From: a virus
Direction: 5' to 3' (one strand)
Length of the DNA stretch: 61,017 bases
Virus record (IMG/VR): IMGVR_UViG_3300002854_000002
Span: 1 to 61,017 of that record
In this document: positions 1 to 61,017 of the stretch, in pieces
Numbering within the stretch: the first letter of the stretch is position 1
Layout of the letters: the number at the start of each line of letters is the position of its first letter
Program-made: the position numbers and the translations under genes
Notes under the pieces: model-generated
What the model saw: only the letters and a program-made list of their open reading frames with translations
Told to the model about the DNA's origin: nothing
Database searches by the model: none

Positions 1-150
1 AAAAGTATTCAACGAACGCACCTAATTTAACGTGCTTCAATACGCCGGAGATCCGTTGTACGACGTAGGCTAACGATTTGTGCCTCCGCCGTAAAACTTA
101 AAATCCTGCGGTGGGTGACCACCGTACGGGTTCGATTCCCGTCCTCGGCA
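1..150. repeat. Direct terminal repeat, copy 1 (identical to 60868-61017)
   Basis: Base-by-base comparison shows 150/150 identity. The repeat is bounded by the window edges, so its true length could be greater. Confidence 0.95.
97..150 (+). other. tRNA-Leu(UAA) 3'-half-like segment, candidate attP core
   Basis: Anticodon-loop-like CTTAAAA (97-103, anticodon TAA) is followed by TCCTG. Long variable arm GGTGG-GTGA-CCACC (110-123). T arm ACGGG-TTCGATT-CCCGT (126-142). Acceptor 3' strand CCTCGGC plus discriminator A (143-150). No complementary 5' acceptor strand or D arm lies upstream, so this is a fragment, not a gene. It lies 174 bp upstream of the integrase. Confidence 0.7.
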
Positions 151-168
151 TACTTGATTTATCTACGT

Positions 169-190
169 TTAGCCTAGCGCTAAGCCTACG
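169..190 (+). promoter_or_regulatory. Candidate integrase arm-type sites, P' side
   Basis: AGCCTAGC (171-178) and TAAGCCTACG (181-190). The exact 10-mer TAAGCCTACG recurs at 60847-60856. An inverted AGCCTACG lies at 64-71. Confidence 0.35.
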
Positions 191-323
191 GTAAGCACTC
201 GTTAATACGGTACATAACGCTTCGTTAAATACTTATCCTGCGCGGTAGTAACCCGCTGGATCACGCAAATTAGCATCTCATAACCGCGCTTTATTCGTTA
301 ACAAACGAAAATAACGTGGAGGG

Positions 324-1304
324 GTGCTTTTTTGTATGGCTGGCGAACATAAACGTAGGAAGAACACCGTAGCAGTATCCGGCTACAGCGCATCAACCTT
401 GCCCGGCGAGTCCGTATCATTTGACGTAGCTATCGCGACATTTATTCGAAACTGTCAGATCCGCAACTTAACGAAATCGACGATCATATATTACCGCGAC
501 GTGCTCGGTATGTTACAGCGTATGACGGGGGCGTTAGGCGTTGAGAGGCCCGTTGATATTACGCATGATCATATTCACGATTGCGTCCTTGCGAAGCGTG
601 AGGAAGGCGCTGTCGACGCTACAGTGGATAAATATTTACGGGGCTGGCGCGCTTTCTTTAATTTTATGTTAACGGAAGGGTACGTTACTACGAATCCATT
701 CGATCGGGTCGCGAAGATTAAGTCGGAACGGCGCATTATCGAAACGTTCTCGAAGCCGCAGCTTAAAGCGTTATTTGATACGCCGAACAAATCGTCATTT
801 ACCGGATACCGCGATTACGTCTTGATGCTTACGTTATTAGATACGATGATTCGCGTATCAGAGGCGGAGGGAATATTGATTCCGAATATTAACTGGCGCG
901 AACGTAAAATTAAAGTGTACGGTAAGGGGCGCAAGGAGCGCTATGTCCCGTTTCAAAAAACGCTAGAACGGCATCTAAAACAATACATCGAAATACGCGG
1001 CCTCCTTGATCACGATTTCCTTTTCGTTAACATCGATAACACGCCGATGAAGAAGCGGACGATGCAGGAGAATATCGCGGATCACGGCCTAGCAGCGGTT
1101 ATAAAGGGCGTACGCGTGAGTCCGCATACATTCCGCCATACCGGCGCGAAGATGTTCGTAATGGACGGTGGAGATCCGCTGAGCCTGCAGAAAATACTCG
1201 GCCACGCAACGTTAGATATGGTACGGAATTACGTATCCTTATTCGCATCCGATATATCCGAAAAGCACGATAAGCATTCGCCACTAGAAACGTTGTACGA
1301 GTAG
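324..1304 (+). CDS. int: Tyrosine recombinase / phage integrase (XerC/D-like)
   Basis: C-terminal catalytic signature HTFRHTGA...LGHATLDMVRNYV with an upstream conserved Arg region, plus an N-terminal SAM-like domain. SD GGAGG at 318-322. The start may be ATG 336 instead of GTG 324. Confidence 0.9.
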   Translation: MLFCMAGEHKRRKNTVAVSGYSASTLPGESVSFDVAIATFIRNCQIRNLTKSTIIYYRDVLGMLQRMTGALGVERPVDITHDHIHDCVLAKREEGAVDATVDKYLRGWRAFFNFMLTEGYVTTNPFDRVAKIKSERRIIETFSKPQLKALFDTPNKSSFTGYRDYVLMLTLLDTMIRVSEAEGILIPNINWRERKIKVYGKGRKERYVPFQKTLERHLKQYIEIRGLLDHDFLFVNIDNTPMKKRTMQENIADHGLAAVIKGVRVSPHTFRHTGAKMFVMDGGDPLSLQKILGHATLDMVRNYVSLFASDISEKHDKHSPLETLYE

Positions 1305-1317
1305 GAACGCAATTAAG

Positions 1318-1354
1318 CCGTCATCTCTTTGGAGGTGGCGGTTATTTTTTTTTT
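1318..1354 (+). terminator. Rho-independent terminator after int
   Basis: Stem CCGTCATCTC / GAGGTGGCGG (two G-U pairs), loop TTTG, followed by TTATTTTTTTTTT. Confidence 0.7.
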
Positions 1355-1361
1355 ATTTGCC

Positions 1362-1643
1362 CTACGAAAGCTTAGTTTGATCTATCTCATCAGCATCCTC
1401 TCGCTCAAGTATTACTATTTCATAACATGACCTAGGAAATTCAAGTTCCCCCTCGATATCGTCTTCTAGAACGAAAAGATCTTCTTCTAAGTCTAAAAAA
1501 AGAACCTCACCACAATAGTAATCTTCCTCAATATCTTCGGGTACAGCCCCTTCGATTGCAAACACCATTACTTTTAATTTTAGCGCTATAACAAGCTCGA
1601 TTTCCTCGTCTGTAGTAAATATCCTATCTGCCAATCTAATCAC
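1362..1643 (-). CDS. Highly acidic 93-aa hypothetical protein in an AT-rich island
   Basis: Intact ORF, very Asp/Glu-rich, with local GC clearly below the genome average. No recognisable family. Confidence 0.55.
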   Translation of the reverse strand: MIRLADRIFTTDEEIELVIALKLKVMVFAIEGAVPEDIEEDYYCGEVLFLDLEEDLFVLEDDIEGELEFPRSCYEIVILEREDADEIDQTKLS

Positions 1644-1768
1644 CGTCCTTTTCTTAACTATACCGTAGTCTTCCTCTCGTTTTAAATAAAAAATTCATCC
1701 GGAAGTGTACGGAATCCGAATGAGCAGCGTCTGGATACGTATAAGCAAACGGGAAGGAGCTGGCGGTA

Positions 1769-2719
1769 ATGGAAACAGCATTGGAGACAACAACGGAGGT
1801 TAAACGTAGACTGCCGAGGAAACGAGTGCGTATAGTTAAGGTGGTAGTAATTGGAGAGGACGGAACGACCGTAGAGGTTGACGGGAAGGAATGTACGAAG
1901 TGCGGCGAGGTGAAGGCGCTGACGGAGTATCATAAACACACACGTAGTCCGTCGGGGTACAGAGCGGAGTGTATGGCATGTGTACGTCAGTATAGTAGTG
2001 ACCGTTACGTTATTCGCCGCGAGCATATACGAGAGATAAATGCCAAATGGTCCGCAAGCAATCCAGAGAAGGTGGAGGAACGTACACGTAAACATCGCCA
2101 AGCTAACCCGGAGAAATACCGCGAACGGAGGCGTAAGTGGGACGTTGACAATCCCGAAAATAATCGCGCCAAAACCCGCCGCTACCGAGCTATGAAACGC
2201 GCACTACCGTCACGCTGGACCGCCTCAGACGAAGCGAAAATGTGCGAGTGTGCACTTATGCAATCAACCGCTAAAGTACACGTTGATCACGTAATCCCGT
2301 TAGCGTGGGGACACGGTGGGTCATACGTAGGGAATATGATTCCGCTATCATCTACATTAAACGAATCGAAGAACGACGCGCACGTATACGAATGGTTTTC
2401 GCTAAACGCCGAACGCTTCTCACTCGACCGCTCACGTTTCGTCGCCATGATCGCCGTCGTCGCGGAACAGAACGGACTCACTTCGGAGGAGTATCGCGCC
2501 TATTACGATTGGTGTTACGCTAACAAACGATCAGTCGCGCAAACTAAACGCGATAACTCGAAATACGGACGCAAGATTCCGTCTATCGAACTATGGCGCG
2601 AAGCATCCGGCCTTCCGATCCCTATACGTATCGATTTCGGCAAGGAGACGCCAATTAAGCGCCGTGTACAAACGCGGTCCTCGCGTCGAGTAGATACCAA
2701 AGGTGTCGCGTCGAAATGA
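1769..2719 (+). CDS. HNH endonuclease-family protein with N-terminal Cys-rich region
   Basis: HVDHVIPLAWGHGG...NMIPL...NESKND matches the H-N-H motif. N-terminal CTKCG...CMAC. SD GAAGGAG lies 8 nt upstream of the ATG. Confidence 0.75.
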   Translation: METALETTTEVKRRLPRKRVRIVKVVVIGEDGTTVEVDGKECTKCGEVKALTEYHKHTRSPSGYRAECMACVRQYSSDRYVIRREHIREINAKWSASNPEKVEERTRKHRQANPEKYRERRRKWDVDNPENNRAKTRRYRAMKRALPSRWTASDEAKMCECALMQSTAKVHVDHVIPLAWGHGGSYVGNMIPLSSTLNESKNDAHVYEWFSLNAERFSLDRSRFVAMIAVVAEQNGLTSEEYRAYYDWCYANKRSVAQTKRDNSKYGRKIPSIELWREASGLPIPIRIDFGKETPIKRRVQTRSSRRVDTKGVASK

Positions 2720-2728
2720 CGAAACCTG

Positions 2729-2741
2729 TACGATCCTGCTA
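2729..2741 (+). repeat. 13-mer TACGATCCTGCTA, copy 1
   Basis: Exact 13-mer also found at 3384-3396 and 3431-3443, all in the same orientation. Confidence 0.8.
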
Positions 2742-2980
2742 TTCGCTCATTTACGAATTTCCAGTTCGCTGAATCGGCGAATATTGACCGCAGATACCTA
2801 CAAAATCGTCGACCGTAACCCTCTCGTAAATTTAACGACGATTTACCGTTTCCCCCCTCCGGACGCATAAATACACCGGAAAGGACGTAGCGGCGGCAAA
2901 TCGACGTTAATTACACGTAAATAACACGGCACGGGAGGCAGCGGCAGAGTGAGAACTTAAAACGGGAGGTGAGCGTAGGG

Positions 2981-3064
2981 ATGACGCAGGGACCGGTTAA
3001 AACGTGTTTCTTCTATGTACTTAAAATCTTTAAGATCTTAAAGGGATTTAAAATCTTATTTTAA
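2981..3064 (+). CDS. Possible 27-aa peptide MTQGPVKTCFFYVLKIFKILKGFKILF
   Basis: SD GGGAGGTG upstream of ATG 2981. The ORF coincides with a 9-bp-periodic AT-rich DNA repeat, so it may be a DNA element instead. Confidence 0.25.
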   Translation: MTQGPVKTCFFYVLKIFKILKGFKILF

Positions 3065-3383
3065 ATCTTATATTCGCGGAACGTTAGTGACGCTTTCGAG
3101 GGGAGGTTTTCCCCGAAGAAATGATCTTATACCGCTAGATAACGTTATATTCACGTTGATTCACTATGAATCGTCGGGAATTAAGCGTTAATAAGGGCCT
3201 GCCGCGTCATAATCGTCGCTACGCTCCATTCCTTGCCCCATCCGTGAAAGAAAGAGCGGCACGTATGGAATAGTGTAGGGATTAATTAACGCGTATTCTC
3301 TAACGATAAAGCCCGTATATACCGCTAATCCTCGCCATGTTCACGTTGAGTTTTCAGAACTCGTCGCGAACGATCGGAACCTA

Positions 3384-3443
3384 TACGATCCTGCTACGAC
3401 TCTACAACGTAATTGGAAATCGCAAACATGTACGATCCTGCTA
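3384..3443 (+). repeat. 13-mer TACGATCCTGCTA, copies 2 and 3 (47 bp apart)
   Basis: Exact repeats at 3384-3396 and 3431-3443, 50-110 bp upstream of the CDS starting at 3493. Candidate regulator binding sites. Confidence 0.8.
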
Positions 3444-3492
3444 CGCGGTTAATACGCTAGTTAAACGAATTATAAACGAGGAGTTGACGCGA

Positions 3493-3894
3493 ATGAATAT
3501 CGCCGTAACTGTAACGCCAGATTTCCGCATAATAACGGACGAACGGAATTATATCGTCAAGGAACGCTATTTCACCGATCCGACGAAAGCGCCCGGCTAT
3601 AAAGCGGTTGAAGGAACGCCATCTCCGCCTCTACGTGAAACGTGGGATCATCCGCAGCATCAGCATTATTACTCGTTGACGGCGGCAGGTCTGAGTACGG
3701 CTATATCGTTCATCATCGGACGGACTTGTGGTAGGGATGCGGCGACGTTGGCGGAATTGCTCGCGGAATATAATGCGGAATCTACGCGGTTGAGAGCGTT
3801 GGTTGAGCAAGCGTTGACCGGAACGGAGGTGGCGGCGAATGGCAGCGGAAAAGAAACCACGGAAGATTACGAAGGTCCCCAAGAAACCGGCTAA
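3493..3894 (+). CDS. Hypothetical protein (133 aa)
   Basis: ATG 3493 preceded by GAGGAG with 9-nt spacing. The track ORF start at 3337 lies in repeat-containing noncoding DNA. Confidence 0.55.
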   Translation: MNIAVTVTPDFRIITDERNYIVKERYFTDPTKAPGYKAVEGTPSPPLRETWDHPQHQHYYSLTAAGLSTAISFIIGRTCGRDAATLAELLAEYNAESTRLRALVEQALTGTEVAANGSGKETTEDYEGPQETG

Positions 3895-4294
3895 GCCGCG
3901 CATCACCGCCGAGCAGCGCAAGGACTGGCGGACGCTCGCTATTGCGGATTGGAACACGCTAACTTTTACGGAGTATTTCCGCGCAATGAACGAAGAGTAT
4001 TACGGCGTCCCGATCGAAAATTACATGCCAATGCGGAATTGGCGTTTTGAACAGGCGCAGCTCAAACGAGCACTCGACGCACACGGTCCGGAGTTACTCC
4101 GCGCGGCTTGTGACGAAGCGTTCCGTAAACATAGGACGACGCGGCAGTATCCGTTATTAACGGCCGGTTTCGCATGTAGCTACGTGATAAACGGGATTAT
4201 ACCGCGACTCTTGGCGGAGAAGGCGCGGGAAGTAGCGGACAGGGAACGTGAGGAAAAAGAAACGGATTATGACGCGGTGAAGGCGTGGCTATGA
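3839..4294 (+). CDS. Hypothetical protein with basic N-terminus (151 aa)
   Basis: ATG 3839 with SD GGAGGTGG 6 nt upstream. Overlaps the previous ORF by 56 nt in another frame. Confidence 0.6.
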   Translation: MAAEKKPRKITKVPKKPAKPRITAEQRKDWRTLAIADWNTLTFTEYFRAMNEEYYGVPIENYMPMRNWRFEQAQLKRALDAHGPELLRAACDEAFRKHRTTRQYPLLTAGFACSYVINGIIPRLLAEKAREVADREREEKETDYDAVKAWL

Positions 4295-4431
4295 ACGCGC
4301 CGGGCCGTATCGTAGCGAAATTCGTACGCATTGAATGCGACTGCGGCGTCCACATCGTTGATTTCTTCGCGCCGGAATGGAACGATATGAAAACGGGATT
4401 TTTCAAGTGCAACGAGTGTGAGCGGCCGTAA
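4291..4431 (+). CDS. Small Cys-rich (zinc-ribbon-like) protein, 46 aa
   Basis: ATGA start/stop overlap with the upstream gene. Contains CDC...CNEC. Below the ORF-track size cutoff. Confidence 0.45.
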   Translation: MNAPGRIVAKFVRIECDCGVHIVDFFAPEWNDMKTGFFKCNECERP

Positions 4432-4481
4432 GTTTGTCGCGGAGATGATGGCGAATTTTATTACGTAGGGGAGCGGATTGG

Positions 4482-4784
4482 ATGACGGATATCGAACGGA
4501 AATTAACACTACCGCAGTTTAGGCGGATACTTCAGGTCGTCGATAAATATCACAGATTCGGCGGATTAAACGAAGCCAACGTGTACACGATTGAGTCCGG
4601 AGAGAAGGTCGCTGTTTACCGTAACATCAAGTATATCCGACCTCAGTACGACACTAGGACGCGTGACATATTCTGCATCACGTTTGATGAAACGGGATTC
4701 GATTTCCGCGATGACCCCGTTAAGACGATGTATGAACGTATATGCGAATGGCTGGCGTGGGACAAATATTGCGAAATGGATTAA
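4482..4784 (+). CDS. Hypothetical protein (100 aa)
   Basis: Intact ORF in the co-directional early operon. Confidence 0.55.
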   Translation: MTDIERKLTLPQFRRILQVVDKYHRFGGLNEANVYTIESGEKVAVYRNIKYIRPQYDTRTRDIFCITFDETGFDFRDDPVKTMYERICEWLAWDKYCEMD

Positions 4785-4800
4785 ACGAGGAGGCGACGGT

Positions 4801-5688
4801 ATGAGTAAAATTATCGTTATGCAGAAAGCTGGAAGGTCATACGTTAAACTCAGTTCGTACAAAGGGTTCGCCGGTGGTTACGTGATTAACGGTGAGGATG
4901 CGATTCAAGCTCCTGGCGATAAGTCTTACGCAATCGTTGACGGCGAGGTAACCACGCTCGAACGTAAGTTGACGAAATCACGCTCAATTATTGGATATGC
5001 GCTGTACGATCGCTACAAGGACATTACGCAACTTCCGCACGAAACGCCGGTCGATGCGTTCAGCCGAGACGAGGACGGCGACCTATGCGGACCTAACGCG
5101 GAGTTTTATCACGCCGTTTATGACGAGCCGCAGCAGTACCTCGAACCAGTTGAGTTCGAAGTTATCGACCGCGACTGCGAGCCGGTTACGATTCCGCCCT
5201 ACGTGACGATCGAGTTTCCGAATAATATCGCTAAATTTCCGGAGACTCAGCATAAATATCCGTGCCGCATAGGGTCGGAAACCGTGTTCAACTTGCTATG
5301 GGACCGCGTTAAGGCAGCCGTTTCGGAATCCGACGGAAAATACGTCATGGACGATTATAAGTCGATTCAGACGCTAACCGTATCCGAACGTATCGCCATC
5401 CCATACCACGAATCGAAGACGGTCGAATATTACCCGACGCCACGCGCTCGTAAGACAAAGACACGGACTGTTCCGATAAATTGGCGGACAGTTAAAGTAT
5501 TCGAAATCTGCGGACCGAAGTATTCACAGAGCGGAAAAAAGGCGTGTACGTCGGCTGTTCGCGGTGAGAATTACGCGGACCTTCAGACGAAATTAGAAGC
5601 ATATATTCAATCGTTCCTCGTGCAATTAACGGAGGGGAAACGTCTAGTGTGCGAGCATTGTCGCGGTGAGGGCGTTGTTTGCGGATGA
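4801..5688 (+). CDS. Hypothetical protein (295 aa), C-terminal CEHCRGEG motif
   Basis: ATG 4801 preceded by GAGGAGG. The track ORF from 4591 overlaps the previous gene. Confidence 0.6.
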   Translation: MSKIIVMQKAGRSYVKLSSYKGFAGGYVINGEDAIQAPGDKSYAIVDGEVTTLERKLTKSRSIIGYALYDRYKDITQLPHETPVDAFSRDEDGDLCGPNAEFYHAVYDEPQQYLEPVEFEVIDRDCEPVTIPPYVTIEFPNNIAKFPETQHKYPCRIGSETVFNLLWDRVKAAVSESDGKYVMDDYKSIQTLTVSERIAIPYHESKTVEYYPTPRARKTKTRTVPINWRTVKVFEICGPKYSQSGKKACTSAVRGENYADLQTKLEAYIQSFLVQLTEGKRLVCEHCRGEGVVCG

Positions 5689-5861
5689 CGTTAACTCAGG
5701 CGATACACGCTGCAGCGGCCGGGCACACGATCGTATCTAACGCGGGCAAGCGCTATGAACCGGCCGATCTTGCGCCGATATGGCGCGGCATTAACGCGGC
5801 GAGTTTCCGTACGTGTGGGATGACGGAGGGAGAACGGAAGGGAGCGTGGTCAATCGTATGA
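5685..5861 (+). CDS. Hypothetical small protein (58 aa)
   Basis: ATGA overlap with the upstream stop. Confidence 0.45.
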   Translation: MTLTQAIHAAAAGHTIVSNAGKRYEPADLAPIWRGINAASFRTCGMTEGERKGAWSIV

Positions 5862-6208
5862 GACGCGATGGGATAATAGCGAAGTGGGAGCGGTTAAGTC
5901 CACGTGGGCGCGACTCCTGGATAGCGGCCGCCATATTCGGATGGTCGGTGGAGCGCGTCGTGCATGCGGAATACGCTTGGGAACTCGGGGTGTGCGGAGC
6001 GGAGACGATACCGTACTACTCGACGGAGATAGCCGCAGCGTGGTCGGTTGTGGAAGTGTGCGGATCGGAGATAATCGTGCGTAAACGTATTAACGGATTT
6101 ACTTGCCGAGCGTGGTATGATGGGCAGCCCGGACATTTAGCGTGGGGAAGGGCAGCTCCGGAAGCGATCGGGCTTGCGGCGTTACTCGCGAAACTTGCGG
6201 AGGATTAA
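5858..6208 (+). CDS. Hypothetical protein (116 aa)
   Basis: ATGA overlap with the upstream stop. Trp-rich. Confidence 0.5.
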   Translation: MRRDGIIAKWERLSPRGRDSWIAAAIFGWSVERVVHAEYAWELGVCGAETIPYYSTEIAAAWSVVEVCGSEIIVRKRINGFTCRAWYDGQPGHLAWGRAAPEAIGLAALLAKLAED

Positions 6209-6420
6209 CGCGCGGGGTTGTCCGTACGGCCGAGGAGGTAATCCGTGCTGACATCGAAATAGTCCGCTAGAAGTGCTAGTCCGTCAATCGTAGGCTTGCG
6301 TTTGCCTTGCTCATATAGCTGTACGGAACGATCTGTGACGTCTAATAATTTAGCAATATCCGAAGGTTCGAGATTACGTTGTATTCGTAGAGTTCGTAAG
6401 CGAGTTTTAAAATCGGACAT
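6205..6420 (-). CDS. XRE-family helix-turn-helix regulator (71 aa), candidate immunity repressor
   Basis: LRIQRNLEPSDIAKLLDVTDRSVQLYEQGKRKP is a typical Cro/CI-type HTH. SD GGAGG is present. Divergent from an operator-bearing promoter. Confidence 0.85.
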   Translation of the reverse strand: MSDFKTRLRTLRIQRNLEPSDIAKLLDVTDRSVQLYEQGKRKPTIDGLALLADYFDVSTDYLLGRTDNPAR

Positions 6421-6438
6421 TTAATTTCCTCCAGACGG

Positions 6439-6467
6439 TTGACAACGAACAAATAGTTCGTTAGTAT
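6439..6467 (+). promoter_or_regulatory. Rightward promoter TTGACA-17-TAGTAT with an operator filling the spacer
   Basis: -35 TTGACA 6439-6444 and -10 TAGTAT 6462-6467. The 17-nt spacer is the palindrome ACGAAC-AAATA-GTTCGT. Confidence 0.6.
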
Positions 6468-6492
6468 GTAATCAAGACGAACAAATAGTTCG
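6445..6492. promoter_or_regulatory. Two identical 16-bp palindromic operators ACGAACAAATAGTTCG
   Basis: Exact copies at 6445-6460 and 6477-6492, centre-to-centre 32 bp. Confidence 0.75.
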
Positions 6493-6514
6493 CCGATAAA
6501 CGCAACATAACGGA

Positions 6515-6523
6515 ATTATAACA
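6515..6523 (-). promoter_or_regulatory. Extended -10 promoter (TGTTATAAT) for the XRE gene
   Basis: The reverse complement of 6515-6523 reads TGTTATAAT. The transcript would cross both operators before the XRE SD. Confidence 0.5.
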
Positions 6524-6540
6524 CATAGCGCGACCGTAAT

Positions 6541-6680
6541 CCACGCTACATTCACCACGCATCACTCACCGCACCAAACGCCTCCACCTCGCACCTCAAC
6601 GCGATCGCCAAGCCGCCCGGCAAAGCACCGCTCACCGCAATGACCTACGCTACAAAACCTCCGCAAAGATAACCGAAGCA
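6541..6680 (+). other. C-rich, G-poor leader segment (rut-like)
   Basis: Roughly 44 percent C and 16 percent G by hand count over about 140 nt. No ORF. Lies in the leader of the rightward early transcript. Confidence 0.4.
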
Positions 6681-6860
6681 TTAACGTACTCCTTACGTTA
6701 AGCTCACGGTAAAGGATCGCCACTCGATCCTGAATCTAGCGCGAGGCTTTTCGCGTTTAGAATGGACGCAAAGTAAACGGAAATAAAACGCAGCATGAAC
6801 GCTAAAATCCGGAGAGCTGCGATTTGCTATGCATCACAATGAATAGGTGGTGAACATGCG

Positions 6861-7076
6861 ATGAAGTCTATCGGAAATGTACAGTATATCTCTAATTTGG
6901 GATTAGGAATATCGATTGATATGCCATTATTCACGGATTGCGGCAAGTTGTACCTTCGGTCGGATATGTCAGGGGAAATGGTTGAGGTGGTATGGATTGA
7001 GGAAGGAAAATCGGTCGAAACTAAAATTGCTTACGATGTCGGTAAAAGTCACAAGCAAAAATGCGATGCTGAGTAA
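6861..7076 (+). CDS. Hypothetical protein (71 aa)
   Basis: First ORF of the rightward operon, with a GGTGGTG SD-like sequence upstream. Confidence 0.5.
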   Translation: MKSIGNVQYISNLGLGISIDMPLFTDCGKLYLRSDMSGEMVEVVWIEEGKSVETKIAYDVGKSHKQKCDAE

Positions 7077-7117
7077 TTCAATGAATACGGAAATACATGA
7101 GGAGGATTGACGCTAAT

Positions 7118-7318
7118 ATGAAACGCATATCAAACGCAACTCAACGCATTATAACCGCTATTGCAATCGGCGGCCACTTGAAGCGCGTTAAAGACAGCGA
7201 ACTCGCGAACCACATCGGAGGCTTTTACGAATGGGCTTCGATGTGCGGCTATAATCGGCGGCAAGCGGACCGACTTATCGCGTTGTACGAACGAGCTGCG
7301 CGGGGAGTTGTACGATGA
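7118..7318 (+). CDS. Hypothetical protein (66 aa)
   Basis: ATG 7118 downstream of GAGGAGG (7099-7105). Confidence 0.5.
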   Translation: MKRISNATQRIITAIAIGGHLKRVKDSELANHIGGFYEWASMCGYNRRQADRLIALYERAARGVVR

Positions 7319-7473
7319 GAACCGGGCTTAACGTTATTGACTACGCAGATTGTCAGCCGCGCATGTTCTTGGAACTTGCGGATATCGCTCGGGAAAACGA
7401 TCGGCTGCGGCGCTATTGGATTACGAATTATATGCGCGTGAGTACCGCGCAAAACAAGGAGGCGCAACGTTAA
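7315..7473 (+). CDS. Hypothetical small protein (52 aa)
   Basis: ATGA overlap with the upstream stop. Below the track cutoff. Confidence 0.4.
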   Translation: MRTGLNVIDYADCQPRMFLELADIARENDRLRRYWITNYMRVSTAQNKEAQR

Positions 7474-7474
7474 T

Positions 7475-7615
7475 ATGACGTCTCTACTTAAGCGCCTATT
7501 CCACCGCCACGATTACGTCGAGTTTGTCAGCGGCGAAGGGCCGACGGTGCGGATCGTTTGGTATCGCTGTCGAAAATGCGGCAAAGAAACATACGATTGG
7601 GGGCCGTTGAGATGA
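7475..7615 (+). CDS. Hypothetical small Cys-containing protein (46 aa)
   Basis: ATG 2 nt after the previous stop. Contains CRKCG. Confidence 0.4.
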   Translation: MTSLLKRLFHRHDYVEFVSGEGPTVRIVWYRCRKCGKETYDWGPLR

Positions 7616-7704
7616 CGCCGCACCAACGTGAGCAATTCGCGTTAATCATCGGATTTCTATTCGGATTTACGTTAGCTTATACGATATGGGGGTCGCCAAT
7701 ATGA
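7612..7704 (+). CDS. Small hydrophobic peptide (30 aa)
   Basis: ATGA overlaps at both ends. Contains FALIIGFLFGFTLAYTIWG. Confidence 0.35.
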   Translation: MTPHQREQFALIIGFLFGFTLAYTIWGSPI

Positions 7705-8459
7705 CGTTTAGTTCGCGCTGCCTTCTCCGCGCACCGTGTAATAAACGCGATGGCGCGGAGTGTTCGAAGCTGTGCGCAAGCTTTATCGCTATGCACGGAC
7801 TCAATGGAACCGGCGGCCGTGTCAATGCCGCAAATGTGCCGGACGCTTATCGTCTGCTTTTATTGGCTACGAGTCCAGCGCGCGAAGGACAGCCGGAAGC
7901 CTACGGTTTAGCGGCGGCTTATAGCGCTACGTTTACGCGCCAGTTCGGACCTGACGCGGAGGGGCAGACGCAGATTAAATCGTTATATCTCTATTCGCGT
8001 GAACCCGGCACCGGTAAGACGACGACGGCTGCTGCGCTATTGAACGAATATTTAACCGTCCACTATATCGGCTCGATTAAACGCGGATTACAACCGTTGG
8101 AACGGCCGGCCTTTTTCCTCGACGTCAACGAGTGGCAAACGTTGTACAATCTCGCGGTAATGACGGATGACGAGACGGATATGGAGCGCTTCAAGGCGGA
8201 AATGAGAACCGCAATGACGACGCCATTCGTTGTGCTTGACGACATCGGCGTGCGTGATTGCTCGGCGGCTTTTCGCGGTTACCTTCACGGCGTAATCAAC
8301 CATCGCGTAGCTAACGCATTGCCCTCCGTTTATACGTCTAACGTACCCATGCGTGAGTTGGACGTGCTCTATGACAAGCGACTATCGGACCGTGTGCGAG
8401 AGCAATGCCCAGAGATCGCGTTTAAAGGAGAAAGTAAGCGCGGAATGAGAAAAACGTAA
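7701..8459 (+). CDS. DnaC/IstB-like AAA+ helicase loader
   Basis: Walker A GTGKTT and Walker B FVVLDDIG. Cys-rich N-terminus. Immediately upstream of the helicase. The track start at 7686 is also possible. Confidence 0.7.
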   Translation: MTFSSRCLLRAPCNKRDGAECSKLCASFIAMHGLNGTGGRVNAANVPDAYRLLLLATSPAREGQPEAYGLAAAYSATFTRQFGPDAEGQTQIKSLYLYSREPGTGKTTTAAALLNEYLTVHYIGSIKRGLQPLERPAFFLDVNEWQTLYNLAVMTDDETDMERFKAEMRTAMTTPFVVLDDIGVRDCSAAFRGYLHGVINHRVANALPSVYTSNVPMRELDVLYDKRLSDRVREQCPEIAFKGESKRGMRKT

Positions 8460-8695
8460 AACGGCGTGAGAGTGTGTATAAGCGCGATTTTGCGAGTTCG
8501 TCAATATGCGCTGTCCAACGGGTTATACTGCGAAATATTTGCTTTTATATACAATACGATACACTTTTGTTATGCAGACGTTACACAAACGTATAGCAAT
8601 CGTCTCTTCACGGAAATTGCATGTACTACACGTTGAACAACCTAATCGTCGAATACGGAAATTGCCGAAATTAACCATCGCTAATATAATCGGAG

Positions 8696-10075
8696 GTGAG
8701 CAGGTTGTCCGTTGAAGAATCGCTATTTAGCAAGATCGCAGACGAAAACGATGTCGGTGCGTTAGATCGATTCGGTATCTTACGCGAACATTTACTAACG
8801 GATGTCGGACGCGGTTTATACGACTTCACACGCAAATACGCCGCAGAGAATAAGGGAGCCGCGCCGTCCTATATTACGCTGGTTGAGAACGTAGAAAATT
8901 TTACGTATCTGCCCGCCATAACGGACTCATACGAATACTTGACGCGAAAGCTTAAGGAAACGTACGGTAAACGCAAGCTTGCGGACCTTCTCAGCGGAGC
9001 TGGCGGCGAGATTCAGCGTCAATTCGACGCAATCGGACAAAGTTCGGACATTGACGTGTTCACGGAATCGTTTACAAAACGTTTGGAAGAGATTAGAATA
9101 GGAACAAGCGTTCGTAAATCGTCCGGTATCGACATCGCTAAGCAAGCGGATTTGTTCTTGACAGAATACCGCGCTCGTGCTGCGGGCTTATCCGGTCGAG
9201 TATGGGCGTCGAAGTTTCCAGGCTTAAACGCAGCGATCGGCGGCTACTTTTCATCGAATATGTACGTTGTCTATGCGCGGTCTGGTCGCGGTAAATCCGT
9301 CATTACGATGGAAGAGGCGATAGAGTTCGCGTGGCAGGGCGCTACGGTACTCGTTTGGGCGTTGGAAATGGGTTTCTACGAGTGGATGGCGCGGGCATTC
9401 TCGTCAATATCAGCGCGTGTAGACGTCGGCATAACCGCAAACATCGACGGAATCGACTACGCTGCGGGCTTTGACACGAACGCGCTGCAGGCCGCCAAAC
9501 TTACGCCGGAGTACGAAGAGGCGTTTCAACGTTTCGTAGCCGAATTAAACGAGCTGCTACCGGGACGAATTATCTTGCGCGCTTCAAATACGAAGGATTT
9601 CGATGATCACAGTCTGGCGGCGATAAAGGCGGACGTACTCGAATACGGCGCAGATGTCGTCATAATCGATCCGTTCTATTACCTCGATTACGAAACGAAC
9701 TCGTCGAAAACATCGGGCGGAGATGCGGCGGCCACATCGAAGAAACTCCGCATTATGACCGGCGCACTCAATATCGTAACGATTGCGATTACCCAGGCGG
9801 ACGAGGATGCTAGCGAAAAGGGCGACGACGGCGTACGCGAGATGAAGCCGCCTAAACGCTCGGAGGTCAAAAAGACGAAGGCGCTACTTGAAGATGGCGC
9901 GGCTCTTATCGGAGTGGATACGTTAGCCCACGAAGGTCGCGGCGTTATTGAGGTGGGGAAAGGCCGTAGCGGCGGCGAAGACACACGTATCGAAATCGTA
10001 TACCTTCCGAATTACGGAATCGTGCGCGAACCGGATGCGGCCGACCAAGCAGCGCAATTTGCCGGAAACTTTTAA
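8696..10075 (+). CDS. DnaB-like replicative DNA helicase
   Basis: RecA-type core with RSGRGKSV (Walker A) and VVIIDPFYYLD (Walker B). TTG 8705 is the more likely start because GTG 8696 overlaps the SD GGAGGTG. Confidence 0.75.
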   Translation: MSRLSVEESLFSKIADENDVGALDRFGILREHLLTDVGRGLYDFTRKYAAENKGAAPSYITLVENVENFTYLPAITDSYEYLTRKLKETYGKRKLADLLSGAGGEIQRQFDAIGQSSDIDVFTESFTKRLEEIRIGTSVRKSSGIDIAKQADLFLTEYRARAAGLSGRVWASKFPGLNAAIGGYFSSNMYVVYARSGRGKSVITMEEAIEFAWQGATVLVWALEMGFYEWMARAFSSISARVDVGITANIDGIDYAAGFDTNALQAAKLTPEYEEAFQRFVAELNELLPGRIILRASNTKDFDDHSLAAIKADVLEYGADVVIIDPFYYLDYETNSSKTSGGDAAATSKKLRIMTGALNIVTIAITQADEDASEKGDDGVREMKPPKRSEVKKTKALLEDGAALIGVDTLAHEGRGVIEVGKGRSGGEDTRIEIVYLPNYGIVREPDAADQAAQFAGNF

Positions 10076-10091
10076 CGAGGAGTGAATCGCT

Positions 10092-11069
10092 ATAGTTACG
10101 ATACGCGGGCCGAGCGGTCCAATCGAATTAGACGTAGACATACGCGCTGAACTCGAAGAATTTACTTGGATTCGGCCGGATTGGAGCGACGTTAAACTTA
10201 TCGCCGCAAGTCCGTTTCGTTACGATAAAACGCCGAGTTGGGCCGTTAGTTTAGAACACGGTGGCTGGCGTGATTGGGGCGCAACGGACCCGGAATATGA
10301 ATCGGGCAGTTTCGTAAAGTTGCTTTCCAGCCTCCGGGATGAGACATACGGAGAAACAGTGGAGTATCTTACGGTGAAATACGGTGACACAACGCCCAGC
10401 GATCCGGAAGACTTTACGCTAACCTTTCCGAAACTGAAAGTACCCGAGCCGCGTAGAATCCGCCTTGACAGCGAGATTCTCGATCAATACCGCTATCGTT
10501 CGCCGTATCTTGCCGGGCGCGGAATTAGCGAAAATGTACAGCGCATAATGTCGATCGGATATGACCGTAAGAGCCGCGCTGTGACGTTTCCGTGGTTTAA
10601 TCCGGATGGGACATTAGGCAACGTTAAATACCGGAAAACCGACGCTAAGACGTTCTGGTACGCTTCGGGCGGCCGTCCTCTACGTGAAATGATCTACGGA
10701 ATCCATATCGCTTATCAGCGGAGAATAACGCGAGCTGCGATCGTGGAGGCCGAGGTTGATGCATTAACGCTTATGAGCGCGGGGATCTACGCCATCGCGA
10801 CGGGCGGCACTGCATTTACAGCGGCTAAGCGCGATTTAATATCACGGTCGCCGATCGAGGAATTGACGTTATTTCGCGATAATGATCCGGCGGGAAGAAT
10901 ATGGCGTAATCGAATCATAACGGAATTAGGCTCTCGGATGGATATGCGCCTGGCATACATGCCGAATGCGTATAAAGACGTTAACGAGTGGGGATCTTGC
11001 GGTGGGAATCTTCGGAAGGCGTACGATAGAGCGCGCAAATGTCGAAAACTGACGGTTAATATACGTTGA
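10092..11069 (+). CDS. Toprim-domain DNA primase, apparent non-canonical start
   Basis: Toprim core EAEVDALTL...FRDNDPAG. The frame is open from 10086 and encodes a degenerate CHC2-like motif SPFRYDKTPSWAV upstream of the first canonical start (TTG 10320). SD GAGGAG 10077-10082 lies 9 nt before ATA 10092. Confidence 0.7.
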   Translation: MVTIRGPSGPIELDVDIRAELEEFTWIRPDWSDVKLIAASPFRYDKTPSWAVSLEHGGWRDWGATDPEYESGSFVKLLSSLRDETYGETVEYLTVKYGDTTPSDPEDFTLTFPKLKVPEPRRIRLDSEILDQYRYRSPYLAGRGISENVQRIMSIGYDRKSRAVTFPWFNPDGTLGNVKYRKTDAKTFWYASGGRPLREMIYGIHIAYQRRITRAAIVEAEVDALTLMSAGIYAIATGGTAFTAAKRDLISRSPIEELTLFRDNDPAGRIWRNRIITELGSRMDMRLAYMPNAYKDVNEWGSCGGNLRKAYDRARKCRKLTVNIR

Positions 11070-11158
11070 TGTCAGGTTACGCCGGGTTGTACAATAAGGA
11101 AACGGAGGTAAACACGCCCAATTCTACATTACGTAGAACTCCGGACTGGGCCGAGCAC

Positions 11159-11371
11159 TTATCTCGACCACTCGAATAAGTCACGCGGGCCAACGCCTAA
11201 AGCATCGGCAAGTGCTACGGCAACCTCCAGCGACATACGGTTACGGCGCCCGGTTGTGTAGAACGAGATAACACGCTCGTCTACGCCCGAGAGTAATGCA
11301 AGGTCGCGCTGCGACATGCGTTTAGCTTCGAGTAAATCTGAAATAAGGCACCGGCCGATCCGTGATTGCAT
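11159..11371 (-). CDS. XRE-family HTH regulator (70 aa)
   Basis: MSQRDLALLSGVDERVISFYTTGRR is HTH_3-like. It is a monocistronic minus-strand gene facing the sigma-like gene. Confidence 0.8.
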   Translation of the reverse strand: MQSRIGRCLISDLLEAKRMSQRDLALLSGVDERVISFYTTGRRNRMSLEVAVALADALGVGPRDLFEWSR

Positions 11372-11479
11372 CGGTGGGCCTCCGCTATAAAATTAAATTA
11401 CCATTATTTTCGTGAAGAGTGTACGGAACTAAAATCTACGACGTCATTATAAGTATAAAACAAAACAAGAGGTGGTCAA

Positions 11480-12133
11480 GTGAAGAACGGCCCACAATTA
11501 AATAATCTCTACGCTGAGTTTCGCGCAGGAAATAGCGATTCATTCAACAATCTATACGAAGCGCTCGCGGAACACTCCGCCATTAACCGTTCGATTGTCC
11601 TACGGTCAGGTTGCGGAAATGCGAACGACGCACTTACGATATTCGATGACGTGCTTATGCGGCTCATTCGCAAGGATAACGTAGAGGACTTCAGCCGCGC
11701 GTTCTTAAAGAGTTTGCGTAATGCTCGGGTCGATTACTTCCGGAAATGGAAGCGAACGAATGGCCGGCTAAAGTGGATAGATGATATTACGGAAGACGAC
11801 GAAGGGGCGGCAACCTCGACGGACATCCTCCGAAGCGATTACGTACTTGAAGACGATGTTACTAAAAAGAATGAAGCCGAGAAGCTTTCGCTAGTCGACT
11901 TCATCCTCGATTCCGCCAAGAATCTAATTGGCCCTGAGATGACGGCAATCATCAAAGGACTACCTGATTACGACTCCGTTAATGAGGCGGCAACCTCATT
12001 AGGGATGCATCGTAATCAGATCGCTAGACCGTTAGCCCGGCTTACCCGTTTCTACAATCGAGAAGTTCACGGAGATTTACGCGATTACTTCCCGAAAGAT
12101 ACACGATTAAAACGCGAGTTTATTTCGGCCTAA
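11480..12133 (+). CDS. Sigma-70/ECF-like sigma factor
   Basis: Region-2-like segment (FNNLYEAL...DALTIFDDVLMRL...FLKSLRNARVDYFRK) and region-4-like HTH (NEAATSLGMHRNQIARPLARL). GTG start with SD GAGGTGG. Confidence 0.5.
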   Translation: MKNGPQLNNLYAEFRAGNSDSFNNLYEALAEHSAINRSIVLRSGCGNANDALTIFDDVLMRLIRKDNVEDFSRAFLKSLRNARVDYFRKWKRTNGRLKWIDDITEDDEGAATSTDILRSDYVLEDDVTKKNEAEKLSLVDFILDSAKNLIGPEMTAIIKGLPDYDSVNEAATSLGMHRNQIARPLARLTRFYNREVHGDLRDYFPKDTRLKREFISA

Positions 12134-12316
12134 TTTCAGTATACCACACGCAAACCTTGTCCAAACATTAACAAATCTTAACGCTTGTCCGGCGTTTTGG
12201 TAGGACGTCGGACTTCTGAAAAGCTTATGTATTATAATCCGTTGGTAATATAATACAATTCGCTTTCCATATTGTCAATACGTTTACACTACGAACATAA
12301 TCGGAGGTCTCACGCT

Positions 12317-12493
12317 ATGACACGTCAGCGCTGTATTAATATTCATAGTATACACGATATTTCGACGAATGTAAAACGCAATTTAACGCATATAAACGAA
12401 GTATCTCTCGAATATAACGGAGACTGTGATAAATACGACGATTCCGCAGATTTTTACGCGGAAAAACCTGTCAAGGCGGTGCGTCTCGGATGA
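12317..12493 (+). CDS. Hypothetical small protein (58 aa)
   Basis: ATG 12317 with GGAGG 9 nt upstream. ATGA coupling to the next gene. Confidence 0.4.
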   Translation: MTRQRCINIHSIHDISTNVKRNLTHINEVSLEYNGDCDKYDDSADFYAEKPVKAVRLG

Positions 12494-13062
12494 AAAACGT
12501 TATTGATCCGAAAGCCGGCACGCATTTTCCGATGCCAACGAAGATATTCGTAACACCGCACGCGCTGGACGAAGCCGTTAAGGACTTCGGCATCGAGCGG
12601 TCAAAAGCGCCAATGCACGTCATGGACTTACTGCGTAAATCTGCGTTAATTGACCCGTATATAGTAGGAGATGACGGAAATCCAGTGCGATTATTCGCTT
12701 ACAAACGGCAAGCTTTCATCGTTTCGTTAGACTCTGATACGGTGGTTACGACATATAGGCGCGATAGTGCGGCCGATTTGATACGTAACGCAGTGGAACC
12801 GGTGCTTCGGCGCGTACTAAGAGCTGCCCAACGCGAAGAGGCGGCGGAATTGAAACGGCTGGCCGTGATGAAGGCGGAGTTGTCGGTAAGACGGGCGGAA
12901 TGCGAACTAGCGCAGTTGTTGACTAAACGGCCGACTAAAGCACGCTCCTTACTCGAGGAAATAACGCAGATTGACGCAGAGATTACGCAAATTAATACGG
13001 AAATGGTTTCGGCTAGACAGCGCAAATCGACGTTAGCAAAGGGAATATGTGCGTACGTATAG
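12490..13062 (+). CDS. Hypothetical protein with C-terminal coiled coil (190 aa)
   Basis: Intact ORF with heptad-like Ala/Glu/Leu-rich C-terminus. Confidence 0.55.
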   Translation: MKNVIDPKAGTHFPMPTKIFVTPHALDEAVKDFGIERSKAPMHVMDLLRKSALIDPYIVGDDGNPVRLFAYKRQAFIVSLDSDTVVTTYRRDSAADLIRNAVEPVLRRVLRAAQREEAAELKRLAVMKAELSVRRAECELAQLLTKRPTKARSLLEEITQIDAEITQINTEMVSARQRKSTLAKGICAYV

Positions 13063-13096
13063 CGGACGGCTACGGACTTTAACGAGTCCGACGTCG

Positions 13097-13181
13097 GCTA
13101 GGCGGTGTTAACGCTGAAGGATCGGGGAATGCCCGGTCGCCGTTAGAGATAGCGGAAAGTAGGTCGTTAATACCGCCTAGC
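13097..13181 (+). other. Long-range 17-bp helix enclosing a 51-nt structured core (candidate RNA element)
   Basis: GCTAGGCGGTGTTAACG (13097-13113) pairs with CGTTAATACCGCCTAGC (13165-13181) with one G-U pair. Hairpins occur inside and on both sides within the 256-nt intergenic region. Confidence 0.35.
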
Positions 13182-13318
13182 GGACGTAGGAGCCGCGCAC
13201 CAACGGGTCGCTTGACGCCGAAAGCTGCGTCAGCACAATCGTAAGCCGCTCAATTACGGAGTCGACACGTAGGCGAGCGCAATCCTATCGTCCGAATCTA
13301 ATCGAGGAGTGTTGCGGA

Positions 13319-14131
13319 TTGTCATTGTTCACGAAAAAAGGCGAAGAGGCCGCGCAAGCAACGAACGAACAAGGAGGAGCCGAAGAAAGCCCGATCGTAT
13401 CGTTCAAGTCCGGCACCACGATCAAAGTCGGCGTCAAATCCGTCAATGATGTCGCGGAGTATTACGGGTACGGTATGTTCGGCAAGGTAAACACGTTTGT
13501 TCCGAAGAATCCGGCCACACGTAACCGGAACGGCTATGTCGACGCTAACCCTTCGCTATGGGATCAAGCGGCCGACCTCCTTTATGCCGACGCTAAAGCT
13601 GCGAAAGAAGCCGGCGCTAGTGAGGACGCAGTAAAGGTGATTACGGACGAAGCGTATCTCTACAAAGGTAAGAAACGTTACCTCCGCGCCTTCTTCGACC
13701 TCGCGACCGGCAAGGACATCGTAGTCGATTTCAGTCCGAAGCAGGAAACGCAGATTAAAGCGGTCATCGAGAAATACGCCAAGAAACTCGGCAAAGTGGC
13801 GTTCGAACTCGCTAAAACGGGCAAGTCTACGAACGCGGTCGTTTCCTTGTCTCCGATGCTCGATATTGACGAGGAATTGACGGATGAGGAACGCGTAAAC
13901 TTCGCTAAATTGGCGGAAGTACCGTTTGACCTGGAAGCGTTCGAAACGTGCTTGTACGTGGCCGACGAAGCAGAGCAGACGAAGAATCTCGTAATTGCCG
14001 GATTTGATATCGGACGACTCGGCTTATCAATCGGAGCAAACGCGGCAGCATCTAACGCGTCTATTCCGAAAGATGACGATGCTCCTCCGATAACAGACGG
14101 CGACGCGGCCGCTGAAGATTATCCGTTTTAA
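13319..14131 (+). CDS. Putative ssDNA-binding protein
   Basis: Sits in the replication module. Acidic C-terminal tail ends in DGDAAAEDYPF, resembling the SSB acidic D-D-D-I-P-F tip. TTG start with GAGGAG 10 nt upstream. No fold-level evidence. Confidence 0.35.
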   Translation: MSLFTKKGEEAAQATNEQGGAEESPIVSFKSGTTIKVGVKSVNDVAEYYGYGMFGKVNTFVPKNPATRNRNGYVDANPSLWDQAADLLYADAKAAKEAGASEDAVKVITDEAYLYKGKKRYLRAFFDLATGKDIVVDFSPKQETQIKAVIEKYAKKLGKVAFELAKTGKSTNAVVSLSPMLDIDEELTDEERVNFAKLAEVPFDLEAFETCLYVADEAEQTKNLVIAGFDIGRLGLSIGANAAASNASIPKDDDAPPITDGDAAAEDYPF

Positions 14132-14152
14132 TATCACGAAGGAGGACGCAGC

Positions 14153-14263
14153 ATGAACGCAGTATCAACGTTAGAAAGACCGGCCGTAGCTGCGGGAGGA
14201 AGCGGATATAAACCGCCTACTCCCCGGCCGCCGGCGTTAAGCTTCGGAAAGGAGCGCGATTGA
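14153..14263 (+). CDS. Hypothetical small Pro-rich protein (36 aa)
   Basis: Strong SD GAAGGAGG upstream of ATG 14153. Confidence 0.35.
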   Translation: MNAVSTLERPAVAAGGSGYKPPTPRPPALSFGKERD

Positions 14264-14687
14264 GACGGCGCATTTAAGCGAGATTGTCGGAAAGTACTCG
14301 GAACTAGCGGCGCGGCTCGCTCTCATGGCGGCGGGCTGGACCGTTCACAAAGCGGAGACGGAAGAAGCGTACGACATCCTCGCGACCGATCCACTAACCG
14401 GCGCGCACGCTAAACTGCAGGTCAAAACGATTCGCCAACGGATGGATCGCGCCGGCGACCTCGTTATATACGCGAAGAAAGGGAACGGCACGGCCTACGA
14501 CCGGTCCGACGCTGACTATATCGTTGGCGTGTGGGCGGCGGATGGCGAAATGCCTCGCGTATATATGCTCGAAAACCGGCTGCTTACGGAGTATTGGGCG
14601 TCCGAAGCACGAGCGGCCGAGCGTTGGGTCGAATTACCGATCGCGCTAGATCGGAGCGTGTTCGATGACACTCGATCGGAGGAATGA
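14259..14687 (+). CDS. PD-(D/E)XK endonuclease-like protein (group I intron-associated type), apparent ATT start
   Basis: Pattern SE...AARLALMAAGW.V....E..YDILA.D......KLQVKT...D.D.IVGV. The N-terminal helix lies upstream of the first ATG (14325). ATT 14259 overlaps the upstream stop (ATTGA), 4 nt after GGAG. Confidence 0.55.
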   Translation: METAHLSEIVGKYSELAARLALMAAGWTVHKAETEEAYDILATDPLTGAHAKLQVKTIRQRMDRAGDLVIYAKKGNGTAYDRSDADYIVGVWAADGEMPRVYMLENRLLTEYWASEARAAERWVELPIALDRSVFDDTRSEE

Positions 14688-14871
14688 GCGGACAGTCGCT
14701 GTTTGCGCGCAATGCCGCGGTGAAATATACGCCGGCGACGAAGTAATGCGGATAGATGACGGTGAAGCGTTCGTACACAACGGCTATCCACACAAATGCG
14801 CAGCCGAGTACGCAATTGAACGAGTTTACGACGCAGCCGGAACGGTAAATGAGCGCGGCGAAATTATATAA
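14665..14871 (+). CDS. Hypothetical small protein with CAQC motif (68 aa)
   Basis: Intact ORF overlapping the previous gene end. Confidence 0.45.
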   Translation: MTLDRRNERTVAVCAQCRGEIYAGDEVMRIDDGEAFVHNGYPHKCAAEYAIERVYDAAGTVNERGEII

Positions 14872-14891
14872 CGAAAAGGGAGCGATGCTTT

Positions 14892-16985
14892 TTGGCAAAG
14901 TTAAACGTAGAAACTGTACCGGCTGTAAGCGTAATGATCGAGGGCGTTGAATACCGTAAGGTTGAACGGGCAGCTAAGGCGGGCGATATCGTTAAAATGG
15001 TTGCCACGTCAGCTGACGATGACGTAACGATCGGAGGCTTCTACTACGTTGACCGCGTCGACTCGTGCGGGGACGCGCATATCACCGGCGATGAAGGCGG
15101 TGATTTCGATACCGTCGGCGATACGCTGGAAGTCTACGAGAAAGTAGCGGAAGAGAATGCGGAGACAGCACCGCGCCGGCTTACCGTTGGGGATTACGCG
15201 AAAGTCGTTTCTGAACGTGCTAGCCGCTCGTCCTCGCATCGTCACGAAGTAGGATCGGTAGTTAAGATCGTGATTGATGATAAGTCAGCGCTACCATATA
15301 AATGCGAGAAAGCTGACGGAACTCGCGGCTGTTACATTTACGAAGACGAGATGGAGCCAGCGACGGAAGCCGAGTTCCTGGCGCAGAAGAAGCCGCAGGA
15401 CTCATCGTTTAAGTCCGGTGATGTCGTTCGTAGTAAAACGGGTTCTCCAACGTGGACGACAACGTTAAAGGAACGCGATCCACGAATGGACGGAACTGAG
15501 CACGGTAAAGCGTGGATGCATACGCACGACAGCGGATGGATCGGCGAGAATCAGTTCGAAAAGGTTACGGAAGAGGTTCCGGAAACAACGAAACCGACTG
15601 AGCCGGCTGCGATTAAAACGGAACCCTACGTCATCCACGACGGAAAAGTCTACGTTAAGGAAACGCGCACGGCGAGAGTCGGCGAGGTTATTACGCCACT
15701 AAAACGCGAGCGTTACGTAACCGTGGGGGGAACGTACGAAGTCACGACTAGATCGCCGCATCACGTTCACTTTACGGACGATGAAGGCGACCGCTGGCAT
15801 ATTGCTGACGGAGACTACGCCGTACTCGTACCGGTCCCGACGGAGCAACGCAAGGCTGAATCCGGCGACCGCATCGTTGTAATTTCGGTTCATCACGAAG
15901 GAATCGTCGTAGGCGAGACGTTGACAGCTAGCTCCGTAGACAGTGAAGGCATAGTCATCACGGTTAAGGAACGCAATATTCCGGGATTTATTTTTTACAA
16001 CGGAAGCCGCGTAGGGAAGGAATACGTTGTGTTGGGGGACACTTCGAAGCCGGCGCGCTTAACGGTAGGTGATTACGCGAAAGTCGTTGAGGATGCGGCG
16101 CATTACGAAATCGGCGAGATTATCCGCATCACGGAAGACGACGGTACTCGCGTTCCTTACATGGGGGAGCGTGCTAGCGACGGTACAATTGGCGGCTATA
16201 TTACGCAGACCAAAGTCGTACCGGCAACACGTGAGGAGTTCGAAGCCCGCCGCGCTGAAGCAGCCGAGCCTGCGCGTCTTAAAGTCGGTGATTACGCCCG
16301 AGTTGCGAAAGCTTACGGAGGCCATTTCGCAAAAGTTGGCGATATCTTAAAAGTGTGGGACATCGTAACGTACGGAGATAATCATATCCGCTGCGAAAAA
16401 CTGGACGGTTCACGTAAAGGTAACGATTACTTCTACGATGACGAACTTGTCCGTGCTACTGACGAAGAGATTGCCGCCGCTAAGGAAGCCGCTGATCCAC
16501 GCAATCAATTCGCAGTCGGCGATAAAGTGCGATTGATTAGCGGAGGCAGAGCGCATCCTCTGCGCGGGTATCAAAACGGCCAGATGTACACCGTTGAAGA
16601 CCCGAAGTTCTCCGGTCACCGGAACGAACGAATTAAGATCGTTGGAGGCGACCAGCGTACTGCATTCGCTAAACCGGAGCAGCTCGTTAAAGTTAGCGCT
16701 GAAGAGATCGCTGCAGAGTCGGCGAAGGCTAAATGGGCCGCGATCGGGCGTAAAGTCAACGAGTATAAAACGGGCGATATCGTACGAATCACTGCGGATA
16801 GATCGGCTGCAGGCGTTGTAACTGGCGAGATTGCCGAAGTGAAGTCGTCAGAGTCTGGAATCGTAAACGAAGGCGTACGTTTGACGAAGATAAATCCTAG
16901 CGGGAGTAATTCGTGGGTAGCCGTTAGTGATGTTGAACTCGTTACGCCGGTTGAGCAACGTTTCGATACACCGCGAAGCTGCTAG
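14892..16985 (+). CDS. Tandem-repeat protein, about 9 small beta-barrel (SH3/Tudor/KOW-like) modules (697 aa)
   Basis: Recurrent 55-70-aa units begin with (R)L.VGDYAKV / VGD.V.V. An exact 18-nt DNA repeat GATTACGCGAAAGTCGTT occurs at 15192-15209 and 16071-16088. TTG start with AAGGGAG upstream. Confidence 0.7.
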   Translation: MAKLNVETVPAVSVMIEGVEYRKVERAAKAGDIVKMVATSADDDVTIGGFYYVDRVDSCGDAHITGDEGGDFDTVGDTLEVYEKVAEENAETAPRRLTVGDYAKVVSERASRSSSHRHEVGSVVKIVIDDKSALPYKCEKADGTRGCYIYEDEMEPATEAEFLAQKKPQDSSFKSGDVVRSKTGSPTWTTTLKERDPRMDGTEHGKAWMHTHDSGWIGENQFEKVTEEVPETTKPTEPAAIKTEPYVIHDGKVYVKETRTARVGEVITPLKRERYVTVGGTYEVTTRSPHHVHFTDDEGDRWHIADGDYAVLVPVPTEQRKAESGDRIVVISVHHEGIVVGETLTASSVDSEGIVITVKERNIPGFIFYNGSRVGKEYVVLGDTSKPARLTVGDYAKVVEDAAHYEIGEIIRITEDDGTRVPYMGERASDGTIGGYITQTKVVPATREEFEARRAEAAEPARLKVGDYARVAKAYGGHFAKVGDILKVWDIVTYGDNHIRCEKLDGSRKGNDYFYDDELVRATDEEIAAAKEAADPRNQFAVGDKVRLISGGRAHPLRGYQNGQMYTVEDPKFSGHRNERIKIVGGDQRTAFAKPEQLVKVSAEEIAAESAKAKWAAIGRKVNEYKTGDIVRITADRSAAGVVTGEIAEVKSSESGIVNEGVRLTKINPSGSNSWVAVSDVELVTPVEQRFDTPRSC

Positions 16986-16997
16986 GGGGCGGTTCTG

Positions 16998-18776
16998 ATC
17001 GACGTAAAACTGACGCTAAACACACGTGTTAAAGACGCTGTACGACGTAAGACGGCGGCTATTCCGGAAACAGCGGCCGAAGCATTTGTGAGAATCGGCG
17101 CGATGGCACTCTCGGATAAGGAGCGCGCACAGTACGTAGAAGCTCGCCAAGCCTACTCAGACGGACGAATTGGTAACGTTCGATCTGATAACGCTAAATG
17201 GACGAAGGGCGACGTACTGGCGGCAGGCGCGCGCTTATTACGAGAGAAGGCGGAGTCAATCCGGAGGGAGCGTATGGCGGAAGTCGTACGCTCCAAGCCC
17301 GCCAATTATCACGTATTAACGAACGATTCCGAGTTGCCCGCGTTTATCGAAAGACTCCGCGAAGAGTGTCGTAGACAAACCGCCGAGTGGACGGACCGAT
17401 TCCGCATACTCGGCGTTGATACAATGACGGCCGGCGACTTCGAAGGAACCGGGATCGATACGTACATCGATTTATCGATCGGCTACAGCGTGTGGTTGCC
17501 GTTGCTCGACGAAGGCTATTATCTCGCGTACGGTCACGTTGATATGCGCGGCGAAGATGGCTTCGAGTTTCTAACGGAAGAGTCAGCGTTCAAGGAGTCT
17601 GATCCTCAGCTTACGCGTTCGAAAGTATTAGCGGCAATTATCCCGTACTTATCGCGGCCGAATCACGGCAAGACGTTCCATATGGGATCGGCTCGCTACG
17701 ATTTACACGTCGCGGATAAAGACGGCTACGAGATTCGCGGCTGCGTTTGGGATACGTTGGACGCCATGAATTTAATGAACGAACACGAACCAGCATACGG
17801 ATTGAAGCCGTTGATTGCGAAGTACGGTCCGGCTTTCGGGATTAACGGTCCGATCGTTACCTTCGAAGATCTATTCGGCCCGCGCTCGCCGGCTCCGTTT
17901 AATACGGAACTCGTCGGCATCTACGCAATCAACGACGTTAAATACGGATGGTCGCTGTTCGAATGGCAGTTCGCGCAAATGGGAAAAGCGCCGAGCGCTA
18001 ACGGAAATGGCCGGCTCCTCGAATGCTACGCGTTGATCGATTCGAAGCTGCCGGAGACCGACGTATTCATGGCACGTTGCGGATTCGAAATCGATACAGA
18101 CGGATTGGCGCGACTGGCAGCGGAGTTTACGCCGAAGTTGGAGGCGGCCCGCGCGGAGGTCATCGAATCGTACGGAATTGATGCGGCCTTTGTACGGAAA
18201 ATGGATCGCGCCCTTCACAGCGCTAAAGTTACGGAATGGATCGGTAAGCAAGGCTCTCGTATCGCCCGTAGGCGTGAGCAATTAACGAAGCATCGTGCCA
18301 TTATTGCGGACTGTGAAGAGCGCGGTAAGACGGATACGAAGAAATACACGGAAGCCGCTGCGAAACTGGCGGAGTTGGAGGCGGACGTACTAGCGCCAGC
18401 CGACGAGGAACATGCGCCGCTTTTTACGGAAGATTTTTCGATTACGAACGGCAACCATCTCGCGTATCTCATTTACGATCATCTCGGAATCCGTGACCGG
18501 ACGCCGCAATTCAAACGCGGCAAGACGCGCTCTACGGCGGCCGACGTCCTGGACGCGTACTACGAAGAGGAAGAGGCACTAAAGCCGCTAGCGACGGTTG
18601 CGGCATACGAGAAACTGCTTAATACGTACGTGACGAAGGTACCGGCGGCGCTCGAAGGTGATGGGCGGCTGCATACGGAGTTTAAGGCGGGCGGCACGTC
18701 AACGGGGCGCTATAGCAGCGCGGGCTATCGTGGGCGGCCGATCGATATATTAGCGGAATTTGAAACGGAGGGGTAA
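16998..18776 (+). CDS. Family A DNA polymerase, N-terminal piece (3'-5' exonuclease plus first part of the polymerase domain)
   Basis: Ends at ...LHTEFKAGGTSTGRYSS followed by an 18-aa tail. Canonical starts are GTG 17088 or ATG 17103, neither with an SD. ATC 16998 lies 8 nt after AGGGGG. Confidence 0.8.
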   Translation: MDVKLTLNTRVKDAVRRKTAAIPETAAEAFVRIGAMALSDKERAQYVEARQAYSDGRIGNVRSDNAKWTKGDVLAAGARLLREKAESIRRERMAEVVRSKPANYHVLTNDSELPAFIERLREECRRQTAEWTDRFRILGVDTMTAGDFEGTGIDTYIDLSIGYSVWLPLLDEGYYLAYGHVDMRGEDGFEFLTEESAFKESDPQLTRSKVLAAIIPYLSRPNHGKTFHMGSARYDLHVADKDGYEIRGCVWDTLDAMNLMNEHEPAYGLKPLIAKYGPAFGINGPIVTFEDLFGPRSPAPFNTELVGIYAINDVKYGWSLFEWQFAQMGKAPSANGNGRLLECYALIDSKLPETDVFMARCGFEIDTDGLARLAAEFTPKLEAARAEVIESYGIDAAFVRKMDRALHSAKVTEWIGKQGSRIARRREQLTKHRAIIADCEERGKTDTKKYTEAAAKLAELEADVLAPADEEHAPLFTEDFSITNGNHLAYLIYDHLGIRDRTPQFKRGKTRSTAADVLDAYYEEEEALKPLATVAAYEKLLNTYVTKVPAALEGDGRLHTEFKAGGTSTGRYSSAGYRGRPIDILAEFETEG

Positions 18777-18778
18777 AA

Positions 18779-18937
18779 GTGGCAAAAGTTGTAGAAACGA
18801 ATGTTCCGAAGGATATCGAGTTGACGATCAAGCTAAACGTAGAGGAAATCGGTGTACTAACGCGGGCTATGGGGCGGCACGTTGAGGGCTACGAGTTGTT
18901 CAGATTCTTTGACCGTCTTTACGAACAGTATCGCTAA
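18779..18937 (+). CDS. 52-aa ORF inside the polymerase split
   Basis: GTG 18779 lies 3 nt after the upstream stop, with SD GGAGGGG. Its TAA overlaps the ATG of the downstream polymerase piece (TAATG). Confidence 0.45.
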   Translation: MAKVVETNVPKDIELTIKLNVEEIGVLTRAMGRHVEGYELFRFFDRLYEQYR

Positions 18938-20019
18938 TGCTGACGATAACTGACACCAATTACCACGCTATCGTCCGCAAGCTCATCGCCGACGAGCGCA
19001 AGGTTCCGAAGGGTACGAATCTTCAGAACATGCCGAGCAAAGGTGGCGGCGTCCTCGTCCGTAATCAATTCGTTCCGCGCGCCGGCTTTACGTTCGTCGG
19101 CGCTGACCTCGGCCAAATCGAACCGCGAATCATGGCGCACATCATGTGGACAGTATACGGAGACAACTCCATGCGTCAGATTTTCGTCGACGGCACGGAC
19201 TTGTATACGACTATGGCGATGATGACGTTTAGTTTGGCGGAAGAGTTTTGCGTAGATAAAGCGTACGATCCGACCGGCACGTTTAAGCCGCGTTCTCTCA
19301 TGAAGACCGGAGTACTCGCGGTCAGTTACGATCAGTCACCGCGTTCCTTCGCTAAGAAGATGAACGTAACGGACGAGGTAGCTGCGATGTTCTTCGAAAA
19401 CTTCGACCGTACATTCCCGTCGTTTAAGGCGATGGTAGCCGACATTCGTGACGCGATGAGACTAAGCGGTTATGTTGAAACGTTATACGGACGCAAACGG
19501 CGTTTCCCGGATTACAAGAGCGTGGCTGCAGCGGCCGCCAAGAACGAACAGCGCCTAATCCGGCTATACACGGAGCGCAAGCAGATCAACGCGAAAACAG
19601 CGCCAACGCCGCGCGATCAACAGCGATTAATAGCGTTACAGGACGAAATCGACGTTCTCGCGGAAAAACGCGGCCTTATCGGCTATTGGGAACGCGCGGC
19701 ATTTAACGCGGTCATTCAAGGGACCGGCGCGGATATCCTGAAGATGAACGGGAATCGAAACGCGCGGATATGCAAGGAACGCGGATGGGAATTTAATGCG
19801 TCGATCCACGATGAAATCAAGAACAGCGTGCCGAATGACGACCTTACGCCGGCAACGATCGAGCTTATCGACGAAATCATGACGAAGACGGCCGAGCTGA
19901 GCGTTCCGTTGGTTACGGATATCGTAATCGAGCCGCGTTGGATGATGGAGTATGGGCCGGACGAGTGGGATTACGTTAACTGCCGGCCGAAAGCGGAGTT
20001 CGCGAATAAATATGTATAG
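18937..20019 (+). CDS. Family A DNA polymerase, C-terminal piece (motifs A, B, C)
   Basis: GTNLQNMP, ADLGQIEPRIMAH (motif A), RSLMKTGVLAVSYD (motif B), SIHDEI (motif C). Confidence 0.9.
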   Translation: MLTITDTNYHAIVRKLIADERKVPKGTNLQNMPSKGGGVLVRNQFVPRAGFTFVGADLGQIEPRIMAHIMWTVYGDNSMRQIFVDGTDLYTTMAMMTFSLAEEFCVDKAYDPTGTFKPRSLMKTGVLAVSYDQSPRSFAKKMNVTDEVAAMFFENFDRTFPSFKAMVADIRDAMRLSGYVETLYGRKRRFPDYKSVAAAAAKNEQRLIRLYTERKQINAKTAPTPRDQQRLIALQDEIDVLAEKRGLIGYWERAAFNAVIQGTGADILKMNGNRNARICKERGWEFNASIHDEIKNSVPNDDLTPATIELIDEIMTKTAELSVPLVTDIVIEPRWMMEYGPDEWDYVNCRPKAEFANKYV

Positions 20020-20039
20020 AAAAACGAGGAGGCGGACGT

Positions 20040-20309
20040 ATGAAAATTACGGAGATTCACAATATCGGCGGAGATGACGATTACGAATACTGCGGAAAGG
20101 GTTCGATCACGGTTACAGTCGAGGACGACGCAGGCAATCGTAAAAGCGCCGACATCAGCGCGGGCGAGCCGGAGGATGCGGTATTCTTCCGCGATTTGAA
20201 CGGTGCTTACAATATCGCTGACATCGTTAAACTAGCGTACGAAGCCGGTAAGCGAGGCGAGGAAATGACGTACGAGTTTCGGGACGATAACGAAGAGGAG
20301 GCGGTTTAA
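20040..20309 (+). CDS. Acidic hypothetical protein (89 aa)
   Basis: Intact ORF with SD GAGGAGG. Confidence 0.55.
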   Translation: MKITEIHNIGGDDDYEYCGKGSITVTVEDDAGNRKSADISAGEPEDAVFFRDLNGAYNIADIVKLAYEAGKRGEEMTYEFRDDNEEEAV

Positions 20310-21368
20310 ATTAGCGTATTCACACGCATTGGAAACGCAGATCAAACGCAAACGGACCAAATCGCGGCTGACTTTACGGAATATCTCAACGCATGGCACT
20401 CGCAGCCGGAAACGTACGACGATGCTTTAGACGCGCAGATTCATCGGTGGTATGCGGACATCCTTACGGACAAATCGCGTAAAGTGTGGCCGCCGCGTGA
20501 CATACCGTACTTCTCGCCATCATCCGCGAATAGTTGTCCACGCGAACTTTACGAGAAGATCCGTAAAGCCAAGCGCGATAAGTCGCTCACTTCGCCGCAC
20601 CAAGGCCGCTGGCGCTCGATCGGAACCGCCATTGGCGACGTAATACAGCGAGATCTATTGTTCGCGGAGAAGCATCTTGACTCCGAAGCGATCGGTAATC
20701 AAGTATTTATGTTCGAGCGTAACGAACGCGGTGAGCCGATGTTTGAGAACTTCGCAAAGAAGAACGCCATCTTTACGCATCGCGGTAAAACGTTCTCTAT
20801 CTCCGGAACATGTGACGGCATCATGCGCTATGTATCGGAGGACGGTGAGGTTATACGCGTCGGTGTCGAAGTTAAGTCGAAGCAAACTACGTCCGCTAAG
20901 ACGTCAGAGTATTCAACGCGTAACGGCCCAGGCGCTGACCACGTCAAACAATGCGTATGTTATTCGCTTATGTACGGTACGGTCGATGAGCCAATTGACT
21001 ATTACATTATCCTTCACGTTAATGCGTCAAAAAAGGCATGGCAAATGAGCGCAGAGGATTACGCCAAGACGCCAGATATTAAGGCGTTCTGCTTCGAAAT
21101 AACGGACGAGATGCGGCACGGCGTTCTCGATTACTTTGCGGACGTCCTCGACGCGATAGAAAAGAACGATCCGCCTGCGCTAGATATCGGTAAGTTTACT
21201 TTTAACAACTACAAACGTGCGTGTGCGGCCGGTTTATCCGATGAGGAATACGCGGCCTTACAACGCCAAGTTGACGCAATACAACGCAGCGGATTGAAGG
21301 ATTTCGAGAAGCGTAATTATGCGGAAGCATTCGAACAATTAACGGAGTTACGGAAGGGGATCGCGTAA
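20310..21368 (+). CDS. PD-(D/E)XK (RecB/Cas4/YqaJ-like) exonuclease, apparent ATT start
   Basis: CDGI...VGVEVKS (D...E.K) and QCVCY (QxxxY). 58 sense codons are open between the upstream TAA and the first canonical start (GTG 20484). ATT 20310 lies 8 nt after GAGGAGG. Confidence 0.65.
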   Translation: MSVFTRIGNADQTQTDQIAADFTEYLNAWHSQPETYDDALDAQIHRWYADILTDKSRKVWPPRDIPYFSPSSANSCPRELYEKIRKAKRDKSLTSPHQGRWRSIGTAIGDVIQRDLLFAEKHLDSEAIGNQVFMFERNERGEPMFENFAKKNAIFTHRGKTFSISGTCDGIMRYVSEDGEVIRVGVEVKSKQTTSAKTSEYSTRNGPGADHVKQCVCYSLMYGTVDEPIDYYIILHVNASKKAWQMSAEDYAKTPDIKAFCFEITDEMRHGVLDYFADVLDAIEKNDPPALDIGKFTFNNYKRACAAGLSDEEYAALQRQVDAIQRSGLKDFEKRNYAEAFEQLTELRKGIA

Positions 21369-21755
21369 ATGAATCCAGTATATTTACACGGTTGGGAAAC
21401 GGCTGAGGACGTGATTGAGAGCTTCGAGGGAACGAGATGGAGCGAGGAGTCTTCGCCTCCCATTGCGGATAAAGACAACATCGAGATACTGCTTGCGTCC
21501 TACACGTATGAAGATTACTCCGGATACGCGTTCGTACTTTATCGCGAAAAATCAAGCGGAATCTTATACGAGGTCAATGGAAGTCACTGTAGTTGTTACG
21601 GACTTGAAGGACAGTGGTCACCGGAAGAGACAAACATTAAAGTATTACGACATCGTCTAACGGAAGGATCTCTTGGCTCATATTACGGTTCAAACGAGTA
21701 CACAAATGAACTGATAAGCGTTCTCGATGCGTTAGAGGCGGAGGTGGCGGTATAA
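21369..21755 (+). CDS. Hypothetical protein (128 aa)
   Basis: ATG directly follows the upstream stop. Confidence 0.55.
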   Translation: MNPVYLHGWETAEDVIESFEGTRWSEESSPPIADKDNIEILLASYTYEDYSGYAFVLYREKSSGILYEVNGSHCSCYGLEGQWSPEETNIKVLRHRLTEGSLGSYYGSNEYTNELISVLDALEAEVAV

Positions 21756-21998
21756 ATGGACCAAAAGCTACGCGATTACCTGACGATTACGGCGTTCGGC
21801 ACATTCGCAGCGGAAACCGATACGGATTTATCCGATATCATAACGCCGGAAGTCGTCGAAGCACTCTGCGTAAAATTCCCCGTTGATATTCCGCAGACGG
21901 CCGAGACTCGCGCGCTATCAACGGAGATTGTCCGCCAGATTGTCCGTGACGCGCTAGAACGGATAACGGAGGTGGCCGCCGATTCCTCCGAAAATTAA
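21756..21998 (+). CDS. Hypothetical protein (80 aa)
   Basis: ATG directly follows the upstream stop. Confidence 0.5.
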   Translation: MDQKLRDYLTITAFGTFAAETDTDLSDIITPEVVEALCVKFPVDIPQTAETRALSTEIVRQIVRDALERITEVAADSSEN

Positions 21999-22506
21999 AG
22001 AACCGACGCTAATCTACGCGGGACTCGATCTATCGCTAACATCGCCAGGATTCGCGGTCGTCTCCGTTAAGGGCCGCGTTCCTACGTTAGTCGCGACGTC
22101 AGTCGTCAAAACTGAAGCAGCCGAGGCGCAACCGCTACGCTACGAGGTAATCGAAGCGCACGCCTTATTATTCTTCCGCCAGTACACGCCGTCATCTGCT
22201 ATCATACGAGAAATATGGCCGCCATCACGTAACTTCGAGCAGAACGATAAAGTTCACGGAAGTTGGAGCGCGGTCGATCGCGCCCTATCCCGCCTTGGAC
22301 TCGTTGTAGCGGAGAGCCTTGCGCCAAGTAGCGTTAAGAAGCTAGTAACTGGAAACGGCCGCGCCGAGAAGCCGGAAGTAGCGGAGGCAGTACGGAGGAT
22401 TTTACGCCTCGGTCCGGATCACGTATTTAAGGCGGGGTATGACGATGCGGACGCATGTGCCGTAGTCCTGGCGTATCTTATCCGCGAAGAGTTGATTTCG
22501 ACGTGA
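21982..22506 (+). CDS. ruvC: RuvC-like Holliday junction resolvase (174 aa), absent from the ORF track, ATT start
   Basis: Hand translation gives 175 open codons: ..LIYAGLDLSLTSPGFAVV...AIIREIW...VKKLVTGNGRAEKPEV...GYDDADACAVVLAYL. The only in-frame ATG/GTG/TTG is TTG 22492, four codons before the stop. SD GGAGGTG 21968-21974 lies 7 nt before ATT 21982. Confidence 0.8.
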   Translation: MPPKIKEPTLIYAGLDLSLTSPGFAVVSVKGRVPTLVATSVVKTEAAEAQPLRYEVIEAHALLFFRQYTPSSAIIREIWPPSRNFEQNDKVHGSWSAVDRALSRLGLVVAESLAPSSVKKLVTGNGRAEKPEVAEAVRRILRLGPDHVFKAGYDDADACAVVLAYLIREELIST

Positions 22507-22667
22507 CTCTCGCCGATAGCCTACGCGCCGAACTCGCCCACGTCGAGTACTGCATCCGGATTCGTAACGAAGACTTGACGCAGCTTAACGCAAGGAAAGC
22601 GGAAATTGTAAGACAAATCGCGCAACACGAAGGAGAGCGAAATATTGACGGAAATTCACGTAATTAA
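22503..22667 (+). CDS. Hypothetical small protein (54 aa)
   Basis: GTG 22503 overlaps the RuvC stop. An alternative ATG 22455 would overlap ruvC by 52 nt. Confidence 0.35.
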   Translation: MTLADSLRAELAHVEYCIRIRNEDLTQLNARKAEIVRQIAQHEGERNIDGNSRN

Positions 22668-24939
22668 ACGCAATGGGATCGCCGAAAGCCTGGACGTCAG
22701 CAAAATGCGCCGCGTAATCGAATATGCCTGCGCTGGCTATCCCGAGTGTAGTGCGCTCGAACTCGAACGGGACGCGAAGCTGCAATTTCGCGACGGCATG
22801 ACAACGACGGAGATACAGACGTCCCTTACGCAGGTAGCCGTCGAGAAAACATCGATCGAGCGGCCGAACTGGCAATTCGTAGCGGCGCGGCTACTCGCGT
22901 ACGACTTTTATAAGGAGGCGGCCATTAATCGCGGTTATAGCGGACAGTTTGGGTACGGCGATTTCACAACGCTGCTAGAAACGCTGACTCATCGAGGCGT
23001 ATACGGAAATTATCTCGCCGACACTTACGGTAAATCAGAAGTTGACGAACTCGGCCGCTATATTAAGCCGGAACGCGACGACTTATTTAACTACATCGGA
23101 CTCAAAACGCTGACGGACCGCTACACAAAGCGTGACGCCGGCCGCATTATGGAACTTCCGCAGGAGCGTTTTATGATTATCGCGATGCATCTCGCTATGA
23201 AGGAGAAGCCGGAGAACCGCGTTGCTTACGCGAAATCATTTTACGATCCATTATCGCGGTTGGAAATGACGGTCGCCACGCCGACGCTCGCTAATGCCGG
23301 TACGCCTCATCCGCAGCTCTCATCGTGCTTTATCGATATGCCGGGCGATAACTTGTGGTCGATTTACAATACGGACGCGGCGTTCGCCCAAGTCTCGAAG
23401 CACGGTGGTGGCATGGGGATATACGTCGGAAAAATCCGTTCCCGTGCGTCATCTATCCGCGACCATGCGGGCGTTGCCGGCGGTGTCATTCCGTGGATTA
23501 AGAACTACAATAATACCGCGCTCGCCGTCGATCAACTCGGCGTCAGGGCCGGCGCGGTTGCAATTTACCTCGACGTATGGCACGCGGACATACTCGATTT
23601 CCTCAACGTGAAAACGAATAACGGCGACGACCGCATGAAGGCGCACGATATATTCCCCGGCGTATGCATTCCGGATATTTTCATGAGGCGCGTTGAGGAG
23701 CGCGGCGAGTGGTATTTATTCGATCCGCACGAAGTGAGAAGCGCGATGGGCTATTCGCTGGAAGACGCGTGGGGTGACGAGTTCGAGCGCCGCTATAACG
23801 ACTGTGTCGAAGCAGCAAACGACGGGCGTCTGACGTATAGAGGCCGGACGATACCGGCAATTGACGTCATGAAGCGGATCATGACGAGCGGCTTCGAGAC
23901 CGGGACGCCGTTTATTTTCTACCGCGATACGGTAAATCGGGCGAATCCGAATAAACACGCCGGTATGATCTACTGTTCGAACCTCTGTACGGAGATCGCG
24001 CAGAACATGACGGAAACGCAGCTCATCGCCGTAGAGGATGACGGAGCAGAGGACGTATTGCGTATTAAATCCGGAGATTTCGTTGTATGCAATTTATCTT
24101 CGCTGAACCTCGGCCGTGTCCGATCGAAGGCGGATATCGAACGTATCGTCACCGCCGAAATGCGTATGCTCGACAACGTTATCGACCTCAATTATTATCC
24201 GATCCCACAAGCGCGGCGAACGAATCAAAAGTATCGAGCGGTCGGCCTCGGCACATCCGGCTATCATCAGTATCTTGCGCAAAATGGCATCGTATGGGAA
24301 AGCGATGAGCATTTAACGGTAGCCGACGAGCTGTTCGAAGAAATCGCGTATTGGGCGATCCGTACATCCAACGTCCTGGCGATCGAACGCGGCCCTTATG
24401 CGGAGTTTAGCGGTAGCGAATGGGAGACCGGCGCGTACTTCGCAAGTCGCGGCTATATCACGATAAACGACGCGGGCGATTACGAAGCGGTCCCCGGTTA
24501 TGAGCGCTGGCAGGTTCTCGCGTATTCCGTCCGCGACCACGGCATGCGTAACGGATGGGTCATGTCGCCGGCCCCGACCGCATCGACATCGTTAATTGCC
24601 GGTTCAACGGCGTGTAACGATCCGATCTTCGCTAAGTTTTTTATCGAAGAGAAGAAAAACGCCGTCATTCCGCAGACTGTGCCGGGCCTTAACGCTGCGA
24701 CGATGTGGCTTTATAAAGAAGCGCACCAAATCGACCAAACGTGGTCAATACGGGCGGCCGGCGTTAGGCAGCGCCATATCGACCAAGCGCAATCATTTAA
24801 CGTTTACTTAACGGCGGAATGGACAGCGCCGCAACTTCTCGATATGTATATTCGAGCATGGAAGGACGGCCTTAAAACGTTGTATTACCTAAGAAATCGG
24901 TCGCTCGAGGTTGATGATTGCGAAGTTTGTTCCGCATAA
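22645..24939 (+). CDS. Class I ribonucleotide reductase alpha subunit (NrdA/NrdE-like)
   Basis: VIKRNG N-terminus, SNLCTEI active-site loop, PAPTASTS motif, TLYYLR tyrosine pair and C-terminal CEVC. Confidence 0.9.
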   Translation: MTEIHVIKRNGIAESLDVSKMRRVIEYACAGYPECSALELERDAKLQFRDGMTTTEIQTSLTQVAVEKTSIERPNWQFVAARLLAYDFYKEAAINRGYSGQFGYGDFTTLLETLTHRGVYGNYLADTYGKSEVDELGRYIKPERDDLFNYIGLKTLTDRYTKRDAGRIMELPQERFMIIAMHLAMKEKPENRVAYAKSFYDPLSRLEMTVATPTLANAGTPHPQLSSCFIDMPGDNLWSIYNTDAAFAQVSKHGGGMGIYVGKIRSRASSIRDHAGVAGGVIPWIKNYNNTALAVDQLGVRAGAVAIYLDVWHADILDFLNVKTNNGDDRMKAHDIFPGVCIPDIFMRRVEERGEWYLFDPHEVRSAMGYSLEDAWGDEFERRYNDCVEAANDGRLTYRGRTIPAIDVMKRIMTSGFETGTPFIFYRDTVNRANPNKHAGMIYCSNLCTEIAQNMTETQLIAVEDDGAEDVLRIKSGDFVVCNLSSLNLGRVRSKADIERIVTAEMRMLDNVIDLNYYPIPQARRTNQKYRAVGLGTSGYHQYLAQNGIVWESDEHLTVADELFEEIAYWAIRTSNVLAIERGPYAEFSGSEWETGAYFASRGYITINDAGDYEAVPGYERWQVLAYSVRDHGMRNGWVMSPAPTASTSLIAGSTACNDPIFAKFFIEEKKNAVIPQTVPGLNAATMWLYKEAHQIDQTWSIRAAGVRQRHIDQAQSFNVYLTAEWTAPQLLDMYIRAWKDGLKTLYYLRNRSLEVDDCEVCSA

Positions 24940-25047
24940 ACTGTACGGAATTCGCGTCTCGTACGTCGTAATACGTATGAGGCGCGGATGTCCCAGTTTG
25001 TGAAAGTCGCGGGCATATATACGTATAGGAACGAAAGGAGCTATTGA

Positions 25048-25596
25048 ATGACGCAATTGAACGTGAACATTCGCAAAGTCCATCCAGCCGCAGTAACTCC
25101 GCAATATGCAACAGACGGGGCCGCTGCTTTCGACTTATGCGCGCTGCAGGGCGGTATTATCGAGCCGGGCGCTACCGCCAAGATACCGCTCGGCCTAGCG
25201 TTCGAGATTCCACCGGGTCACGCTTTACTTATCGCCATACGGTCGGGGATCGCGCTTAAAACGTCCCTGCGCCAGCCAAACGCGCCGGCCATTATCGATT
25301 CGGATTATCGCGGGGACGTGGCGGTGCTGTTCGATAATACAAACGAGGATACAGACGAATGGGGGCGGTCACTGCTTACGCTCGACGGCAATGAAACGGA
25401 CTGGGACGTTGGGCGTTCTTATCCGGCCGGTTCGTATCTTATCCAAGCTGGCGAGCGGATCGCGCAAGGATTCGTTATTCCTATGCCGCGCGTTGAATTT
25501 ACTGAAGTCGCGGCGTTGAGTGAGACGGCTAGAGGTGCGGGCGGCTTTGGATCAACGGGAATTTCTACCGAAATGGATTTTAAAATATCCGATTAA
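25048..25596 (+). CDS. dut: dUTP pyrophosphatase (trimeric dUTPase) with an internal insertion
   Basis: AAFDL, IRSGIALK, IIDSDYRGDV, GERIAQ and GGFGSTG motifs. Confidence 0.85.
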   Translation: MTQLNVNIRKVHPAAVTPQYATDGAAAFDLCALQGGIIEPGATAKIPLGLAFEIPPGHALLIAIRSGIALKTSLRQPNAPAIIDSDYRGDVAVLFDNTNEDTDEWGRSLLTLDGNETDWDVGRSYPAGSYLIQAGERIAQGFVIPMPRVEFTEVAALSETARGAGGFGSTGISTEMDFKISD

Positions 25597-25776
25597 GTTA
25601 TGAATCATTTCAAGTATTGACACAGCAATTATAGCTCTAATTAACGGCCCATTAATAATTTCTACAAATTTGTCGTACTCACTATATACCAACTGATAAG
25701 TCGTGGTGATAGCGATCCAAGCATAATAAACTGATTTAATAAAATAAAGGGTCGATTCAATTACTTTTAGTTTCAT
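25552..25776 (-). CDS. Small hydrophobic protein (74 aa) in an AT-rich insertion
   Basis: SD GAGGTG lies 8 nt upstream of the ATG on the minus strand. Two predicted hydrophobic segments. Local GC is far below its neighbours. Confidence 0.55.
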   Translation of the reverse strand: MKLKVIESTLYFIKSVYYAWIAITTTYQLVYSEYDKFVEIINGPLIRAIIAVSILEMIHNLIGYFKIHFGRNSR

Positions 25777-25828
25777 TTTAAAATCACCTCGTGATAAACA
25801 TCGGAATTAGTGAGGGGGAGTGTGAATA

Positions 25829-26527
25829 TTGACGCTGAATAAAATCGATGTTCTCGACAACGGGTATGTCCGGCTAGTTGACGTAATGGGATCGGACTTA
25901 ACAGTCGCGAATGCCGCACGCGTTTCCTACGCAAAGGAATCGGCGGAACTGACGGACCGCGACCGCAGCCTAATTGCCTTTCTAGCCCGCGAAGGACATT
26001 CGTCGCCATTTCGCCACGCAATCGCACAAATCGAGGTGTATGCGCCACTAATGGTCGCTCGCCAATGGTGGAAATACGTAGTAGGTTCGGATCATACGAT
26101 GGACGCGTGGAACGAAAGCAGCCGCCGCTATGTTACTGAGGAACCGGTGTTCTACCTGCCTGCTGCGGACGAGTGGCGGTCAGCTCCAGAAAACTCAAAG
26201 CAAGGTAGCGGAGCAGTCGTGGATTCCGTTCTCGGCGAAGATATTACGTATAACTTAATGAAACACATCGAGGCAAGCGAAGAGCTATACAACATAGCGC
26301 TTGAATGCGGAATCTGTGCCGAACAAGCACGCCTATTCCTGCCGGCTTATGGAATGTACGTACGATGGTATTGGACCGCGTCGCTACAATCGATCGCCCA
26401 CTTCTTAGCGCAGCGTCTCGAACACGATGCGCAGGCGGAGATTCAATCGTATGCAAAGGCGATTCTAACGTTAATCAAGGCGAAGTTTCCCGTAGCTATT
26501 TCGGAACTATTGAAAACGAAGGAGTGA
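25829..26527 (+). CDS. thyX: Flavin-dependent thymidylate synthase ThyX
   Basis: SPFRHA...ARQWWKY, NESSRRY and FLAQRLEHDAQAEIQ match the ThyX signature. TTG start with GAGGGGGAG. Confidence 0.85.
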   Translation: MTLNKIDVLDNGYVRLVDVMGSDLTVANAARVSYAKESAELTDRDRSLIAFLAREGHSSPFRHAIAQIEVYAPLMVARQWWKYVVGSDHTMDAWNESSRRYVTEEPVFYLPAADEWRSAPENSKQGSGAVVDSVLGEDITYNLMKHIEASEELYNIALECGICAEQARLFLPAYGMYVRWYWTASLQSIAHFLAQRLEHDAQAEIQSYAKAILTLIKAKFPVAISELLKTKE

Positions 26528-26534
26528 CGTGAAT

Positions 26535-27116
26535 ATGGCAAGGTTAAGCGGAGTTTACGAAACCGGCAACGTAATCGAGTACAACGGTGTGCGTTACGAG
26601 AGTACGGAAGATGACCCGCAAGTCGGCGATATCCTACGTAGCGGAACGCACTACTCATTCATGCCGAAGGGAGCTTTTTACGCAGTCGTAGCAGATAGCG
26701 AAAGTGATAACATCGGCATACTCGATGAAGACGAAACGTTTCTACTGGCCGATGGTGACGATATAGTATTCCGCCGCAACGTGTTAACAACTGCGCAGAT
26801 CATCGAACAAAAACGTGCAGCAGTCGCATCCCTTAACGCTGAAATCGCGGAATTAGAGACGGAAATGGCGGAGGAGTCAGCGCTGAAAGTCGGCGACTAC
26901 GCGCGGTTCGTATCTGGTGGTGACTTCAGCGAAGGAACAATCGTCGTAGTGGATAATACAGACGGACAGCGGCGGTATCCGTATGAGGTACACGCGGCGT
27001 TATGCCCCGAGTTGTCGGAGTACGTTAGCGCAAATCAACTTGAACGCTTAACGCCCGCCGAAGCACGCGCCGCTCTCATCGCGCAAATTGACGCGCTGTT
27101 TCCGGTAAGTCCCTAA
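26535..27116 (+). CDS. Repeat-module protein, paralogous to 14892-16985 modules (194 aa)
   Basis: Two beta-barrel-like modules (the second begins LKVGDYARFV) separated by a coiled coil. Confidence 0.6.
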   Translation: MARLSGVYETGNVIEYNGVRYESTEDDPQVGDILRSGTHYSFMPKGAFYAVVADSESDNIGILDEDETFLLADGDDIVFRRNVLTTAQIIEQKRAAVASLNAEIAELETEMAEESALKVGDYARFVSGGDFSEGTIVVVDNTDGQRRYPYEVHAALCPELSEYVSANQLERLTPAEARAALIAQIDALFPVSP

Positions 27117-27570
27117 CGTTTTAACCGCTGTCCTAGCGTATTTCTCGCTCCTTGCCGCGCTTGTAACGGCCGAGCCGGAGCCGCCCGCATCGAAAGAACC
27201 GACGTGGCATACGTTCGAGGCGACTGAAAAGCAGGGGACGTGGCGGTCTTTCGCGGCCACTGCCTACACGGCTGATTGTCGCGGCTGTACCGGCATTACA
27301 AAAACGGGAGTTAACGTAAAACAGACGCAGTATGACGCATATGGACGACGCATAATCGCGGTTGATCCGGCCGTCATCGCGCTTCATTCGGAAGTCGTCG
27401 TAATGTTGGCGGATGGCTTCACGTTTACGGCGGTCGCGGAGGACATTGGTGGCGCAATTAAGGGATCGCGGATTGACGTATTGACAGCGGATAGGAAGAC
27501 GGCGGAGAGGTTCGGCCGCCAGGACGTACAAATATGCGTAATGGGAGACGATGCGTATGATCGAAGTTAA
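27109..27570 (+). CDS. 3D-domain (MltA-like, YuiC/YocH-type) cell-wall protein with signal-peptide-like N-terminus, no identifiable start codon
   Basis: 154 open codons: ..LTAVLAYFSLLAALVTA..FAATAYTADCRGCTGITKTG...IIAVDPAVIALHSEV...EDIGGAIKGSRIDV...FGRQDVQICV. The first in-frame canonical start is ATG 27403, inside the domain. No ATT/ATC/ATA/CTG and no SD near the 5' end. Confidence 0.6.
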   Translation, partial: VPNVLTAVLAYFSLLAALVTAEPEPPASKEPTWHTFEATEKQGTWRSFAATAYTADCRGCTGITKTGVNVKQTQYDAYGRRIIAVDPAVIALHSEVVVMLADGFTFTAVAEDIGGAIKGSRIDVLTADRKTAERFGRQDVQICVMGDDAYDRS

Positions 27571-29032
27571 ACGTAAAGCAAACGTTGGAGAACGGATTAG
27601 AATCGTAGAGGAAATCAGCGAAGAGGACGCAGTCGGCTACTACAGGACCGGTGATGTTATGACAGTTACAAGCACGGATCGTTGGGGCGACGGTCAAGCC
27701 GTAAGCGTATCTGAGACGAGATGGGCTGTTCTTCACAGCGAGTACGTTGTAATCACGGAGGAGGCGGAGGTTATCGAAGACATTACGGTATTACCGGACG
27801 AATCATTGGGCGGAGTTCAACGCGAATACAACGAGGTTAAACGCAAAGCTAACGTGGGTGAGTGGGTTAAAATAGTAGCGGCTACCGGAGTGGACGAGGA
27901 GACGTACGTAAATGGCGATGTTCTGGACGTGGTTGACACGTGGTCAAACGGTGCAGTCGATACGTCGAACCTTCAGCACGTATTTTTGCGGGAGTATGTC
28001 GTTCTCGAACCATCCGATATCGTCGTTATCAACGGTGAACGCCTGCGCTTAGTCAATCGAAAGGCGGCCGTAGGTGAGCGTATACTATCGCTCGTAGGCG
28101 AAGGTAAATACGGAATTACCAAAGGCAACGTATACAGCGTAACAAGAACGGGAACCAACTCCGGCCACGAAGGCGTAACGGTCACTGACGACAACGGGGA
28201 AAGCCACGGAATTACAACTGAGTTCTATCGCGTTCTCGAACCTGTTTCCGCTCCGTCACCGTCCGTCACGCAACAAATCGACGGCCTGACGGAAGCAGTC
28301 GCGAAATTAACGCTTAAAAACGCGGATCTTGCGCTTCAACTCAAAGTTGCGCGAGAGGACATCGTTTTAATCGAGGAGGGCGTATCTGCGGATATTAAAC
28401 GCCTGGAGGCGGAAGTCGCGGCGTTGAAACGTGTGAAAGAATCCGCTAGGCCGTCCGTAAGTACGGCTGTAACGCGAGACGATATTATCGAACGTGCAAA
28501 ACGGGATGTAGCGGAACTTGTCCGTACTCCTCGCGACATTAACTGGCAGCATCCGCATTTCTGGCCGAAGATTGACGGAGAAAGAACGAATTGGACCCCG
28601 ATGCAGCGCGTAGACTTCGTCATCAACCCTCGAAAGCGGACGGTAGTCGCGATAATCCGGTTCCTTCCTGCATATAGAAACGGTGAAGTGTTCGCGAAAG
28701 GAATCGCCCGCTGCGCGCCGGATGACGTATTCAACTCGCATATCGGCCGCGCTATCGCCCTACGCCGTGCGCTCAGACTGGATGTGCCGCAGGAATACTT
28801 AAAGACTCCGCAGCCTACGGAGGCGCACGTCGGGGATATCGTAACTTTTAACGACCACGACGCAGGAAAAGTGGTATACCGTATCAATACGCTGAACCCG
28901 GCATGTGCGAACTGTACGGTCATACACGATGAGTGGTTCGGAGGTACGGATCACACAGGAGGGCGCGCAGCCGGCGGGGATTTTTCATGGGCGCGTATTA
29001 TCGACGACTCACGCGAGGAGGTGGCGGCCTAA
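27551..29032 (+). CDS. Repeat-module protein (3 N-terminal beta-barrel-like repeats, coiled coil, conserved C-terminal domain), 493 aa
   Basis: EVKRKANVGE(R/W)(I/V)(R/K)IV occurs twice plus a third divergent unit. C-terminus contains KGIARCAPDDVFNSHIGRAIALRRAL. Confidence 0.65.
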   Translation: MRMIEVKRKANVGERIRIVEEISEEDAVGYYRTGDVMTVTSTDRWGDGQAVSVSETRWAVLHSEYVVITEEAEVIEDITVLPDESLGGVQREYNEVKRKANVGEWVKIVAATGVDEETYVNGDVLDVVDTWSNGAVDTSNLQHVFLREYVVLEPSDIVVINGERLRLVNRKAAVGERILSLVGEGKYGITKGNVYSVTRTGTNSGHEGVTVTDDNGESHGITTEFYRVLEPVSAPSPSVTQQIDGLTEAVAKLTLKNADLALQLKVAREDIVLIEEGVSADIKRLEAEVAALKRVKESARPSVSTAVTRDDIIERAKRDVAELVRTPRDINWQHPHFWPKIDGERTNWTPMQRVDFVINPRKRTVVAIIRFLPAYRNGEVFAKGIARCAPDDVFNSHIGRAIALRRALRLDVPQEYLKTPQPTEAHVGDIVTFNDHDAGKVVYRINTLNPACANCTVIHDEWFGGTDHTGGRAAGGDFSWARIIDDSREEVAA

Positions 29033-29235
29033 TGCGCGACATTTACGTAATCCTCATCGGCGGTCGTCCGCATATGAAGGGAAACGCAATTCGTACGTAC
29101 AAGACACGCGAACGCGCGGAGAAAGAGGCGAAGGTTCTCGTCGGTTACAGGAAGCGCGGCTATTCTTCGTGGGTAGGTTGCCGAATTGAGACAGCGCTGT
29201 TTATCGCAAGTAATACCGTGGAGGTGGCGGATTAA
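29032..29235 (+). CDS. Hypothetical protein (67 aa)
   Basis: TAATG coupling and SD GAGGAGGTGG. Confidence 0.5.
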   Translation: MRDIYVILIGGRPHMKGNAIRTYKTRERAEKEAKVLVGYRKRGYSSWVGCRIETALFIASNTVEVAD

Positions 29236-29519
29236 TGGAGAAATCAACGCAAGAACAACGCATAGAATCCGTAGTTTCAGAAGTCGGATCGACGCTAATA
29301 CGGAAAAACCGCGACTACGGAGATAGCTTCGCTAAGCAATACGCTAAGTACGGTGTTATGTGCGGCCTTATCCGTATGGACGACAAGATGGCGCGCTTAA
29401 CGAATCTCGTCACGGGAGCGCAGCCGCATGTCGACGAGTCCATCGAGGATACGTTATTGGATCTCGCAGGCTACGCGATTCTATGCGCGGTCGAGCTACG
29501 GAAAACGAAATGCACATAA
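29235..29519 (+). CDS. DUF1599-like protein
   Basis: KNRDYGDSF...G..GLIRMDDKMARL...ESIEDTLLDLAGYA pattern, recalled from that family. Confidence 0.4.
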   Translation: MEKSTQEQRIESVVSEVGSTLIRKNRDYGDSFAKQYAKYGVMCGLIRMDDKMARLTNLVTGAQPHVDESIEDTLLDLAGYAILCAVELRKTKCT

Positions 29520-29692
29520 CCGAAACGAAACTCCGCCGCATGTTAGACGAAGCTTATCGCCGGGGCTACCGAGCGGGCTACGTAATCAGCCGTGTGGACG
29601 CGATTAACGGGATTTACGATGCTGACGCACCGTCCGCTTCTTCTTCCGCTACGAATACGAGCCAGCCGTCTTGTTCCGCCTCAAAGACGTAG
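29510..29692 (+). CDS. Hypothetical protein (60 aa), low-complexity C-terminus
   Basis: ATG 29510 overlaps the previous gene end. The 3' 79 nt overlap a convergent ORF. Confidence 0.35.
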   Translation: MHITETKLRRMLDEAYRRGYRAGYVISRVDAINGIYDADAPSASSSATNTSQPSCSASKT

Positions 29693-29988
29693 CGCCGCGC
29701 TTCTTCCGCTAGGCGAGCCTTACGGTAAAAGTGCGAAGCGCTGGCGTAGCCGCGTTTATCGATATTGGCCGCCGTAGGGTCGCCGCCTGAGGCCGCGAGT
29801 CTTATCGCGATTGCTTTCGCTCCGTGATCGTAGCCTAAAGCAACGCGCGGGGAAACGCCATCGACTTCGCTGCGGAGGTTATACAACGTAATAATATCGG
29901 AGCTGAAGCGCAGGCGGCGTTGTTTGTCCGTTGCGATAAAGAGGTTGACGAGCGGAATAGTTTCGATGTTAAAGCGCTTATCACTCAT
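29614..29988 (-). CDS. Hypothetical minus-strand protein (124 aa), possible DNA-binding regulator
   Basis: Intact ORF, divergent from a phased-repeat control region. Weak resemblance to duplicated AbrB-like half-domains, by inspection only. Confidence 0.45.
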   Translation of the reverse strand: MSDKRFNIETIPLVNLFIATDKQRRLRFSSDIITLYNLRSEVDGVSPRVALGYDHGAKAIAIRLAASGGDPTAANIDKRGYASASHFYRKARLAEEARRYVFEAEQDGWLVFVAEEEADGASAS

Positions 29989-30008
29989 CGCGATTCACTC
30001 CGTTTTTA

Positions 30009-30038
30009 ACGCAATTATAACGCAAATGGCACGCAATT
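30009..30038 (+). promoter_or_regulatory. Three ACGCAA(T/A)T boxes phased at 11 bp
   Basis: ACGCAATT 30009-30016, ACGCAAAT 30020-30027, ACGCAATT 30031-30038. They lie in the divergent intergenic region. TACAAT sits at 30038-30043. Confidence 0.5.
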
Positions 30039-30062
30039 ACAATCATACGGGAGGCGTTAAGT

Positions 30063-30449
30063 ATCGGAGCATGTAACGTAGACCTAACGGAAAAAGGCCG
30101 CCAATACAGCGTACAGTACGCGCTCAATGACGCTGCCGGGGTAAAGGCGCTATTGCGCGATCGCCACAAGATCGCTGCCCGCCGTTTTAACGGAGATACG
30201 GACGCTTCCGACATTCTCCTCGACCTCCATAGCGCGATTGAAAGCAGCGGTATCACAGATCGCCAAGCGGAAGCGATAGCGCTTGTTTACGGCCTCGACG
30301 TTACGCAGGGGACGGCAGCGCGTGTTATGGGCGTCGGCCAAGATAGCGTAAGCGACTTCGTAAATGGGGCAGCGGCGCGAATAGCAGCGGTCTATCAGCG
30401 GTGGGAATACGGAATTATTAGCGTTCAGTTAGAGGGGGAAATCGTTTGA
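30063..30449 (+). CDS. Sigma region-4-like / ArpU-like transcription regulator, apparent ATC start
   Basis: ITDRQAEAIALVYGLDVTQGTAARVMGVGQDSV is an HTH. The frame is open from 30021. GGAGG 30050-30054 lies 8 nt before ATC 30063. The first canonical start is TTG 30153, which has no SD. Confidence 0.5.
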   Translation: MGACNVDLTEKGRQYSVQYALNDAAGVKALLRDRHKIAARRFNGDTDASDILLDLHSAIESSGITDRQAEAIALVYGLDVTQGTAARVMGVGQDSVSDFVNGAAARIAAVYQRWEYGIISVQLEGEIV

Positions 30450-31108
30450 CATACGTTGAGAGATTTGCGGGGGTAGTGGCGGAAATTGTGGAGACGGTTA
30501 AGGCACGAAAAATTAACGAATTTTTACGTTATGCGTACGCGGGCGTCGGTTACGATTTAGCAGATCGTACGCAGCGTATGGCGTTGATCGATGCGGTTAT
30601 GCGAGCTTATGTAGCCGCGCACGCTGACGTTAATCAAGCGGCCTTTCAACGCTGGGTAGACCGCGGCGGCAAGGGAGAGCGGCCAAGTCCGATTAGTCTC
30701 GATACGGCGCTGATTGACCGCCTTACAGACGCAGTTCTCGACGAAGAGTTAGCGGATACTCATCCGGATAAAGTTACGCGCAATGAATATCCGTTTATGT
30801 CCGATTGGCAACTCGAACTCCGCCGAGACCGTGAGACATCGCTGAAGGCCGCGGAAGAGGTTGGCACAGACGTCCGAAATTACGCGGTCCCGAAGCGCAG
30901 GAAACGCAGCGGATACGAGAATCGTTTCGTAGATCGTCACGCAAAAATACGTAACGTAGAACGCGCCGCACGCTATAAACGGGATACAGCGGCCGGATTG
31001 CTTGTTACGTACAATTTGCGGGAAACCTGCGGCGAATTGGCGACCGAGTTCGTAGCAGCGGCGAGCGTAGCGGAAACGTGGCGTGAACGGCTAAGCCTCG
31101 TCTACTAA
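30446..31108 (+). CDS. Hypothetical protein (220 aa)
   Basis: TTGA start/stop overlap with the upstream gene. Confidence 0.55.
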   Translation: MTYVERFAGVVAEIVETVKARKINEFLRYAYAGVGYDLADRTQRMALIDAVMRAYVAAHADVNQAAFQRWVDRGGKGERPSPISLDTALIDRLTDAVLDEELADTHPDKVTRNEYPFMSDWQLELRRDRETSLKAAEEVGTDVRNYAVPKRRKRSGYENRFVDRHAKIRNVERAARYKRDTAAGLLVTYNLRETCGELATEFVAAASVAETWRERLSLVY

Positions 31109-31309
31109 CGTAAGCAGTTCGGCCGCTGTAACATTGAAATAAACGCATAGTTTCGCTATAAGATCGCGCGGGTAACGTTCCATTTCGTCATTGTACAGAA
31201 GACGTACGCTGTCGAAACGGTAATCGATATCCCGCGCGATTTCGCGTATAGACAGGCCGCGAGCTTCCGCGAGTGCGCGCAGATTTGAGCGGATAACCAT
31301 CGAAAACAC
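31091..31309 (-). CDS. XRE-family HTH regulator (72 aa)
   Basis: LRALAEARGLSIREIARDIDYRFDSVRLLYN is an HTH. SD GGAGGTG is present. Confidence 0.8.
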   Translation of the reverse strand: MFSMVIRSNLRALAEARGLSIREIARDIDYRFDSVRLLYNDEMERYPRDLIAKLCVYFNVTAAELLTLVDEA

Positions 31310-31346
31310 CTCCGTTAATAGCGATTATACGTCCGACACGGTAAGG

Positions 31347-31390
31347 GTGTCAAATAGTTATTGACACGTTAAACGGGTCTGGTTTATAAT
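31347..31390 (+). promoter_or_regulatory. Near-consensus sigma-A-type promoter TTGACA-18-TATAAT with a palindromic operator over the -35
   Basis: -35 at 31361-31366 and -10 at 31385-31390. Inverted repeat GTGTCAA-N7-TTGACAC at 31347-31367. Confidence 0.65.
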
Positions 31391-31400
31391 GAAATTGTGG

Positions 31401-31571
31401 ATGACTCGTTTAACGAGTCGGAAGCAGAAGGGCGGTGATGACGTGGAAGATTGGCTGGATTTCCTAACGAGGGCGCTAAACTTCGTAACTGCAATCGCAC
31501 TCTTACGTAAAGAGAAGCGTAGCAGACCTCGGAAAAAGAAAAAAGGTACCAAACGGCGCGGGCGGCGCTAG
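31401..31571 (+). CDS. Possible 56-aa protein with hydrophobic core and poly-basic C-terminus (near-leaderless)
   Basis: ATG 31401 lies about 4 nt downstream of the predicted transcription start. C-terminus is RKEKRSRPRKKKKGTKRRGRR. Confidence 0.3.
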   Translation: MTRLTSRKQKGGDDVEDWLDFLTRALNFVTAIALLRKEKRSRPRKKKKGTKRRGRR

Positions 31572-31676
31572 AGTTGGGTACCGAGGTGAGGGGCTGAAAG
31601 TTGGCCCCGATCCTTACCAGCTATGATACCACGTCACGCGCCTTTAAATCAAACGCAAACGACGGGAGGTAATCGT

Positions 31677-31763
31677 ATGGAGTACGTAAATTGGACGCTT
31701 ACAATTGCCGCGTTAGTCATCGCTGTAATCGCGCTTGTGAGAGCGCTCATTAAGAAACGATAA
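31677..31763 (+). CDS. 28-aa single-TM peptide
   Basis: SD GGGAGG lies 7 nt upstream. Sequence MEYVNWTLTIAALVIAVIALVRALIKKR. Confidence 0.4.
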   Translation: MEYVNWTLTIAALVIAVIALVRALIKKR

Positions 31764-31772
31764 ATGTAGAGT

Positions 31773-31802
31773 AGAGCAGGGGGAGGGGATTCCTTTTGCT
31801 CT
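31773..31802. terminator. Bidirectional stem-loop terminator between the small + ORFs and the minus-strand SRAP gene
   Basis: AGAGCAGGGGG ... CCTTTTGCTCT stem with T-rich flanks on both strands. Confidence 0.45.
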
Positions 31803-32487
31803 ATTTGCTGTTTATTGCTAGTTTCTCGATGAGCTTAGACCCGGAATTTTTCACGTTGCCGACATCTTTGCTCACGGCATAGCGCGTCATCTTATCGGCA
31901 GGATACGGAGCGAGCAGCGATTGCAGCGTCTCTTTATCCGTGGTTTCCGGATCTAGCCACGTATCAACGGCATCACTCGGCAAGATGACCGGCATACGAT
32001 CATGCACGTCTTTTACGAGGTCGTTTGGCGTCGTTGTTATGATCGTACAGCTCCGTAGTAGCTCACCGTCCGGCTGCTTCCATTCGTCCCACAGTCCGGC
32101 GTATCCGTAAGGCGATTCGTCTTTCAACGTGAACCGATACGGTTGTTTCTCCGCGCCTACTTTTTGCCATTCGTAAAATCCGTCGGCCGGTATAACGACG
32201 CGGCGGCTTTTTAACAATCGCCCATAAGCCGGCTTTTCCGCGACCGTCTCCGCCCGTGCGTTAATCATTTTAAATCCGATTTTTACGTCCTTCGCCCAGA
32301 AGGGTACGAGACCCCAACGGAAACCGTCGATCACTCGGCGGCCGTCATCGTTTAATATGACTGGCACCGTATGCGTCGGAGCTACGTTATAATTCGGCTT
32401 ATATTCGTATCGTATATCAGCGCTATCGATGGCGAATAAATGAATTAGTTCTTCGATATCTACATAAATCGTGTATCGTCCGCACAT
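31801..32487 (-). CDS. SOS response-associated peptidase (SRAP / YedK-HMCES family)
   Basis: Begins MCGRY (Cys2 nucleophile) when started at ATG 32487, which has GGAGGTG 6 nt upstream. NVAPT, WGLVPFW and NARAET motifs. Confidence 0.9.
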   Translation of the reverse strand: MCGRYTIYVDIEELIHLFAIDSADIRYEYKPNYNVAPTHTVPVILNDDGRRVIDGFRWGLVPFWAKDVKIGFKMINARAETVAEKPAYGRLLKSRRVVIPADGFYEWQKVGAEKQPYRFTLKDESPYGYAGLWDEWKQPDGELLRSCTIITTTPNDLVKDVHDRMPVILPSDAVDTWLDPETTDKETLQSLLAPYPADKMTRYAVSKDVGNVKNSGSKLIEKLAINSK

Positions 32488-32596
32488 TTCGAACACCTCC
32501 ACGTTATCTATACCCGATCATAGTACGATTTGAGCCCGAATTACACTGGAAATTATTTTCCTGTATACGAACGATAATTCCCGTCATATAATAATT

Positions 32597-32610
32597 AGAA
32601 CAAACGTTCG
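32597..32610. promoter_or_regulatory. LexA (Cheo-type) box AGAACAAACGTTCG
   Basis: Matches the GAAC-N4-GTTC core of the Bacillus SOS box. It lies just downstream of a TATAAT (32587-32592), in the divergent region between the SRAP and YolD-like genes. Confidence 0.55.
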
Positions 32611-32638
32611 TATTTTTGGGGGATCGGAGGTCATTCAC

Positions 32639-33109
32639 ATGAGCAAACTCGACGGGAATGAACGGTGGAAATCGAAAATGTTGTTGACTGAACATGCGGA
32701 ACAATACGATCAGAAACAGACAGCGGGCACCGTAAAATATTTAACGACGGAAGAGCGTATCATGGTCCGCGATTATATCCTGCTGCCGCATATGGAGAAG
32801 ATGATTCAGAAAAGTATCGCTGACCTCGAGAGCGCGTCCAACGTTCTAAACCGGCTTTACCTCGCTGCCGGTCATAAAGTTTTAATCTCGGTTGCCGAAG
32901 ACTATTATCGATTGCGTAGCGAGCTGAAGAAACGGAATATTCGCGTCGTCTCGGAAGAACAAGAAGACATGATCATCTACCATAAGTGTTATTATCGGGG
33001 ATACGAAGAACGGTTCGGAATGACGCGTGACGTTATGCGCTCGGAGATCAGCGTCCGGTTAACGAAGTATACGACGGAGTTAGTAGCGCGGCTGAAAGCG
33101 AAAGGTTGA
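32639..33109 (+). CDS. YolD-like protein
   Basis: N-terminal RWKSKMLLTEH motif and a size typical of YolD-like proteins. Confidence 0.55.
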   Translation: MSKLDGNERWKSKMLLTEHAEQYDQKQTAGTVKYLTTEERIMVRDYILLPHMEKMIQKSIADLESASNVLNRLYLAAGHKVLISVAEDYYRLRSELKKRNIRVVSEEQEDMIIYHKCYYRGYEERFGMTRDVMRSEISVRLTKYTTELVARLKAKG

Positions 33110-33181
33110 GCGCAGTTCCCATTATTTCGTAAATTACGGCGCACGCTTCTAATGGTAACATCGTAATAGGAGGTGTTTTCG

Positions 33182-34024
33182 TTGTTTCTACCGCCGATGT
33201 TACTGCAAAAACGTGAAGCCGCATTTGATGATTCCCGCTTCATCTTCGAGCCAAAAATCGATGGCCACCGCTGCATACTCGCACTCACAGACGGCCGCAT
33301 ACGCTTGTATACGCGCCACAATAACGATGTTACGCGCCAGTATCCGGAGTTACATAACGTTCCGACTGACCGCTCTGACCTCATCCTGGACGGCGAAATA
33401 GCGTGTATGGACGGAGAGCCGGGCGCGATTGACTTCGAAGCCGTCATGTCCCGCTTCAAAGCGAAAAATCCCGCTGAAGCAGCCGCTAGGAGTCCGGTCC
33501 ATTTCTACGCTTTCGACGTGCTGCGGATCGGAAGGGAAGACGTGCGTAGCCGCCCGCTGATCGAGCGTAAGGCGTTGCTAAACGAAGTCATGAAAAATAA
33601 CGCCTTCTTCAGCCGCGTGATAAGCGTAGACGGCGTAGGGAAGGCGCTTTTTGACGTGATTAAAGCTCACGCGATGGAAGGCATCGTCGCAAAACGGAAG
33701 GACAGCGTTTATGTAGGCCGTAGGTCTCCGAATTGGCTTAAAGTCATTAATTACACGTACGCTGACGTCGATATTTCGGGCTATAAGCGCGGCGATTTTG
33801 GATGGCTGACGCAGATTGACGGTAAGTATACCGGCGTTATCGAGTTAGCGGTTCCTCCAGCGTATAAGGCGGCCTTTTATAACGTCGTACAACCGCTTGT
33901 GACCGGCCAGGACCGCGAGTATGTTTACGTACATCCGCGTATTAAAGCGCGTGTGAGATTCCGTAACTGGACGAAGCGCGGATTACTGCGGTCACCGGAG
34001 TTCGTGGCGTTTATAACGAATTAA
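33182..34024 (+). CDS. ATP-dependent DNA ligase (LigD ligase-domain-like / SPbeta LigB-like)
   Basis: Adenylation motif EPKIDGHRC, then LILDGEI, FYAFDVL and EGIVAKRKDSVY..GRRSPNWLKV. TTG 33182 lies 8 nt after AGGAGG. Confidence 0.9.
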   Translation: MFLPPMLLQKREAAFDDSRFIFEPKIDGHRCILALTDGRIRLYTRHNNDVTRQYPELHNVPTDRSDLILDGEIACMDGEPGAIDFEAVMSRFKAKNPAEAAARSPVHFYAFDVLRIGREDVRSRPLIERKALLNEVMKNNAFFSRVISVDGVGKALFDVIKAHAMEGIVAKRKDSVYVGRRSPNWLKVINYTYADVDISGYKRGDFGWLTQIDGKYTGVIELAVPPAYKAAFYNVVQPLVTGQDREYVYVHPRIKARVRFRNWTKRGLLRSPEFVAFITN

Positions 34025-34718
34025 AATAGTACGAATAAGTGACATCGTTATATACCGCTTGGACTACGGTAACGTCCGACTCAATTGTAAATCGGAATAA
34101 GGTTGCGTTTTCCTCTGACGCGGCTGGATGCCCTTCGATTTCTTCATCATTGACGTAATAAACAGCGCCGCTATCAACGGGAAGCCTAAAGTCGATAAAT
34201 ATGTCGGAACCTTCCGCTACCTCCGCAACCTCACCGTCATTTAACTCGAAAATTCCGTTTCCATCGCTATTTAAAATAAAGTACTCCGCTACTAAGTCGC
34301 TTTTATACTTCAGCACCGGGCGGTCATCACCTTTATATTTTAGTACTGGACGTGTAGTTTGCGGAGAAGAAGACGCGGAACCTGATGAGTCCGCATCATG
34401 CCCGCTAACTCCTCCGTTACCAAATCCGGCAGCTCCAGAGGAATCTCGGACTTGTGGCGCATTTGATACGCTTTTTGGCGTGCTGTTCCCGTGAGAGACG
34501 CCGCCAGAGCTGAAAGTAGCGGTCGAATGCGGTACGTTTCGGTCCTCAAATTCGGAATGGAACAGGCAGGCAAATAGGAATAGACAAATTAATGACGAGT
34601 TGAAAAGTAGACCAAAGGCTTCTTTGAATCCGTCGTCTCTCCACAACACGTATACGCCGAAAAGAACGCCAATTACTACCGCACTAAATATGACGATCTT
34701 AACTATTTCCCACCACAT
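34011..34718 (-). CDS. Membrane protein with two N-terminal TM segments and a Ser/Gly-rich linker (235 aa)
   Basis: Starts at the internal ATG 34718 (MWWEIVKIVIF...). Duplicated RPVLKYK(G/S)D motif. Confidence 0.55.
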   Translation of the reverse strand: MWWEIVKIVIFSAVVIGVLFGVYVLWRDDGFKEAFGLLFNSSLICLFLFACLFHSEFEDRNVPHSTATFSSGGVSHGNSTPKSVSNAPQVRDSSGAAGFGNGGVSGHDADSSGSASSSPQTTRPVLKYKGDDRPVLKYKSDLVAEYFILNSDGNGIFELNDGEVAEVAEGSDIFIDFRLPVDSGAVYYVNDEEIEGHPAASEENATLFRFTIESDVTVVQAVYNDVTYSYYFNSL

Positions 34719-34723
34719 GCCTC

Positions 34724-34987
34724 TTATTCTCCTTTTGCGTAAACAAACGTACACGCACCGCGTATAAACCGCTCGCCACGAATCTCTACGATATCCTCCG
34801 TTATATCATCAAACGTTACCCGCTCCGTAATTTTATCGATGCGCCCGCTTCCGATTAACTCACCGTCTTGGAATACGAGAACGGCCGCGCGGTCGATCAT
34901 GGCAGTATATAGCGCTATATTAGATGTTATTGGGCGAAATCCTGCGTAAGTTTTCGTTTTCATGACGGTGTAATTCGACATAAACAC
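34724..34987 (-). CDS. Hypothetical protein (87 aa)
   Basis: GTG start with GGAGG 7 nt upstream. Operonic with the membrane protein. Confidence 0.5.
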   Translation of the reverse strand: MFMSNYTVMKTKTYAGFRPITSNIALYTAMIDRAAVLVFQDGELIGSGRIDKITERVTFDDITEDIVEIRGERFIRGACTFVYAKGE

Positions 34988-35008
34988 GCTAATTCCTCCA
35001 TATATTTC

Positions 35009-35049
35009 CGGGCGAAAACAAATAAAACCCTCCGCGTTAGCGCGGAGGG
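35009..35049 (-). terminator. Rho-independent terminator (minus strand)
   Basis: CCCTCCGCG-TTAG-CGCGGAGGG stem-loop, followed on the minus strand by TTTTATTTGTTTT. Confidence 0.7.
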
Positions 35050-35092
35050 GCCGAACGATATGTATTTATTTGAGCTTTCTAAAGGGTAAACC

Positions 35093-35167
35093 TTATGTGA
35101 GATATGTAATAAGAACAAGTGCGACTAACTGAGACATCTTATAGATAAATGTTTGATTATTGCTCAC
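35093..35167 (-). CDS. 24-aa hydrophobic peptide (type I toxin-like candidate)
   Basis: SD GGAGGAGG lies 9 nt upstream of GTG. Sequence (M)SNNQTFIYKMSQLVALVLITYLT. The terminator lies 44 nt downstream. AT-rich context. Confidence 0.3.
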   Translation of the reverse strand: MSNNQTFIYKMSQLVALVLITYLT

Positions 35168-35376
35168 TAGAAAAACCTCCTCCCCAATGTGATAAATAGA
35201 GTGTACCATGGGCAGAAGATATATGTCAATATATAAATATATCATAACCTATTTCTTTTGAAGAAGTCAACACTTTATTATTTTTCAATATTTTATTTCA
35301 ATACTAGACAATACTTACGTACGTATAACCGAGTAGACTTCCTTATTTAACTAACCTCCGTCTGCCTTCGTTAAGA

Positions 35377-35565
35377 TTAAACACTCAATTCCGGATACTC
35401 CGCCTTTAATAACTCGACCGATGCGTATTTTTCCGTCTCGAATACGAGTTTAGCCGGCGCTTTTTCCGTACGGTTCTTAACGATGTGCCCGTAAAATTTA
35501 TCGTTTTTGGCGAAAACCCACATCGTTTTATCCGGCTCGTTTTGTAATGGGTATTTCTCGATCAT
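35377..35565 (-). CDS. Hypothetical protein (62 aa)
   Basis: Intact ORF in the AT-rich cargo region. Confidence 0.45.
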   Translation of the reverse strand: MIEKYPLQNEPDKTMWVFAKNDKFYGHIVKNRTEKAPAKLVFETEKYASVELLKAEYPELSV

Positions 35566-35681
35566 TGTCGCGTCACCTCACGTACATTTTCGGCATTTCT
35601 ACGCTAAATCCTCTATTAAATCGTTGATATACCCATACTTTTCGTCATTAGTTACCTATACGTTATAGGAAGTGACAAAAG

Positions 35682-35711
35682 CGCTATCTCTTCGGAGGTG
35701 GCGTTCTTTTT
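35682..35711 (+). terminator. Stem-loop terminator related in sequence to the int terminator
   Basis: CGCTATCTC-TTCG-GAGGTGGCG followed by TTCTTTTT. It shares ATCTCTT.GGAGGTGGCG with 1318-1341. Confidence 0.5.
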
Positions 35712-35786
35712 GCGCTGGAAAACGAATGAGGCGGCCTATACTCCGCCCGTCCTGCGCTATTTTATCTAGCGGAGGAGTGTGTTTAT

Positions 35787-36302
35787 TTGAATAATGTAAT
35801 CGATCCGGAAACAGGCGAAATTATAGACGTAATTCAATCACGCGGCTATCGAAACGGCACGGATGAGGCGCAGCAGGTGTTAATCACGGTCAAGCCGGGC
35901 GAAACGGTTATGCCGTCTAAGCCGAAGAAGTTCGCCAAGCACGCGGAGTTTACCATGGTATTTCACGGCAGCACGCGCGAATTAGTGCGGTCGAAGAAAT
36001 TAGCTGACGATGAAAAATCGTTGTTGTTTTCGCTGCTTATTTATCTCGACTACGATCAATACGTTAAAGACGAAGATTCATTCTTTTTTAACGTTATACG
36101 AGCCGCCGAGCTTATGGGATGGTCACGTCACCGCTGCGGCCGCGTACTCGAAAGTCTGCGGACTAAACGAATACTCGGTACAACTACGATCGGCCGCGCT
36201 AAATATTACATGTTAAATCCGGCGTTTATCTATCGCGGAGACACGGCGAGCCTGTCCGCTGCCGTTCGGTTATTCGAGCAATCGGCGGAAGATGACGCGT
36301 AA
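35787..36302 (+). CDS. RepL-like winged-helix protein
   Basis: Pattern DDEKSLLFSLLIYLDYD...IRAAELMGWSRHRCGRVLESLRTKRIL....GRAKYYMLNPAFIYRG resembles firmicute RepL. TTG start with GGAGGAG 9 nt upstream. Confidence 0.5.
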   Translation: MNNVIDPETGEIIDVIQSRGYRNGTDEAQQVLITVKPGETVMPSKPKKFAKHAEFTMVFHGSTRELVRSKKLADDEKSLLFSLLIYLDYDQYVKDEDSFFFNVIRAAELMGWSRHRCGRVLESLRTKRILGTTTIGRAKYYMLNPAFIYRGDTASLSAAVRLFEQSAEDDA

Positions 36303-36308
36303 ATAATT

Positions 36309-36390
36309 ACCATTCGTTTCCAATACGGTACGCTAGCGTTCCATTAACGGTATGCTAGCGTACCATTAGAAACGGCAAGAATGGCGTAAC
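36309..36390 (+). repeat. Iteron-like direct repeats downstream of the repL-like gene
   Basis: CCAATACGGTACGCTAGCGTT / CCATTAACGGTATGCTAGCGTA / CCATTAGAAACGG... Each unit contains the palindrome CGCTAGCG or GCTAGC. Confidence 0.6.
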
Positions 36391-37634
36391 GGCGCGGTTT
36401 ATAGCGTTTCTCTCTTCTTATCCCTTAGAAATAACGGATTAAAAGCGAACCGCTGCGGCAAAGAACGCCTAACGGACATTTCGGGACAAAAGGCGTGTCC
36501 CTCATGTAACAATTTATTCAACGTTAGAATTAAACGTTAAAGACGGCCACGTTGTAAATTATCCGGATACGGCCCGGTTTTGGCCGGATTCGAGCAAGGC
36601 CGCTCTTTGGCCGCGTTAGGCTCTTAGGCTCCCGACGATTCAATATGAATCAACGTGAGCAAACGTAATAGAAACGAAGTCGATACCGGATGTTAACGTT
36701 ATAGCTGTAAAGTAACGATTCGGTAACGCATATTCAACGTATAAAACAGCGCTCCTTATTAGAAGCGTAATATTAGCGTGTATTAGCGTTGGGATTCCGA
36801 AAAGGTATATGCGGTTACCAGCGGAAATGTAAGGCGATTTCCCTTACTAATTCAACGTATATACACGGTGCTGAGACGGTGGTAACGTAGTGGTAGCGTA
36901 TAACTACCGCTCTAACGTACGTTTATACCCAACAGAACGCACGGAGCGTACAGCCCTCGGAAACATCGACCCTGTGACGCTTCACCACGATAAAGTGGAT
37001 TGGATCACGTAAATGTCCGTTTGTCAAGCGTTTTCTCTGGAAAAATATCGTACGATTGCGAATGTATATTTATACATATCCGAAATGTCAAGCGTTATTT
37101 TTAAAACGTTAAGAATCCCGTAACCATGCGGCTTTTCAGCGAATGTATATCGTATGCATAACGTTACAAACCGATGTGAGATACGAACCCAGTAACGGCG
37201 CGGATTTCCGGACGAGACATATGTACAAAACTCGTACTTTATTCGTATGTCAACGTATATTTATGCATACTTCTACGCTTTATCGCGGTGAAGTACTGCG
37301 CTGTATCGCGTTAAAGTAAGACGCTTCATCACGTTAAAGCAACGCACTTTAACGGAGTACAGCGTTAAGGGGGCGGGGTGGTCAGCGCGAGGCCGCCGGA
37401 TCTGACGTCCGAACCTTTGCGCCAGATTTCGTAACCTCGGGGTCGAAACGTAGTCGCGCACTGTTAAAATTTTTCGCTACAATTTCGGAGACTCCGGGAC
37501 CAAACGGTAGCGCTTCGTATAAATCACGTAAGAATCACACGGAATTAGCCGCGCCAGCTATCCGGAGGTATAAACGGTCCAACTCAGTATCCAAACGCTA
37601 ATTACACGTATTTTACACGTAAGGAGGACGCTAT
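36391..37634. other. Gene-free, repeat-dense region upstream of terS (candidate pac/cos and late control region)
   Basis: No credible ORF in about 1.25 kb. Repeat families: CAACGTATA / GAATGTATAT (5 copies), AATGTCAAGCGTT (2), TATTAGCGT (2), CGTTAAAG in both orientations (4), and several inverted repeats. Confidence 0.6.
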
Positions 37635-38075
37635 ATGTCAGCATCACGCGCAACACGTATCGAAAAGCTTGCCGGTAATATGACGGCGAACATGATTACA
37701 GCGGCGGAACTACTCGCGGCTAATCGGTTTTTACCGAAAGAGGAACGTTTAACGATCGGCGCAATCGCAGAAGCGGCGGCCATATCCGATAAGCAATTTT
37801 ATAACTGGCGGACGAAAAACTCGGATTTTATAGAGTACGTTAATATCCGCGCTATCCAGGCGTTTAACGCGCACTTACCGGATGTCATGGAAAAACACCT
37901 CGCGATGACAGTCGGCGGCCAAGGGTCGATGAAGGGGATCGAACTCTTTTATAAATTCGGAGGCTACCTCGTAGATAAAACGGAGGACGTAACGGGTTCG
38001 GAAGGCAGCGATCGGGCTGCGCTAGAAGAACGTCTCGCAAAGCTACGGGCTCGCAAGGAAGAATCGGATATTTAA
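37635..38075 (+). CDS. terS: Terminase small subunit
   Basis: N-terminal HTH-like IGAIAEAAAISDKQFYNWRTKNSDF. Directly upstream of terL. SD AAGGAGG. Confidence 0.65.
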   Translation: MSASRATRIEKLAGNMTANMITAAELLAANRFLPKEERLTIGAIAEAAAISDKQFYNWRTKNSDFIEYVNIRAIQAFNAHLPDVMEKHLAMTVGGQGSMKGIELFYKFGGYLVDKTEDVTGSEGSDRAALEERLAKLRARKEESDI

Positions 38076-38162
38076 CGGAAGGAGGCGGACGATACGGCCT
38101 TTGTAAACAACGAATGGTTAACGCGTCCGCTTCGTACGGAACATCTCGCTATTTTACGTGAA

Positions 38163-39788
38163 TTGGACGCGGAATATGGCGGCCTGGACGACTTGACGGC
38201 GCACGATATTACGCAGTGGGAAGACGTGGCGGCTCAGTTAGAACGTATCAGCCGGGTCCAACGCGCCGAGTACGATTTACTCTACTTCGTTTACGAATAT
38301 TTTTCGGAGGACCGAAACCCCGGCAATCCGGATAACTTGATACCGGCCGGCCAGCGCTTCGAGGACGCAGCGGACTTTCACGTAACGTTGTGCTCGCTCC
38401 TGGACTCAATAACGCGCGGGGAAACGGCCGATAACGTAGCGTGGTCGGTGGGGCGCGGCCATGCGAAGACGGCGTATTTATCGAACGCTTACCTTTGCCA
38501 CAAAGTAGCGTATCGGCACAAACGTTATGTCGTGCAGCTATCGGAGACAACAGACGTAGCCGGCGACTTCATCCAGTGGACGCGGAATCAGCTCGTTTTT
38601 AACGAGAAATTGCGTGCTGACTTCGGCGAGCTGCTTTACGCCAAGAAATCGATGAATGATACGGATAACAAATACGAGTTTGTTACGATAAGCGGTACGA
38701 AGGTTGAAGCGAAGGGTATCGGGACGCAGATGCGCGGCCTTCGACATGGAGCGACGCGGCCGGACTTGTTTTTACTCGACGATCTGGAGTCACGCGACAA
38801 TACGAACACGCCGGAATTGCGGGCGAAGAATAAACAATGGTTCCGCGAGGAAATGCTGCCGGCGCTTTCCCGCGAAGGTGCTTGCGTATACATGGGAACG
38901 ATCGTTCATTACGATTCCGTACTCAATTACGTAATCAACGAGCGGCGCGACTTTAAATCGAAGAAGTTTCCGGCTATCTTAACGTGGTCAGAACGAGAGG
39001 ACTTATGGGAACTTTGGCGTGCCATCTACCGGTCGGATATAGCGGATGCGCGCGAAACTGCAGCGGCTTTTTACCGTGAAAATGAAGCGGATATGCTGCG
39101 CGGAACACAAACGTTATGGCCGCAGCGTTTTACGTATTTGGACCTTATGGAAATACGCGAGAATGACGGAGCCAAGGCGTTCAATCAGGAGTATCTCGGT
39201 AATCCGATCGATGAAGAGACGCAGGTTTTTAAGCCGGAAGATTTTACGTTTTATACGGATGAGGAAATCGTGAATATTGATATTCAAACGTTCGCCGCCG
39301 TCGATTTCGCGATGGGTAAAGAAAAAGGCGATTATAGCGCAATCATTACCGTCGGGCGTAGTCCTAACGGTATTTTTTATGTCCTGGATACGTTTATCAA
39401 GCGCGTCCATCCTGACATTTTGCTCGATACAACGGTTGAAAAAACGCTCGCGTATCAGTACGAAGGATTGGCGGTCGAGGCGCAGCAAGCGCAGGAGTGG
39501 TTTGCGGATAAAGTAGCGGAGGCATTGAAGAAACGCGGCTATCCCGCGCAAACACGCTTGAAGCAGATAAAGCAGCGGACACGTAAAGCGCTGCGGATTG
39601 AAGCGTTACTCCCGGATATCCAAGCCGGCCGTATTCGTTTCAAGCGCGACCAACGGCTGCTCCTCGAAATGTTCGAGTTATATCCGAATCATAATCACGA
39701 TGACGGACCAGATGCTTTGTCGATGGCCGTGAACGTCGCGCAGGCAAGCGGCGGATCAGTCCGTACTTCAGCAAAAAGGACGCGCTAG
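38163..39788 (+). CDS. terL: Terminase large subunit
   Basis: ATPase region (GRGHAKT, LFLLDDLES) and C-terminal nuclease (HNHDDGPDALSMA). The start is uncertain: the frame is open from 38076 and the only strong SD (38080-38085) has no canonical start after it. Confidence 0.85.
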   Translation: MDAEYGGLDDLTAHDITQWEDVAAQLERISRVQRAEYDLLYFVYEYFSEDRNPGNPDNLIPAGQRFEDAADFHVTLCSLLDSITRGETADNVAWSVGRGHAKTAYLSNAYLCHKVAYRHKRYVVQLSETTDVAGDFIQWTRNQLVFNEKLRADFGELLYAKKSMNDTDNKYEFVTISGTKVEAKGIGTQMRGLRHGATRPDLFLLDDLESRDNTNTPELRAKNKQWFREEMLPALSREGACVYMGTIVHYDSVLNYVINERRDFKSKKFPAILTWSEREDLWELWRAIYRSDIADARETAAAFYRENEADMLRGTQTLWPQRFTYLDLMEIRENDGAKAFNQEYLGNPIDEETQVFKPEDFTFYTDEEIVNIDIQTFAAVDFAMGKEKGDYSAIITVGRSPNGIFYVLDTFIKRVHPDILLDTTVEKTLAYQYEGLAVEAQQAQEWFADKVAEALKKRGYPAQTRLKQIKQRTRKALRIEALLPDIQAGRIRFKRDQRLLLEMFELYPNHNHDDGPDALSMAVNVAQASGGSVRTSAKRTR

Positions 39789-39811
39789 ATTAACGAAAGG
39801 AGGACGCATAA

Positions 39812-41323
39812 TTGGCGATGATTTCCGCAAGTAATATCGACCGGTTGATTTTCTCACCGCTACAACAAGCGTTAGGGACAGCGACATGGCGGCGTATGTA
39901 CCGGCAGTTCCGCGACTACGATTACTACGGCGGTAAACAGCACATTGACCCGTATACGCTGCAGCTCGTAGATGGGTCAGACCTGCCGAGGCCGAGCGGA
40001 CTCGATTACGACCCGACGCGGTTCTCGACGAACTATTTCAAATCGTTTATCGATAAGAAAGCGCGCTGGTTAATGGGCGGCAAGCACGGTATCAACGTAC
40101 CGGTCGAACAAGATGCCGCCGAAGAGGTCGCGAAAGTAGCGGAAGGATACGAGGCGCTATTATATCAACTCTGGCGCGAAAACAGTATGCGGACATCCCT
40201 TACGAAGGCAGCTCGTGATTATCTGATAGCGCGCCGTGTCGTATGCAAGGTCGTATTTGACACGCAGACAGGACGCTTACGCTGGATTTGGCGGCCGGAT
40301 ACGGAGTTTGTGCCGGTCTACTCGGACGATGATATGACGCTATTAACCGGCGGCCATTTCGTTAGCTCGACGGAGAGAGAAGTAAACGGAGCAACACATA
40401 CGATAATCCGGAAAGAATCGTTTACGCTAGAAACCGACGAAGCCGGCCGGACTATTTGCTTTTACTCTGACGTTGAATATACGGAAGCGCTCGAAGTTTA
40501 CCGCACAATTAGCGCAAAGGCTTCGATGGGAATCGACTTTCTACCGCTCGTTTATATCGCTGTTCCCGGCCTATCTGGCGAAGAGATGGACGTAAGTGAA
40601 ATCGACTCTATGCGCCGAATAACGGACCGGATAAATGCGATGAACGAGGACGCAATCGACGCGCTGAAGTTCGAAATGTTCGCGATGACGGCATTACTCA
40701 ACGTGCCGCCGGGGACAGCGGATAAGGTGCAAATAGCGCCGGGAGCCGTCTTAGAGATCGCACATAGCGGAATGAACAACGAGTCGAAGCCGGACGTTAA
40801 GCGGATCGAGGGCGGCTTCAAATGGTCGGCCGCGTTGGATGCGCAATATAGCCGGTTAAAAGGCGCGCTGCACGAAATAACGTCGCTGCCCAACATTGTA
40901 CCGCAGGAACTTAACTTCGGCGGACTTAACGGTGATGCGCTGCACGTTCTCTTCCAGTCGATCATCCAGGAAACGGAGGAGCATTGGTTCGCGTGGCAGG
41001 ACGCTTTAACGGAGCTGCACGAAAAATCCATACGTTATCTGCAGGCGCGGACGGATCGCGCTATTTTTGCGTACGACAAAGCGCTAATACGGTCGATTAC
41101 GGATTATACGAACGAAATCAAGTTCGTGCTGCCTCTTCCGGATAATCGCGCATCTCTCGTTGAATTGCTGATGCTTGAAACCGGAGCCGGCTTCGAATCA
41201 ATCACCGGAGCCATGACGCGGCTCGGTGTGGAGAACGTTGTTGCGAAGAAGGCAGAAATTGATGCGGAATCAGCAGAACGGCGCGCTACGGAAGATCCTT
41301 ATAACGGAGGTGGAACGGTGTAG
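39812..41323 (+). CDS. Portal protein
   Basis: 503 aa, immediately after terL. Size and position are typical of SPP1-type portals. Confidence 0.7.
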   Translation: MAMISASNIDRLIFSPLQQALGTATWRRMYRQFRDYDYYGGKQHIDPYTLQLVDGSDLPRPSGLDYDPTRFSTNYFKSFIDKKARWLMGGKHGINVPVEQDAAEEVAKVAEGYEALLYQLWRENSMRTSLTKAARDYLIARRVVCKVVFDTQTGRLRWIWRPDTEFVPVYSDDDMTLLTGGHFVSSTEREVNGATHTIIRKESFTLETDEAGRTICFYSDVEYTEALEVYRTISAKASMGIDFLPLVYIAVPGLSGEEMDVSEIDSMRRITDRINAMNEDAIDALKFEMFAMTALLNVPPGTADKVQIAPGAVLEIAHSGMNNESKPDVKRIEGGFKWSAALDAQYSRLKGALHEITSLPNIVPQELNFGGLNGDALHVLFQSIIQETEEHWFAWQDALTELHEKSIRYLQARTDRAIFAYDKALIRSITDYTNEIKFVLPLPDNRASLVELLMLETGAGFESITGAMTRLGVENVVAKKAEIDAESAERRATEDPYNGGGTV

Positions 41324-42909
41324 TGGTTATGTTTTCGAACAAAGGGGCGGTGGACTCCGCAGGGGTCGACCAGGTCGCACGCGATAAGGCGGCGATCGTA
41401 GCGCAAGAGATTACGCTAGGGGTAGGTACACCAGATACGCGATTAGGTACGCTGCAGGCGACAATAGGAACGGGAAACGCCGTACTTATGACGGACGATG
41501 CGCAAAGGTCCGGCGCGCTTGTACTTCCCGGCGGAACAAGTTTAAAGGCGTCTCGGCGTAAAAAGTATACGAATACGAGCGGATCAACAACGCCAGGGGA
41601 CGTAAGCGTAACGGGCTCTAACGTAGAGATTGAGAATGTCGAAGTTATCGGAAATGTTACGACTCAGAGCGTGTTTTTCTCGAAAGATATTTCGAATGTC
41701 CGGTTCAACAAAGTAAAACTGGCAGCGCTCGGGCACGGCATCCACATCGCAAATCCGGGTATTACCGGTGCGACATTCGAAAATATGGAGATTAACGCTA
41801 GGAAATATGGACTGCTCGTCGGAGCGATTGCGCGGAATAGTAAAGGCTTCCGTATTCTAAACAACGATATATACGCTGACCGTGATGATGCTATCGAACT
41901 TAATTCGCCTACTACGCCAATCGGCGAAGAGTACGACGGGTTACGGGAAGTATTCATTATGGGAAACAGGCTCGCGTCAACTAGCGAAACGGAAACGGTT
42001 ATTAATAGCGGATTCGCACTCGGCATAGCGAACGCGCGAGAGGTTATCGCAATCGGGAATATGTCGTTAAAGAGTCGACAAGAAGCGCTTCATATCGAAG
42101 ATGACCAGGAGAACGTAGTTATCGTCGGCAACATTTTCAAAGGCTGCGTTAAAGGTGGCGCTCGACTCTTACACAACGGAGGGGCCGGACTTCCACGTAT
42201 GCCGATCGTTACGAATAACTTTTTCGTTAAGAAAGCCGGCGCAGAAAAGACGGAAGACGGCATCCGGCGCGTCTATGACGAAACCGGCGCTATCCTCGCT
42301 AATGTTTCAAACAATTATGTTAAAGGGTTCGATAAGGGGATTGTAGCGGATGGCGGTTCTACTCCGATGTACGTCGAGGGCTGCGTAGTTGAGGATTGTA
42401 ACGTCGCGGTGAAGGCGGGTGCGAGCGTTAAAGTCGTCGGTACGGTAATGGCGATAAATACGCCAAACCTAGCGGAAGGCGCAAGCAGCGCGATAATCGA
42501 CGCGGTTATATCCGACATTACACCGACGTCGATACTTAAATATACGGGGGTAGCCGGTTCTACGGGTGCTACGTTAAAGAAATTCGCGGCGAAAACAGCA
42601 GCGACCCCCGTTGCTGGAAATACAGCGAAGGCAATCGACTTGTTTCCGTTGCCTACCGCGATGCAAGGTCGCCTAACGATTCGCGGCGGTTCCGGAGCAG
42701 ATAACGTAATGGTTGTCGCTGACGTAACATACAGCGGCGGTGTCGTAACAAATACGAACCTTTTGGTACACAGACAGGGGACGCGGTTCCAAAATACCGC
42801 TATCGAGTTTGTGATTAATAGCGGTCAATTGGCGATGAAGCTTACGAGTACAGCGACGCTAACGCTTAATTTCCGATACGACTTCGAAGGCACGTATTAC
42901 CAAGCGTAA
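41323..42909 (+). CDS. Right-handed parallel beta-helix repeat protein (pectin-lyase fold-like)
   Basis: Repeated N-rich turns: NVEIENVEVIGNV, ISNVRFNKVKL, GHGIHIANPGITGATFENMEINA, FRILNNDIYADRDDAIELNS, VIAIGNM, VVIVGNIF. Confidence 0.6.
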   Translation: MVMFSNKGAVDSAGVDQVARDKAAIVAQEITLGVGTPDTRLGTLQATIGTGNAVLMTDDAQRSGALVLPGGTSLKASRRKKYTNTSGSTTPGDVSVTGSNVEIENVEVIGNVTTQSVFFSKDISNVRFNKVKLAALGHGIHIANPGITGATFENMEINARKYGLLVGAIARNSKGFRILNNDIYADRDDAIELNSPTTPIGEEYDGLREVFIMGNRLASTSETETVINSGFALGIANAREVIAIGNMSLKSRQEALHIEDDQENVVIVGNIFKGCVKGGARLLHNGGAGLPRMPIVTNNFFVKKAGAEKTEDGIRRVYDETGAILANVSNNYVKGFDKGIVADGGSTPMYVEGCVVEDCNVAVKAGASVKVVGTVMAINTPNLAEGASSAIIDAVISDITPTSILKYTGVAGSTGATLKKFAAKTAATPVAGNTAKAIDLFPLPTAMQGRLTIRGGSGADNVMVVADVTYSGGVVTNTNLLVHRQGTRFQNTAIEFVINSGQLAMKLTSTATLTLNFRYDFEGTYYQA

Positions 42910-42990
42910 TAATTGTCCAATACGCCCACGACGCTAAACTGTGCGGCCTGATAAACGATAGGCGACAGCCTTAAAACGGAGGATTAACGT

Positions 42991-43557
42991 ATGACAAACG
43001 AATTGAAACGCGGTCCATATCGCTTTGTACTCGATTTACAAACGTTCTCGGAAGATCCTGATCCGCAACCGGAACCGCCAAAGCCGGAGTTCACGCCGGA
43101 ACAACAAGCTGAGATGAATCGGATTATCGCGGATAGACTCGCGCGGCAGCAGCGGAAACATGACGATGAAAAAGCGGCTGCACAAGCGGAGGCTGAGCGG
43201 AAGAAGCTTGAAGAGGATGCGGAGTACAAAACGCTATACGAGACGGCGCAGGCGGAACTTGCGGCCGCTAAAGAATCCGCTAAAGCCGCGGAACTTAGCG
43301 CAACGAAGACACGGCTACTTATCGCGGCCGGCTATGGAGCGGATCAACTCGATCGCGTCGGCAAGTACGTTAGCGGCGACGATGAGGATGCGTTAAAGGC
43401 GTCTATTGACGAGGTGAAGGCGGACATACCGCCGAAAGCAAGCGGAGCTGACCCGAATCCCGGCAATCCGCATCGCCAAACGCCGCCTCCGAACGATCCG
43501 GCCGCAGCAGCAAAAGCAACGTACGAACGCCTAATAGCGGAAGGCAAAATCCGCTAA
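42991..43557 (+). CDS. Capsid scaffolding protein (DUF4355-like)
   Basis: Charged coiled-coil protein between the portal region and the capsid gene. Confidence 0.65.
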   Translation: MTNELKRGPYRFVLDLQTFSEDPDPQPEPPKPEFTPEQQAEMNRIIADRLARQQRKHDDEKAAAQAEAERKKLEEDAEYKTLYETAQAELAAAKESAKAAELSATKTRLLIAAGYGADQLDRVGKYVSGDDEDALKASIDEVKADIPPKASGADPNPGNPHRQTPPPNDPAAAAKATYERLIAEGKIR

Positions 43558-43575
43558 TACAAGGAGGAAACGTTA

Positions 43576-43953
43576 ATGCCAGCATATACACCGAAATTTA
43601 CGCAAACCGCGTTTAAGAGCGGAAAGAACATCCTAGCGAGCGAGCATCTCCAGTTTATCGAAGGTGGCGCAACGCTCGACGGTTCGAAGTTCGCAGCGGG
43701 TCCGATTGAACTCGGGACGCTTATCGCCCGTAATACCACGTCGGGTAAATACGAAAAGTTTTCGACCGTAACTGGCTTCGATAGCTTCGGTATTTTGAAC
43801 ATCGACGCTGTATCCGACGGAGGGAGCGACTTAGTCGTTGGCGAGGTCATCGTACGCGGCTCCGTGTATGAAGCTAAGCTCCCGACGAATGCCGCACTCG
43901 CAGCGTTTAAGACCGCAGTCGGCCCGGTTATTCGATTCGTTAAACACGTTTAA
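43576..43953 (+). CDS. Putative head decoration protein
   Basis: 125-aa protein between the scaffold and major capsid genes. Called on position and size only. Confidence 0.35.
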   Translation: MPAYTPKFTQTAFKSGKNILASEHLQFIEGGATLDGSKFAAGPIELGTLIARNTTSGKYEKFSTVTGFDSFGILNIDAVSDGGSDLVVGEVIVRGSVYEAKLPTNAALAAFKTAVGPVIRFVKHV

Positions 43954-43988
43954 GACGCAGGCGCTTCCGTCATGGAGGCGTCTTTTTT
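43952..43988 (+). terminator. Possible attenuating terminator
   Basis: AAGACGC...GCGTCTT stem followed by TTTTTT. Confidence 0.4.
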
Positions 43989-44029
43989 ATGCCCAAAAAT
44001 CCCTATACAAATCGAAGGAGTGTTTATAA

Positions 44030-45049
44030 ATGGCAGGTATTACACATTTGCAGCAATTTCAGAAACCGGCGCTTCGCGGCCTCGTCGACGTATCCGTAAA
44101 ACAAAAGGTGCCGACCGACGCTGACCGTTTTATGCCGGATGACCAAACGTATAGCACAACGTTTGCTTACGATATCGTTAAGAAATCTACGCACATCGCG
44201 GCCATGATCGGATACGGCGCGGAGCCTCCCGTTGTCGACCGCGATGCTGTAGCGTCCAAAATGGGCGAACTGGCGAAAATGGGTCTTAAATATATCGCGA
44301 CAGAAGAGGAATTGCTCGCGTTGAATCAAGCCCGTTCGAACTCCGAAGCTTCAGCGCTTGTCGACCGTCTGACGGTTAAAGCGATCGACCTCGTTAAGGC
44401 GCTGCAACTTCGCGTAGATGTATCAAAGCTCGAAGCGCTGACGAAAGGTACGTTTGCGTACAACAAAAACGGCGTAAAGATCAACGTTGACTACGGCATT
44501 CCGGCCGGAAATAAAATCGCATTGACATCGCCTAACGATTGGGCAAGCGATACCCGCGACGTTGTAGGCGATCTACTGACGTGGGCCTCCGCGTACGAAG
44601 TCGCCAACGGTAAGCAGCCTGACGTTATTTGGTTGAGTCGCGAAGTGCAGGCGCTTCTTCTGAAAAACACGACCATCGTCACGGAAGCTCGCGGTAATAA
44701 CAGCGGTGCTACTCGTGTATCGGTTGACGAATTGAATAGCGTACTTGGCGGCTACGGGCTGCCATCGATCCAAATCATCCCTAACCGTAAGGTCACCGTT
44801 AAGGACATCTATACGGGGCAGGACGAAGTTATCGAGTTTATGCCGGTTAACCGTGTTGTCATGCTTTCGGAGGGTATCGGTAATTTCCTGTACGGTCCGA
44901 CCGTCGAGAACGATTTCCAGCCGGGCATCGACCTTCGCGCTTACGACAAATTCGAGCCGATCGAATCCGTTATTCGCGTAGCAGCCGCCGGCTTCCCGAT
45001 TGTAACGTCGCCATCCCTTATCTTCCACGCTGACGTTTACACGCCGTAA
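44030..45049 (+). CDS. Major capsid protein (phage E-like family)
   Basis: 339 aa. The N-terminal pattern LQQFQKPALRGLVD...RFMPD...FAYD....HIAAMIGYGAEPP resembles capsid protein E family members. Confidence 0.75.
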   Translation: MAGITHLQQFQKPALRGLVDVSVKQKVPTDADRFMPDDQTYSTTFAYDIVKKSTHIAAMIGYGAEPPVVDRDAVASKMGELAKMGLKYIATEEELLALNQARSNSEASALVDRLTVKAIDLVKALQLRVDVSKLEALTKGTFAYNKNGVKINVDYGIPAGNKIALTSPNDWASDTRDVVGDLLTWASAYEVANGKQPDVIWLSREVQALLLKNTTIVTEARGNNSGATRVSVDELNSVLGGYGLPSIQIIPNRKVTVKDIYTGQDEVIEFMPVNRVVMLSEGIGNFLYGPTVENDFQPGIDLRAYDKFEPIESVIRVAAAGFPIVTSPSLIFHADVYTP

Positions 45050-45051
45050 GT

Positions 45052-45234
45052 ATGACGCAAAGTAAACGGATTTCTATCGAAGTCCTTGACGCAGTAGTTG
45101 ACGGCCAGATTAAAGGCGCGGTTTTCGAAGTGGAAGCGAAGACTGCGGAATATCTGGCCGCCATCGGCTACGTAAAAATCGTCGAGGAAGCGCCGAAACA
45201 AGCGAAAGCGGTAAGCGCGAAAAAAGCGGAGTAG
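45052..45234 (+). CDS. Hypothetical small head-module protein (60 aa)
   Basis: Intact ORF. Confidence 0.45.
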   Translation: MTQSKRISIEVLDAVVDGQIKGAVFEVEAKTAEYLAAIGYVKIVEEAPKQAKAVSAKKAE

Positions 45235-45247
45235 GAGGCGGCAGCTC

Positions 45248-45640
45248 ATGGCGAGTATCACGGAATTGACCGACCGTTTAGCCGCGAGATTCAGCGGTGT
45301 TCCTAACGTATTACCGACGGACCTCGACGCGTGGCTGACGGAGGCGCTGTATATTTACGGTTACTCGCCAGCTACCGTCGAGACTATTCCGGACGAGGAA
45401 ACGCCGCTCGTCATCTTGTTAGCGCAGATACAAGGAGCGCGAGCCATAGCGTTTAGTACGGCGCATTATTTCAAGTATACGGACGCCGAAGAATCCGTCG
45501 ATAAAACCGGCGTATCGAAGCAATGGCGCGAACTGGCTGCAGATTTAACCGCTCAGTATAACGATGAGTGGACGATTATTGTCGGTCGCCGACGTGAAGC
45601 GTCCGCATTTCGAATAGCGCCGAGGCCCGACCGCTTATGA
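45248..45640 (+). CDS. Hypothetical head-tail connector-region protein (130 aa)
   Basis: Called on position only. Confidence 0.4.
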   Translation: MASITELTDRLAARFSGVPNVLPTDLDAWLTEALYIYGYSPATVETIPDEETPLVILLAQIQGARAIAFSTAHYFKYTDAEESVDKTGVSKQWRELAADLTAQYNDEWTIIVGRRREASAFRIAPRPDRL

Positions 45641-46476
45641 GTTTAACGGATAAGTTTCGTAGTTTACACGATGCCTTTAAACGCAGATCCAGGACGCAGC
45701 AGGATTTCGTAGCCGGCGAGATAGCCAAAACGCGCTTGTCCGTAGTCGACCTGATAGCGGGATACGCGAAGAATGACGAGAAGATCAGCAGATCGCGCTT
45801 GAACTCGCTATTACGCGACTTGGACGGTGTTGAAAAGGAGATCCGTACGGTTACGAATACTTCCGTTTTGGCGGTCATGGGCGAGAGTGTAAACGAAGCG
45901 TTTACCGGATCGATTAGCGCGATAAAGACGGTCCTGGGCTTGCCGGCTTCGTTCGTAACAACGGGCAAAGTCGTAGCGAGCCGCGTTTTATCTACGCTAA
46001 CCGGACGTAAGCCGACAGCTACGAACATCGCGCAATATCTCGCCCAGCGTACAGGACCGGACGGCCTCGTCTTGTCGGATCGCGTATGGGTAATGGCGGG
46101 CGATTATCGGAGGTCGATCGGAAAAGTCCTTCAGCGCGGTATATTACGGGGCGACTCGATAGCGCGAATGACACGCGACATCACGGAAGTTTACGAGATC
46201 GAGGATTGGAAAGCGCGGCGGCTCGTTATAACGGAGACTAACACGGCATTTAGAACTGCGATAGGTTACGAGGCCGAGCGATTAGACTTCGTTAAGGGGC
46301 TGCGGCTTAACCCAGGCGTCCATCACAGTAAAGCGTGCGTTGCGTTATCGCAGGAGGACCGCCACGGACTCGGAGCCGGTGTATTCCTTCCGTCGGATAC
46401 GGATATCTACAATCCACATCCGAATTGTACCAGTTATTTAACGTTTATACTCAAAGATGACGAGGAGGTGCGGTAA
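45637..46476 (+). CDS. Minor head protein, SPP1 gp7 / Mu F-like
   Basis: ITETNTAFRTAIGYE and NPHPNCTSY motifs. Confidence 0.7.
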   Translation: MSLTDKFRSLHDAFKRRSRTQQDFVAGEIAKTRLSVVDLIAGYAKNDEKISRSRLNSLLRDLDGVEKEIRTVTNTSVLAVMGESVNEAFTGSISAIKTVLGLPASFVTTGKVVASRVLSTLTGRKPTATNIAQYLAQRTGPDGLVLSDRVWVMAGDYRRSIGKVLQRGILRGDSIARMTRDITEVYEIEDWKARRLVITETNTAFRTAIGYEAERLDFVKGLRLNPGVHHSKACVALSQEDRHGLGAGVFLPSDTDIYNPHPNCTSYLTFILKDDEEVR

Positions 46477-47120
46477 TGTTAACGGATGCTGACGTCGCGT
46501 TTATACGCGCAAATCGGGCGGAAATCAAGCAGCACCGCACCGAATCGATAACGGTCGAGTATACGGACGGTACGATTGACGCAGCGGAAGTCATATGGAA
46601 AGAGCCGCCGTCGCCGACTGGCACTGAAGCGCGCAACGTTGGTGACTATTCGATATCATCCAACGATTACGCCGTTACATTCGAGGATACAGTCGCGATA
46701 AATAGCGTTGTTAAACTTTTTCGTGGGAATGGCCGCTATATTCTGACCGATATTGACGAACGGGGACTCGGCGGACTCAATCGATACGAATGCCGCGCGA
46801 TGCTCGTTGCCTCAACCGGTCAGTCTATTACGATCATTCACGGCGGAGAAGAGGACGGATGGGGAGCGCCGGTTAACGTACCGCCTCCAACGATACTCGA
46901 CGCTTACGTTTCCGAGGAAATGAGGACGGTCACGAACCAGCTCGGCGAAGAAGTGGTATCCGAATTGCGCGTCGTCCTGGACGGCATGGTTAACGTCACA
47001 TACCGCGATAAAATCCGCTACGTCAACGATTTCGGCGCGACGGTCGAGCGAAAGCCCCTCCGTGTATTATTCCGAAAACGCGCGGACGGAACGCCTCTTA
47101 TTACGGAGGTGTACGTCTAA
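46476..47120 (+). CDS. Hypothetical head-tail joining protein (XkdH position)
   Basis: Called on position only. Confidence 0.4.
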   Translation: MLTDADVAFIRANRAEIKQHRTESITVEYTDGTIDAAEVIWKEPPSPTGTEARNVGDYSISSNDYAVTFEDTVAINSVVKLFRGNGRYILTDIDERGLGGLNRYECRAMLVASTGQSITIIHGGEEDGWGAPVNVPPPTILDAYVSEEMRTVTNQLGEEVVSELRVVLDGMVNVTYRDKIRYVNDFGATVERKPLRVLFRKRADGTPLITEVYV

Positions 47121-47599
47121 TGGCGCGCAATCGGATTGTCATCGACACAGCGCACCGTGCTTCGTTTTCAAGGAGCGTGCTTAACCGGTTCGTCCGAAGT
47201 TTTCGCGAGGAATTTGAGACCGGCAAGGAAGCAGCGGCACGGAGCGGCATCAACAAAATACTCGCGGAATGGCAAGCGGAAGCACGTAAGCTCGCGCCGA
47301 AGAAAACCGGTAAACTCCGTGACAATACCCGCCGAGACGTGGACGCCGGTCTTAGCGGTAATCAATTCGGGGGCGATATCGTAGCAACCGCAGTTAATCG
47401 CAAAAGCGGCGGCTCTTTCGATTATGCGACGTATCTCCATGACGTATATCCGAAGAGATACGGCGAAAGGTTTAAAAAACCGACGACTGCCGGAACGATA
47501 CCGCGCTTTATCGACGTGCCGCTCGAAAAGAACCGCCACAAATGGGAACAGGCTCTCGAGGACGAGTTCCGGCGTGAGATGCAGCGGAGGGGTTTTTAA
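47120..47599 (+). CDS. HK97 gp10-like head-tail protein (XkdI position)
   Basis: AEARKLAPKKTGKLRDN motif. Confidence 0.55.
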   Translation: MARNRIVIDTAHRASFSRSVLNRFVRSFREEFETGKEAAARSGINKILAEWQAEARKLAPKKTGKLRDNTRRDVDAGLSGNQFGGDIVATAVNRKSGGSFDYATYLHDVYPKRYGERFKKPTTAGTIPRFIDVPLEKNRHKWEQALEDEFRREMQRRGF

Positions 47600-48057
47600 T
47601 GGCAGTTGTAAACGAATTAATCAGCGTGGAGGCGTTTGTCAAAGCGCAATTCCCGTCCTCAACGTATAAGCAAAAAGCTCCGTTAAAGCCCGCATCCGAC
47701 ACGTTCATCGTCCAGTTAATGGGCGACAATCGATCGACGGAAACGGGCTATCATACGCGGGTCGAACGCATGTATCAAATCGTCTACGTAAATTCATCGC
47801 TGCCGGAAGTCCTGGCGAAGATGGACGCGTTAAGCTACGCCGCGATGGACGGAACGCTCATACCGATTAACGCCTCCTCACGGTTTATCCGCGTCGGGGC
47901 GTTTTCTTATTCGCAGCCGTTCGAGACGGAAAACGATTTATACGCAGTTATCGGCATTATGCAAACGGAAATACGCGAAGTGAGGACGCGGGACAATGCG
48001 CCATTAATCGGCGTTGTCGACGCAGTCCTTAACGTGAAAATAGAAACGGGGGAATAA
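47599..48057 (+). CDS. Tail completion/terminator-region protein (XkdJ position)
   Basis: Called on position only. Confidence 0.4.
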   Translation: MAVVNELISVEAFVKAQFPSSTYKQKAPLKPASDTFIVQLMGDNRSTETGYHTRVERMYQIVYVNSSLPEVLAKMDALSYAAMDGTLIPINASSRFIRVGAFSYSQPFETENDLYAVIGIMQTEIREVRTRDNAPLIGVVDAVLNVKIETGE

Positions 48058-48059
48058 AC

Positions 48060-49106
48060 TTGGCTACTTGGGACCCAACGGCATTACCTACGCGGCCGGG
48101 CGTATATATCAATTTCGTCAACGCCGCCGCCGCAGCCATTGCGGGAGGAGAACGGGGCACGGTGGCGCTCGGCCTTTCAACGTATACGGGCGGATCGGCA
48201 GCCGTGAAGAAATTCTACGAAGTCGAAAACGAAGCCGACGCGATTGCGCTATTTGGCGCGGCTAACATTCGGCCGATTACGCTCGCTTTTCAAGGAGGCG
48301 CGGCTAAAGTCGTCGTCTATACGCTGCCATCCACGCCAGTTACAGCGGATTTCGTAGACATGCGGGCAGGCTTTGATACGCAGGATTTTAACGTATTCGT
48401 CGCGCAGGATTATAGTGCTACGGAACAAGCAGCGCTTAAAACGTGGGTGGCTACGAATCGCACCGACGGCAAGAACTTCATGGCCGTTATCGGTGGCGAT
48501 GCGACTACAGACGCGAATCCGGTGACGGGTAACACGCGTTCGACGCTAAATTCCGACGATTACATCGTCAACGTAATTAACGGCGCGGTCGTCGGTGAGG
48601 ATTCACTGTCATCGTCCGAATACGCTCCGTTCGTGGCCGGCTTGATTGCGGGAACTCCGATTAATCAGTCAATCACATACGCAGCGACGACGGCTTCAGA
48701 CGTTACAAAACGTTTAACCAACGCACAAACGACGACTGCGCTGCTCGCGGGATCGCTCGTGCTGACAAACGATGGCCGCCGCGTCAAGATCGAGCAAGGG
48801 ATTACGACATCCGGCGCTAAAATTCGGACAGTACGTGCTAAGCAAGCGATTATTGAGGACATTACGCGGACAGCCAACGAGTCGTATATCGGGCAAATCC
48901 AGAATAACACGGATGGTCGCGCTACGCTGATCGCGGCGATTACGAAATATATGGAAACGCTCGAAGACAATAGCGTTTTGACGGACCTCGAAGTCAAAAT
49001 CGATCCGCTTCGACCGCCTACGGGAGACGCGGTGTTTTTAGCGATTTCGTATACGCCGATTGACAGCATGGAGCGAATTTTCCTGACGATTACAACAAAC
49101 GTATAA
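48060..49106 (+). CDS. Contractile tail sheath protein (XkdK-like)
   Basis: N-terminus RPGVYINFVNAAAAAIAGGERGTVALGL and a size of 348 aa. Followed by the tube gene. Confidence 0.8.
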   Translation: MATWDPTALPTRPGVYINFVNAAAAAIAGGERGTVALGLSTYTGGSAAVKKFYEVENEADAIALFGAANIRPITLAFQGGAAKVVVYTLPSTPVTADFVDMRAGFDTQDFNVFVAQDYSATEQAALKTWVATNRTDGKNFMAVIGGDATTDANPVTGNTRSTLNSDDYIVNVINGAVVGEDSLSSSEYAPFVAGLIAGTPINQSITYAATTASDVTKRLTNAQTTTALLAGSLVLTNDGRRVKIEQGITTSGAKIRTVRAKQAIIEDITRTANESYIGQIQNNTDGRATLIAAITKYMETLEDNSVLTDLEVKIDPLRPPTGDAVFLAISYTPIDSMERIFLTITTNV

Positions 49107-49121
49107 GGACGGTGATTATAG

Positions 49122-49565
49122 ATGGTTTTGGATCCAACGAAGATCGTCAGCGGACGATTCGGAAAACTCTATCTCGCGGACGGTACGTGGCTGACCAACG
49201 TTACGGCCGTCAACGCTACGGTTGAGTTCGAGAAGGAAGACGTCATGGTTTCCGGTACGCGCTGGATCGGTAAGAAAGTAACCGGCGTCAGCGGCAGCGG
49301 AGATTTTACGGGCTATCTCGTAACGACGCAGCTCCTCGACCAGATCGGCCAGGGAACGGATGATAACCGGTCGGCGCTTGTAACGGAGCTTATTTATTCG
49401 GTGACTGATCCGGATAACGGAAACGGAACGTACCGCGTCCGTCTGAAGGGCGTCACGTTCGATTCTATTCCGTTGATTACATCCGAGGTCGGATCGATGG
49501 TCGAGAACGAGTTTGCATTTACTTTTACGGGATATCAGATTATGGACCGACTAGTCCAGGCGTAA
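49122..49565 (+). CDS. Tail tube protein (XkdM-like)
   Basis: 147 aa with SGRFGKLYL..G....V....A.VEFEKEDV pattern. Confidence 0.75.
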   Translation: MVLDPTKIVSGRFGKLYLADGTWLTNVTAVNATVEFEKEDVMVSGTRWIGKKVTGVSGSGDFTGYLVTTQLLDQIGQGTDDNRSALVTELIYSVTDPDNGNGTYRVRLKGVTFDSIPLITSEVGSMVENEFAFTFTGYQIMDRLVQA

Positions 49566-49583
49566 TTAAACGTGAATACAACG

Positions 49584-49624
49584 AAGCAGCCGCGCTTATA
49601 AACGTGAGCTGCTTTTTCTTTTGC
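49584..49624 (+). terminator. Terminator after the tube gene
   Basis: AAGCAGC...GCTGCTT stem followed by TTTTTCTTTT. Confidence 0.55.
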
Positions 49625-49680
49625 GCAGTGCAGATTCGAAGTGTACTGCGCAAATTCAACTAAATCGGAGGTTATACGAT

Positions 49681-50058
49681 ATGGGAAACGCAACAAAGAC
49701 GAACGCGCTGCAGGCGCTACTTGGCTCGAATATTAACGTGACAAGGGACGTTCCGATCAAACGTCTCGGCGTCAATTTTACGGTTAAAGCGCTGACGGAC
49801 GATGGACTAAGCCAAGCGCGCTTAGAGTGTACGTTCGGCAATCACGTAGATGAGAGCAAACTCGCTGCAACCGTCATTGCACGAAGCTGCGTAGAGCCGA
49901 ATTTTAACGATCGCTCACTAATCGACCATTACGGTGCGGAGGACGGCGCGGATTGCGTTAAGAAGGCGCTACTGGCCGGCGAGTCCGTCAAACTGTACAC
50001 AGCGATTCTCGAAATTAGCGGATTTGGCGAGGACGATATCGACTTCCCAAACTCATAA
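49681..50058 (+). CDS. Tail assembly chaperone (XkdN-like), zero-frame product
   Basis: ATG 49681 with SD GGAGG. Lies between the tube and tape-measure genes. Confidence 0.7.
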   Translation: MGNATKTNALQALLGSNINVTRDVPIKRLGVNFTVKALTDDGLSQARLECTFGNHVDESKLAATVIARSCVEPNFNDRSLIDHYGAEDGADCVKKALLAGESVKLYTAILEISGFGEDDIDFPNS

Positions 50059-50222
50059 AGCAAGACCCGGAGGTAGCGTATTTACACGAGATATTCCAGC
50101 GTCACCACATCCCACCTCACGAAGTTTTTTCGTGGGGTATTCGTGAGCGTCGATTTGCTTATGCGTCGATGGCGTATCAGATCGAAATGGAAGAAAAAGC
50201 ACGTAAGAAAGGAGGAAAATAA
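49681..50222 (+). CDS. Tail assembly chaperone, -1 frameshifted long product
   Basis: Slippery heptamer C-CCA-AAC at 50046-50052. The -1 frame is open from 50019 to TAA 50220-50222 (58 codons) and has no start before ATG 50169. Confidence 0.65.
50046..50052 (+). promoter_or_regulatory. -1 programmed frameshift slippery site CCCAAAC
   Basis: X-XXY-YYZ pattern in the correct phase, 7 nt before the zero-frame stop. Confidence 0.65.
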
Positions 50223-52103
50223 ATGGCGTTTAACCTAACGGCAACTCTTCGGATACTCGATTTAACATCGCGGCCGCTACGTTCGATGACGTCCGGCCTA
50301 GCGAGCGCTGTTCTCAAAGTTGGCGCATTAGGTGGCGCGCTGACCGGTATTGCCGGCGCGGCGGGAGTAGCGGCTTTAGCGTTCAAGTCCGTCAACAAGG
50401 CGATGGATTTTGAAGCGCAGATGTCAACGATTAAGGCGTTAACTGGCGCGACGAACGAGGAAATGGCGAAGATGCAGACGTTAGCGCTTAAGATGGGTGC
50501 GGCGACGAAATATAACGCAATGGAAGCCGGCCAAGCGATCGAGGAACTACTGAAGGCGGGCCTATCGCCGGCGACCGTTCAAGCGGGCGGACTCGAAGCA
50601 GCGCTCAGCCTTGCGACTGCGGGCGGACTGGATCTCGCGGAAGCAGCGGCGATTATGGCGACGTCGCTTAACGCGTTCAAAAAGGACGGACTAACAGCGG
50701 CACAGACGGCGGACATACTCGCAGGAACGGCGAACGCATCCGCTACGGGCGTCCACGAGCTGCAATATTCGTTGGCAGAAGTGGGAGCTGTAGCCGCGGG
50801 CGCGGGACTATCATTCGAAGATGTTAACGTAACGCTCGGGCTACTTGCGAATAACGCGATTATAGGACAGACCGCAGGGACTTCGCTAAAATCCGTCCTT
50901 ATGAATCTGACTCCGGCTTCGAAAACCGCACGTAACGCGATGAAAGATCTCGGCATCATAACGGCAAAAGGCGCTAACCGATTCTATGACGCGAACCATG
51001 AGTTACGCAGTCTTGACGAAGTAGTCGGAGTATTGCAGAAATCAATGCGTAAACTTAATTCGCAGCAGAAGCAGCAGTATTTACGCGACATGTTCGGCTT
51101 TGACGGTATCAGGGCGGCTAACATTCTTATTGACGAGGGAGCGAAGGGTGTCGCGAAGTTTCGTGACGAAATGAAGAATGTAACGGCGCTCGCTGTAGCG
51201 GAAGAAAAGATGAAAAATGCTGCCGGGGCCGTCGAACAGTTTTCAGGCGCGATCGAAACGCTACAGATAGCTGCGCTTCTGCCGACGATGCCGCTGATTC
51301 AGAAATTCGCTTCGAAAGCTGCGGATATGGTCGAGCAGTATACACCGCAGATTACGGCCGCAGTTCAGTCGATGACGGATAAAGTGACTAAGTATATCAG
51401 CTCTCATTATTCGAATAATCCGGAATTTCAAAAGCTTACAACACTTAAAGCGAAGGTATCTTTTATTTACGAAGATCTTATGGCTTCGTTTAACGAGTGG
51501 CTTAAAAGTGGCGGTAGCGCAAAAATTTCAGCAGTTGCACAAAAAGCAGTTGATTTATTGGCTGCCACATTGAGAGCCTCCGACCCCCTTATTAAAGCAG
51601 CGGTAGAGGTAGGGGTTGCGGTTGGTAACGGTATAGTCAAAGGTATCATGTCGGTTAAGACACTTAGTGCGTTGACCGGGACTTCAAAGGCGACCGATAA
51701 GTATAAAGAATGGTCAGACGCATACCAGGGCGTTGTTCCACCTGATCAACCGTTCATTGATCCGATTACTTACGGAAATATTCCGAATGTAACCGCGCCT
51801 TCACCGGTGACTACACCTAAAACGAAGACTCCTGAGGCGAAATATACGCTGCCTCTCCCTAAAAACTCCGGCGGCATCTCTTACGTACCGAAGGACGGGC
51901 CACGTATGATTCACCACGGAGAGGCTGTACTACATCGCGGAGAGGCCCGCGAGTGGCGTAACGGAGAAGGCAGCGGAGGCGGCGTCACAGTCACCGGCAA
52001 TACATTCAACGTACGCAAAGAGTCGGATATTAACGATGTCGCTGCGCAACTCTTCCGCTTGTTGAAAGAGGCAGGTGACGGAATGGGAGGCGCATACGCA
52101 TGA
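50223..52103 (+). CDS. Tail tape measure protein
   Basis: 626 aa, Ala/Gly-rich, with a hydrophobic N-terminal segment. Follows the chaperone pair. Confidence 0.8.
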   Translation: MAFNLTATLRILDLTSRPLRSMTSGLASAVLKVGALGGALTGIAGAAGVAALAFKSVNKAMDFEAQMSTIKALTGATNEEMAKMQTLALKMGAATKYNAMEAGQAIEELLKAGLSPATVQAGGLEAALSLATAGGLDLAEAAAIMATSLNAFKKDGLTAAQTADILAGTANASATGVHELQYSLAEVGAVAAGAGLSFEDVNVTLGLLANNAIIGQTAGTSLKSVLMNLTPASKTARNAMKDLGIITAKGANRFYDANHELRSLDEVVGVLQKSMRKLNSQQKQQYLRDMFGFDGIRAANILIDEGAKGVAKFRDEMKNVTALAVAEEKMKNAAGAVEQFSGAIETLQIAALLPTMPLIQKFASKAADMVEQYTPQITAAVQSMTDKVTKYISSHYSNNPEFQKLTTLKAKVSFIYEDLMASFNEWLKSGGSAKISAVAQKAVDLLAATLRASDPLIKAAVEVGVAVGNGIVKGIMSVKTLSALTGTSKATDKYKEWSDAYQGVVPPDQPFIDPITYGNIPNVTAPSPVTTPKTKTPEAKYTLPLPKNSGGISYVPKDGPRMIHHGEAVLHRGEAREWRNGEGSGGGVTVTGNTFNVRKESDINDVAAQLFRLLKEAGDGMGGAYA

Positions 52104-52780
52104 TTCAGTATCATCTGAGTTACAACAACGGAGCTGAGCGCTTCCAATTGCCCGTTAACCCTTCGAAAATATCCATATCGCAAACACACGGATTCCAGGA
52201 CGTAGAGGCGGCGCAACTCGGGGAGTATACGGTTATCGGTAAGGACCGTTTAGCGGAGTTCTCGTTCTCATCGTTCTTTCCGCGCCATTACGACCCGTCC
52301 TACTGCGCGAGATCACCGCTGCCTAACCCGTGGGATTGCGTGCGTACGATCGAACGGTGGATGAAAAGCGGAGAACCGGCGCGTCTGATCATTACGGGTA
52401 CGCCGATTAACTACGCCGTGACTATCCGTTCGTTCACATACGAACCGGAGCGCGGCGGCAGTCCGGGCGACATTTACTACGATATATCGTTTAAGGAATA
52501 CGTTTTCGTTAAGACGCGTAAAGTCGGCGAGACTAAACCAGCGGCTCCTGACAGCGGAAAAGAGAAGGTTTCCGTATTATCTGCGGGGGATTCCCGCCCG
52601 TCCGGAACCGTTGCGCCGAAGAGTTACAAGGTCGTCAGCGGCGATACGTTGTGGAAAATCTCGCAGAAGACGCTAAAGGACGGCGACAAATGGCGGAAGA
52701 TTTACGACGCGAATAAAACGCTGATCGGACCGAATCCGAACGCACTAAAAGTCGGCTTAACGTTGGTGATTCCGTCATGA
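52100..52780 (+). CDS. LysM-domain tail protein (XkdP-like)
   Basis: C-terminal YKVVSGDTLWKISQKTL....KIYDANKTLIGPNPNALKVGLTLVIP. Confidence 0.75.
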   Translation: MIQYHLSYNNGAERFQLPVNPSKISISQTHGFQDVEAAQLGEYTVIGKDRLAEFSFSSFFPRHYDPSYCARSPLPNPWDCVRTIERWMKSGEPARLIITGTPINYAVTIRSFTYEPERGGSPGDIYYDISFKEYVFVKTRKVGETKPAAPDSGKEKVSVLSAGDSRPSGTVAPKSYKVVSGDTLWKISQKTLKDGDKWRKIYDANKTLIGPNPNALKVGLTLVIPS

Positions 52781-53871
52781 ATATTAGCGTTGTATACGAT
52801 AACTCACTGTATTTAACGGACATCGTCCAAGAAATAACGTGGTCCGGCGACGTCAACCTCGCGTATCGCAGTCTCGTTATTACGCTTGTAAATACGCTCA
52901 ATGGCAAGGAGCCGGAGATAACGTTCGAACTTGGCAAGGAGATACGTTTTCTCAGCGAAGACATGGAGTTATTTCGTGGATTCATCTTCCGGACGTCAAT
53001 CGACCAGGGCGGTATGATGTCGCTTACTGTTTACGACGCAAATGTCTATCTCGTCAAAAACGAAGATACGCGTAAGTTTACGAATATGACCGCGTCGCAA
53101 ATCGTCCGTTCGCTGTGCAATGATTTCGGAATAGCGTACGGAACGATCGAGGACACCGGCTACGTCATTCCTAAGCTCGTATTACGGGACATGACGTTAT
53201 GGAACATGATGGTAACTGCGCTGACCGTTACGCTTAAGCAGACGGGCCGCCGCTACTATATTTACGCTGATAAAGGCGCGCTCCATCTCGTCGCACGGAA
53301 AAAACGCGTAGCTAAATACGTTATCGAATCAGCGACGAACCTTACTAGCGCTTCTTATGCGCAATCGATCGAAGACTTACGCAACCAAGTCCGCGTTATC
53401 GGCGGAGATGATAAAAAGCCACTGACGTCAACGGTTAAGGACGCAGCTTCGATCACGCGATTCGGTATCATGCAGCATCTTGAAAACGCCGACTCTGACG
53501 CAACGGCTGCGCAGGTCAAGCAACTCGCAGAACAGCGGCTGAAGGAACTCAACGTTATTGACGATGAGGCGACGATAACAGCGCTCGGCTTTGACGATGT
53601 AAAAAGCGGAGTTTGTACGTACGTTTACGATAAGATGACGGGGATTCTCGGCGGTTACTATGTTTCTACCGATACACATACGTTTTCGAACGGCATGCAT
53701 ACGATGTCGCTCACGCTTTCCGCCACGGACGATCTGCCAACGTTGGAATATACGCCGCCTGTTGAAGTGAAGGTAAAAGAGAAGAAGAAAACGAAGCCGA
53801 AAACAGCAGAGACGAGGAGGACGGACTTAAATGGATGGAAGCCCGGCGACGCAGATAATTTCCTTGATTAA
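52777..53871 (+). CDS. Tail/baseplate hub protein (XkdQ / late control D-like)
   Basis: Position and size in the PBSX-like order. Confidence 0.55.
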   Translation: MNISVVYDNSLYLTDIVQEITWSGDVNLAYRSLVITLVNTLNGKEPEITFELGKEIRFLSEDMELFRGFIFRTSIDQGGMMSLTVYDANVYLVKNEDTRKFTNMTASQIVRSLCNDFGIAYGTIEDTGYVIPKLVLRDMTLWNMMVTALTVTLKQTGRRYYIYADKGALHLVARKKRVAKYVIESATNLTSASYAQSIEDLRNQVRVIGGDDKKPLTSTVKDAASITRFGIMQHLENADSDATAAQVKQLAEQRLKELNVIDDEATITALGFDDVKSGVCTYVYDKMTGILGGYYVSTDTHTFSNGMHTMSLTLSATDDLPTLEYTPPVEVKVKEKKKTKPKTAETRRTDLNGWKPGDADNFLD

Positions 53872-54154
53872 GCAGCACGGAGCGAATACGGATACATTAA
53901 TCGAGTTCGCAACGGTCACGGCCGCGTCTCCTTTGTCCGTTAAAGTTGACGGCATGAAAATCGAACTTGACGCCGGCGACCTCGTTATCCCTGAACATCT
54001 TACGTCTTACACGCGCCAAGTTACGATAAACGGCGGCCAGGCTTCGACTATGGTCGTTGACGGTGCGCTCAAAGCCGGCGACCGCATCATCATTGCGCAG
54101 ATAAAGAGCGGTCAGACTTTCGTCATAATCGACCGGATAGGAGCTGACGTGTAA
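53831..54154 (+). CDS. Baseplate spike-region protein (XkdR / DUF2577-like)
   Basis: Position and size. Confidence 0.5.
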   Translation: MDGSPATQIISLIKQHGANTDTLIEFATVTAASPLSVKVDGMKIELDAGDLVIPEHLTSYTRQVTINGGQASTMVVDGALKAGDRIIIAQIKSGQTFVIIDRIGADV

Positions 54155-54564
54155 TGGCGTTATCGCCGACGGCTTCTACGACGAACGACCGCGTTGTTGA
54201 CGCTGACCCAATTATCGAGACATCGCGCACATACGACATATTTACGACCGGCCTAAACGGTATTATCGATGACACGGCCGCTATACGCCAGTTCATCAAA
54301 AAGGCGCTTATAACCGCGAGATCAACGTTTATGGTATACGGTGATGATTACGGCACTGACCTGTACGATCTCATCGGGCAAAACGTACCGAAGGCGCTAT
54401 TTGACACGGAGGTTACGCGTATGATTACGGAGGCGCTTATATACGACGAACGAATTCTCGGCGTCAGCAATTTCCGTATCAGTCAAATAAGCGACGCGGT
54501 CCTCATCGAATTTAACGTCGAAACGGTCGACGGATCACTTTTAACGGAGGAGGTGACGCTTTAG
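54154..54564 (+). CDS. Baseplate protein (XkdS / DUF2634-like)
   Basis: Position and size. ATGA-type coupling. Confidence 0.5.
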   Translation: MALSPTASTTNDRVVDADPIIETSRTYDIFTTGLNGIIDDTAAIRQFIKKALITARSTFMVYGDDYGTDLYDLIGQNVPKALFDTEVTRMITEALIYDERILGVSNFRISQISDAVLIEFNVETVDGSLLTEEVTL

Positions 54565-55619
54565 TGTTCGAAACACAGACGAAAGCAGCGATTTTACAGC
54601 GAATGTTAGACGAATCGCCTGCCGATATCGATAAACGGGAAGGCTCCGTAACCTACGACCTCCTTTCGCCGGCATCGATTGAAATCGCGCTGGCCTATAT
54701 CGAATTGGATAACGTTCTGAACTTCGGATTTCCGGATACGGCTTACGGTCCTTACCTCGATCTCAGCGCAATTGAATACGGACTGACACGTAAGCCGGCC
54801 GTTAAATCAGCCGGTTTCTTAACGTTCAGTGGACCGCCTGGAACGGTTATACCGGCCGGTACGCAGGTATCGACGACAAGCGGAGTGCCGGTTTATTTCG
54901 TGACAAAAACGGCAGCTACAGTCGGCAGCGGAGGAACCGCAACCGTCGCGGCCGAAGCGCGGGATGCTGGCTCGGCGTCAAACGTATCAGTCGGTGCGGC
55001 TAATACCATGACCGGCGATTTAGTCGGCATCGTCACCGTAACCAACGCAGCCAATTTCGAAGGTGGCGCGGATATCGAAACGGATGACGCGTTCCGGGCG
55101 CGGATATTAGAGCGAGCACAGCGGCCGGCAACGTCGGGCAATGCGAATCAATACCGCCAGTGGGCGCTAGAGATACCCGGCATTTCTGACGCGAAAGTAT
55201 ATCCGGTATGGGCCGGTCCAAATACGGTCAAAGTCGTACTACTCGACGATGATAAAACAGCACCGGACAGTGCGACGGTCACAGCGGTGGCGACATATAT
55301 CGAATCCGTCCGTCCTATCGGCGCTACGGTTACAGTCGTTGGAGCAACGGAGGTCGCAATTAACGTATCGGTCGACGTACAGCTCGCGCCCGGAGCAACG
55401 CTATCCGCTGTGAAAACGCAGATTGAAAACGGAGTTCGCGCATACCTGAAGGCGCTGGCCTTCGTCGACAATACGGTCCGCTATACGCGAATCGCTAACG
55501 TCATCCTCGACGCGGAAGGCGTAGTCGATTACGTCGCGCTCACGGTTAACGGTGGGACCGGAAACGTAGTAATTGCGGACGGATCGGTCGCGGTGCTCGG
55601 ATCGGTGGTGGTCACGTAA
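54564..55619 (+). CDS. Baseplate J-like protein (XkdT-like)
   Basis: 351 aa. N-terminus ILQRMLD......DKREGS..YDLL.P and its position. Confidence 0.7.
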   Translation: MFETQTKAAILQRMLDESPADIDKREGSVTYDLLSPASIEIALAYIELDNVLNFGFPDTAYGPYLDLSAIEYGLTRKPAVKSAGFLTFSGPPGTVIPAGTQVSTTSGVPVYFVTKTAATVGSGGTATVAAEARDAGSASNVSVGAANTMTGDLVGIVTVTNAANFEGGADIETDDAFRARILERAQRPATSGNANQYRQWALEIPGISDAKVYPVWAGPNTVKVVLLDDDKTAPDSATVTAVATYIESVRPIGATVTVVGATEVAINVSVDVQLAPGATLSAVKTQIENGVRAYLKALAFVDNTVRYTRIANVILDAEGVVDYVALTVNGGTGNVVIADGSVAVLGSVVVT

Positions 55620-56191
55620 TGGTGCGGACGATCACGCAAATACAGCGTGATATGCGCGACTATCTACCGCGCTATTACGAGGACGTACTAATCGCGGTTA
55701 ACGTTATCGACCGTGAAGCAGCGGAGATTGCCGCGTTAAATGGCGCGATTTACGACGTACTCGATCAATTTTACATTCCGACAGCTACGTGGTCACTTGC
55801 CCGCTGGGAGCGTATCTTCGGTCTTAGTGTTGACGAAACGAAGCCGGCTGATCAACGGCGATCCGTAATATTATCTAGGCTTCGCGGCATCGGAACGGTT
55901 ACGATCGATCTTATTGAGAGCGTCGCGGAAGCATACGTTAACGGTGACGTCAGCGTAACGGAAGACAATGCGCACGGCACGGTGATTATCACGTTCATAT
56001 CGAATCGCGGCATACCCGAGAATTTAGCGGACATACAGGCGGCCTTGCGCGATATCATTCCGGCTCATCTGGCGATCGAATTCCGTTTTACGTATTTGAC
56101 GTGGGACGAAATCGACGGAATTGCGCAGTCATGGGACGCGTGGGATGCGCGAGGCTTAACGTGGAATCAAATGGAAGTATTGCGGCCGTAG
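55619..56191 (+). CDS. Baseplate/tail-fibre adaptor protein (XkdU / DUF2313-like)
   Basis: YLPRYYE......I...E...L pattern and position. Confidence 0.5.
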   Translation: MVRTITQIQRDMRDYLPRYYEDVLIAVNVIDREAAEIAALNGAIYDVLDQFYIPTATWSLARWERIFGLSVDETKPADQRRSVILSRLRGIGTVTIDLIESVAEAYVNGDVSVTEDNAHGTVIITFISNRGIPENLADIQAALRDIIPAHLAIEFRFTYLTWDEIDGIAQSWDAWDARGLTWNQMEVLRP

Positions 56192-56220
56192 CGCCTGTAA
56201 AATCGAAGGAGGCCGGATAG

Positions 56221-57489
56221 ATGCCGGATTTAACGCCGAACCTCGGCATAAAGAAGCCGCTCGGGAACGAAGCTTTTTCACGCGCGGCTATTAACGAAAA
56301 CTACGATATTATCGACGCTGCGGCTACGAAAACGGCGACCGCGAATAAACTTGTACAGCGTGACGCGTCCGGACGGGCGAAGGTCGCGGCTCCTGCAGCA
56401 TCCGACGATGTCGCCCGCAAGGATACGGTGGACAATGCGATTACGCGGGGAATGCTCGTACAGGCCATTATTAACGGTAATATGGACATTACGCAACGAG
56501 GTACGTCTTTTACCAATCCTCTTAATGCGTACACATTGGATCGATGGGTTACAGGGACGACCGGGGAAGCTGGCATGCCCACCCTCATTCACAGCGCACA
56601 GCGTCTTGATTCAGGAGATATACCAGGCAGCTATTATTTTTACCGCGTGAACGCTAGCGGCGCAGGATCGGGATTCGGCACATCAACCGAATATGCCGTT
56701 ATGCAACGAATAGAGAACGGTACTCGGTTTCTATGCGGTGCAGGCAAAAAGGTGTCTCTATCATTTTACGCCCGGGCAAGTGTGGCAGGAAAGCGCATTG
56801 GAGTAAGCTTAGGGCAAAGGTATGGTACCGGGGATACGCCATCCCCAAACGAGGTGCTTACAGGACAGATTTTCACACTGTCATCCACCTGGACAAAGTA
56901 TACATTCACTTTCAACACAAATACACTTGTCGGTAAGTCTTTCGGCACGAATCGTGACGACCAGTTGCTTCTCAAATTTTTTATGGCGTGGGGCACTACA
57001 ACGGCAACGGCAAATTTCGGGTCGGGGACAGCGGAGACATTCGGCGGCTCTGGAAATATCGATTTCGCCCAAGTTCAGATCAATGCCGGAGATACCGCTC
57101 TTCCGTTCCAGCCGCGCAGCTTCGCGGAAGAGTTGGCGCTGTGCCAACGATATTATGAAAAGAGTTATCCAGCTAATATTGCACCAGGCACAAACACAGG
57201 ATGGGGACTTCACGTATCAACCCTATTGCCTGCTAACTACACAGCGGGTAGCAGATTACTTTTAGGCAGCCACATTAAGTTTAAAGTGGAAAAAAGACTT
57301 ACACCAACAGTGACATTTCTATCGGATGCTGGGGCTGCTGGCTCATGGTGGGCAGTTAATTACGGAGGCATAAACGTTGGTACAAATTTCACATGCTCAA
57401 CTGGTGTTAATATCGTCACATCCAACGCCGTTAACGTAACCCAAGCAGGAGATATTTATGGACACTGGATGGCGGACGCCGAACTATAA
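56221..57489 (+). CDS. Tail fibre / receptor-binding protein
   Basis: N-terminus LGIKKPLGNEAFSRAAINENYDIIDA...KLVQRDASGRAKV is typical of these fibres. Divergent C-terminus. Confidence 0.7.
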   Translation: MPDLTPNLGIKKPLGNEAFSRAAINENYDIIDAAATKTATANKLVQRDASGRAKVAAPAASDDVARKDTVDNAITRGMLVQAIINGNMDITQRGTSFTNPLNAYTLDRWVTGTTGEAGMPTLIHSAQRLDSGDIPGSYYFYRVNASGAGSGFGTSTEYAVMQRIENGTRFLCGAGKKVSLSFYARASVAGKRIGVSLGQRYGTGDTPSPNEVLTGQIFTLSSTWTKYTFTFNTNTLVGKSFGTNRDDQLLLKFFMAWGTTTATANFGSGTAETFGGSGNIDFAQVQINAGDTALPFQPRSFAEELALCQRYYEKSYPANIAPGTNTGWGLHVSTLLPANYTAGSRLLLGSHIKFKVEKRLTPTVTFLSDAGAAGSWWAVNYGGINVGTNFTCSTGVNIVTSNAVNVTQAGDIYGHWMADAEL

Positions 57490-57504
57490 CGGAGGTGAAC
57501 GGAA

Positions 57505-57879
57505 TTGGACGAGTACAAACATTATTACCGGCTGGACGCAGCGGGTACCATCGTCACTTATGCGTTTTCCACGGCGTTCGAGCAGCCGCAAGACGGCGAC
57601 TATTTCGTTGAATACGGAGGCCGCCATTTTAACCCGGTCATCACGAACGATCGCGGCCAATATACGTTAAAACGCGTAGACGGCGCGATTGTGCAACGCA
57701 CACAGGCGGAACTCGACGCAGAGTGGGCCGCACGACCACCGGCACCGGAGACCGACGCGGAAAAGATCGCGCGCCTTGAAGCGGAGAAAGACGATTTAAA
57801 GCGCTCACTAGCGCAGCTAAACGGTGACATGTCGGCATTTATCGATTTCTACTTCTCCGTTAATCCGGAGCAATCTTAA
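57505..57879 (+). CDS. Tail-fibre-associated protein (XkdW position)
   Basis: TTG start with GGAGGTG 7 nt upstream. Called on position. Confidence 0.4.
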   Translation: MDEYKHYYRLDAAGTIVTYAFSTAFEQPQDGDYFVEYGGRHFNPVITNDRGQYTLKRVDGAIVQRTQAELDAEWAARPPAPETDAEKIARLEAEKDDLKRSLAQLNGDMSAFIDFYFSVNPEQS

Positions 57880-57894
57880 AGGGGGACGGCCACT

Positions 57895-58101
57895 ATGCCG
57901 ATCTATACTTGGCGAGTTTCAACGTACGCACGCGATATTTATCTTTTCGGAAACAGGACGTTAAATGACGTTCCTAACGATTACGTAGAGCCAATTAAGC
58001 TCTATTCTGCGCAGACGTTCGCGCTACGCCAGCTTGACGAAGCGCTCGCGAACGGCTACATCACGCAGACGGAGTATAACGAAACTGTAGCGTATATCTA
58101 A
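57895..58101 (+). CDS. XkdX-like small protein
   Basis: 68 aa with C-terminal GYITQTEYNETV motif. Confidence 0.5.
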   Translation: MPIYTWRVSTYARDIYLFGNRTLNDVPNDYVEPIKLYSAQTFALRQLDEALANGYITQTEYNETVAYI

Positions 58102-58184
58102 ACGCAAACGAGGACGGTGCCCCCTTCGCCAGGTACGCCGTCCTCTAAGCGTATTGTATCACGCTATGCGAAGGAGCGCCAGCT

Positions 58185-58469
58185 ATGAACGCTGACCAAA
58201 TAACGGCCGTCGAGCGTATCGCGCAATTGTTCGATAAATACGGCATGACGACGATATCCCTTATCGTATTAGCGGGCGGCCTCGCGTGGATTGTGCGCCT
58301 TTTGCTGCGCGGAGATTTAGTGCCGCGTTGGATGCTGGAACGGGCGGAACACGATCGCGACGAAGTCATGGCCGTCCTGAAAAATCAAGAAACGGGCGCG
58401 CTACGTGAGATCCTCGAATTTATGCGGAAAATCAAAGTTAAGGACGACGTATCGGGCGGAGGTGGGTAA
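58185..58469 (+). CDS. Single-TM lysis-cassette membrane protein (94 aa)
   Basis: TM segment TTISLIVLAGGLAWIVRLLL. Lies upstream of the holin and endolysin. Confidence 0.5.
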   Translation: MNADQITAVERIAQLFDKYGMTTISLIVLAGGLAWIVRLLLRGDLVPRWMLERAEHDRDEVMAVLKNQETGALREILEFMRKIKVKDDVSGGGG

Positions 58470-58470
58470 T

Positions 58471-58671
58471 ATGGGGTTTCCGAATTGGCTCCGCCGTCTA
58501 CCCGTCCATCGTCGCAAAGAGTCCGAATTAAACGCGGCTTCACACCGCGTCCGCATCGCTATAGACCGCTATAAGGACATCGACGCGGAGATACAGCGCG
58601 AGATCGAACGCAATCATATAGCGCGTAATTTACTCTACGATAAAGGAGGCGCAGACTGTGCGGATCATTGA
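58471..58671 (+). CDS. Hypothetical lysis-cassette protein (66 aa)
   Basis: ATG 58471 with SD GGAGGTGGG. Confidence 0.45.
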   Translation: MGFPNWLRRLPVHRRKESELNAASHRVRIAIDRYKDIDAEIQREIERNHIARNLLYDKGGADCADH

Positions 58672-59029
58672 CTTCGTATTACTCGCGCTTTACACAACCT
58701 CCGTATCCTGCGCGATTTACATTATCGCAGCGCATCGAGCCTATTTTCACGAACGCATACGCGTAGGCGTCGTTAACCTCTTTATGGTGGCGATGCTTTT
58801 CTTTTTGTCCGCGTACACCGTAAAGATGCTCGTCGTCATGTGGATACGGGCCGGCGTCATTTTCGGATTTAACAGCGACTTTATTTCGACGCTGCAGACG
58901 TACGCATGGACGTTCGCGCAGACGTTTACAACGATCGGCCTCGTCTCGCTCGCGGTCCTAACGTACACGCAGCGTTATGACTTGTTCATCTATCTGCGCA
59001 AACTTAACCGGGAGGATGACGAAAAATAA
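58658..59029 (+). CDS. Four-TM membrane protein (holin-like)
   Basis: Four hydrophobic segments in 123 aa. Confidence 0.5.
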   Translation: MRIIDFVLLALYTTSVSCAIYIIAAHRAYFHERIRVGVVNLFMVAMLFFLSAYTVKMLVVMWIRAGVIFGFNSDFISTLQTYAWTFAQTFTTIGLVSLAVLTYTQRYDLFIYLRKLNREDDEK

Positions 59030-59379
59030 TGATAATGACGACTTTCATCGAACAAATACAGCCGTATATCAACGCAGCGGTTAGCGCTATTGGCGGCCTC
59101 GTACTCGCAGCGATTGCGATTCTAGCCGCGACACTCCGCGCTAAAATACAGGCGTGGGTTGACGCAAGGACAACGGAATCCCAACGCGAAATCCTCCATA
59201 AGCTCGCGAAGGAAGCGGCGGCACTTGCGGAGTCAACGTTTACAAGCGAAGAAGGGCCAACGAAGCTAGATGCTGCGATCTCTTACGTAAATAAGCGCGT
59301 CGCTAACTACGGAATCAAAGTGAGCGCGGAGTCGATCGTAGCAGCGATTGAAAAAGCGGTCGCGGAGCTACGAAAATGA
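59029..59379 (+). CDS. Holin, LL-H family-like
   Basis: N-terminal TM (AVSAIGGLVLAAIAILAA) and a helical C-terminal region resembling LL-H holins. Adjacent to the endolysin. Confidence 0.6.
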   Translation: MIMTTFIEQIQPYINAAVSAIGGLVLAAIAILAATLRAKIQAWVDARTTESQREILHKLAKEAAALAESTFTSEEGPTKLDAAISYVNKRVANYGIKVSAESIVAAIEKAVAELRK

Positions 59380-60062
59380 CGCGCGCAGAGTTTATCGCCA
59401 AATTAGCGCCTATGGCCGTCGAAGCGCGTAAGCAAGGGTCCCCGCTATTTGCATCCGTAAGACTTGCGCAGAACATTCTCGAAACGGGCGGCAAAATTCC
59501 GTCATGGAATAACCTCGGCGGCTACAAAGTCGGCAGCGGCATTCCTAACGCGTTTTGGAAAGGCCGCGTCTATAATGGGAAGACGTGGGAAGTGTATGGC
59601 GGCCAAACGGTCAATATAACGGCGGCTTTCCGAGCTTACGATAGCGTGTACGATTTCTACCGCGATCAAGATTTATTGTTCGCAAAAAGCCGCTACGTCC
59701 GCGTCGTCGCTGCGCAGAACCCGGACGACCAGTGTCGCGCCTTATATGCGTGCGGATACGCGACTGATCCGGCCTATGCCTCGAAATTGATTTCGCTGAT
59801 TGATGCGAATAACCTACGTCAATATGACGTTATTCAAAAGGAGAGTGACGAAATGACAGCGGAAGAAAAGGCGGCATTCACCGCGTTGAAAGACCGAGTA
59901 GTTACGCTGGAGAATCGCGCAAGCCAGCCGGCACCAGCCTGGGCGAAAGATGCCGTAGCCGCAGCAGTTAAAAGCGGCATCGTTGACGCGGCGAGTGCGG
60001 AAGGCGGCAGTTACGATTTCTATCGCGTGCTGACGGTGCTGCATCGTAAGAAATTGATTTAA
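59376..60062 (+). CDS. Endolysin, GH73 N-acetylglucosaminidase domain
   Basis: RLAQNILETGG, AAFRAYDS and YATDPAYASKLISLI motifs. Confidence 0.75.
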   Translation: MTRAEFIAKLAPMAVEARKQGSPLFASVRLAQNILETGGKIPSWNNLGGYKVGSGIPNAFWKGRVYNGKTWEVYGGQTVNITAAFRAYDSVYDFYRDQDLLFAKSRYVRVVAAQNPDDQCRALYACGYATDPAYASKLISLIDANNLRQYDVIQKESDEMTAEEKAAFTALKDRVVTLENRASQPAPAWAKDAVAAAVKSGIVDAASAEGGSYDFYRVLTVLHRKKLI

Positions 60063-60073
60063 CGGAAACATGA

Positions 60074-60131
60074 CGCCCGCTAACGGCTTCGTACGTATAA
60101 AAACGTATGATTTCGTTAGCGGGCGCTTTTC
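60074..60131 (+). terminator. Terminator after the lysis cassette
   Basis: 12-bp stem CGCCCGCTAACG / CGTTAGCGGGCG with a structured loop, followed by CTTTTCT. Confidence 0.55.
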
Positions 60132-60197
60132 TGCGTTAAAGGAGTGACGCGGAGGGTGGTTTATGGTACAATTTAGGGAAAACAAAGGGGCTGTATC

Positions 60198-60674
60198 ATG
60201 AGAAAAGATATTGGAATTGCAAAATATATATTTCCAGCGTTAATAATTGTTGCTATAATCGTATATTTTTCGTGGAGTAACACTAATAACGATAAAAAAG
60301 CAATTGCGGATGCGGTTGACCTGTCACAATCTATAACAGTTAACGGCGTTGCTTACAAAGTTGAGAACGTGGAGCAAATTAAAAAAAGCGATAATGTGTT
60401 CTCTATAGTCGTTACGGTCACGGCCAAAAACAACGGTACAAAGGAAGCAGTGGTGTCGAGCGATATGTTCCGGCTCGTTGATGTAGATGAGCGTGAGTAT
60501 AACGGGGACTTGTCGCGTGATATATTCGGAGATGATTATTTTAGCGGTTCAATTCAACCGGGTTTGTCAAAGACGGCGAATGTAAAATTTGATGTTTCTA
60601 TATCTGCTCGTGGATTCCGTTTAGGTGTTAATAACGGAAATGATAAATTTACTTTCATAAATCTCGGACAATAA
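60198..60674 (+). CDS. DUF4352-like membrane-anchored protein (moron)
   Basis: N-terminal TM, then a beta-rich domain (FSIVVTVTAKNNGTKEAVVSSDMFRLVD..EREY). AT-rich, with its own terminator. Confidence 0.55.
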   Translation: MRKDIGIAKYIFPALIIVAIIVYFSWSNTNNDKKAIADAVDLSQSITVNGVAYKVENVEQIKKSDNVFSIVVTVTAKNNGTKEAVVSSDMFRLVDVDEREYNGDLSRDIFGDDYFSGSIQPGLSKTANVKFDVSISARGFRLGVNNGNDKFTFINLGQ

Positions 60675-60677
60675 TAG

Positions 60678-60716
60678 CGGCCATTTACGGACTAATCTCC
60701 GTGAGTGGCCGTTTTA
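60678..60716 (+). terminator. Rho-independent terminator
   Basis: 14-bp stem CGGCCATTTACGGA / TCCGTGAGTGGCCG (two G-U pairs) followed by TTTTA. Confidence 0.65.
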
Positions 60717-60846
60717 CTTCTTATAATGAAGAAACACGTTTTGACAACGCTCCTACTGACGTGCTATTATCAGCGTACGGTTAATGAGACGCGCTATTTT
60801 CGTGAGATAACGAGGGCAGCCGCATTATGTTCGATGAGCCTCCGTA

Positions 60847-60867
60847 TAAGCCTACGATAAGCCTTCG
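60847..60867 (+). promoter_or_regulatory. Candidate integrase arm-type sites, P side
   Basis: TAAGCCTACG (60847-60856) and AGCCTTCG (60860-60867), immediately upstream of the terminal repeat and tRNA-like core. Confidence 0.35.
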
Positions 60868-61017
60868 AAAAGTATTCAACGAACGCACCTAATTTAACGT
60901 GCTTCAATACGCCGGAGATCCGTTGTACGACGTAGGCTAACGATTTGTGCCTCCGCCGTAAAACTTAAAATCCTGCGGTGGGTGACCACCGTACGGGTTC
61001 GATTCCCGTCCTCGGCA
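60868..61017. repeat. Direct terminal repeat, copy 2
   Basis: Identical to 1-150. Confidence 0.95.
60964..61017 (+). other. Second copy of the tRNA-Leu 3'-half-like segment (inside DTR copy 2)
   Basis: Identical to 97-150. Confidence 0.7.

Follow-up and report, generated by a model that had tools for sequence, protein, structure and literature searches.

At least seven genes of a 61-kb phage genome were found to have near-cognate start codons (ATT, ATC, ATA, and probably ACG), and most of these genes encode enzymes that cut or copy DNA. In the window, the whole 61,017-nucleotide stretch of DNA that was analyzed, weak starts accounted for approximately 7–8 of 80–98 ORFs, or about 8–10% of the genes, and dozens of related phages also use them. 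The non-NTG share of annotated bacterial starts is approximately 0.05% (10.1101/063800), and only four such sites were found in the whole of S. aureus (PMC13009471); a sequence-only reading of this DNA had proposed a frequency far above typical bacterial usage, and these values agreed with it. The coding regions extend to the near-cognate codons, the Shine-Dalgarno sequences (SDs) are real, and the pattern is gene-class specific. The comparisons described below make it very probable that the best explanation is SD-directed, often stop-coupled near-cognate initiation, selected for low dosage of nucleases and polymerases.

The sequence-only reading had described, at six genes, an SD followed at 4–9 nt by ATT, ATC, or ATA, and the codons, SD strings, and spacers were all exactly as it stated (Table 1). 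The first in-frame NTG, said to lie far downstream, was 28–175 codons away, and conserved N-termini preceded it. The claim that the starts lie within about 20 nt of an upstream stop was reproduced, with the gap at the PD-(D/E)XK gene counted via a conserved 36-codon small ORF, and the stop/start geometry was compatible with the proposed translational coupling. For each of the six genes, non-canonical initiation explained the data far better than any other reading.

Table 1. Candidate weak-start genes and associated features in the window (distances to the first NTG were measured from the in-frame upstream stop; negative gaps are overlaps with the upstream ORF)
Feature	Coordinates	Strand	SD	Spacer (nt)	Start	First in-frame NTG	Codons to first NTG	Gap to upstream ORF end (nt)	Remark
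Primase	10077..11069	+	GAGGAG 10077-82	9	ATA 10092	TTG 10320	78	16	
Conserved 36-codon small ORF	14153..14263	+	AAGGAGG		ATG 14153				TGA stop overlaps ATT 14259 as ATTGA
Putative PD-(D/E)XK endonuclease	14250..14687	+	(A)GGAG 14250-54	4	ATT 14259 or ACG 14265	ATG 14325	28	−5	
PolA-N	16984..18776	+	AGGGGG 16984-89	8	ATC 16998	GTG 17088	34	12	
Exonuclease	20295..21368	+	GAGGAGG 20295-301	8	ATT 20310	GTG 20484	58	0	
RuvC	21968..22506	+	GGAGGTG 21968-74	7	ATT 21982	TTG 22492 (sole NTG)	175	−17	
3D-domain (cell-wall hydrolase-like) gene	27109..27570	+			None recognisable				N-terminal transmembrane helix
Sigma-like regulator	30049..30449	+	GGGAGG 30049-54	8	ATC 30063	TTG 30153	44	−14	
Large terminase (TerL)	38079..39788	+	AAGGAGG 38079-85	8	ACG 38094	TTG 38163			Outside the span of the sequence-only reading

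The window was compared with approximately 170 loci of related phages and prophages (numbered with L below), in which homologues reached the proposed starts in alignment. The proposed starts lay within 0–2 codons of homologue N-termini, and at the equivalent aligned codons the relatives had either an NTG or another near-cognate, typically 7–9 nt behind a GGAGG core. The pattern went beyond chance: the SD duplexes at all candidate starts ranged from −10.3 to −16.1 kcal/mol, and values of −10 kcal/mol or below occurred at only 3.4% of random window positions. The mean duplex was −13.6 kcal/mol at weak starts versus −12.2 kcal/mol at canonical genes, which was not a significant excess in strength (p=0.12). 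Between the proposed starts and the first NTG, pN was 0.11–0.40 versus a pS of 0.49–0.90, which indicated that this segment is under purifying selection, and no SD was found in front of the downstream NTGs of the candidate genes. A control frame at 13190 also had a late first NTG (43 codons), yet its homologues begin at that TTG; for the controls g14892, PolA-C, and g30446, the alignments agreed with the canonical starts.

The family-A DNA polymerase is split, and PolA-N is its N-terminal piece; residue 10 of PolA-N aligned with position 10 of the phrog_12241 profile. The PolA-N ATC aligned exactly with TTG (L122, L153), ATG (L022), ATA (L155, L107), and ACG (L012/L104) of relatives, all of which precede D-V-K-L-T-L-N, and its pre-NTG segment showed a pN of 0.16–0.32 versus a pS of 0.55–0.83. 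The exonuclease is Cas4-like (phrog_1706), and its ATT directly follows the TAA that ends the upstream gene (20040-20309). This junction, GGAGGCGGTTTAA followed by the start, was widespread in relatives and identical in many loci. Among 54 distinct start regions, the exonuclease began with TTG in 26, ATT in 14, ATC and CTG in four each, ATA in three, ATG in two, and GTG in one; the start codon changed at least 14 times on the NJ tree, with ATG in one lineage only. RuvC is a RuvC-like Holliday-junction resolvase whose ATT lies inside the upstream gene (21756-21998). The Pfam RuvC domain spans residues 14–163, and the sole NTG is reached at 175 of 179 codons, 5 codons short of the stop; the entire domain therefore precedes the canonical start. 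At the same X-A-K... position, relatives had ATG (21), CTG (15), ATA (6), TTG (5), ATC (3), or ACG (2), with independent in-frame stops just upstream in every relative and at least 13 changes of the start codon on the NJ tree.

At the PD-(D/E)XK gene, a near-cognate start was upheld, but the codon aligned with homologue starts was ACG 14265, not the ATT 14259 of the sequence-only reading. Homologues begin with X-A-H, where X is ATG (L160, L009, L129), TTG (L166), or ATC (L159, L164), and ACG is the X codon in seven loci and the window. ACG 14265 lies 10 nt from GGAG and 9 nt from the GGAGN core, which is family-typical, and ATT 14259 is 3–4 nt from the SD, although it overlaps the stop of the small ORF; the start is ambiguous between the two codons and may be ACG 14265 rather than ATT 14259. 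The small-ORF peptide is conserved in L012, L008/L158, L106, L159, and L167, and in five loci (the window, L157, L012, L163, and L106) an upstream ORF terminates 4 nt ahead of the aligned start. The gene was assigned to phrog_5018, and the family alignment showed E13..D37..Q52-V-K54. The family profile matched the endonuclease of PDB 2OST (E=0.0027) and a match to Pfam PDDEXK_5 was below threshold (E=0.021), so the PD-(D/E)XK label given by the earlier reading is moderately supported.

The primase was identified by Toprim and phrog_47 primase matches. The ATG of the L013 primase aligned exactly to ATA 10092 (M-I-T-I-R-G-P versus I-V-T-I-R-G-P), and the 75 pre-NTG codons showed a pN of 0.29 versus a pS of 0.75. 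Residue 2 of the sigma-like regulator (phrog_3512) aligned with position 2 of the PHROG profile, and its homologues begin M/V/L-G-x-x-[KN]-[VI]-D at the codon equivalent to ATC 30063 (ATG 19, GTG 3, TTG 1); weak codons occurred elsewhere as ATC in L171 (and by inspection in L052) and as ATA in L029. The primase ATA was regarded as lineage-specific because relatives mostly had ATG or TTG there. The primase ATA and the sigma ATC were not conserved, since most relatives had ATG at those two sites, which by alignment look like largely lineage-specific substitutions and not an old programme.

TerL and the 3D-domain gene at 27109 were absent from the sequence-only reading. ACG 38094 of TerL sits at the start position of its homologues, before A-[FYW]-[VIL]-[ND]-G-x-W-L, and no other SD-backed start candidate was found in the TerL frame, where the first NTG also had no SD. 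Among 81 homologous loci, TerL began with ATG in 54, ATC in nine, TTG in eight (and in three more shifted by one codon), and GTG in seven, and the window had ACG. NCBI table 11 does not, to our knowledge, list ACG as a start. In E. coli, an ACG start still gives a Met-initiated protein (10.1101/063800). At the efficiencies measured for ACG and ATH starts in E. coli (0.1–3%), output would seem low for a terminase. The 3D-domain gene had 98 codons without an NTG and an in-frame TAA immediately upstream, and neither an SD nor a near-cognate was found before the transmembrane helix, the first near-cognate being ACG 27166 at the helix end. Relatives start this gene at ATA (L014, L178), ATC (L018, L173), or ATG (L070), and the start-less layout also occurred in L017. 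With neither an SD nor a near-cognate codon, this gene does not fit the near-cognate model and falls outside it altogether.

The starts were also counted across relatives by rule, conservatively choosing an NTG whenever it was SD-backed; these genomes are related and non-independent. The non-NTG fraction was 0.74 for the exonuclease, 0.71 for PD-(D/E)XK, 0.55 for RuvC, and 0.38 for PolA-N, versus 0 for capsid, TerS, neck/tail genes, and the ATG-started operon neighbours g20040 and g21369. Most structural genes were at approximately 0%, with an occasional ATC in TerL and portal. Weak starts are a habit of particular genes throughout this lineage, in which the position of the start is kept while relatives exchange one weak codon for another. 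The throttle suggested by the earlier reading thus gained comparative support, as weak starts were concentrated in nuclease and PolA-N orthologues and virtually absent from structural genes.

In the mechanism we propose, a strong SD, typically 7–9 nt upstream, would place a 30S subunit, or a 70S ribosome at termination, on AUU, AUC, or AUA, in this lineage also on CUG and probably on ACG. The ribosome would mostly come fresh from the preceding ORF, because its stop abuts, overlaps, or lies within 18 nt of the start. Initiator fMet-tRNA would pair with one mismatch, and since IF3 discriminates against near-cognate codons, initiation would be inefficient, as the literature suggests: in E. coli, AUA, AUC, AUU, and CUG starts yield 1–2% of AUG output (10.1101/063800). 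Nucleases, polymerase, primase, and regulator would thereby be held at a low, constant dose compared with ATG-initiated neighbours in the same operons, and we infer that selection has favoured this low dosage.

The starts could instead be real near-cognates that drifted neutrally, with perfect SDs and delivered ribosomes sufficing for genes needed in catalytic amounts and no adaptive throttle. In S. aureus, AUU and AUA starts behind extended SDs reach approximately 10–30% of AUG output (PMC13009471), so the penalty may be modest, and the sporadic weak codons of primase and sigma in relatives, the occasional ATC of TerL and portal, and the commonness of TTG (approximately 20% of ORFs) are consistent with drift. 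However, near-cognates are one mutation from ATG, and ATH reaches CTG or TTG only via ATG or a double hit; neutrality therefore predicts frequent ATG, and the exonuclease had ATG in 0/34 (conservative census) or 2/57 starts despite its many changes. The genes next to it in the operon were 100% ATG, and the enrichment was confined to nuclease and polymerase genes. We consider neutral drift unlikely. Sequencing or assembly errors, or start mutations in a decaying prophage with pseudogenes, are improbable. The primase ATA and TerL ACG were unique to the window among sampled relatives, and no near-identical genome was found, the closest for these two codons being approximately 65–80% identical; a recent mutation or base error may lie behind both. 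Nevertheless, weak starts recurred in independently sequenced isolates, metagenomes, the published phages Tripp and Unity, and Neobacillus and Paenibacillus prophages, the ORFs were intact for hundreds of codons under purifying selection, and seven independent point errors at start codons, all giving near-cognates, are implausible.

That the proteins arise without internal initiation, as fusions to the preceding ORF through readthrough or reassignment of its stop codon or through programmed frameshifting, is more doubtful still. Three pairs (g14892/PolA-N, g20040/exonuclease, and TerS/TerL) share a frame with one stop between them, and CCC_TAA ahead of the 3D-domain gene could support a +1 shift, but this motif was not kept in L017. 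Relatives had an ordinary ATG, TTG, or GTG with its own SD at exactly equivalent positions, upstream stops varied (TAA, TAG, TGA) and frames differed among them, and RuvC, primase, and sigma do not share a frame with the gene before them. Read with table 11, the window showed densely packed long ORFs and no sign of recoding, and no tRNA genes were found in it. That the true starts are the downstream canonical codons, as chosen by the GenBank annotators of Tripp and Unity, and the upstream SD and ATH coincidental is extremely unlikely: at 3.8% NTG per codon, NTG-free runs of 28–60 codons are not improbable alone, but this reading was already contradicted by the conserved, within-profile N-termini of primase, exonuclease, PolA-N, and sigma, by homologues with canonical starts at the ATH positions, by pN well below pS ahead of SD-less NTGs, and by RuvC, which would be left with 4 residues and as annotated in Unity misses its first catalytic Asp.

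Near-cognate initiation has precedents in the attenuated genes infC (AUU) and pcnB (AUU) of E. coli and, within the Firmicutes, infC, ccpN, citZ (AUA), and cvfC1 (AUU) of S. aureus. With the infC/pcnB/ccpN group, the phage genes share a single-mismatch start, a strong, well-spaced SD, and a weak codon conserved among orthologues; reduced, IF3-sensitive initiation would be expected here as well. Those cases are isolated (2–4 per genome, approximately 0.05–0.15% of genes) and concern IF3 and metabolic regulators, whereas the phage codons account for as much as 74% of the starts in one orthologue family, serve nucleases and replication enzymes, turn over, at an unchanged position, among ATT, ATC, ATA, CTG, TTG, and ACG, and seemingly include ACG. 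In the BspRI restriction-modification system, the endonuclease starts with TTG and the methyltransferase with ATG, which was read as a safety margin for a DNA cutter (PMC2978348). The phage nuclease genes likewise have weaker starts than their neighbours, but BspRI uses a canonical weak TTG with a poor SD, whereas the phage pattern comprises mostly non-canonical codons with perfect SDs and covers several unrelated nucleases in one operon. As in termination-reinitiation at ATGA or TAATG, the exonuclease ATT follows TAA, PD-(D/E)XK has ATTGA, RuvC and sigma overlap the upstream gene by 17 and 14 nt, and SDs lie inside the upstream gene end; unlike there, the restart codon is near-cognate and not ATG, and the geometry suggests coupling. 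A natural GTC start repressed by IF3 is known from Streptomyces sigR (PMC5472188) and may offer a precedent for the 3D-domain frame, which opens with GTC at 27109, although this codon has two mismatches to AUG and, lacking an SD there, is a candidate start only.

The mechanism is thus best explained as the infC/pcnB/ccpN type, apparently operating at approximately 8–10% of genes instead of approximately 0.1%. In these phages the weak starts probably keep risky enzymes scarce and lead standard gene finders to truncate the genes.

Every Shine-Dalgarno (SD) string and coordinate that the sequence-only reading had given for its six junctions was correct when the sequence was read again, and its interpretation of non-canonical initiation was supported, with corrections. 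The six genes very probably initiate at near-cognate codons, one mismatch from ATG; the large terminase gene (TerL) and a 3D-domain gene were candidate weak-start cases beyond the original six. The decisive point is that the stretches between the proposed starts and the first NTG codon (ATG, GTG, or TTG) read as coding. In the six genes and TerL, conserved coding sequence reached the near-cognate codon upstream of every in-frame AUG, GUG, or UUG, and the codons before the first NTG had a nonsynonymous divergence (pN) of 0.11–0.40 against a synonymous divergence (pS) of 0.49–0.90. Because NTG is rare in this genome (3.8% of codons inside window genes), the NTG-free runs alone were not decisive. 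Alignment to homologues had been proposed as a check, and tblastn matches to relatives started 0–2 codons from the proposed starts; a whole-window tblastn table was set aside as noisy, containing alternate-frame matches from DNA similarity. Pfam and PHROG profiles started at or beside the proposed starts of RuvC, the polymerase piece PolA-N (residue 10 at profile position 10), and the sigma-like regulator (residue 2 at profile position 2). In four control genes (g14892, the polymerase piece PolA-C, g12490, and g30446), the alignment matched the canonical starts of relatives. The frame at 13190 was rejected as a seventh case: its first NTG is late, yet its homologues begin at the canonical TTG 13319.

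The SD duplexes at the seven sites (−10.3 to −16.1 kcal/mol) were as good as those of 60 canonical starts (mean −12.2), and only 3.4% of random window positions reached −10 kcal/mol or lower. The spacers between SD and start were 7–9 nt, except for the PD-(D/E)XK gene (4 or 10 nt). The proximity to an upstream stop, described as within about 20 nt in all six genes, was borne out. NTG depletion was not general inside the weak-start genes; RuvC alone was low (P = 0.01, uncorrected). PolA-N, the exonuclease gene, and TerL each lie in frame with the preceding gene, with one stop between, and two back-to-back stop-ATG junctions follow the exonuclease gene, at 21369 and 21756.

Proposed weak-start genes, neighbouring features, and re-read genes of two related phages. 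Gap, distance to the upstream stop; first NTG, codons counted from the in-frame upstream stop; census, non-NTG fraction among relatives.
Feature	Location	Proposed start	Gap (nt)	First NTG	Census	Remark
Primase		ATA 10092	16	78		
Small ORF	14153-14263	ATG				36 codons
Putative PD-(D/E)XK endonuclease	14259/14265-14687	ATT 14259 or ACG 14265	-5	28	0.71	
PolA-N	16998-18776	ATC 16998	12	34	0.38	Separating stop TAG 16983-16985
ORF between polymerase pieces	18779-18937					52 codons
PolA-C	18937-20019				0.08	
Exonuclease		ATT 20310	0	58	0.74 (ATG 0/34)	Separating stop TAA 20307-20309
RuvC	21982-22506	ATT 21982	-17	175 of 179	0.55	
3D-domain gene	27109-27570 (frame 27106-27570)					
Sigma-like regulator		ATC 30063	-14	44	0.07	Upstream ORF 29924-30076 putative
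TerL	Frame 38076-39788	ACG 38094	18	29	0.11	Separating stop TAA 38073-38075
Portal					0.06	
Small terminase (TerS), capsid, neck/tail genes, helicase, g20040 (upstream of exonuclease), g21369 (operon neighbour)					0	
RuvC, Paenibacillus phage Tripp (L001, NC_028930)	1492-2031					Annotated too short
Exonuclease, Tripp	486-1523					Annotated too short
RuvC, phage Unity (L002, NC_055031)	1465-2004					Annotated too short
Exonuclease, Unity	459-1496					Annotated too short

With its 61,017 bp, the window looks like the whole, or nearly the whole, genome of a tailed phage; its G+C content is approximately 46–55% per 2-kb segment (mostly about 50–55%), and almost all genes are on the + strand. 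Its replication module encodes a DnaB-like helicase, primase, split family-A polymerase, Cas4-like exonuclease, RuvC, ribonucleotide reductase, and ligase, and the packaging and structural module begins at about 37.6 kb. Upstream of the small terminase gene, 36300–37620 contains few convincing ORFs, including an 82-codon open frame (37353–37601) without any NTG, and is possibly non-coding DNA with a role in packaging or regulation. TTG starts were unusually common in a crude call (about 20% of ORFs), and ACG was the commonest threonine codon (4.3% of codons), often directly following a start codon (TTG-ACG, ATT-ACG). Megablast of 10 kb of the window against GenBank phages found nothing close at the DNA level, and an exact-sequence lookup of the PolA-C protein returned no record. 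At the protein level, its kin were the Paenibacillus larvae Halcyonevirus phages Tripp, Unity, and Halcyone, Bacillus phage phBC6A51, and prophages of Neobacillus and Paenibacillus. Scans of public collections yielded 177 related loci (numbered L001–L197 with gaps). The nearest relatives had 65–81% protein identity, and a metagenome scan for a nearer one found none above 74%.

The exonuclease junction, GGAGGCGGTTTAA followed by the start codon, was widespread in relatives and identical at many loci. When starts were assigned by the GGAGG core and spacer, 54 distinct start regions had TTG (26), ATT (14), ATC (4), CTG (4), ATA (3), ATG (2), and GTG (1); the spacer was mostly 8 nt. RuvC in relatives started with ATG (21), CTG (15), ATA (6), TTG (5), ATC (3), or ACG (2), all preceding the same N-terminus, A-K-P-K...R-Y-x-G-L-D, and among closer relatives nearly all starts were non-NTG. 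The window RuvC contained a full-length PF02075 domain (46.9 bits; cut-off 22.2), with residues 14–163 covering profile positions 3–146 of 148; its N-terminus carries the G-L-D-L-S motif, and the domain includes the first catalytic Asp. The GenBank annotations of Tripp and Unity miss the feature: RuvC is a 76-aa fragment (Tripp) or begins past the first catalytic Asp (Unity), and the starts of the 'CRISPR/Cas system associated' exonucleases are placed 16 to about 50 codons too far downstream. The true starts in both phages are likely CTG for RuvC and ATC for the exonuclease.

For the PD-(D/E)XK gene, the proposed non-canonical start stood; the codon itself would be either ATT 14259, as first proposed, or ACG 14265, and non-canonical in either case. 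Homologues start X-A-H, where X is ATG, TTG, ATC, or ACG (the last in seven loci and the window). ACG 14265 lies 9 nt from the GGAGN core, the spacer typical of the family, and ATT 14259 lies 3–4 nt from it. The small ORF upstream (MNAVSTLERP..GG.GYKPP..), with a strong SD of its own and conservation across at least six related loci, stops at a TGA that shares bases with ATT 14259 (ATTGA), a classic coupling motif. The protein matched Pfam PDDEXK_5 below its cut-off (E = 0.021), and a single-sequence PDB search found no match. The family profile matched PDB 2OST, a 'putative endonuclease', over residues 5–102 (E = 0.0027), and the family alignment had invariant D37 and Q52 and a nearly invariant K54.

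The PolA-N start aligned codon for codon with TTG (L122, L153), ATG (L022), ATA (L107, L155), and ACG (one relative, sampled as both L012 and L104) in relatives, each preceding D-V-K-L-T-L-N. CTG 16995 was ruled out as the start, since the ATG, TTG, and ATA of homologues align with the ATC. Whereas the polymerase is split in the window, it occupies one continuous ORF in three relatives (L115, L116, L133). The sigma-like start aligned with ATG (19), GTG (3), and TTG (1); ATC was also found in L171 and, by inspection, in L052, and ATA in L029. The primase ATA aligned exactly with ATG in locus L013, other relatives having ATG or TTG; ATC 10086 was ruled out by its 3-nt spacer and the same alignment.

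The first NTG of TerL lies 23 codons past the ACG and has no SD. Among 81 homologous loci, TerL started with ATG (54), TTG (8, and 3 more displaced by one codon), ATC (9), or GTG (7), and the window ACG stands at this start codon, 8 nt behind AAGGAGG. ACG thus occurred at aligned, SD-backed starts in four genes: PD-(D/E)XK, RuvC (L007, L106), PolA-N (one relative), and TerL (the window). ACG may be a genuine start in this lineage, although we hold this somewhat doubtful. NCBI table 11 does not list ACG as a start codon, and none of the natural bacterial and phage genes known to us is accepted as starting with it; its use in four genes, if confirmed, would extend the accepted bacterial set. The 3D-domain gene (cell-wall-hydrolase-like) does not fit the pattern of the other weak-start genes. 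It lacks an SD, its first 98 codons include no NTG, and no near-cognate codon precedes its N-terminal transmembrane helix, the first being ACG 27166 at the helix end. Immediately upstream is an in-frame TAA, and the preceding gene ends CCC TAA, 8 nt inside the frame. The start in relatives is ATA, ATC, or ATG; L017 shares the start-less layout (TAA GTT...) and gave no support for a +1 frameshift at CCC_TAA.

A crude count gave 80–98 ORFs, of which 7 lacked an NTG start, or 8 including the 3D-domain gene. The expectation that such starts would be far more frequent than in typical bacteria was therefore confirmed (about 8–10% of window genes against about 0.1%). We then took a conservative census across relatives, in which an NTG was accepted wherever an SD-backed one existed near the aligned N-terminus. 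The resulting fractions showed that weak starts are concentrated in nuclease and polymerase genes, with which ATG-started neighbours share tightly packed operons. Recurrence of the weak codon in relatives held for the exonuclease, RuvC, PD-(D/E)XK, and PolA-N genes, was sporadic for the sigma-like gene and TerL, and failed for primase. Neighbour-joining trees implied a minimum of 14 start-codon changes in the exonuclease and of 13 in RuvC. A single mutation separates every near-cognate from ATG, which was found at 2 of 57 exonuclease starts. Since a change from ATT, ATC, or ATA to CTG or TTG needs an ATG intermediate or a double hit, this scarcity would argue for selection rather than drift. 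Low dosage of nucleases and polymerase would, with moderate confidence, be the selected function. The only serious rival, which concerns function and not mechanism, is that the near-cognate starts are real but neutral; we consider it quite improbable, as the near-absence of ATG in the exonuclease suggests that a strong start is selected against.

The feature recurs in assemblies made independently, and the ORFs are intact and constrained, which contradicts sequencing error or prophage decay; such an origin is possible for the primase ATA and TerL ACG, which are specific to the window, no near-identical genome having been found. Fusion with the upstream ORF by readthrough or frameshifting was contradicted by relatives that carry their own canonical, SD-backed starts at the same positions and by upstream stops and frames that differ between relatives, and a reassigned stop by long, dense ORFs under table 11, a normal map, and the lack of tRNA genes. 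Initiation at the downstream canonical codons is excluded for RuvC and contradicted for the others by the conservation and pN/pS of the upstream stretch and by the lack of SDs at downstream NTGs.

The best-supported reading of the near-cognate starts is ordinary SD-directed initiation, in which fMet-tRNA would pair with single-mismatch codons and ribosomes terminating on the upstream ORF would often feed the start. The mechanism would be start-codon attenuation of the infC/pcnB/ccpN type with translational coupling, and all features of it that could be checked in silico were found. The window had no tRNA genes or Rfam families, so neither a special initiator tRNA of the phage's own nor any known RNA element explains the starts. 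Sussman, Simons and Simons reportedly (1996) placed CUG, AUU, AUC, AUA, and ACG in one class discriminated by IF3, the exact codon set at these phage starts. In Staphylococcus aureus, output from AUU and AUA starts behind extended SDs is about 10% of that from AUG and reaches 30% at most, and only four such sites were found in the genome (PMC13009471). In Escherichia coli, AUA, AUC, AUU, and CUG give 1–2% of AUG output, and ACG gives less, although Met-initiated protein is still made; annotated non-NTG starts account for about 0.05% of genes (preprint 10.1101/063800). By analogy with these measurements, and from the avoidance of ATG, output at the phage starts is probably reduced. In BspRI restriction-modification, the nuclease start is weaker than that of its partner gene, a proposed safety device (PMC2978348).

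Unlike the infC/pcnB/ccpN-type cases, the phage starts are dense (about 8–10% of genes against about 0.1%), lineage-wide, and specific to a gene class; the codon turns over rapidly among weak ones while its position is fixed and ATG is avoided, and ACG may be used. A full-text search, incomplete in its coverage, found no prior description in phages and no mapped initiation sites for this phage group, and earlier reports are possible. A more speculative reading, which as a whole we regard as unlikely, is that AUU, AUC, AUA, CUG, and ACG together give this Bacillales phage lineage an evolvable rheostat for its toxic DNA enzymes. ATG would be actively selected against at such genes, and ACG would be the true start of the window TerL and of PD-(D/E)XK, RuvC, and PolA-N in several relatives. 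Because near-cognates would be IF3-sensitive, a shortage of IF3 (late infection, stress) could raise nuclease dosage. As a further step, the 3D-domain gene would initiate without an SD or a near-cognate codon.

Gene callers limited to ATG, GTG, and TTG truncate or miss these nuclease genes, as in the Tripp and Unity records, so that functional inventories of this phage group are systematically wrong at 5' ends. The combination of an SD with a near-cognate codon offers ready low-expression cassettes for toxic genes in Firmicutes, and more than 50 genomes form a natural comparative data set on start-codon strength. In these tightly coupled operons, the selected variable in nuclease dosing appears to be start-codon strength, not the promoter or the SD.

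Follow-up and report, generated by a model that had tools for sequence, protein, structure and literature searches.

Does the DNA that interrupts a family A DNA polymerase gene inside its TGRxSS/xNLQN motif represent a small self-splicing intron, or is the enzyme encoded by two genes? The question is raised by a locus on the plus strand of the window, i.e. the whole stretch of 61,017 nucleotides that was analysed (IMG/VR record IMGVR_UViG_3300002854_000002). The initial annotation, made from the sequence, had put forward both readings. The evidence detailed below makes it very probable that the polymerase is naturally split (genes-in-pieces) and that no self-splicing intron is involved.

Layout of the Locus and Identity of the Two Pieces

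Piece 1 (17103-18776) is 557 amino acids long when counted from the ATG at 17103, while in the ORF list it starts further upstream, with a GTG at 17088. An N-terminal region and an exonuclease-like region are followed by the beginning of the polymerase domain, which runs up to TGRYSSAG and gives way to a tail. The TGRYSSAG codons (18702-18725) specify its last canonical family A residues, which are aligned to Taq TGRLSSSD and correspond to E. coli Pol I residues 666-673; this numbering rests partly on the arginine of TGR being R668. The C-terminus thus reads TSTGRYSSAG-YRGRPIDILAEFETEG, the 16-residue tail YRGRPIDILAEFETEG and its stop covering 18726-18776, with the TAA at 18774-18776. A Shine-Dalgarno sequence, GGAGGGG (18767-18773), lies within the final codons of piece 1 (T-E-G) and belongs to a 52-amino-acid ORF with a GTG start (18779-18937), referred to below as the cassette ORF. 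It opens two bases after piece 1 and stops with the TAA at 18935-18937. The ATG of piece 2 (18937-18939) overlaps this stop in a TAATG arrangement (18935-18939) suggestive of translational coupling, and no Shine-Dalgarno sequence is visible just upstream of it. Piece 2 (18937-20019, 360 amino acids) begins with a 25-residue head, MLTITDTNYHAIVRKLIADERKVPKG (18937-19014), followed by TNLQNMP, motif A (DLGQIEPR), motif B, and motif C (HDE); the predicted N-terminal peptide of its product, after the methionine, is LTITDTNYHAIVR. Essentially every base between the polymerase pieces lies within an ORF, and a scan of 16800-20500 returned no promoter-like or terminator-like site on the plus strand, which counts in favor of the split. 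The initial annotation had described the piece ends, the stop, the 52-residue ORF with its Shine-Dalgarno sequence and GTG, and the TAATG restart, all correctly.

Both pieces match the Pfam DNA_pol_A profile (PF00476), piece 1 over positions 16-124 (E=5.6e-11) and piece 2 over positions 126-380 (E=1.7e-41), and jointly they span the whole model. Their best sequence matches in the PDB are Taq, Bst, and Klenow. Piece 1 also matches PHROG 12241 (E=4.8e-177), the PHROGs collection keeping one separate family for each piece. The Klentaq alignment of piece 1 runs up to TGRLSSSD and that of piece 2 starts from SSDPNLQN, which places the break exactly inside the TGRxSS/xNLQN motif. The Pfam profile breaks there as well, confirming the position first proposed. 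The split is located between E. coli Pol I residues 673 and 674, at the tip of the hairpin formed by this motif. Among 12 concatenated relatives, TGRYSS, TNLQN, DLGQIEPR, K680...Y688, and H848-D849-E850 show no or almost no variation, and motifs A, B, and C retain all their invariant residues.

Conservation and Spread of the Split

The same split is found in more than 100 clusters (90% identity) for each piece, originating from Paenibacillus, Brevibacillus, and Bacillus phages and from plasmid records of 60-70 kb. Among the best 120 database matches, those of piece 2 are all 318-392 amino acids long, and those of piece 1 are piece-sized (432-622 amino acids) in 119 cases. The cut occurs at the same place in 11 of 11 IMG/VR loci, 7 of 7 GTDB genome loci, and four metagenome loci. 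Isolated phages are included: 13 records of Paenibacillus larvae Halcyonevirus phages display two annotated polymerase genes with a hypothetical gene in between.

Several pieces of evidence indicate how the pieces are expressed. The reading frame of piece 2 relative to piece 1 differs among loci; loci L011 and L012 possess a terminator-like hairpin with a T-run after piece 1; and in L010-L012 separate ribosome-binding sites serve the next gene and piece 2. The two pieces thus form distinct units of translation. Irrespective of the cassette, most of the 11 loci of group A show the sequence ACGGAGG(G/A) and a stop, with a start codon 1-4 nucleotides on, while in L006, also of group A, the start overlaps the stop instead.

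Both halves are retained under selection. The tail and the head are conserved as protein in the 14 loci compared, as GYxGRPIDILxEF and TDxNYHxIVRKLIxxxxKVPKG, respectively. Over 11 loci, pN/pS is 0.18 for the tail (pS 0.74); it is 0.22 for the head (pS 0.66) and 0.31 and 0.21 for the flanking core, with pS values ranging from 0.63 to 0.74, synonymous sites being near saturation. Both pieces, tail and head included, are thus under purifying selection as codons. The two peptides had initially been called non-conserved; they are absent from canonical family A polymerases, yet strongly conserved in this phage clade. In all loci the start codon of piece 2 lies 3-9 residues ahead of the conserved head motif. 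With the same split in every close relative examined, selection on both pieces, and coding-like new termini, the genes-in-pieces reading of the initial annotation is supported.

By this reading, the three ORFs, which are tightly packed, seem to share one transcript. Piece 1 would be translated to its own stop, the Shine-Dalgarno sequence in its last codons would drive the cassette ORF, and piece 2 would be started by termination-reinitiation at the TAATG overlap, a coupling suggested by the overlap. Neither RNA nor protein splicing would take place, and the two polypeptides would probably assemble non-covalently into one polymerase.

Alternatively, the two products might no longer form one polymerase, piece 1 acting alone, for example as an exonuclease or a DNA-binding protein, and piece 2 having another role or none. 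Exon 1 of the Pf-WMP3 polymerase gene does exhibit, on its own, exonuclease activity without synthesis (PMC3428280), and relatives of the window phage carry a separate DEDDh exonuclease gene. This divorce of functions is nevertheless very improbable: in the whole clade, the polymerase motifs show strict conservation on either side of the cut, the pieces are always neighbors in the same order, and re-fused contiguous forms exist within the clade.

Evidence against a Self-Splicing Intron

According to the intron explanation, the insert of about 289 nucleotides is a small group I (or II) intron, comparable to that of phage SPO1, and excising it gives back TGRYSSAGTNLQNMP. This explanation draws on the position of the split, within one codon of intron site 674 (SPO1, SP82, Bastille, Pf-WMP3), and on the stop that the insert supplies soon after the exon. 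Deletions restoring the canonical spacing follow a G or a C and not a U, but one in-frame U...G splice is arithmetically possible, with the 5' exon ending at T18726 and the intron at G19012, leaving a four-residue spacer in TGRYSSAGCTNLQN; an intron is thus compatible with the splice-site rules when these are taken alone. Deleting 289 nucleotides (18725-19013 or 18726-19014) does yield TGRYSSAGTNLQNMP in frame, as first noted. To present this as restoring the natural gene is misleading, because tail and head persist in natural contiguous relatives, where they are translated in frame as a loop.

The searches for a ribozyme were negative. The whole window has no Rfam match at gathering thresholds. 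Covariance models run over 18500-19250 at E<=10 give no RF00028 match and return a single chance snoRNA match, and the loci of the related phages Halcyone and Tripp give none at E<=1. The SPO1 intron, used as a positive control under the same settings, is detected as a partial match (25.6 bits, E=5.6e-4, under the gathering threshold). The Rfam result is weak evidence when taken alone, because a probable HNH-containing interruption in the Clostridium phage FA70, used as another control, is missed as well. Other observations point in the same direction. The RNA at the junction is not more stable than its shuffled versions (z=+2.0). No conserved RNA core is present across the insertions: the intervening DNA is unrelated in 25 loci, varies in length from none, with the two ORFs overlapping, to ~2 kb, and is missing in one empty slot, that of L027, where only ~135 nucleotides are in excess of the canonical motif, too few for a ribozyme. 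In Bastillevirinae, 350 +/- 108 bases of non-coding sequence are required for an intron, whereas nearly all bases here belong to ORFs. Finally, the ends of a group I intron should be free of protein constraint, and the putative ends here are the tail and head codons, under protein-level purifying selection. Taken together, these data make an intron extremely unlikely. What remains of the resemblance to SPO1 is the position, one codon away from an intron located between P674 and N675; the ribozyme signal is not there.

It is hardly conceivable that the polymerase is a decaying pseudogene, or that a frameshift introduced in sequencing or assembly has produced the two ORFs, even though the interruption hits the most conserved motif of the gene and L027 does resemble two overlapping frames with nothing between them: the same architecture recurs in more than 25 independent loci, sequenced isolated phages among them, pN/pS is ~0.2-0.3 in both halves with invariant catalytic residues, and the interruption is 160 nucleotides of gene-like ORF and not a single-base error. 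An equally small chance is left to a single polypeptide produced by recoding (bypass, hopping, or frameshifting) or by protein trans-splicing through tail and head, as the very tight packing of the ORFs and the conserved peptides at the new termini, reminiscent of split-intein halves, might suggest, since the frames of the pieces differ among relatives and the gaps reach from none to ~2 kb with translated genes inside. A split intein was considered and rejected: the 16-residue tail and 25-residue head (41 residues) fall far below the size of a Hint fold, the tail begins with Y and not C, S, or A, the head ends with KG before the T and not with HN, and both peptides are retained in the mature protein of the contiguous relative P0224.

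An Expanded Loop at the Hairpin Tip

The split genes also have rare contiguous relatives, and alignment to these clarifies the origin of the tail and head, which are found fused there as a loop of 37-39 residues. In P0224, seen in four independent metagenomes, the tail is joined to the head in frame; P0242 and P0243 display loops of 37 amino acids. The more distant P0245-P0251 possess loops of 11-22 amino acids, and FA70 and PK2 have the canonical three residues at this position. It follows from this series that the cut fell in an already expanded loop. This loop, specific to the clade and 37-39 residues long, would have grown at the hairpin tip (673/674) before being cut in its middle, and its halves would persist as the conserved tail of piece 1 and head of piece 2. 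In a neighbor-joining tree of the C-terminal half only, a placement that recombination could distort, the contiguous forms are nested among the split ones, and the split state therefore appears reversible.

Tail and head may contribute to the assembly of the halves. The AlphaFold2 model of the concatenated pieces is good overall (mean pLDDT 78.8); it provides no structural support for a tail-head interaction, pLDDT being below 50 over residues 505-588, which encompass TGRYSS, the tail, the head, and NLQN. If they prove to mediate assembly, the two peptides could serve as natural docking elements for split enzymes.

A Slot for Exchangeable Cassettes

Across relatives, the gap is filled by at least 12 different cassettes that are unrelated to one another. 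They include a Thoeris inhibitor (Tad3, in one relative), a DNA methylase, an HNH endonuclease, DUF7296 proteins, and small orphan ORFs. The HNH_3 gene of L025, encoding an HNH homing endonuclease, is the sole one of its kind among the relatives.

The cassette ORF of the window is an orphan with gene-like codon usage. It scores 0.296 per codon (real genes, 0.232 +/- 0.095), a value reached by none of 2000 out-of-frame windows. A search of 5.8 billion proteins returned only the ORF itself, no family match was obtained in Pfam or PHROGs, and a weak similarity (31% over 32 amino acids) links it to the cassette of L013.

The space between the pieces acts as a slot where unrelated accessory genes replace one another, most likely through recombination within the conserved polymerase sequence on either side and occasionally via homing endonucleases. 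A possible but rather doubtful view is that of a maintained integration platform, the split being kept by selection for gene exchange and not as the neutral scar left when a homing endonuclease invaded intron site 674. The cut would then make a translationally coupled slot expressed together with the replication genes, the highly conserved flanks of an essential gene would act as homology arms, and Bacillales phages and phage-plasmids would use the slot to swap counter-defence and accessory genes (Tad3, methylase, DUF7296, orphans similar to the 52-residue ORF). The gap is a defined place to hunt for new small phage accessory or anti-defence genes, a Thoeris inhibitor being already present in one relative.

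Comparison with Known Split and Interrupted Genes

Direct relatives are the Halcyonevirus phages of P. larvae, with ~68% nucleotide identity, in which the same split, tail, head, and gene order are found (Halcyone gp59/gp60/gp61; Tripp 65/66/67). Their cassette encodes a DUF7296 protein of 105-110 amino acids, as compared to the 52-residue ORF of the window. These phages are already annotated with two DNA polymerase genes (PMC6070908), which appear there only in a table, the text otherwise mentioning neither a polymerase nor a gene split. Annotation pipelines should merge both "DNA polymerase" genes into one enzyme.

Other split phage DNA polymerases have been described in an uncultured marine cyanophage lineage and a Synechococcus WH8016 island (bioRxiv 10.1101/325100) and in jumbo phages or chimalliviruses (PMC7824862, PMC13648687). 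They share a replicative polymerase encoded by two genes, but belong to other lineages and, for some, to another polymerase family; in these three reports, no claim was found that the split lies at the 673/674 hairpin, that conserved tail and head peptides exist, or that the gap is a variable cassette slot.

The introns of SPO1, SP82, Bastille, and Pf-WMP3 reside in the same gene family, within one or two codons of the same place (PMC3428280), and in phages of Bacillota; the SPO1 site is TGRLSSNEP^NAQQ. [quoted passage not shown]

A close parallel is the genes-in-pieces ribonucleotide reductase of Aeromonas phage Aeh1, nrdA-a/mobE/nrdA-b (Crona et al. 2011, PMC3045599). In both systems an essential replication-related gene is cut at a conserved site into two ORFs, both retained and selected, with a gene between them and no splicing, and extra C-terminal and N-terminal tails are present at the new ends; those of Aeh1 NrdA are essential for activity (PMC3045599). 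The differences are also clear. No homing endonuclease lies between the pieces in the window, the gap being filled by an orphan ORF of 52 residues without a family match, and its occupant varies among relatives. The enzyme is a family A polymerase, known here from its sequence. Moreover, the tails were not made by an insertion, as they form a single loop in contiguous relatives. A replicative family A polymerase would thus tolerate a permanent break in its most conserved DNA-contacting hairpin, provided that the tip first grew into a loop. After the Aeh1 reductase, this locus offers a second natural case for asking how fragmented essential enzymes reassemble, a question linked here to the classic hot spot of intron homing in phage polymerase genes.

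A split family A DNA polymerase

The family A DNA polymerase of the window is encoded by real, conserved genes-in-pieces, an arrangement that is ordinary for its clade. The locus consists of three tightly packed ORFs on the + strand. Polymerase piece 1 (17103-18776, alternative GTG start at 17088) ends with ...TSTGRYSSAG-YRGRPIDILAEFETEG and then a TAA stop. An orphan ORF of 52 codons starts with a GTG at 18779, two bases past piece 1, and is preceded by a GGAGGGG inside the final codons of the latter. Its TAA overlaps the ATG of piece 2 as TAATG (18935-18939), and the N-terminus of piece 2 reads MLTITDTNYHAIVRKLIADERKVPKG, then TNLQNMP. Positions 16-124 of the Pfam DNA_pol_A profile map to piece 1 and positions 126-380 to piece 2; the Klentaq alignment runs up to TGRLSSSD on piece 1 and starts at SSDPNLQN on piece 2. 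The ORF coordinates and both alignments confirm the initial annotation of a polymerase interrupted within TGRxSS/NLQN by an ORF-bearing insert, and the Shine-Dalgarno and GTG of the 52-aa ORF and the TAATG restart are indeed present. The arithmetic of the 289-nt deletion proposed to restore the motif is also right, but this deletion recreates no natural form: contiguous relatives keep both the 16 C-terminal residues of piece 1 (the tail) and the 25-residue N-terminal stretch of piece 2 (the head).

The nearest phages, at about 68% nucleotide identity, are the Paenibacillus larvae Halcyonevirus isolates Halcyone, Heath, Scottie, Unity, Tripp, C7Cdelta, Ash and Ley, all annotated with a pair of DNA polymerase genes that flank a hypothetical gene. 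Two polymerase genes thus already figure in the NCBI records of the cultured phages of the clade; PMC6070908 contains no analysis of them as a split enzyme. PHROGs holds a separate family for each piece. In a 5.8-billion-protein collection, the best 120 matches of piece 2 all measure 318-392 aa, and 119 of the best 120 of piece 1 measure 432-622 aa; they originate from Paenibacillus, Brevibacillus, Bacillus, Neobacillus, Cytobacillus and Terribacillus. The 11 IMG/VR loci, seven loci in GTDB genomes and four contigs from metagenomes that were compared all have the identical split point.

Split polymerases are also carried by 60-70 kb plasmid deposits from Paenibacillus and the Bacillus cereus group (CP062261, CP040784, NC_010182 and AP022646 among the relatives) and by a 69 kb P. 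planticolens contig labelled 'Circ' (the relatives listed include locus L028). The 61,017 bases of the window are the full source contig. Phage-plasmids probably belong to the clade, alongside the isolated Halcyonevirus phages.

Origin of the tail and head

The tail and head, initially described as non-conserved, are kept in all loci, including a group only about 55% identical, with the consensus GYxGRPIDILxEF... and TDxNYHxIVRKLIxxxxKVPKG, respectively. Their pN/pS values (Nei-Gojobori, 11 loci) are 0.18 and 0.22, those of the flanking polymerase core being 0.31 and 0.21, with synonymous differences of 0.63-0.74, near saturation. These values indicate that both segments are translated and functionally constrained, and are incompatible with intron RNA. 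This codon constraint and the recurrence of the same split uphold the genes-in-pieces reading.

Comparison with contiguous homologues, foreseen in the initial annotation, reveals where these segments come from. P0224, a contiguous polymerase of 946 aa identical on contigs of four metagenome samples, has the junction ...TGRYSSSSYNARPIDILEGFTE-VTDDNYFEIVKRLVTDDSKVKKGVNLQN, i.e., the tail joined in frame to the head. Its gene overlaps, at the 3' end, with one for an HNH_3 plus AP2 endonuclease (L016 3368-3895). Among the other contiguous relatives, retrieved by an exhaustive search of representatives, P0242 and P0243 have 37-residue loops with the head motif, P0245-P0247 loops of 17-22 residues, and P0250 and P0251 loops of about 11-12; in FA70 and PK2 the number of residues is the canonical three. 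Tail and head therefore represent a lineage-specific enlargement of the hairpin tip, and the cut in the gene fell mid-loop. Neighbour-joining on the C-terminal half (100 bootstraps) makes all split forms, P0224 and P0242 monophyletic with P0243 outside (100/100); P0224 is nested within split members (99/100), and P0242 falls inside group B (84/100). Such a topology fits one fission then re-fusions, or repeated fissions; we infer the direction of change, as the tree stems from one protein half and a distance method.

Alternative readings of the insert

A small self-splicing intron, as in SPO1, had been put forward. The insertion position agrees: in E. coli numbering, with R668 as the arginine of TGR, the split lies between residues 673 and 674; group I introns occupy site 674 in SPO1, SP82, Bastille and Pf-WMP3 and site 676 in phiL7 (PMC3428280). 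In the SPO1 record, TGRLSSNEP ends exon 1 and NAQQ starts exon 2. The likeness does not extend to the mechanism, against which several independent results stand. Rfam searches returned no group I/II intron in the whole window (gathering thresholds), in 18500-19250 (E≤10) or in the Halcyone and Tripp loci (E≤1). With the same settings, the experimentally proven SPO1 intron gave a partial RF00028 match (25.6 bits, E=5.6e-4). A second control was Clostridium phage vB_CtyS-FA70 (L015 2100-3100), whose polymerase is contiguous at TGRYSSSNPNMQNIP and interrupted within motif A (GKDLS/QIEPR) by ~0.8 kb with an I-HmuI-like HNH ORF. This interruption, probably an intron, had no Rfam match at E≤1, so the Rfam negative by itself has only moderate weight. 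For 18700-19040, the predicted RNA fold is no more stable than those of dinucleotide shuffles (z=+2.0). Essentially all bases between the canonical motif halves are ORF sequence; Bastillevirinae polymerase introns require 350 ± 108 non-coding bases (PMC11878797). The codon constraint on tail and head completes the case against splicing.

Conserved recoding or bypass is excluded by the relative reading frame of the two pieces, which varies among loci, by the separate ribosome-binding sites of the next gene and of piece 2 in L010-L012, and by a GC-rich hairpin and T-run right after the piece 1 stop in two Bacillus cereus-group elements (L011 1584-1620, L012 624-660), which resembles an intrinsic terminator placed between the polymerase halves. 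Assembly error or a recent pseudogene is ruled out, since the split is old, conserved and found in viable isolated phages.

A variable cassette between the pieces

The gene occupying the slot between the pieces changes even among the nearest relatives (polymerases 84-87% identical). It is the 52-aa orphan in the window and a DUF7296 protein of 105-110 aa in Halcyone, Tripp and L004; DUF7296 cassettes (L001 3062-3379, L002 3062-3394, L004 3181-3498) share a conserved CPCCG motif and are those of the cultured P. larvae phages. An N6/N4 DNA methylase in L007 (2818-3507, E=2.9e-26) and the Type I Thoeris inhibitor Tad3 in L020 (2081-2473, Pfam E=2.6e-37) indicate that counter-defence genes ride in the slot. 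Paenibacillus sp. SI92 (L025) harbors an HNH_3 endonuclease gene (2498-2998), L005, L021, L029 and L030 a small membrane peptide, and L003/L023/L026, L009/L022, L006, L008, L013, L028 and L031 several small, unrelated ORFs. In L010-L012 the slot holds a 370-523-aa repeat protein whose homologue in the window is encoded by the gene immediately before the polymerase (14892-16985, +), so gene order near the split differs between subclades. This window gene encodes 697 aa of repeated KxGDxV/SH3-like modules with the C-terminus ...ELVTPVEQRFD, for which a Pfam search gave no match.

The left border is usually the piece 1 stop codon, with a Shine-Dalgarno within the last piece 1 codons, and the right border the piece 2 start, usually overlapped by the cassette stop. 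In Paenibacillus cisolokensis (L027) the slot is empty (2960-3020, ~135 nt extra compared to the canonical motif): piece 1 continues as ...EFETEGDEPPWD* and its stop region overlaps the piece 2 GTG in another frame, which may mean that a cassette was lost recently or that the frame of a fused gene shifted by one base.

Searches of Pfam, PHROGs and the 5.8-billion-protein collection detected no homologue of the 52-aa ORF, which resembles only the L013 cassette, and that weakly. In codon usage it matches the window's genes, with no out-of-frame window attaining its score; the ORF is probably a genuine gene.

Expression and assembly

No + strand promoter or terminator pattern occurs in 16800-20500, and the three ORFs therefore appear to be co-transcribed. 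Translation of piece 1 would stop at 18776; the Shine-Dalgarno embedded in its last codons would direct initiation of the cassette ORF, and at TAATG terminating ribosomes would reinitiate on piece 2, which has no obvious Shine-Dalgarno. These three steps can be read off the sequence itself. We infer that the two polypeptides associate into one polymerase, with a probable docking role for the two halves of the former loop. The AlphaFold2 model of the concatenated pieces has a mean pLDDT of 78.8; residues 505-588, including the whole junction, are below 50, their sole helix (566-575) lying in the head.

Comparison with known systems

As far as could be found, there is no earlier description of the derivation of tail and head from an expanded loop, of the apparent reversibility of the split, of its coincidence with intron site 674, or of the hypervariable cassette slot and its counter-defence genes. 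Given the HNH genes in the L025 slot and directly after P0224, it is plausible, if unproven, that the fission arose through a homing endonuclease. The nearest functional precedent is Aeh1 nrdA split by mobE, whose activity requires the new terminal tails (PMC3045599); in the phage polymerase, by contrast, the tails pre-exist as a loop.

Follow-up and report, generated by a model that had tools for sequence, protein, structure and literature searches.

Hosts of the Paenibacillaceae type carry RecU instead of RuvC, and the RuvC of lactococcal phage bIL67 is promiscuous on branched DNA, its overexpression fragmenting plasmid as well as chromosomal DNA (PMC3864405). Near-cognate start codons are discriminated against by IF3, which results in low or regulated output (PMC5499595; PMC13068326). 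In E. coli, such codons yield roughly 0.1-8% of the output of AUG (bioRxiv 10.1101/063800). In Listeria, start strength declines in the order ATG > ATA > ATT, and non-canonical starts make up less than 0.3% of the core genome (PMC13068326). Here, we describe a ruvC gene in a viral window (the whole 61,017-nt stretch of DNA that was analysed, a single metagenomic contig). Drawing on computational evidence for the gene itself, its fold, its catalytic residues, the selection acting on it, its Shine-Dalgarno sequence (SD), its lack of a canonical start and the set of start codons in its family, we consider it probable that a working phage gene occupies 21982-22506, that it encodes a resolvase of the RuvC family (RNase H-fold, DEDD), and that it starts at AUU, which would give a low, fixed level of expression.

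The ruvC frame runs on the + strand from CGG 21967 to TGA 22504-22506 and is open for 179 codons. Its earliest ATG, GTG or TTG is TTG 22492, codon 176 of the 179; an earlier note on this DNA had read the frame and its lone canonical start in the same way, and the sequence bears it out. No other + strand frame of at least 110 codons in the window has to wait until its extreme end for a first canonical start. The note had also stated that the gene is absent from the six-frame track, and the ORF listing with ATG, GTG and TTG starts indeed reports no ORF for the ruvC frame; the gene is likewise missing from the protein calls of the source contig. Only five codons (CGG AGG TGG CCG CCG) lie between the in-frame TAA on the 5′ side and the ATT. 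The features of the locus, and of other genes to which we return below, are collected in Table 1.

Table 1. Features of the ruvC locus and further genes of the window with near-cognate starts
Feature	Position	Strand	Remarks
Upstream 80-aa ORF (ATG, SD -14.0)	21756..21998	+	final 17 nt overlap the RuvC start
In-frame TAA	21964..21966	+	closes the RuvC frame on the 5′ side
Hairpin CGGAGG...CCUCCG, -10.2 kcal/mol	21967..21990	+	would sequester the SD; AUU in the loop
Shine-Dalgarno GGAGGTG	21968..21974	+	7 nt before ATT (9 nt from the GGAGG core)
Proposed initiation codon ATT (AUU)	21982..21984	+	family position and alignment with annotated Met
RuvC-family Holliday-junction resolvase CDS	21982..22506	+	174 aa and TGA; profiles, predicted fold, dN/dS
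Catalytic Asp16 (GLDLS)	22027..22029	+	aligns with the GIDPG Asp of T. thermophilus RuvC
Catalytic Glu77 (IIREIW)	22210..22212	+	invariant in homologue alignment; aligns with the T. thermophilus AVxEQ Glu
Asp154 and Asp157 (DDADA)	22441..22452	+	invariant columns D159/D162; align with T. thermophilus H143/D146
Small downstream ORF	22503..22667	+	GTG 22503 overlaps the RuvC stop as GTGA
Primase	ATA 10092		SD and near-cognate start
Cas4-like nuclease	ATT 20310		SD and near-cognate start
Sigma factor	ATC 30063		SD and near-cognate start
Terminase (TerL)	ACG 38094		SD and near-cognate start

The product was identified as a RuvC-family resolvase, as the earlier note had claimed, on the combined evidence of profiles, predicted fold and catalytic residues. 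A profile search of the 174-aa translation, which the note had proposed, returned significant RuvC matches: Pfam PF02075 (RuvC) at E=3.9e-12 and 46.7 bits (gathering score 22.2), spanning positions 3-146 of the 148 in the profile, and PHROG 159 ("RuvC-like Holliday junction resolvase") at E=6e-22. The RusA models suggested alongside are irrelevant, since the product has the RuvC fold. Seven solved RuvC structures in the PDB were also matched by profile (best E 1.8e-10), with the catalytic positions in alignment, and 110 homologues were collected with identities of up to 81%. The AF2 model (pLDDT 91.5, pTM 0.85) has the topology strand-strand-strand-helix-strand-helix-strand, and the best 12 Foldseek matches to it are all bacterial RuvC (TM 0.72-0.89, rmsd 2.0-2.9 Å). 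Every motif of the layout that had been described is present, namely GLDLS at residues 14-18, IIREIW at 74-79, VKKLVTGNGRAEK at 118-130 and DDADA at 154-158. The acidic tetrad D16/E77/D154/D157 is intact, and its E, D and D are invariant across 39 aligned homologues. The catalytic residues of E. coli RuvC are D7, E66, D138 and D141, and the i/i+3 spacing of D138 and D141 is that of Asp154 and Asp157. The gene is under purifying selection, with a dN/dS of 0.07-0.12 against seven relatives with unsaturated dS. The NCBI equivalog models for cellular RuvC (TIGR00228/NF000711) gave 36.8 versus 100.65 bits and 50.2 versus 163 bits; these scores below the cut-offs indicate that the protein belongs to a phage subfamily and is not orthologous to the enzyme of the RuvABC pathway. 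A Lys/Arg/Pro-rich N-terminal tail of 12-15 residues precedes strand 1, and no RuvAB partner is evident within the window. As a protein, then, the product is an ordinary member of the RuvC family, and the interesting part is the start-codon habit of its gene.

Several observations converge on ATT 21982 as the most likely initiation codon, as judged from the sequence. The earlier note had placed GGAGGTG 7 nt 5′ of this codon and had the codon overlap the end of the previous gene, and the sequence agrees, with an overlap of 17 nt. The duplex of this SD with the 16S 3′ end amounts to -14.0 kcal/mol. ATT 21982 also aligns with the annotated Met of two homologues, P0005 and P0018 ("IPPK" versus "MAPK" and "MQPK"). 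As the sole strong SD, the Met alignment, the codon set of the family and purifying selection all point to it, ATT 21982 is the best-supported start, and the proposal of the note is favoured by SD strength, by the Met alignment and by a family position at which only ATG and its near-cognates occur. The exact product, with M in place of I and with each of three candidate starts, was not found in a 15-billion-protein collection, and no tRNA gene able to alter start decoding was found in the window. Translation might instead begin at another in-frame non-canonical codon, for example ATT 21994 or ATC 22012, both of which lie 5′ of the codon for the catalytic Asp16. However, their SD duplexes are +0.3 and -1.3 kcal/mol, respectively, and neither codon aligns with the conserved start position of the relatives; we rejected both for want of an SD and consider such a start highly improbable.

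The relatives show how the start position behaves across the family. At the SD-defined position of 67 unique related loci, 8-9 nt past the GGAGG core, we counted CTG 28 times, ATG 16, ATA 10, TTG 5, ACG 4, ATT 2, ATC 1 and GTG 1, and in none of the 67 was there a codon other than ATG or one of its one-base neighbours. These counts were curated, and a metagenome scan yielded only 4 additional loci; an unbiased rule that takes the in-frame codon 7-9 nt 3′ of GGAGG yields CTG, ATA, ATT, ATC, TTG, ATG or ACG in the clade. Wherever the start position encodes Leu (33 cases), it does so by CTG or TTG, compared with 33% of the Leu codons in the gene bodies. Non-canonical starts account for 59-68% of the clade, depending on clustering at 70-90% identity, and the start codon differs even between proteins that are more than 90% identical. 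On a neighbour-joining tree, we counted by parsimony at least 20 start-codon changes and at least 9 switches between canonical and non-canonical codons; among the family statistics, the parsimony count alone takes kinship into account. The SD and its spacing are conserved in the relatives, and at many loci, an in-frame stop lies within or right behind the SD, so a longer ORF is impossible there. The median SD is -14.0 for non-canonical starts versus -12.6 (p=3e-5, with related sequences treated as independent). As read from these loci, the near-cognate start is a trait of the family and not a peculiarity of the copy in the window.

This comparison bears on the possibility that ruvC fell silent after losing its ATG or that an ATG was turned into ATT by a mistake in sequencing or assembly. 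The window consists of one metagenomic contig, the gene is absent from the protein calls of the source, and ATT is scarce in the family (2 of 67). Against these points stand 174 intact codons, the full catalytic set and a dN/dS of about 0.1. Moreover, the nearest relatives (L117-L119, L001 and L040) also lack a canonical start; they use CTG or ATA, which indicates that the non-canonical start was already ancestral. About six other genes of the window share the design as well, a pattern that random errors would not give. We therefore regard a silent remnant or an error as very improbable.

The surroundings of the gene suggest how ribosomes might reach this start. The upstream ORF 21756-21998, with respect to which RuvC is read in the +1 frame, is likely to be translationally coupled to it. 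The product of this ORF has an exact match in the JGI/IMG collection, and a search of the contig index did not return the ORF. Neither a promoter nor a terminator was found on the + strand in 19800-23000. On the 3′ side, the 4-nt overlap with the small downstream ORF, for which ATG 22455 is an alternative start in the same frame, is likewise called in relatives L117, L118 and L119 and in phage Unity. The gene belongs to a co-directional replication module with a helicase, a primase, a split family-A polymerase, the Cas4-like nuclease and a ribonucleotide reductase. The hairpin at the start would pair the SD with codons 2-3. It is specific to the window, as the relatives have GCG AAG for CCT CCG, and no conserved regulatory RNA structure was found at the start (z-score -0.01 for the 101-nt region).

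In the mechanism we propose, the strong SD GGAGGUG would position the 30S subunit at AUU 21982, where the initiator tRNA would form two of the three codon-anticodon base pairs. With the start placed within the final 17 nt of the upstream ORF, terminating ribosomes probably assist, either by melting the hairpin or by re-initiating. AUU would be decoded as fMet, and the combination of a very strong SD and a weak codon would keep the nuclease, which could damage DNA, at a low and fixed level; we infer that this low output is selected. The proposal of a low dose draws on near-cognate efficiencies in E. coli and Listeria, which may not be those of the host. The expected role of RuvC is to cut Holliday junctions and other branched structures that arise as phage DNA replicates or recombines, prior to packaging, and the location of the gene in the replication module fits this role.

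As a variant of this explanation, initiation at AUU might occur only or mainly by termination and re-initiation, with ribosomes moving from TAA 21996-98 back by about 15 nt. In that case, the yield of RuvC would stand in a fixed ratio to that of the upstream protein, with little contribution from free 30S subunits. The 3′ end of an upstream ORF overlaps the start in 54 of the 67 family members, usually by 11-26 nt, upstream translation would open the SD hairpin of the window, and the two genes are not separated by a promoter or terminator. In the Cas4-like gene, moreover, the TAA directly abuts the start codon in a conserved GGAGGCGGTTTAA-ATT motif. However, the remaining 13 of the 67 starts have no such overlap, the SD hairpin is not conserved, and the unusual strength of the SDs is what one would expect if 30S subunits were recruited directly. 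The sigma-factor gene, with an apparent intergenic region upstream of ATC 30063, has the same design without an overlapping + strand ORF. Strict dependence on re-initiation thus seems unlikely to us, although not greatly so.

The same overlap raises the question of whether ribosomes translating the upstream ORF instead undergo a programmed +1 frameshift within 21967-21995, in which case RuvC would form the C-terminal part of a fusion and require no start codon of its own. The +1 frameshift of prfB is stimulated by an SD-like element 5′ of the shift site, and the +1 relation between RuvC and the overlapping upstream ORF holds for most family members. Nonetheless, the SD here is about 20 nt, not 3 nt, from the upstream stop, and inspection by eye of GCC GCC GAT TCC TCC GAA AAT TAA revealed no CUU-U or CCC-U slippery motif. 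With lengths of 50 to 376 codons, the upstream ORFs are evidently not the same gene from locus to locus, many relatives have ATG, TTG or GTG at the exact SD-defined position, and the ATG of the B. laterosporus group lies past the end of the upstream ORF. With no slippery site seen by eye and the upstream partners heterogeneous, we rejected the fusion, which we regard as extremely improbable.

Initiation at an AUU behind a strong SD, the reading that we prefer, gains context from the rest of the phage. About six further genes in the window have the same architecture, or roughly 7 of the approximately 85 genes overall; four of them are listed in Table 1. The ACG of TerL aligns with ATG, TTG, GTG or ATC starts in about 50 relatives. 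The architecture also recurs in the portal gene of Unity and in the ribonucleotide reductase (RNR) gene of P. larvae phages, and the RuvC and Cas4-like nuclease families retain weak start codons over deep divergence. In Unity, the predicted starts are CTG 36675 for RuvC, CTG 3742 for the portal and ATA 37353 for RNR. Decoy-codon tests of the habit need to be read with care: a per-genome test was uninformative, since codons beside real canonical starts share the SD of those starts, and of the stricter versions used in its place, one is still noisy, since it catches SDs of genes in other frames. The sigma factor, the primase, the portal and RNR have no obvious toxicity; the presence of the same architecture in their genes weakens the rationale of nuclease dosage and leaves room for a broader or even a neutral account.

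A neutral explanation would accept the near-cognate start as real and nonadaptive, with a good SD in strongly SD-dependent Firmicute hosts tolerating weak codons and the start of a gene of low demand drifting among ATG and its one-base neighbours. Frequent start-codon change, even at more than 90% protein identity, and the occurrence of the habit in functionally unrelated genes are consistent with drift. However, drift predicts a dominance of ATG, GTG and TTG, as is seen in the window, where the 53 listed genes with canonical starts use these codons 37, 5 and 11 times, respectively, in SPP1 and in the Listeria core genome. In addition, the changes from CTG to ATA and from CTG to ATT each need two substitutions, with the sole functional intermediate, ATG, evidently lost, and the RuvC and Cas4-like families have kept their weak codons in spite of the depth of their divergence. 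We judge drift to be a doubtful account, at perhaps one chance in a small handful.

More tentatively, and still leaning slightly against it, we suggest that near-cognate initiation (at CTG, ATA, ATT, ATC and even ACG) behind very strong SDs is a selected, lineage-wide device for setting expression in siphophages of the Paenibacillus/Brevibacillus type, possibly an IF3-sensitive "regulon". Such a device would be concentrated in genes that cut or metabolise DNA (RuvC, the Cas4-like exonuclease, terminase, primase and polymerase) and would persist through dozens of codon switches. If the regulon exists, the output of its genes would follow the initiation fidelity of the host during infection; if the device is lineage-wide, standard phage annotation would systematically miss or shorten such genes. 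The frequency in the phage of the window contrasts with less than 0.3% of a Firmicute core genome and with none of the 80 ORFs of SPP1, all of which have canonical starts. With about two thirds of one gene family non-canonical and at least 20 independent switches, the family offers a natural comparative system for how a strong SD and a weak start codon jointly fix protein dose and for whether phages exploit IF3 discrimination.

The consequences for annotation are already visible. Gene callers limited to ATG, GTG and TTG lose or shorten ruvC, and the terminase, portal, RNR, primase and Cas4-like genes of the group are likewise missed or shortened. In a large protein collection, 14 of 38 aligned homologues start past the catalytic Asp; in GenBank, the Unity gene begins at an internal TTG 3′ of the catalytic Asp codon, and only 76 aa of RuvC are annotated in Tripp. 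RefSeq/PGAP, for its part, starts two bacterial relatives, P0018 (L005) and P0028 (L006), at the homologous CTG. In the literature searched, we found near-cognate starts described neither for phage RuvC nor for phages of Paenibacillus. A nucleotide search of a phage collection gave a sole match of 105 nt to Brevibacillus phage Sundance; with no near match in that collection, the window does not correspond to a described phage.

Compared with bacterial RuvC (E. coli 1HJR and T. thermophilus 4LD0/6S16), the window protein is alike in fold (TM 0.75-0.89, rmsd approximately 2-3 Å), length class and acidic tetrad, at 24-32% identity. Unlike these enzymes, it is encoded by phages and prophages of Paenibacillaceae-type elements, falls below the equivalog cut-offs, carries the basic N-terminal tail and has no evident RuvAB partner. 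The RuvC of lactococcal phage bIL67 (PDB 4KTW, DUF3882 subgroup) is also a phage-encoded resolvase of the RuvC fold from a Gram-positive host, but it is a distant structural match (TM approximately 0.59, E approximately 5e-4, 11-12% identity), and the window protein is far closer to cellular RuvC. Its own family comprises the RuvC proteins of the P. larvae phages Unity (UNITY_53), Tripp (TRIPP_71), C7Cdelta and Halcyone and of Paenibacillus/Neobacillus prophages, at 54-81% identity. In these phages and prophages, as in the window, the gene lies between Cas4-like or exonuclease genes and ribonucleotide reductase and has an SD with a near-cognate start, although the codon is CTG there and ATT here. 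With regard to initiation, infC (IF3), with its AUU, and Listeria rnhC, with its ATC, likewise pair a conserved near-cognate codon with a functional SD. However, infC is one cellular gene that regulates itself and prefers a single codon, whereas in the window family, the identity of the codon turns over freely, and the trait is common to several genes of one phage, with no evident feedback loop.

As the earlier note had claimed, the RuvC frame is open between its two stop codons and its earliest ATG, GTG or TTG is TTG 22492. The mechanical ORF list is blank at this frame because the first canonical codon lies so late, and among + strand frames of at least 110 codons it was the sole one whose first canonical start stands at the very end. 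The Shine-Dalgarno (SD) sequence and the ATT were also found in place, and the preceding ORF (21756-21998) covers the ATT, giving an overlap of 17 nt.

Coordinates of the RuvC gene and of near-cognate start candidates in the window and in phage Unity
Feature	Position	Strand	Remarks
Upstream stop TAA	21964-66	+	precedes open RuvC frame
SD GGAGGTG	21968-74	+	read in sequence
Proposed RuvC start ATT	21982-84	+	SD, homologue alignment, related loci
RuvC stop TGA	22504-06	+	ends 179-codon frame
Primase (Toprim)	10086-11069; ATA 10092	+	SD, 8 nt, ATA
PHROG 5018 protein, function unknown, 140 aa	14241-14687; ACG 14265	+	AAGGAG, 9 nt, ACG
Polymerase segment	CTG 16995 or ATC 16998	+	SD and near-cognate codon
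Cas4-like/PD-(D/E)XK nuclease (PHROG 1706)	20296-21368; ATT 20310	+	SD GGAGG 20297-20301
Sigma-factor-like gene	30021-30449; ATC 30063	+	SD, 8 nt, ATC
Terminase large subunit	38079-39788; ACG 38094	+	SD AAGGAGG, duplex -14.8 kcal/mol
Unity portal	candidate CTG 3742, SD -15.4		annotated GTG 3868, no SD
Unity RuvC	candidate CTG 36675		annotated internal TTG past catalytic Asp
Unity RNR alpha	candidate ATA 37353, SD -9.3		annotated TTG 37455, no SD

The assignment of the product was borne out by HMM search, in which the translation matched Pfam RuvC PF02075 (46.7 bits against a gathering score of 22.2, E=3.9e-12) and PHROG 159, "RuvC-like Holliday junction resolvase" (E=6e-22). A profile built from 39 homologues matched seven solved RuvC sequences (best 1.8e-10); it aligned GLDLS with GIDPG and DD(S/A)DA with the H143/D146 region of T. 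thermophilus RuvC, and the REIW Glu of the family aligned with the catalytic Glu of solved RuvC. The acidic tetrad is D16, E77, D154 and D157. The AlphaFold model was confident (pLDDT 91.5, pTM 0.85), and its twelve best PDB matches were all bacterial RuvC (TM 0.72-0.89, rmsd 2.0-2.9 A), whereas lactococcal phage 67RuvC was only a distant structural match (TM about 0.59). The protein scored far under the NCBI equivalog cut-offs for cellular RuvC and is therefore a phage subfamily member rather than an orthologue of the RuvABC enzyme, in agreement with the use of RecU by Gram-positive hosts (PMC3864405). Paenibacillus and Neobacillus genomes, together with IMG/VR contigs, supplied its nearest relatives (74-81% identity). 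Against relatives, dN/dS was 0.07-0.12 in the seven comparisons with unsaturated dS, so the frame is being maintained for the protein it encodes. The protein is an unremarkable new addition to a known phage/prophage RuvC subfamily.

Three lines of evidence agree on ATT 21982 as the predicted start of translation. First, its SD duplex with the 16S 3′ end reached -14.0 kcal/mol, making it the only candidate with an SD inside the RuvC frame; ATT 21994 (+0.3) and ATC 22012 (-1.3) lacked one and were rejected. Second, I-P-P-K of the window aligned with M-A-P-K or M-Q-P-K of annotated homologues. The called N-termini lay past the catalytic Asp in 14 of 38 homologues, which is what a gene caller would be expected to produce if the true start were not ATG, GTG or TTG, and the DNA upstream of three such truncated calls read GGAGG, 9 nt, CTG. 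Third, related loci from genomes, IMG/VR and metagenomes, read codon by codon upstream of the catalytic Asp, shared a conserved GGAGG(T/C)G, 8-9 nt, the start-position codon, and then Ala/Thr/Pro with a Lys/Arg-rich tail. Taking the in-frame codon 7-9 nt past the GGAGG core, irrespective of its identity, yielded CTG, ATA, ATT, ATC, TTG, ATG or ACG across the clade; the sole exceptions were members with ATG at 6-nt spacing and one member with an N-terminal extension fusion. Upstream of 3007 in L022/L080 (a Paenibacillus chibensis prophage), the RuvC frame extends into a Cys-rich segment, CSDCGAKVEGGYCNC, and the SD is absent from its usual place; the resolvase may here be a variant with a zinc finger fused to its N-terminus.

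After curation, 67 unique sequences carried CTG (28), ATG (16), ATA (10), TTG (5), ACG (4), ATT (2), ATC (1) or GTG (1). The start position was thus ATG or a one-base neighbour in 67/67, compared with 17% of gene-body codons; Leu there was CTG/TTG in 33/33 (33% of body Leu codons) and Ile was ATA in 10/13 (28% in gene bodies), in tests that treat relatives as independent and for which parsimony is a partial correction. By the Fitch method, an NJ tree needed no fewer than 20 changes of start codon, and at least 9 moves between the canonical and non-canonical classes; the non-canonical share was steady at 59-68% after clustering at 90, 80 or 70% identity. In many loci an in-frame stop lies within or just past the SD (GGAGGTGA), which excludes a longer RuvC ORF. 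RefSeq/PGAP starts two relatives at exactly this CTG, namely P. terrigena (protein P0018, locus L005) and P. campinasensis (P0028, L006). The closest relatives of the window gene use CTG (loci L117-119 and L001) or ATA (L040), so its ATT is a derived variant of a non-canonical ancestral state. Passing from CTG to ATT, or likewise to ATA, requires two substitutions with ATG as the only functional intermediate, which was probably not retained. Two distant homologues on IMG/VR contigs of about 100 kb (L113 and L114, around 2950-3010) contain TAG codons in frame, close to the N-terminus (M S N L I K * F C A D * S L N R P G F), which suggests that TAG is reassigned in these phages.

A RuvC fusion made by a +1 frameshift from the upstream ORF is unlikely: the ORFs found upstream vary from locus to locus, with lengths of 50 to 376 codons, inspection of the 29-nt overlap window by eye revealed no slippery site, and relatives carry canonical starts at the identical SD-defined position.

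Judged from sequence, the weak-start trait extends beyond RuvC. In several other + strand frames, the PHROG match begins well upstream of the first canonical start (28-60 codons for the primase and the sigma-factor-like gene), and in each case a near-cognate codon stands 8-9 nt after an SD. The PHROG 5018 match starts at profile position 2, and the frame has no canonical start with an SD; ATT 14259 was rejected as too near the SD. In the Cas4-like nuclease, homology runs from codon 18 of the frame, yet the earliest canonical start is GTG 20484; the candidate ATT directly follows the upstream gene's TAA (SD duplex -12.9 kcal/mol). As aGGAGGCGGTTTAA followed by ATT, ATC, CTG or ATA is common to about 28 loci, this is a second family with a putative, deeply conserved near-cognate start. 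The terminase also appears to start at its ACG: among 80 related loci fetched, this codon aligned exactly with the start codons of about 50 relatives (mostly ATG, otherwise TTG, GTG or ATC), just before the conserved N-terminus M-A-[FYW]-[VIL]-[ND]-G-x-W-L, and the earliest canonical codon, TTG 38163, lacks an SD. With about six further near-cognate cases on the same contig, intact catalytic residues, purifying selection and an already non-canonical ancestral start, it is unlikely that the window RuvC is a pseudogene or its ATT a base-call error.

In the fetched loci as a whole, 71 long frames that lack an early canonical start were headed by an SD and a near-cognate codon; decoy codons, in three sets, gave 5-16. 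Cultured P. larvae phage Unity (MH460824.1) has three annotated starts without an SD, each with an upstream in-frame near-cognate codon that has a good one. Phage Tripp has RuvC annotated at merely 76 aa (1801-2031 of its locus). The published annotations of both phages look wrong at these genes. In a crude control, "orphan" SD sites were followed by a near-cognate codon in 1/12 cases in SPP1, whose published annotation has AUG, GUG and UUG starts only (PMC6316719), versus 6/12 in the window.

The window, a complete JGI/IMG contig of 61,017 bp, is phage-like, with almost every gene on the + strand, and a nucleotide search of the phage collection found no close deposited phage. RuvC lies within a replication module ordered DnaB-like helicase, primase, split family-A DNA polymerase, Cas4-like nuclease, two small ORFs, RuvC, a small ORF and ribonucleotide reductase large subunit. 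No + strand promoter-like or terminator-like sites were found between 19800 and 23000, and no tRNA genes in the window. The polymerase (14853-20019) is divided across at least two ORFs, with Pfam DNA_pol_A positions 16-124 in ORF 16995-18773 and 126-380 in ORF 18937-20016. ORFs 14853-16985 and 16986-18776 share one frame with a single TAG between them, and homology in the latter extends upstream of its first canonical start; these ORFs may encode separate subunits, form one read-through product or represent a split gene. A 3D-domain peptidase frame (27109-27570) lies in the +1 frame relative to ORF 26529-27116, whose end it overlaps. Its N-terminal segment is hydrophobic (VLTAVLAYFSLLAALVTA), no canonical start occurs until codon 98, and its 5′ end lacks a recognisable SD.

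Beyond the gene, fold, catalytic residues, SD, lack of a canonical start and constrained start position, all established computationally, we propose that initiator tRNA would decode AUU 21982 while the strong SD keeps the ribosome in place, probably with help from ribosomes that terminate 12 nt further downstream. Initiation may instead be coupled to translation of the upstream ORF, as the end of such an ORF overlaps 54 of the 67 RuvC starts and the window SD can pair with codons 2-3 (hairpin -10.2 kcal/mol); however, this hairpin is not conserved in relatives, and the sigma-factor-like gene has the same design with no upstream + strand ORF overlapping it. RuvC output would be a small fraction of the ATG-driven level. 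In E. coli, AUA, AUC, AUU and CUG reached 0.1-3% of the AUG level in reporters (bioRxiv 10.1101/063800) and 5-7.5% in a different construct (PMC5499595), and a Listeria reporter with a 17-bp gene overlap ranked ATG > ATA > ATT (PMC13068326). SD pairing was stronger in non-canonical than in canonical RuvC genes (median -14.0 and -12.6; p=3e-5, not phylogeny-corrected), which fits a "strong SD, weak codon" design.

A weak start would plausibly limit the dose of a branch-cutting nuclease, because plasmid and chromosomal DNA is broken up when phage 67RuvC is overexpressed (PMC3864405). This rationale loses force because the same design occurs in the sigma-factor, primase, portal and RNR genes. Dose limitation is therefore offered as a hypothesis, alongside general dose-setting, IF3-dependent regulation as in infC, or tolerated drift. 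In the searchable literature we did not find the family-wide or phage-wide scale of near-cognate starts, ACG among them, their switching frequency or the annotation errors that follow in published phage genomes; two RuvC relatives have been given CTG starts by PGAP without comment. Non-canonical initiation as such is known from infC (AUU) and rnhC (ATC) (PMC5499595; PMC13068326). As a broader reading, we hypothesize a selected, possibly IF3-linked weak-start programme in this phage lineage.
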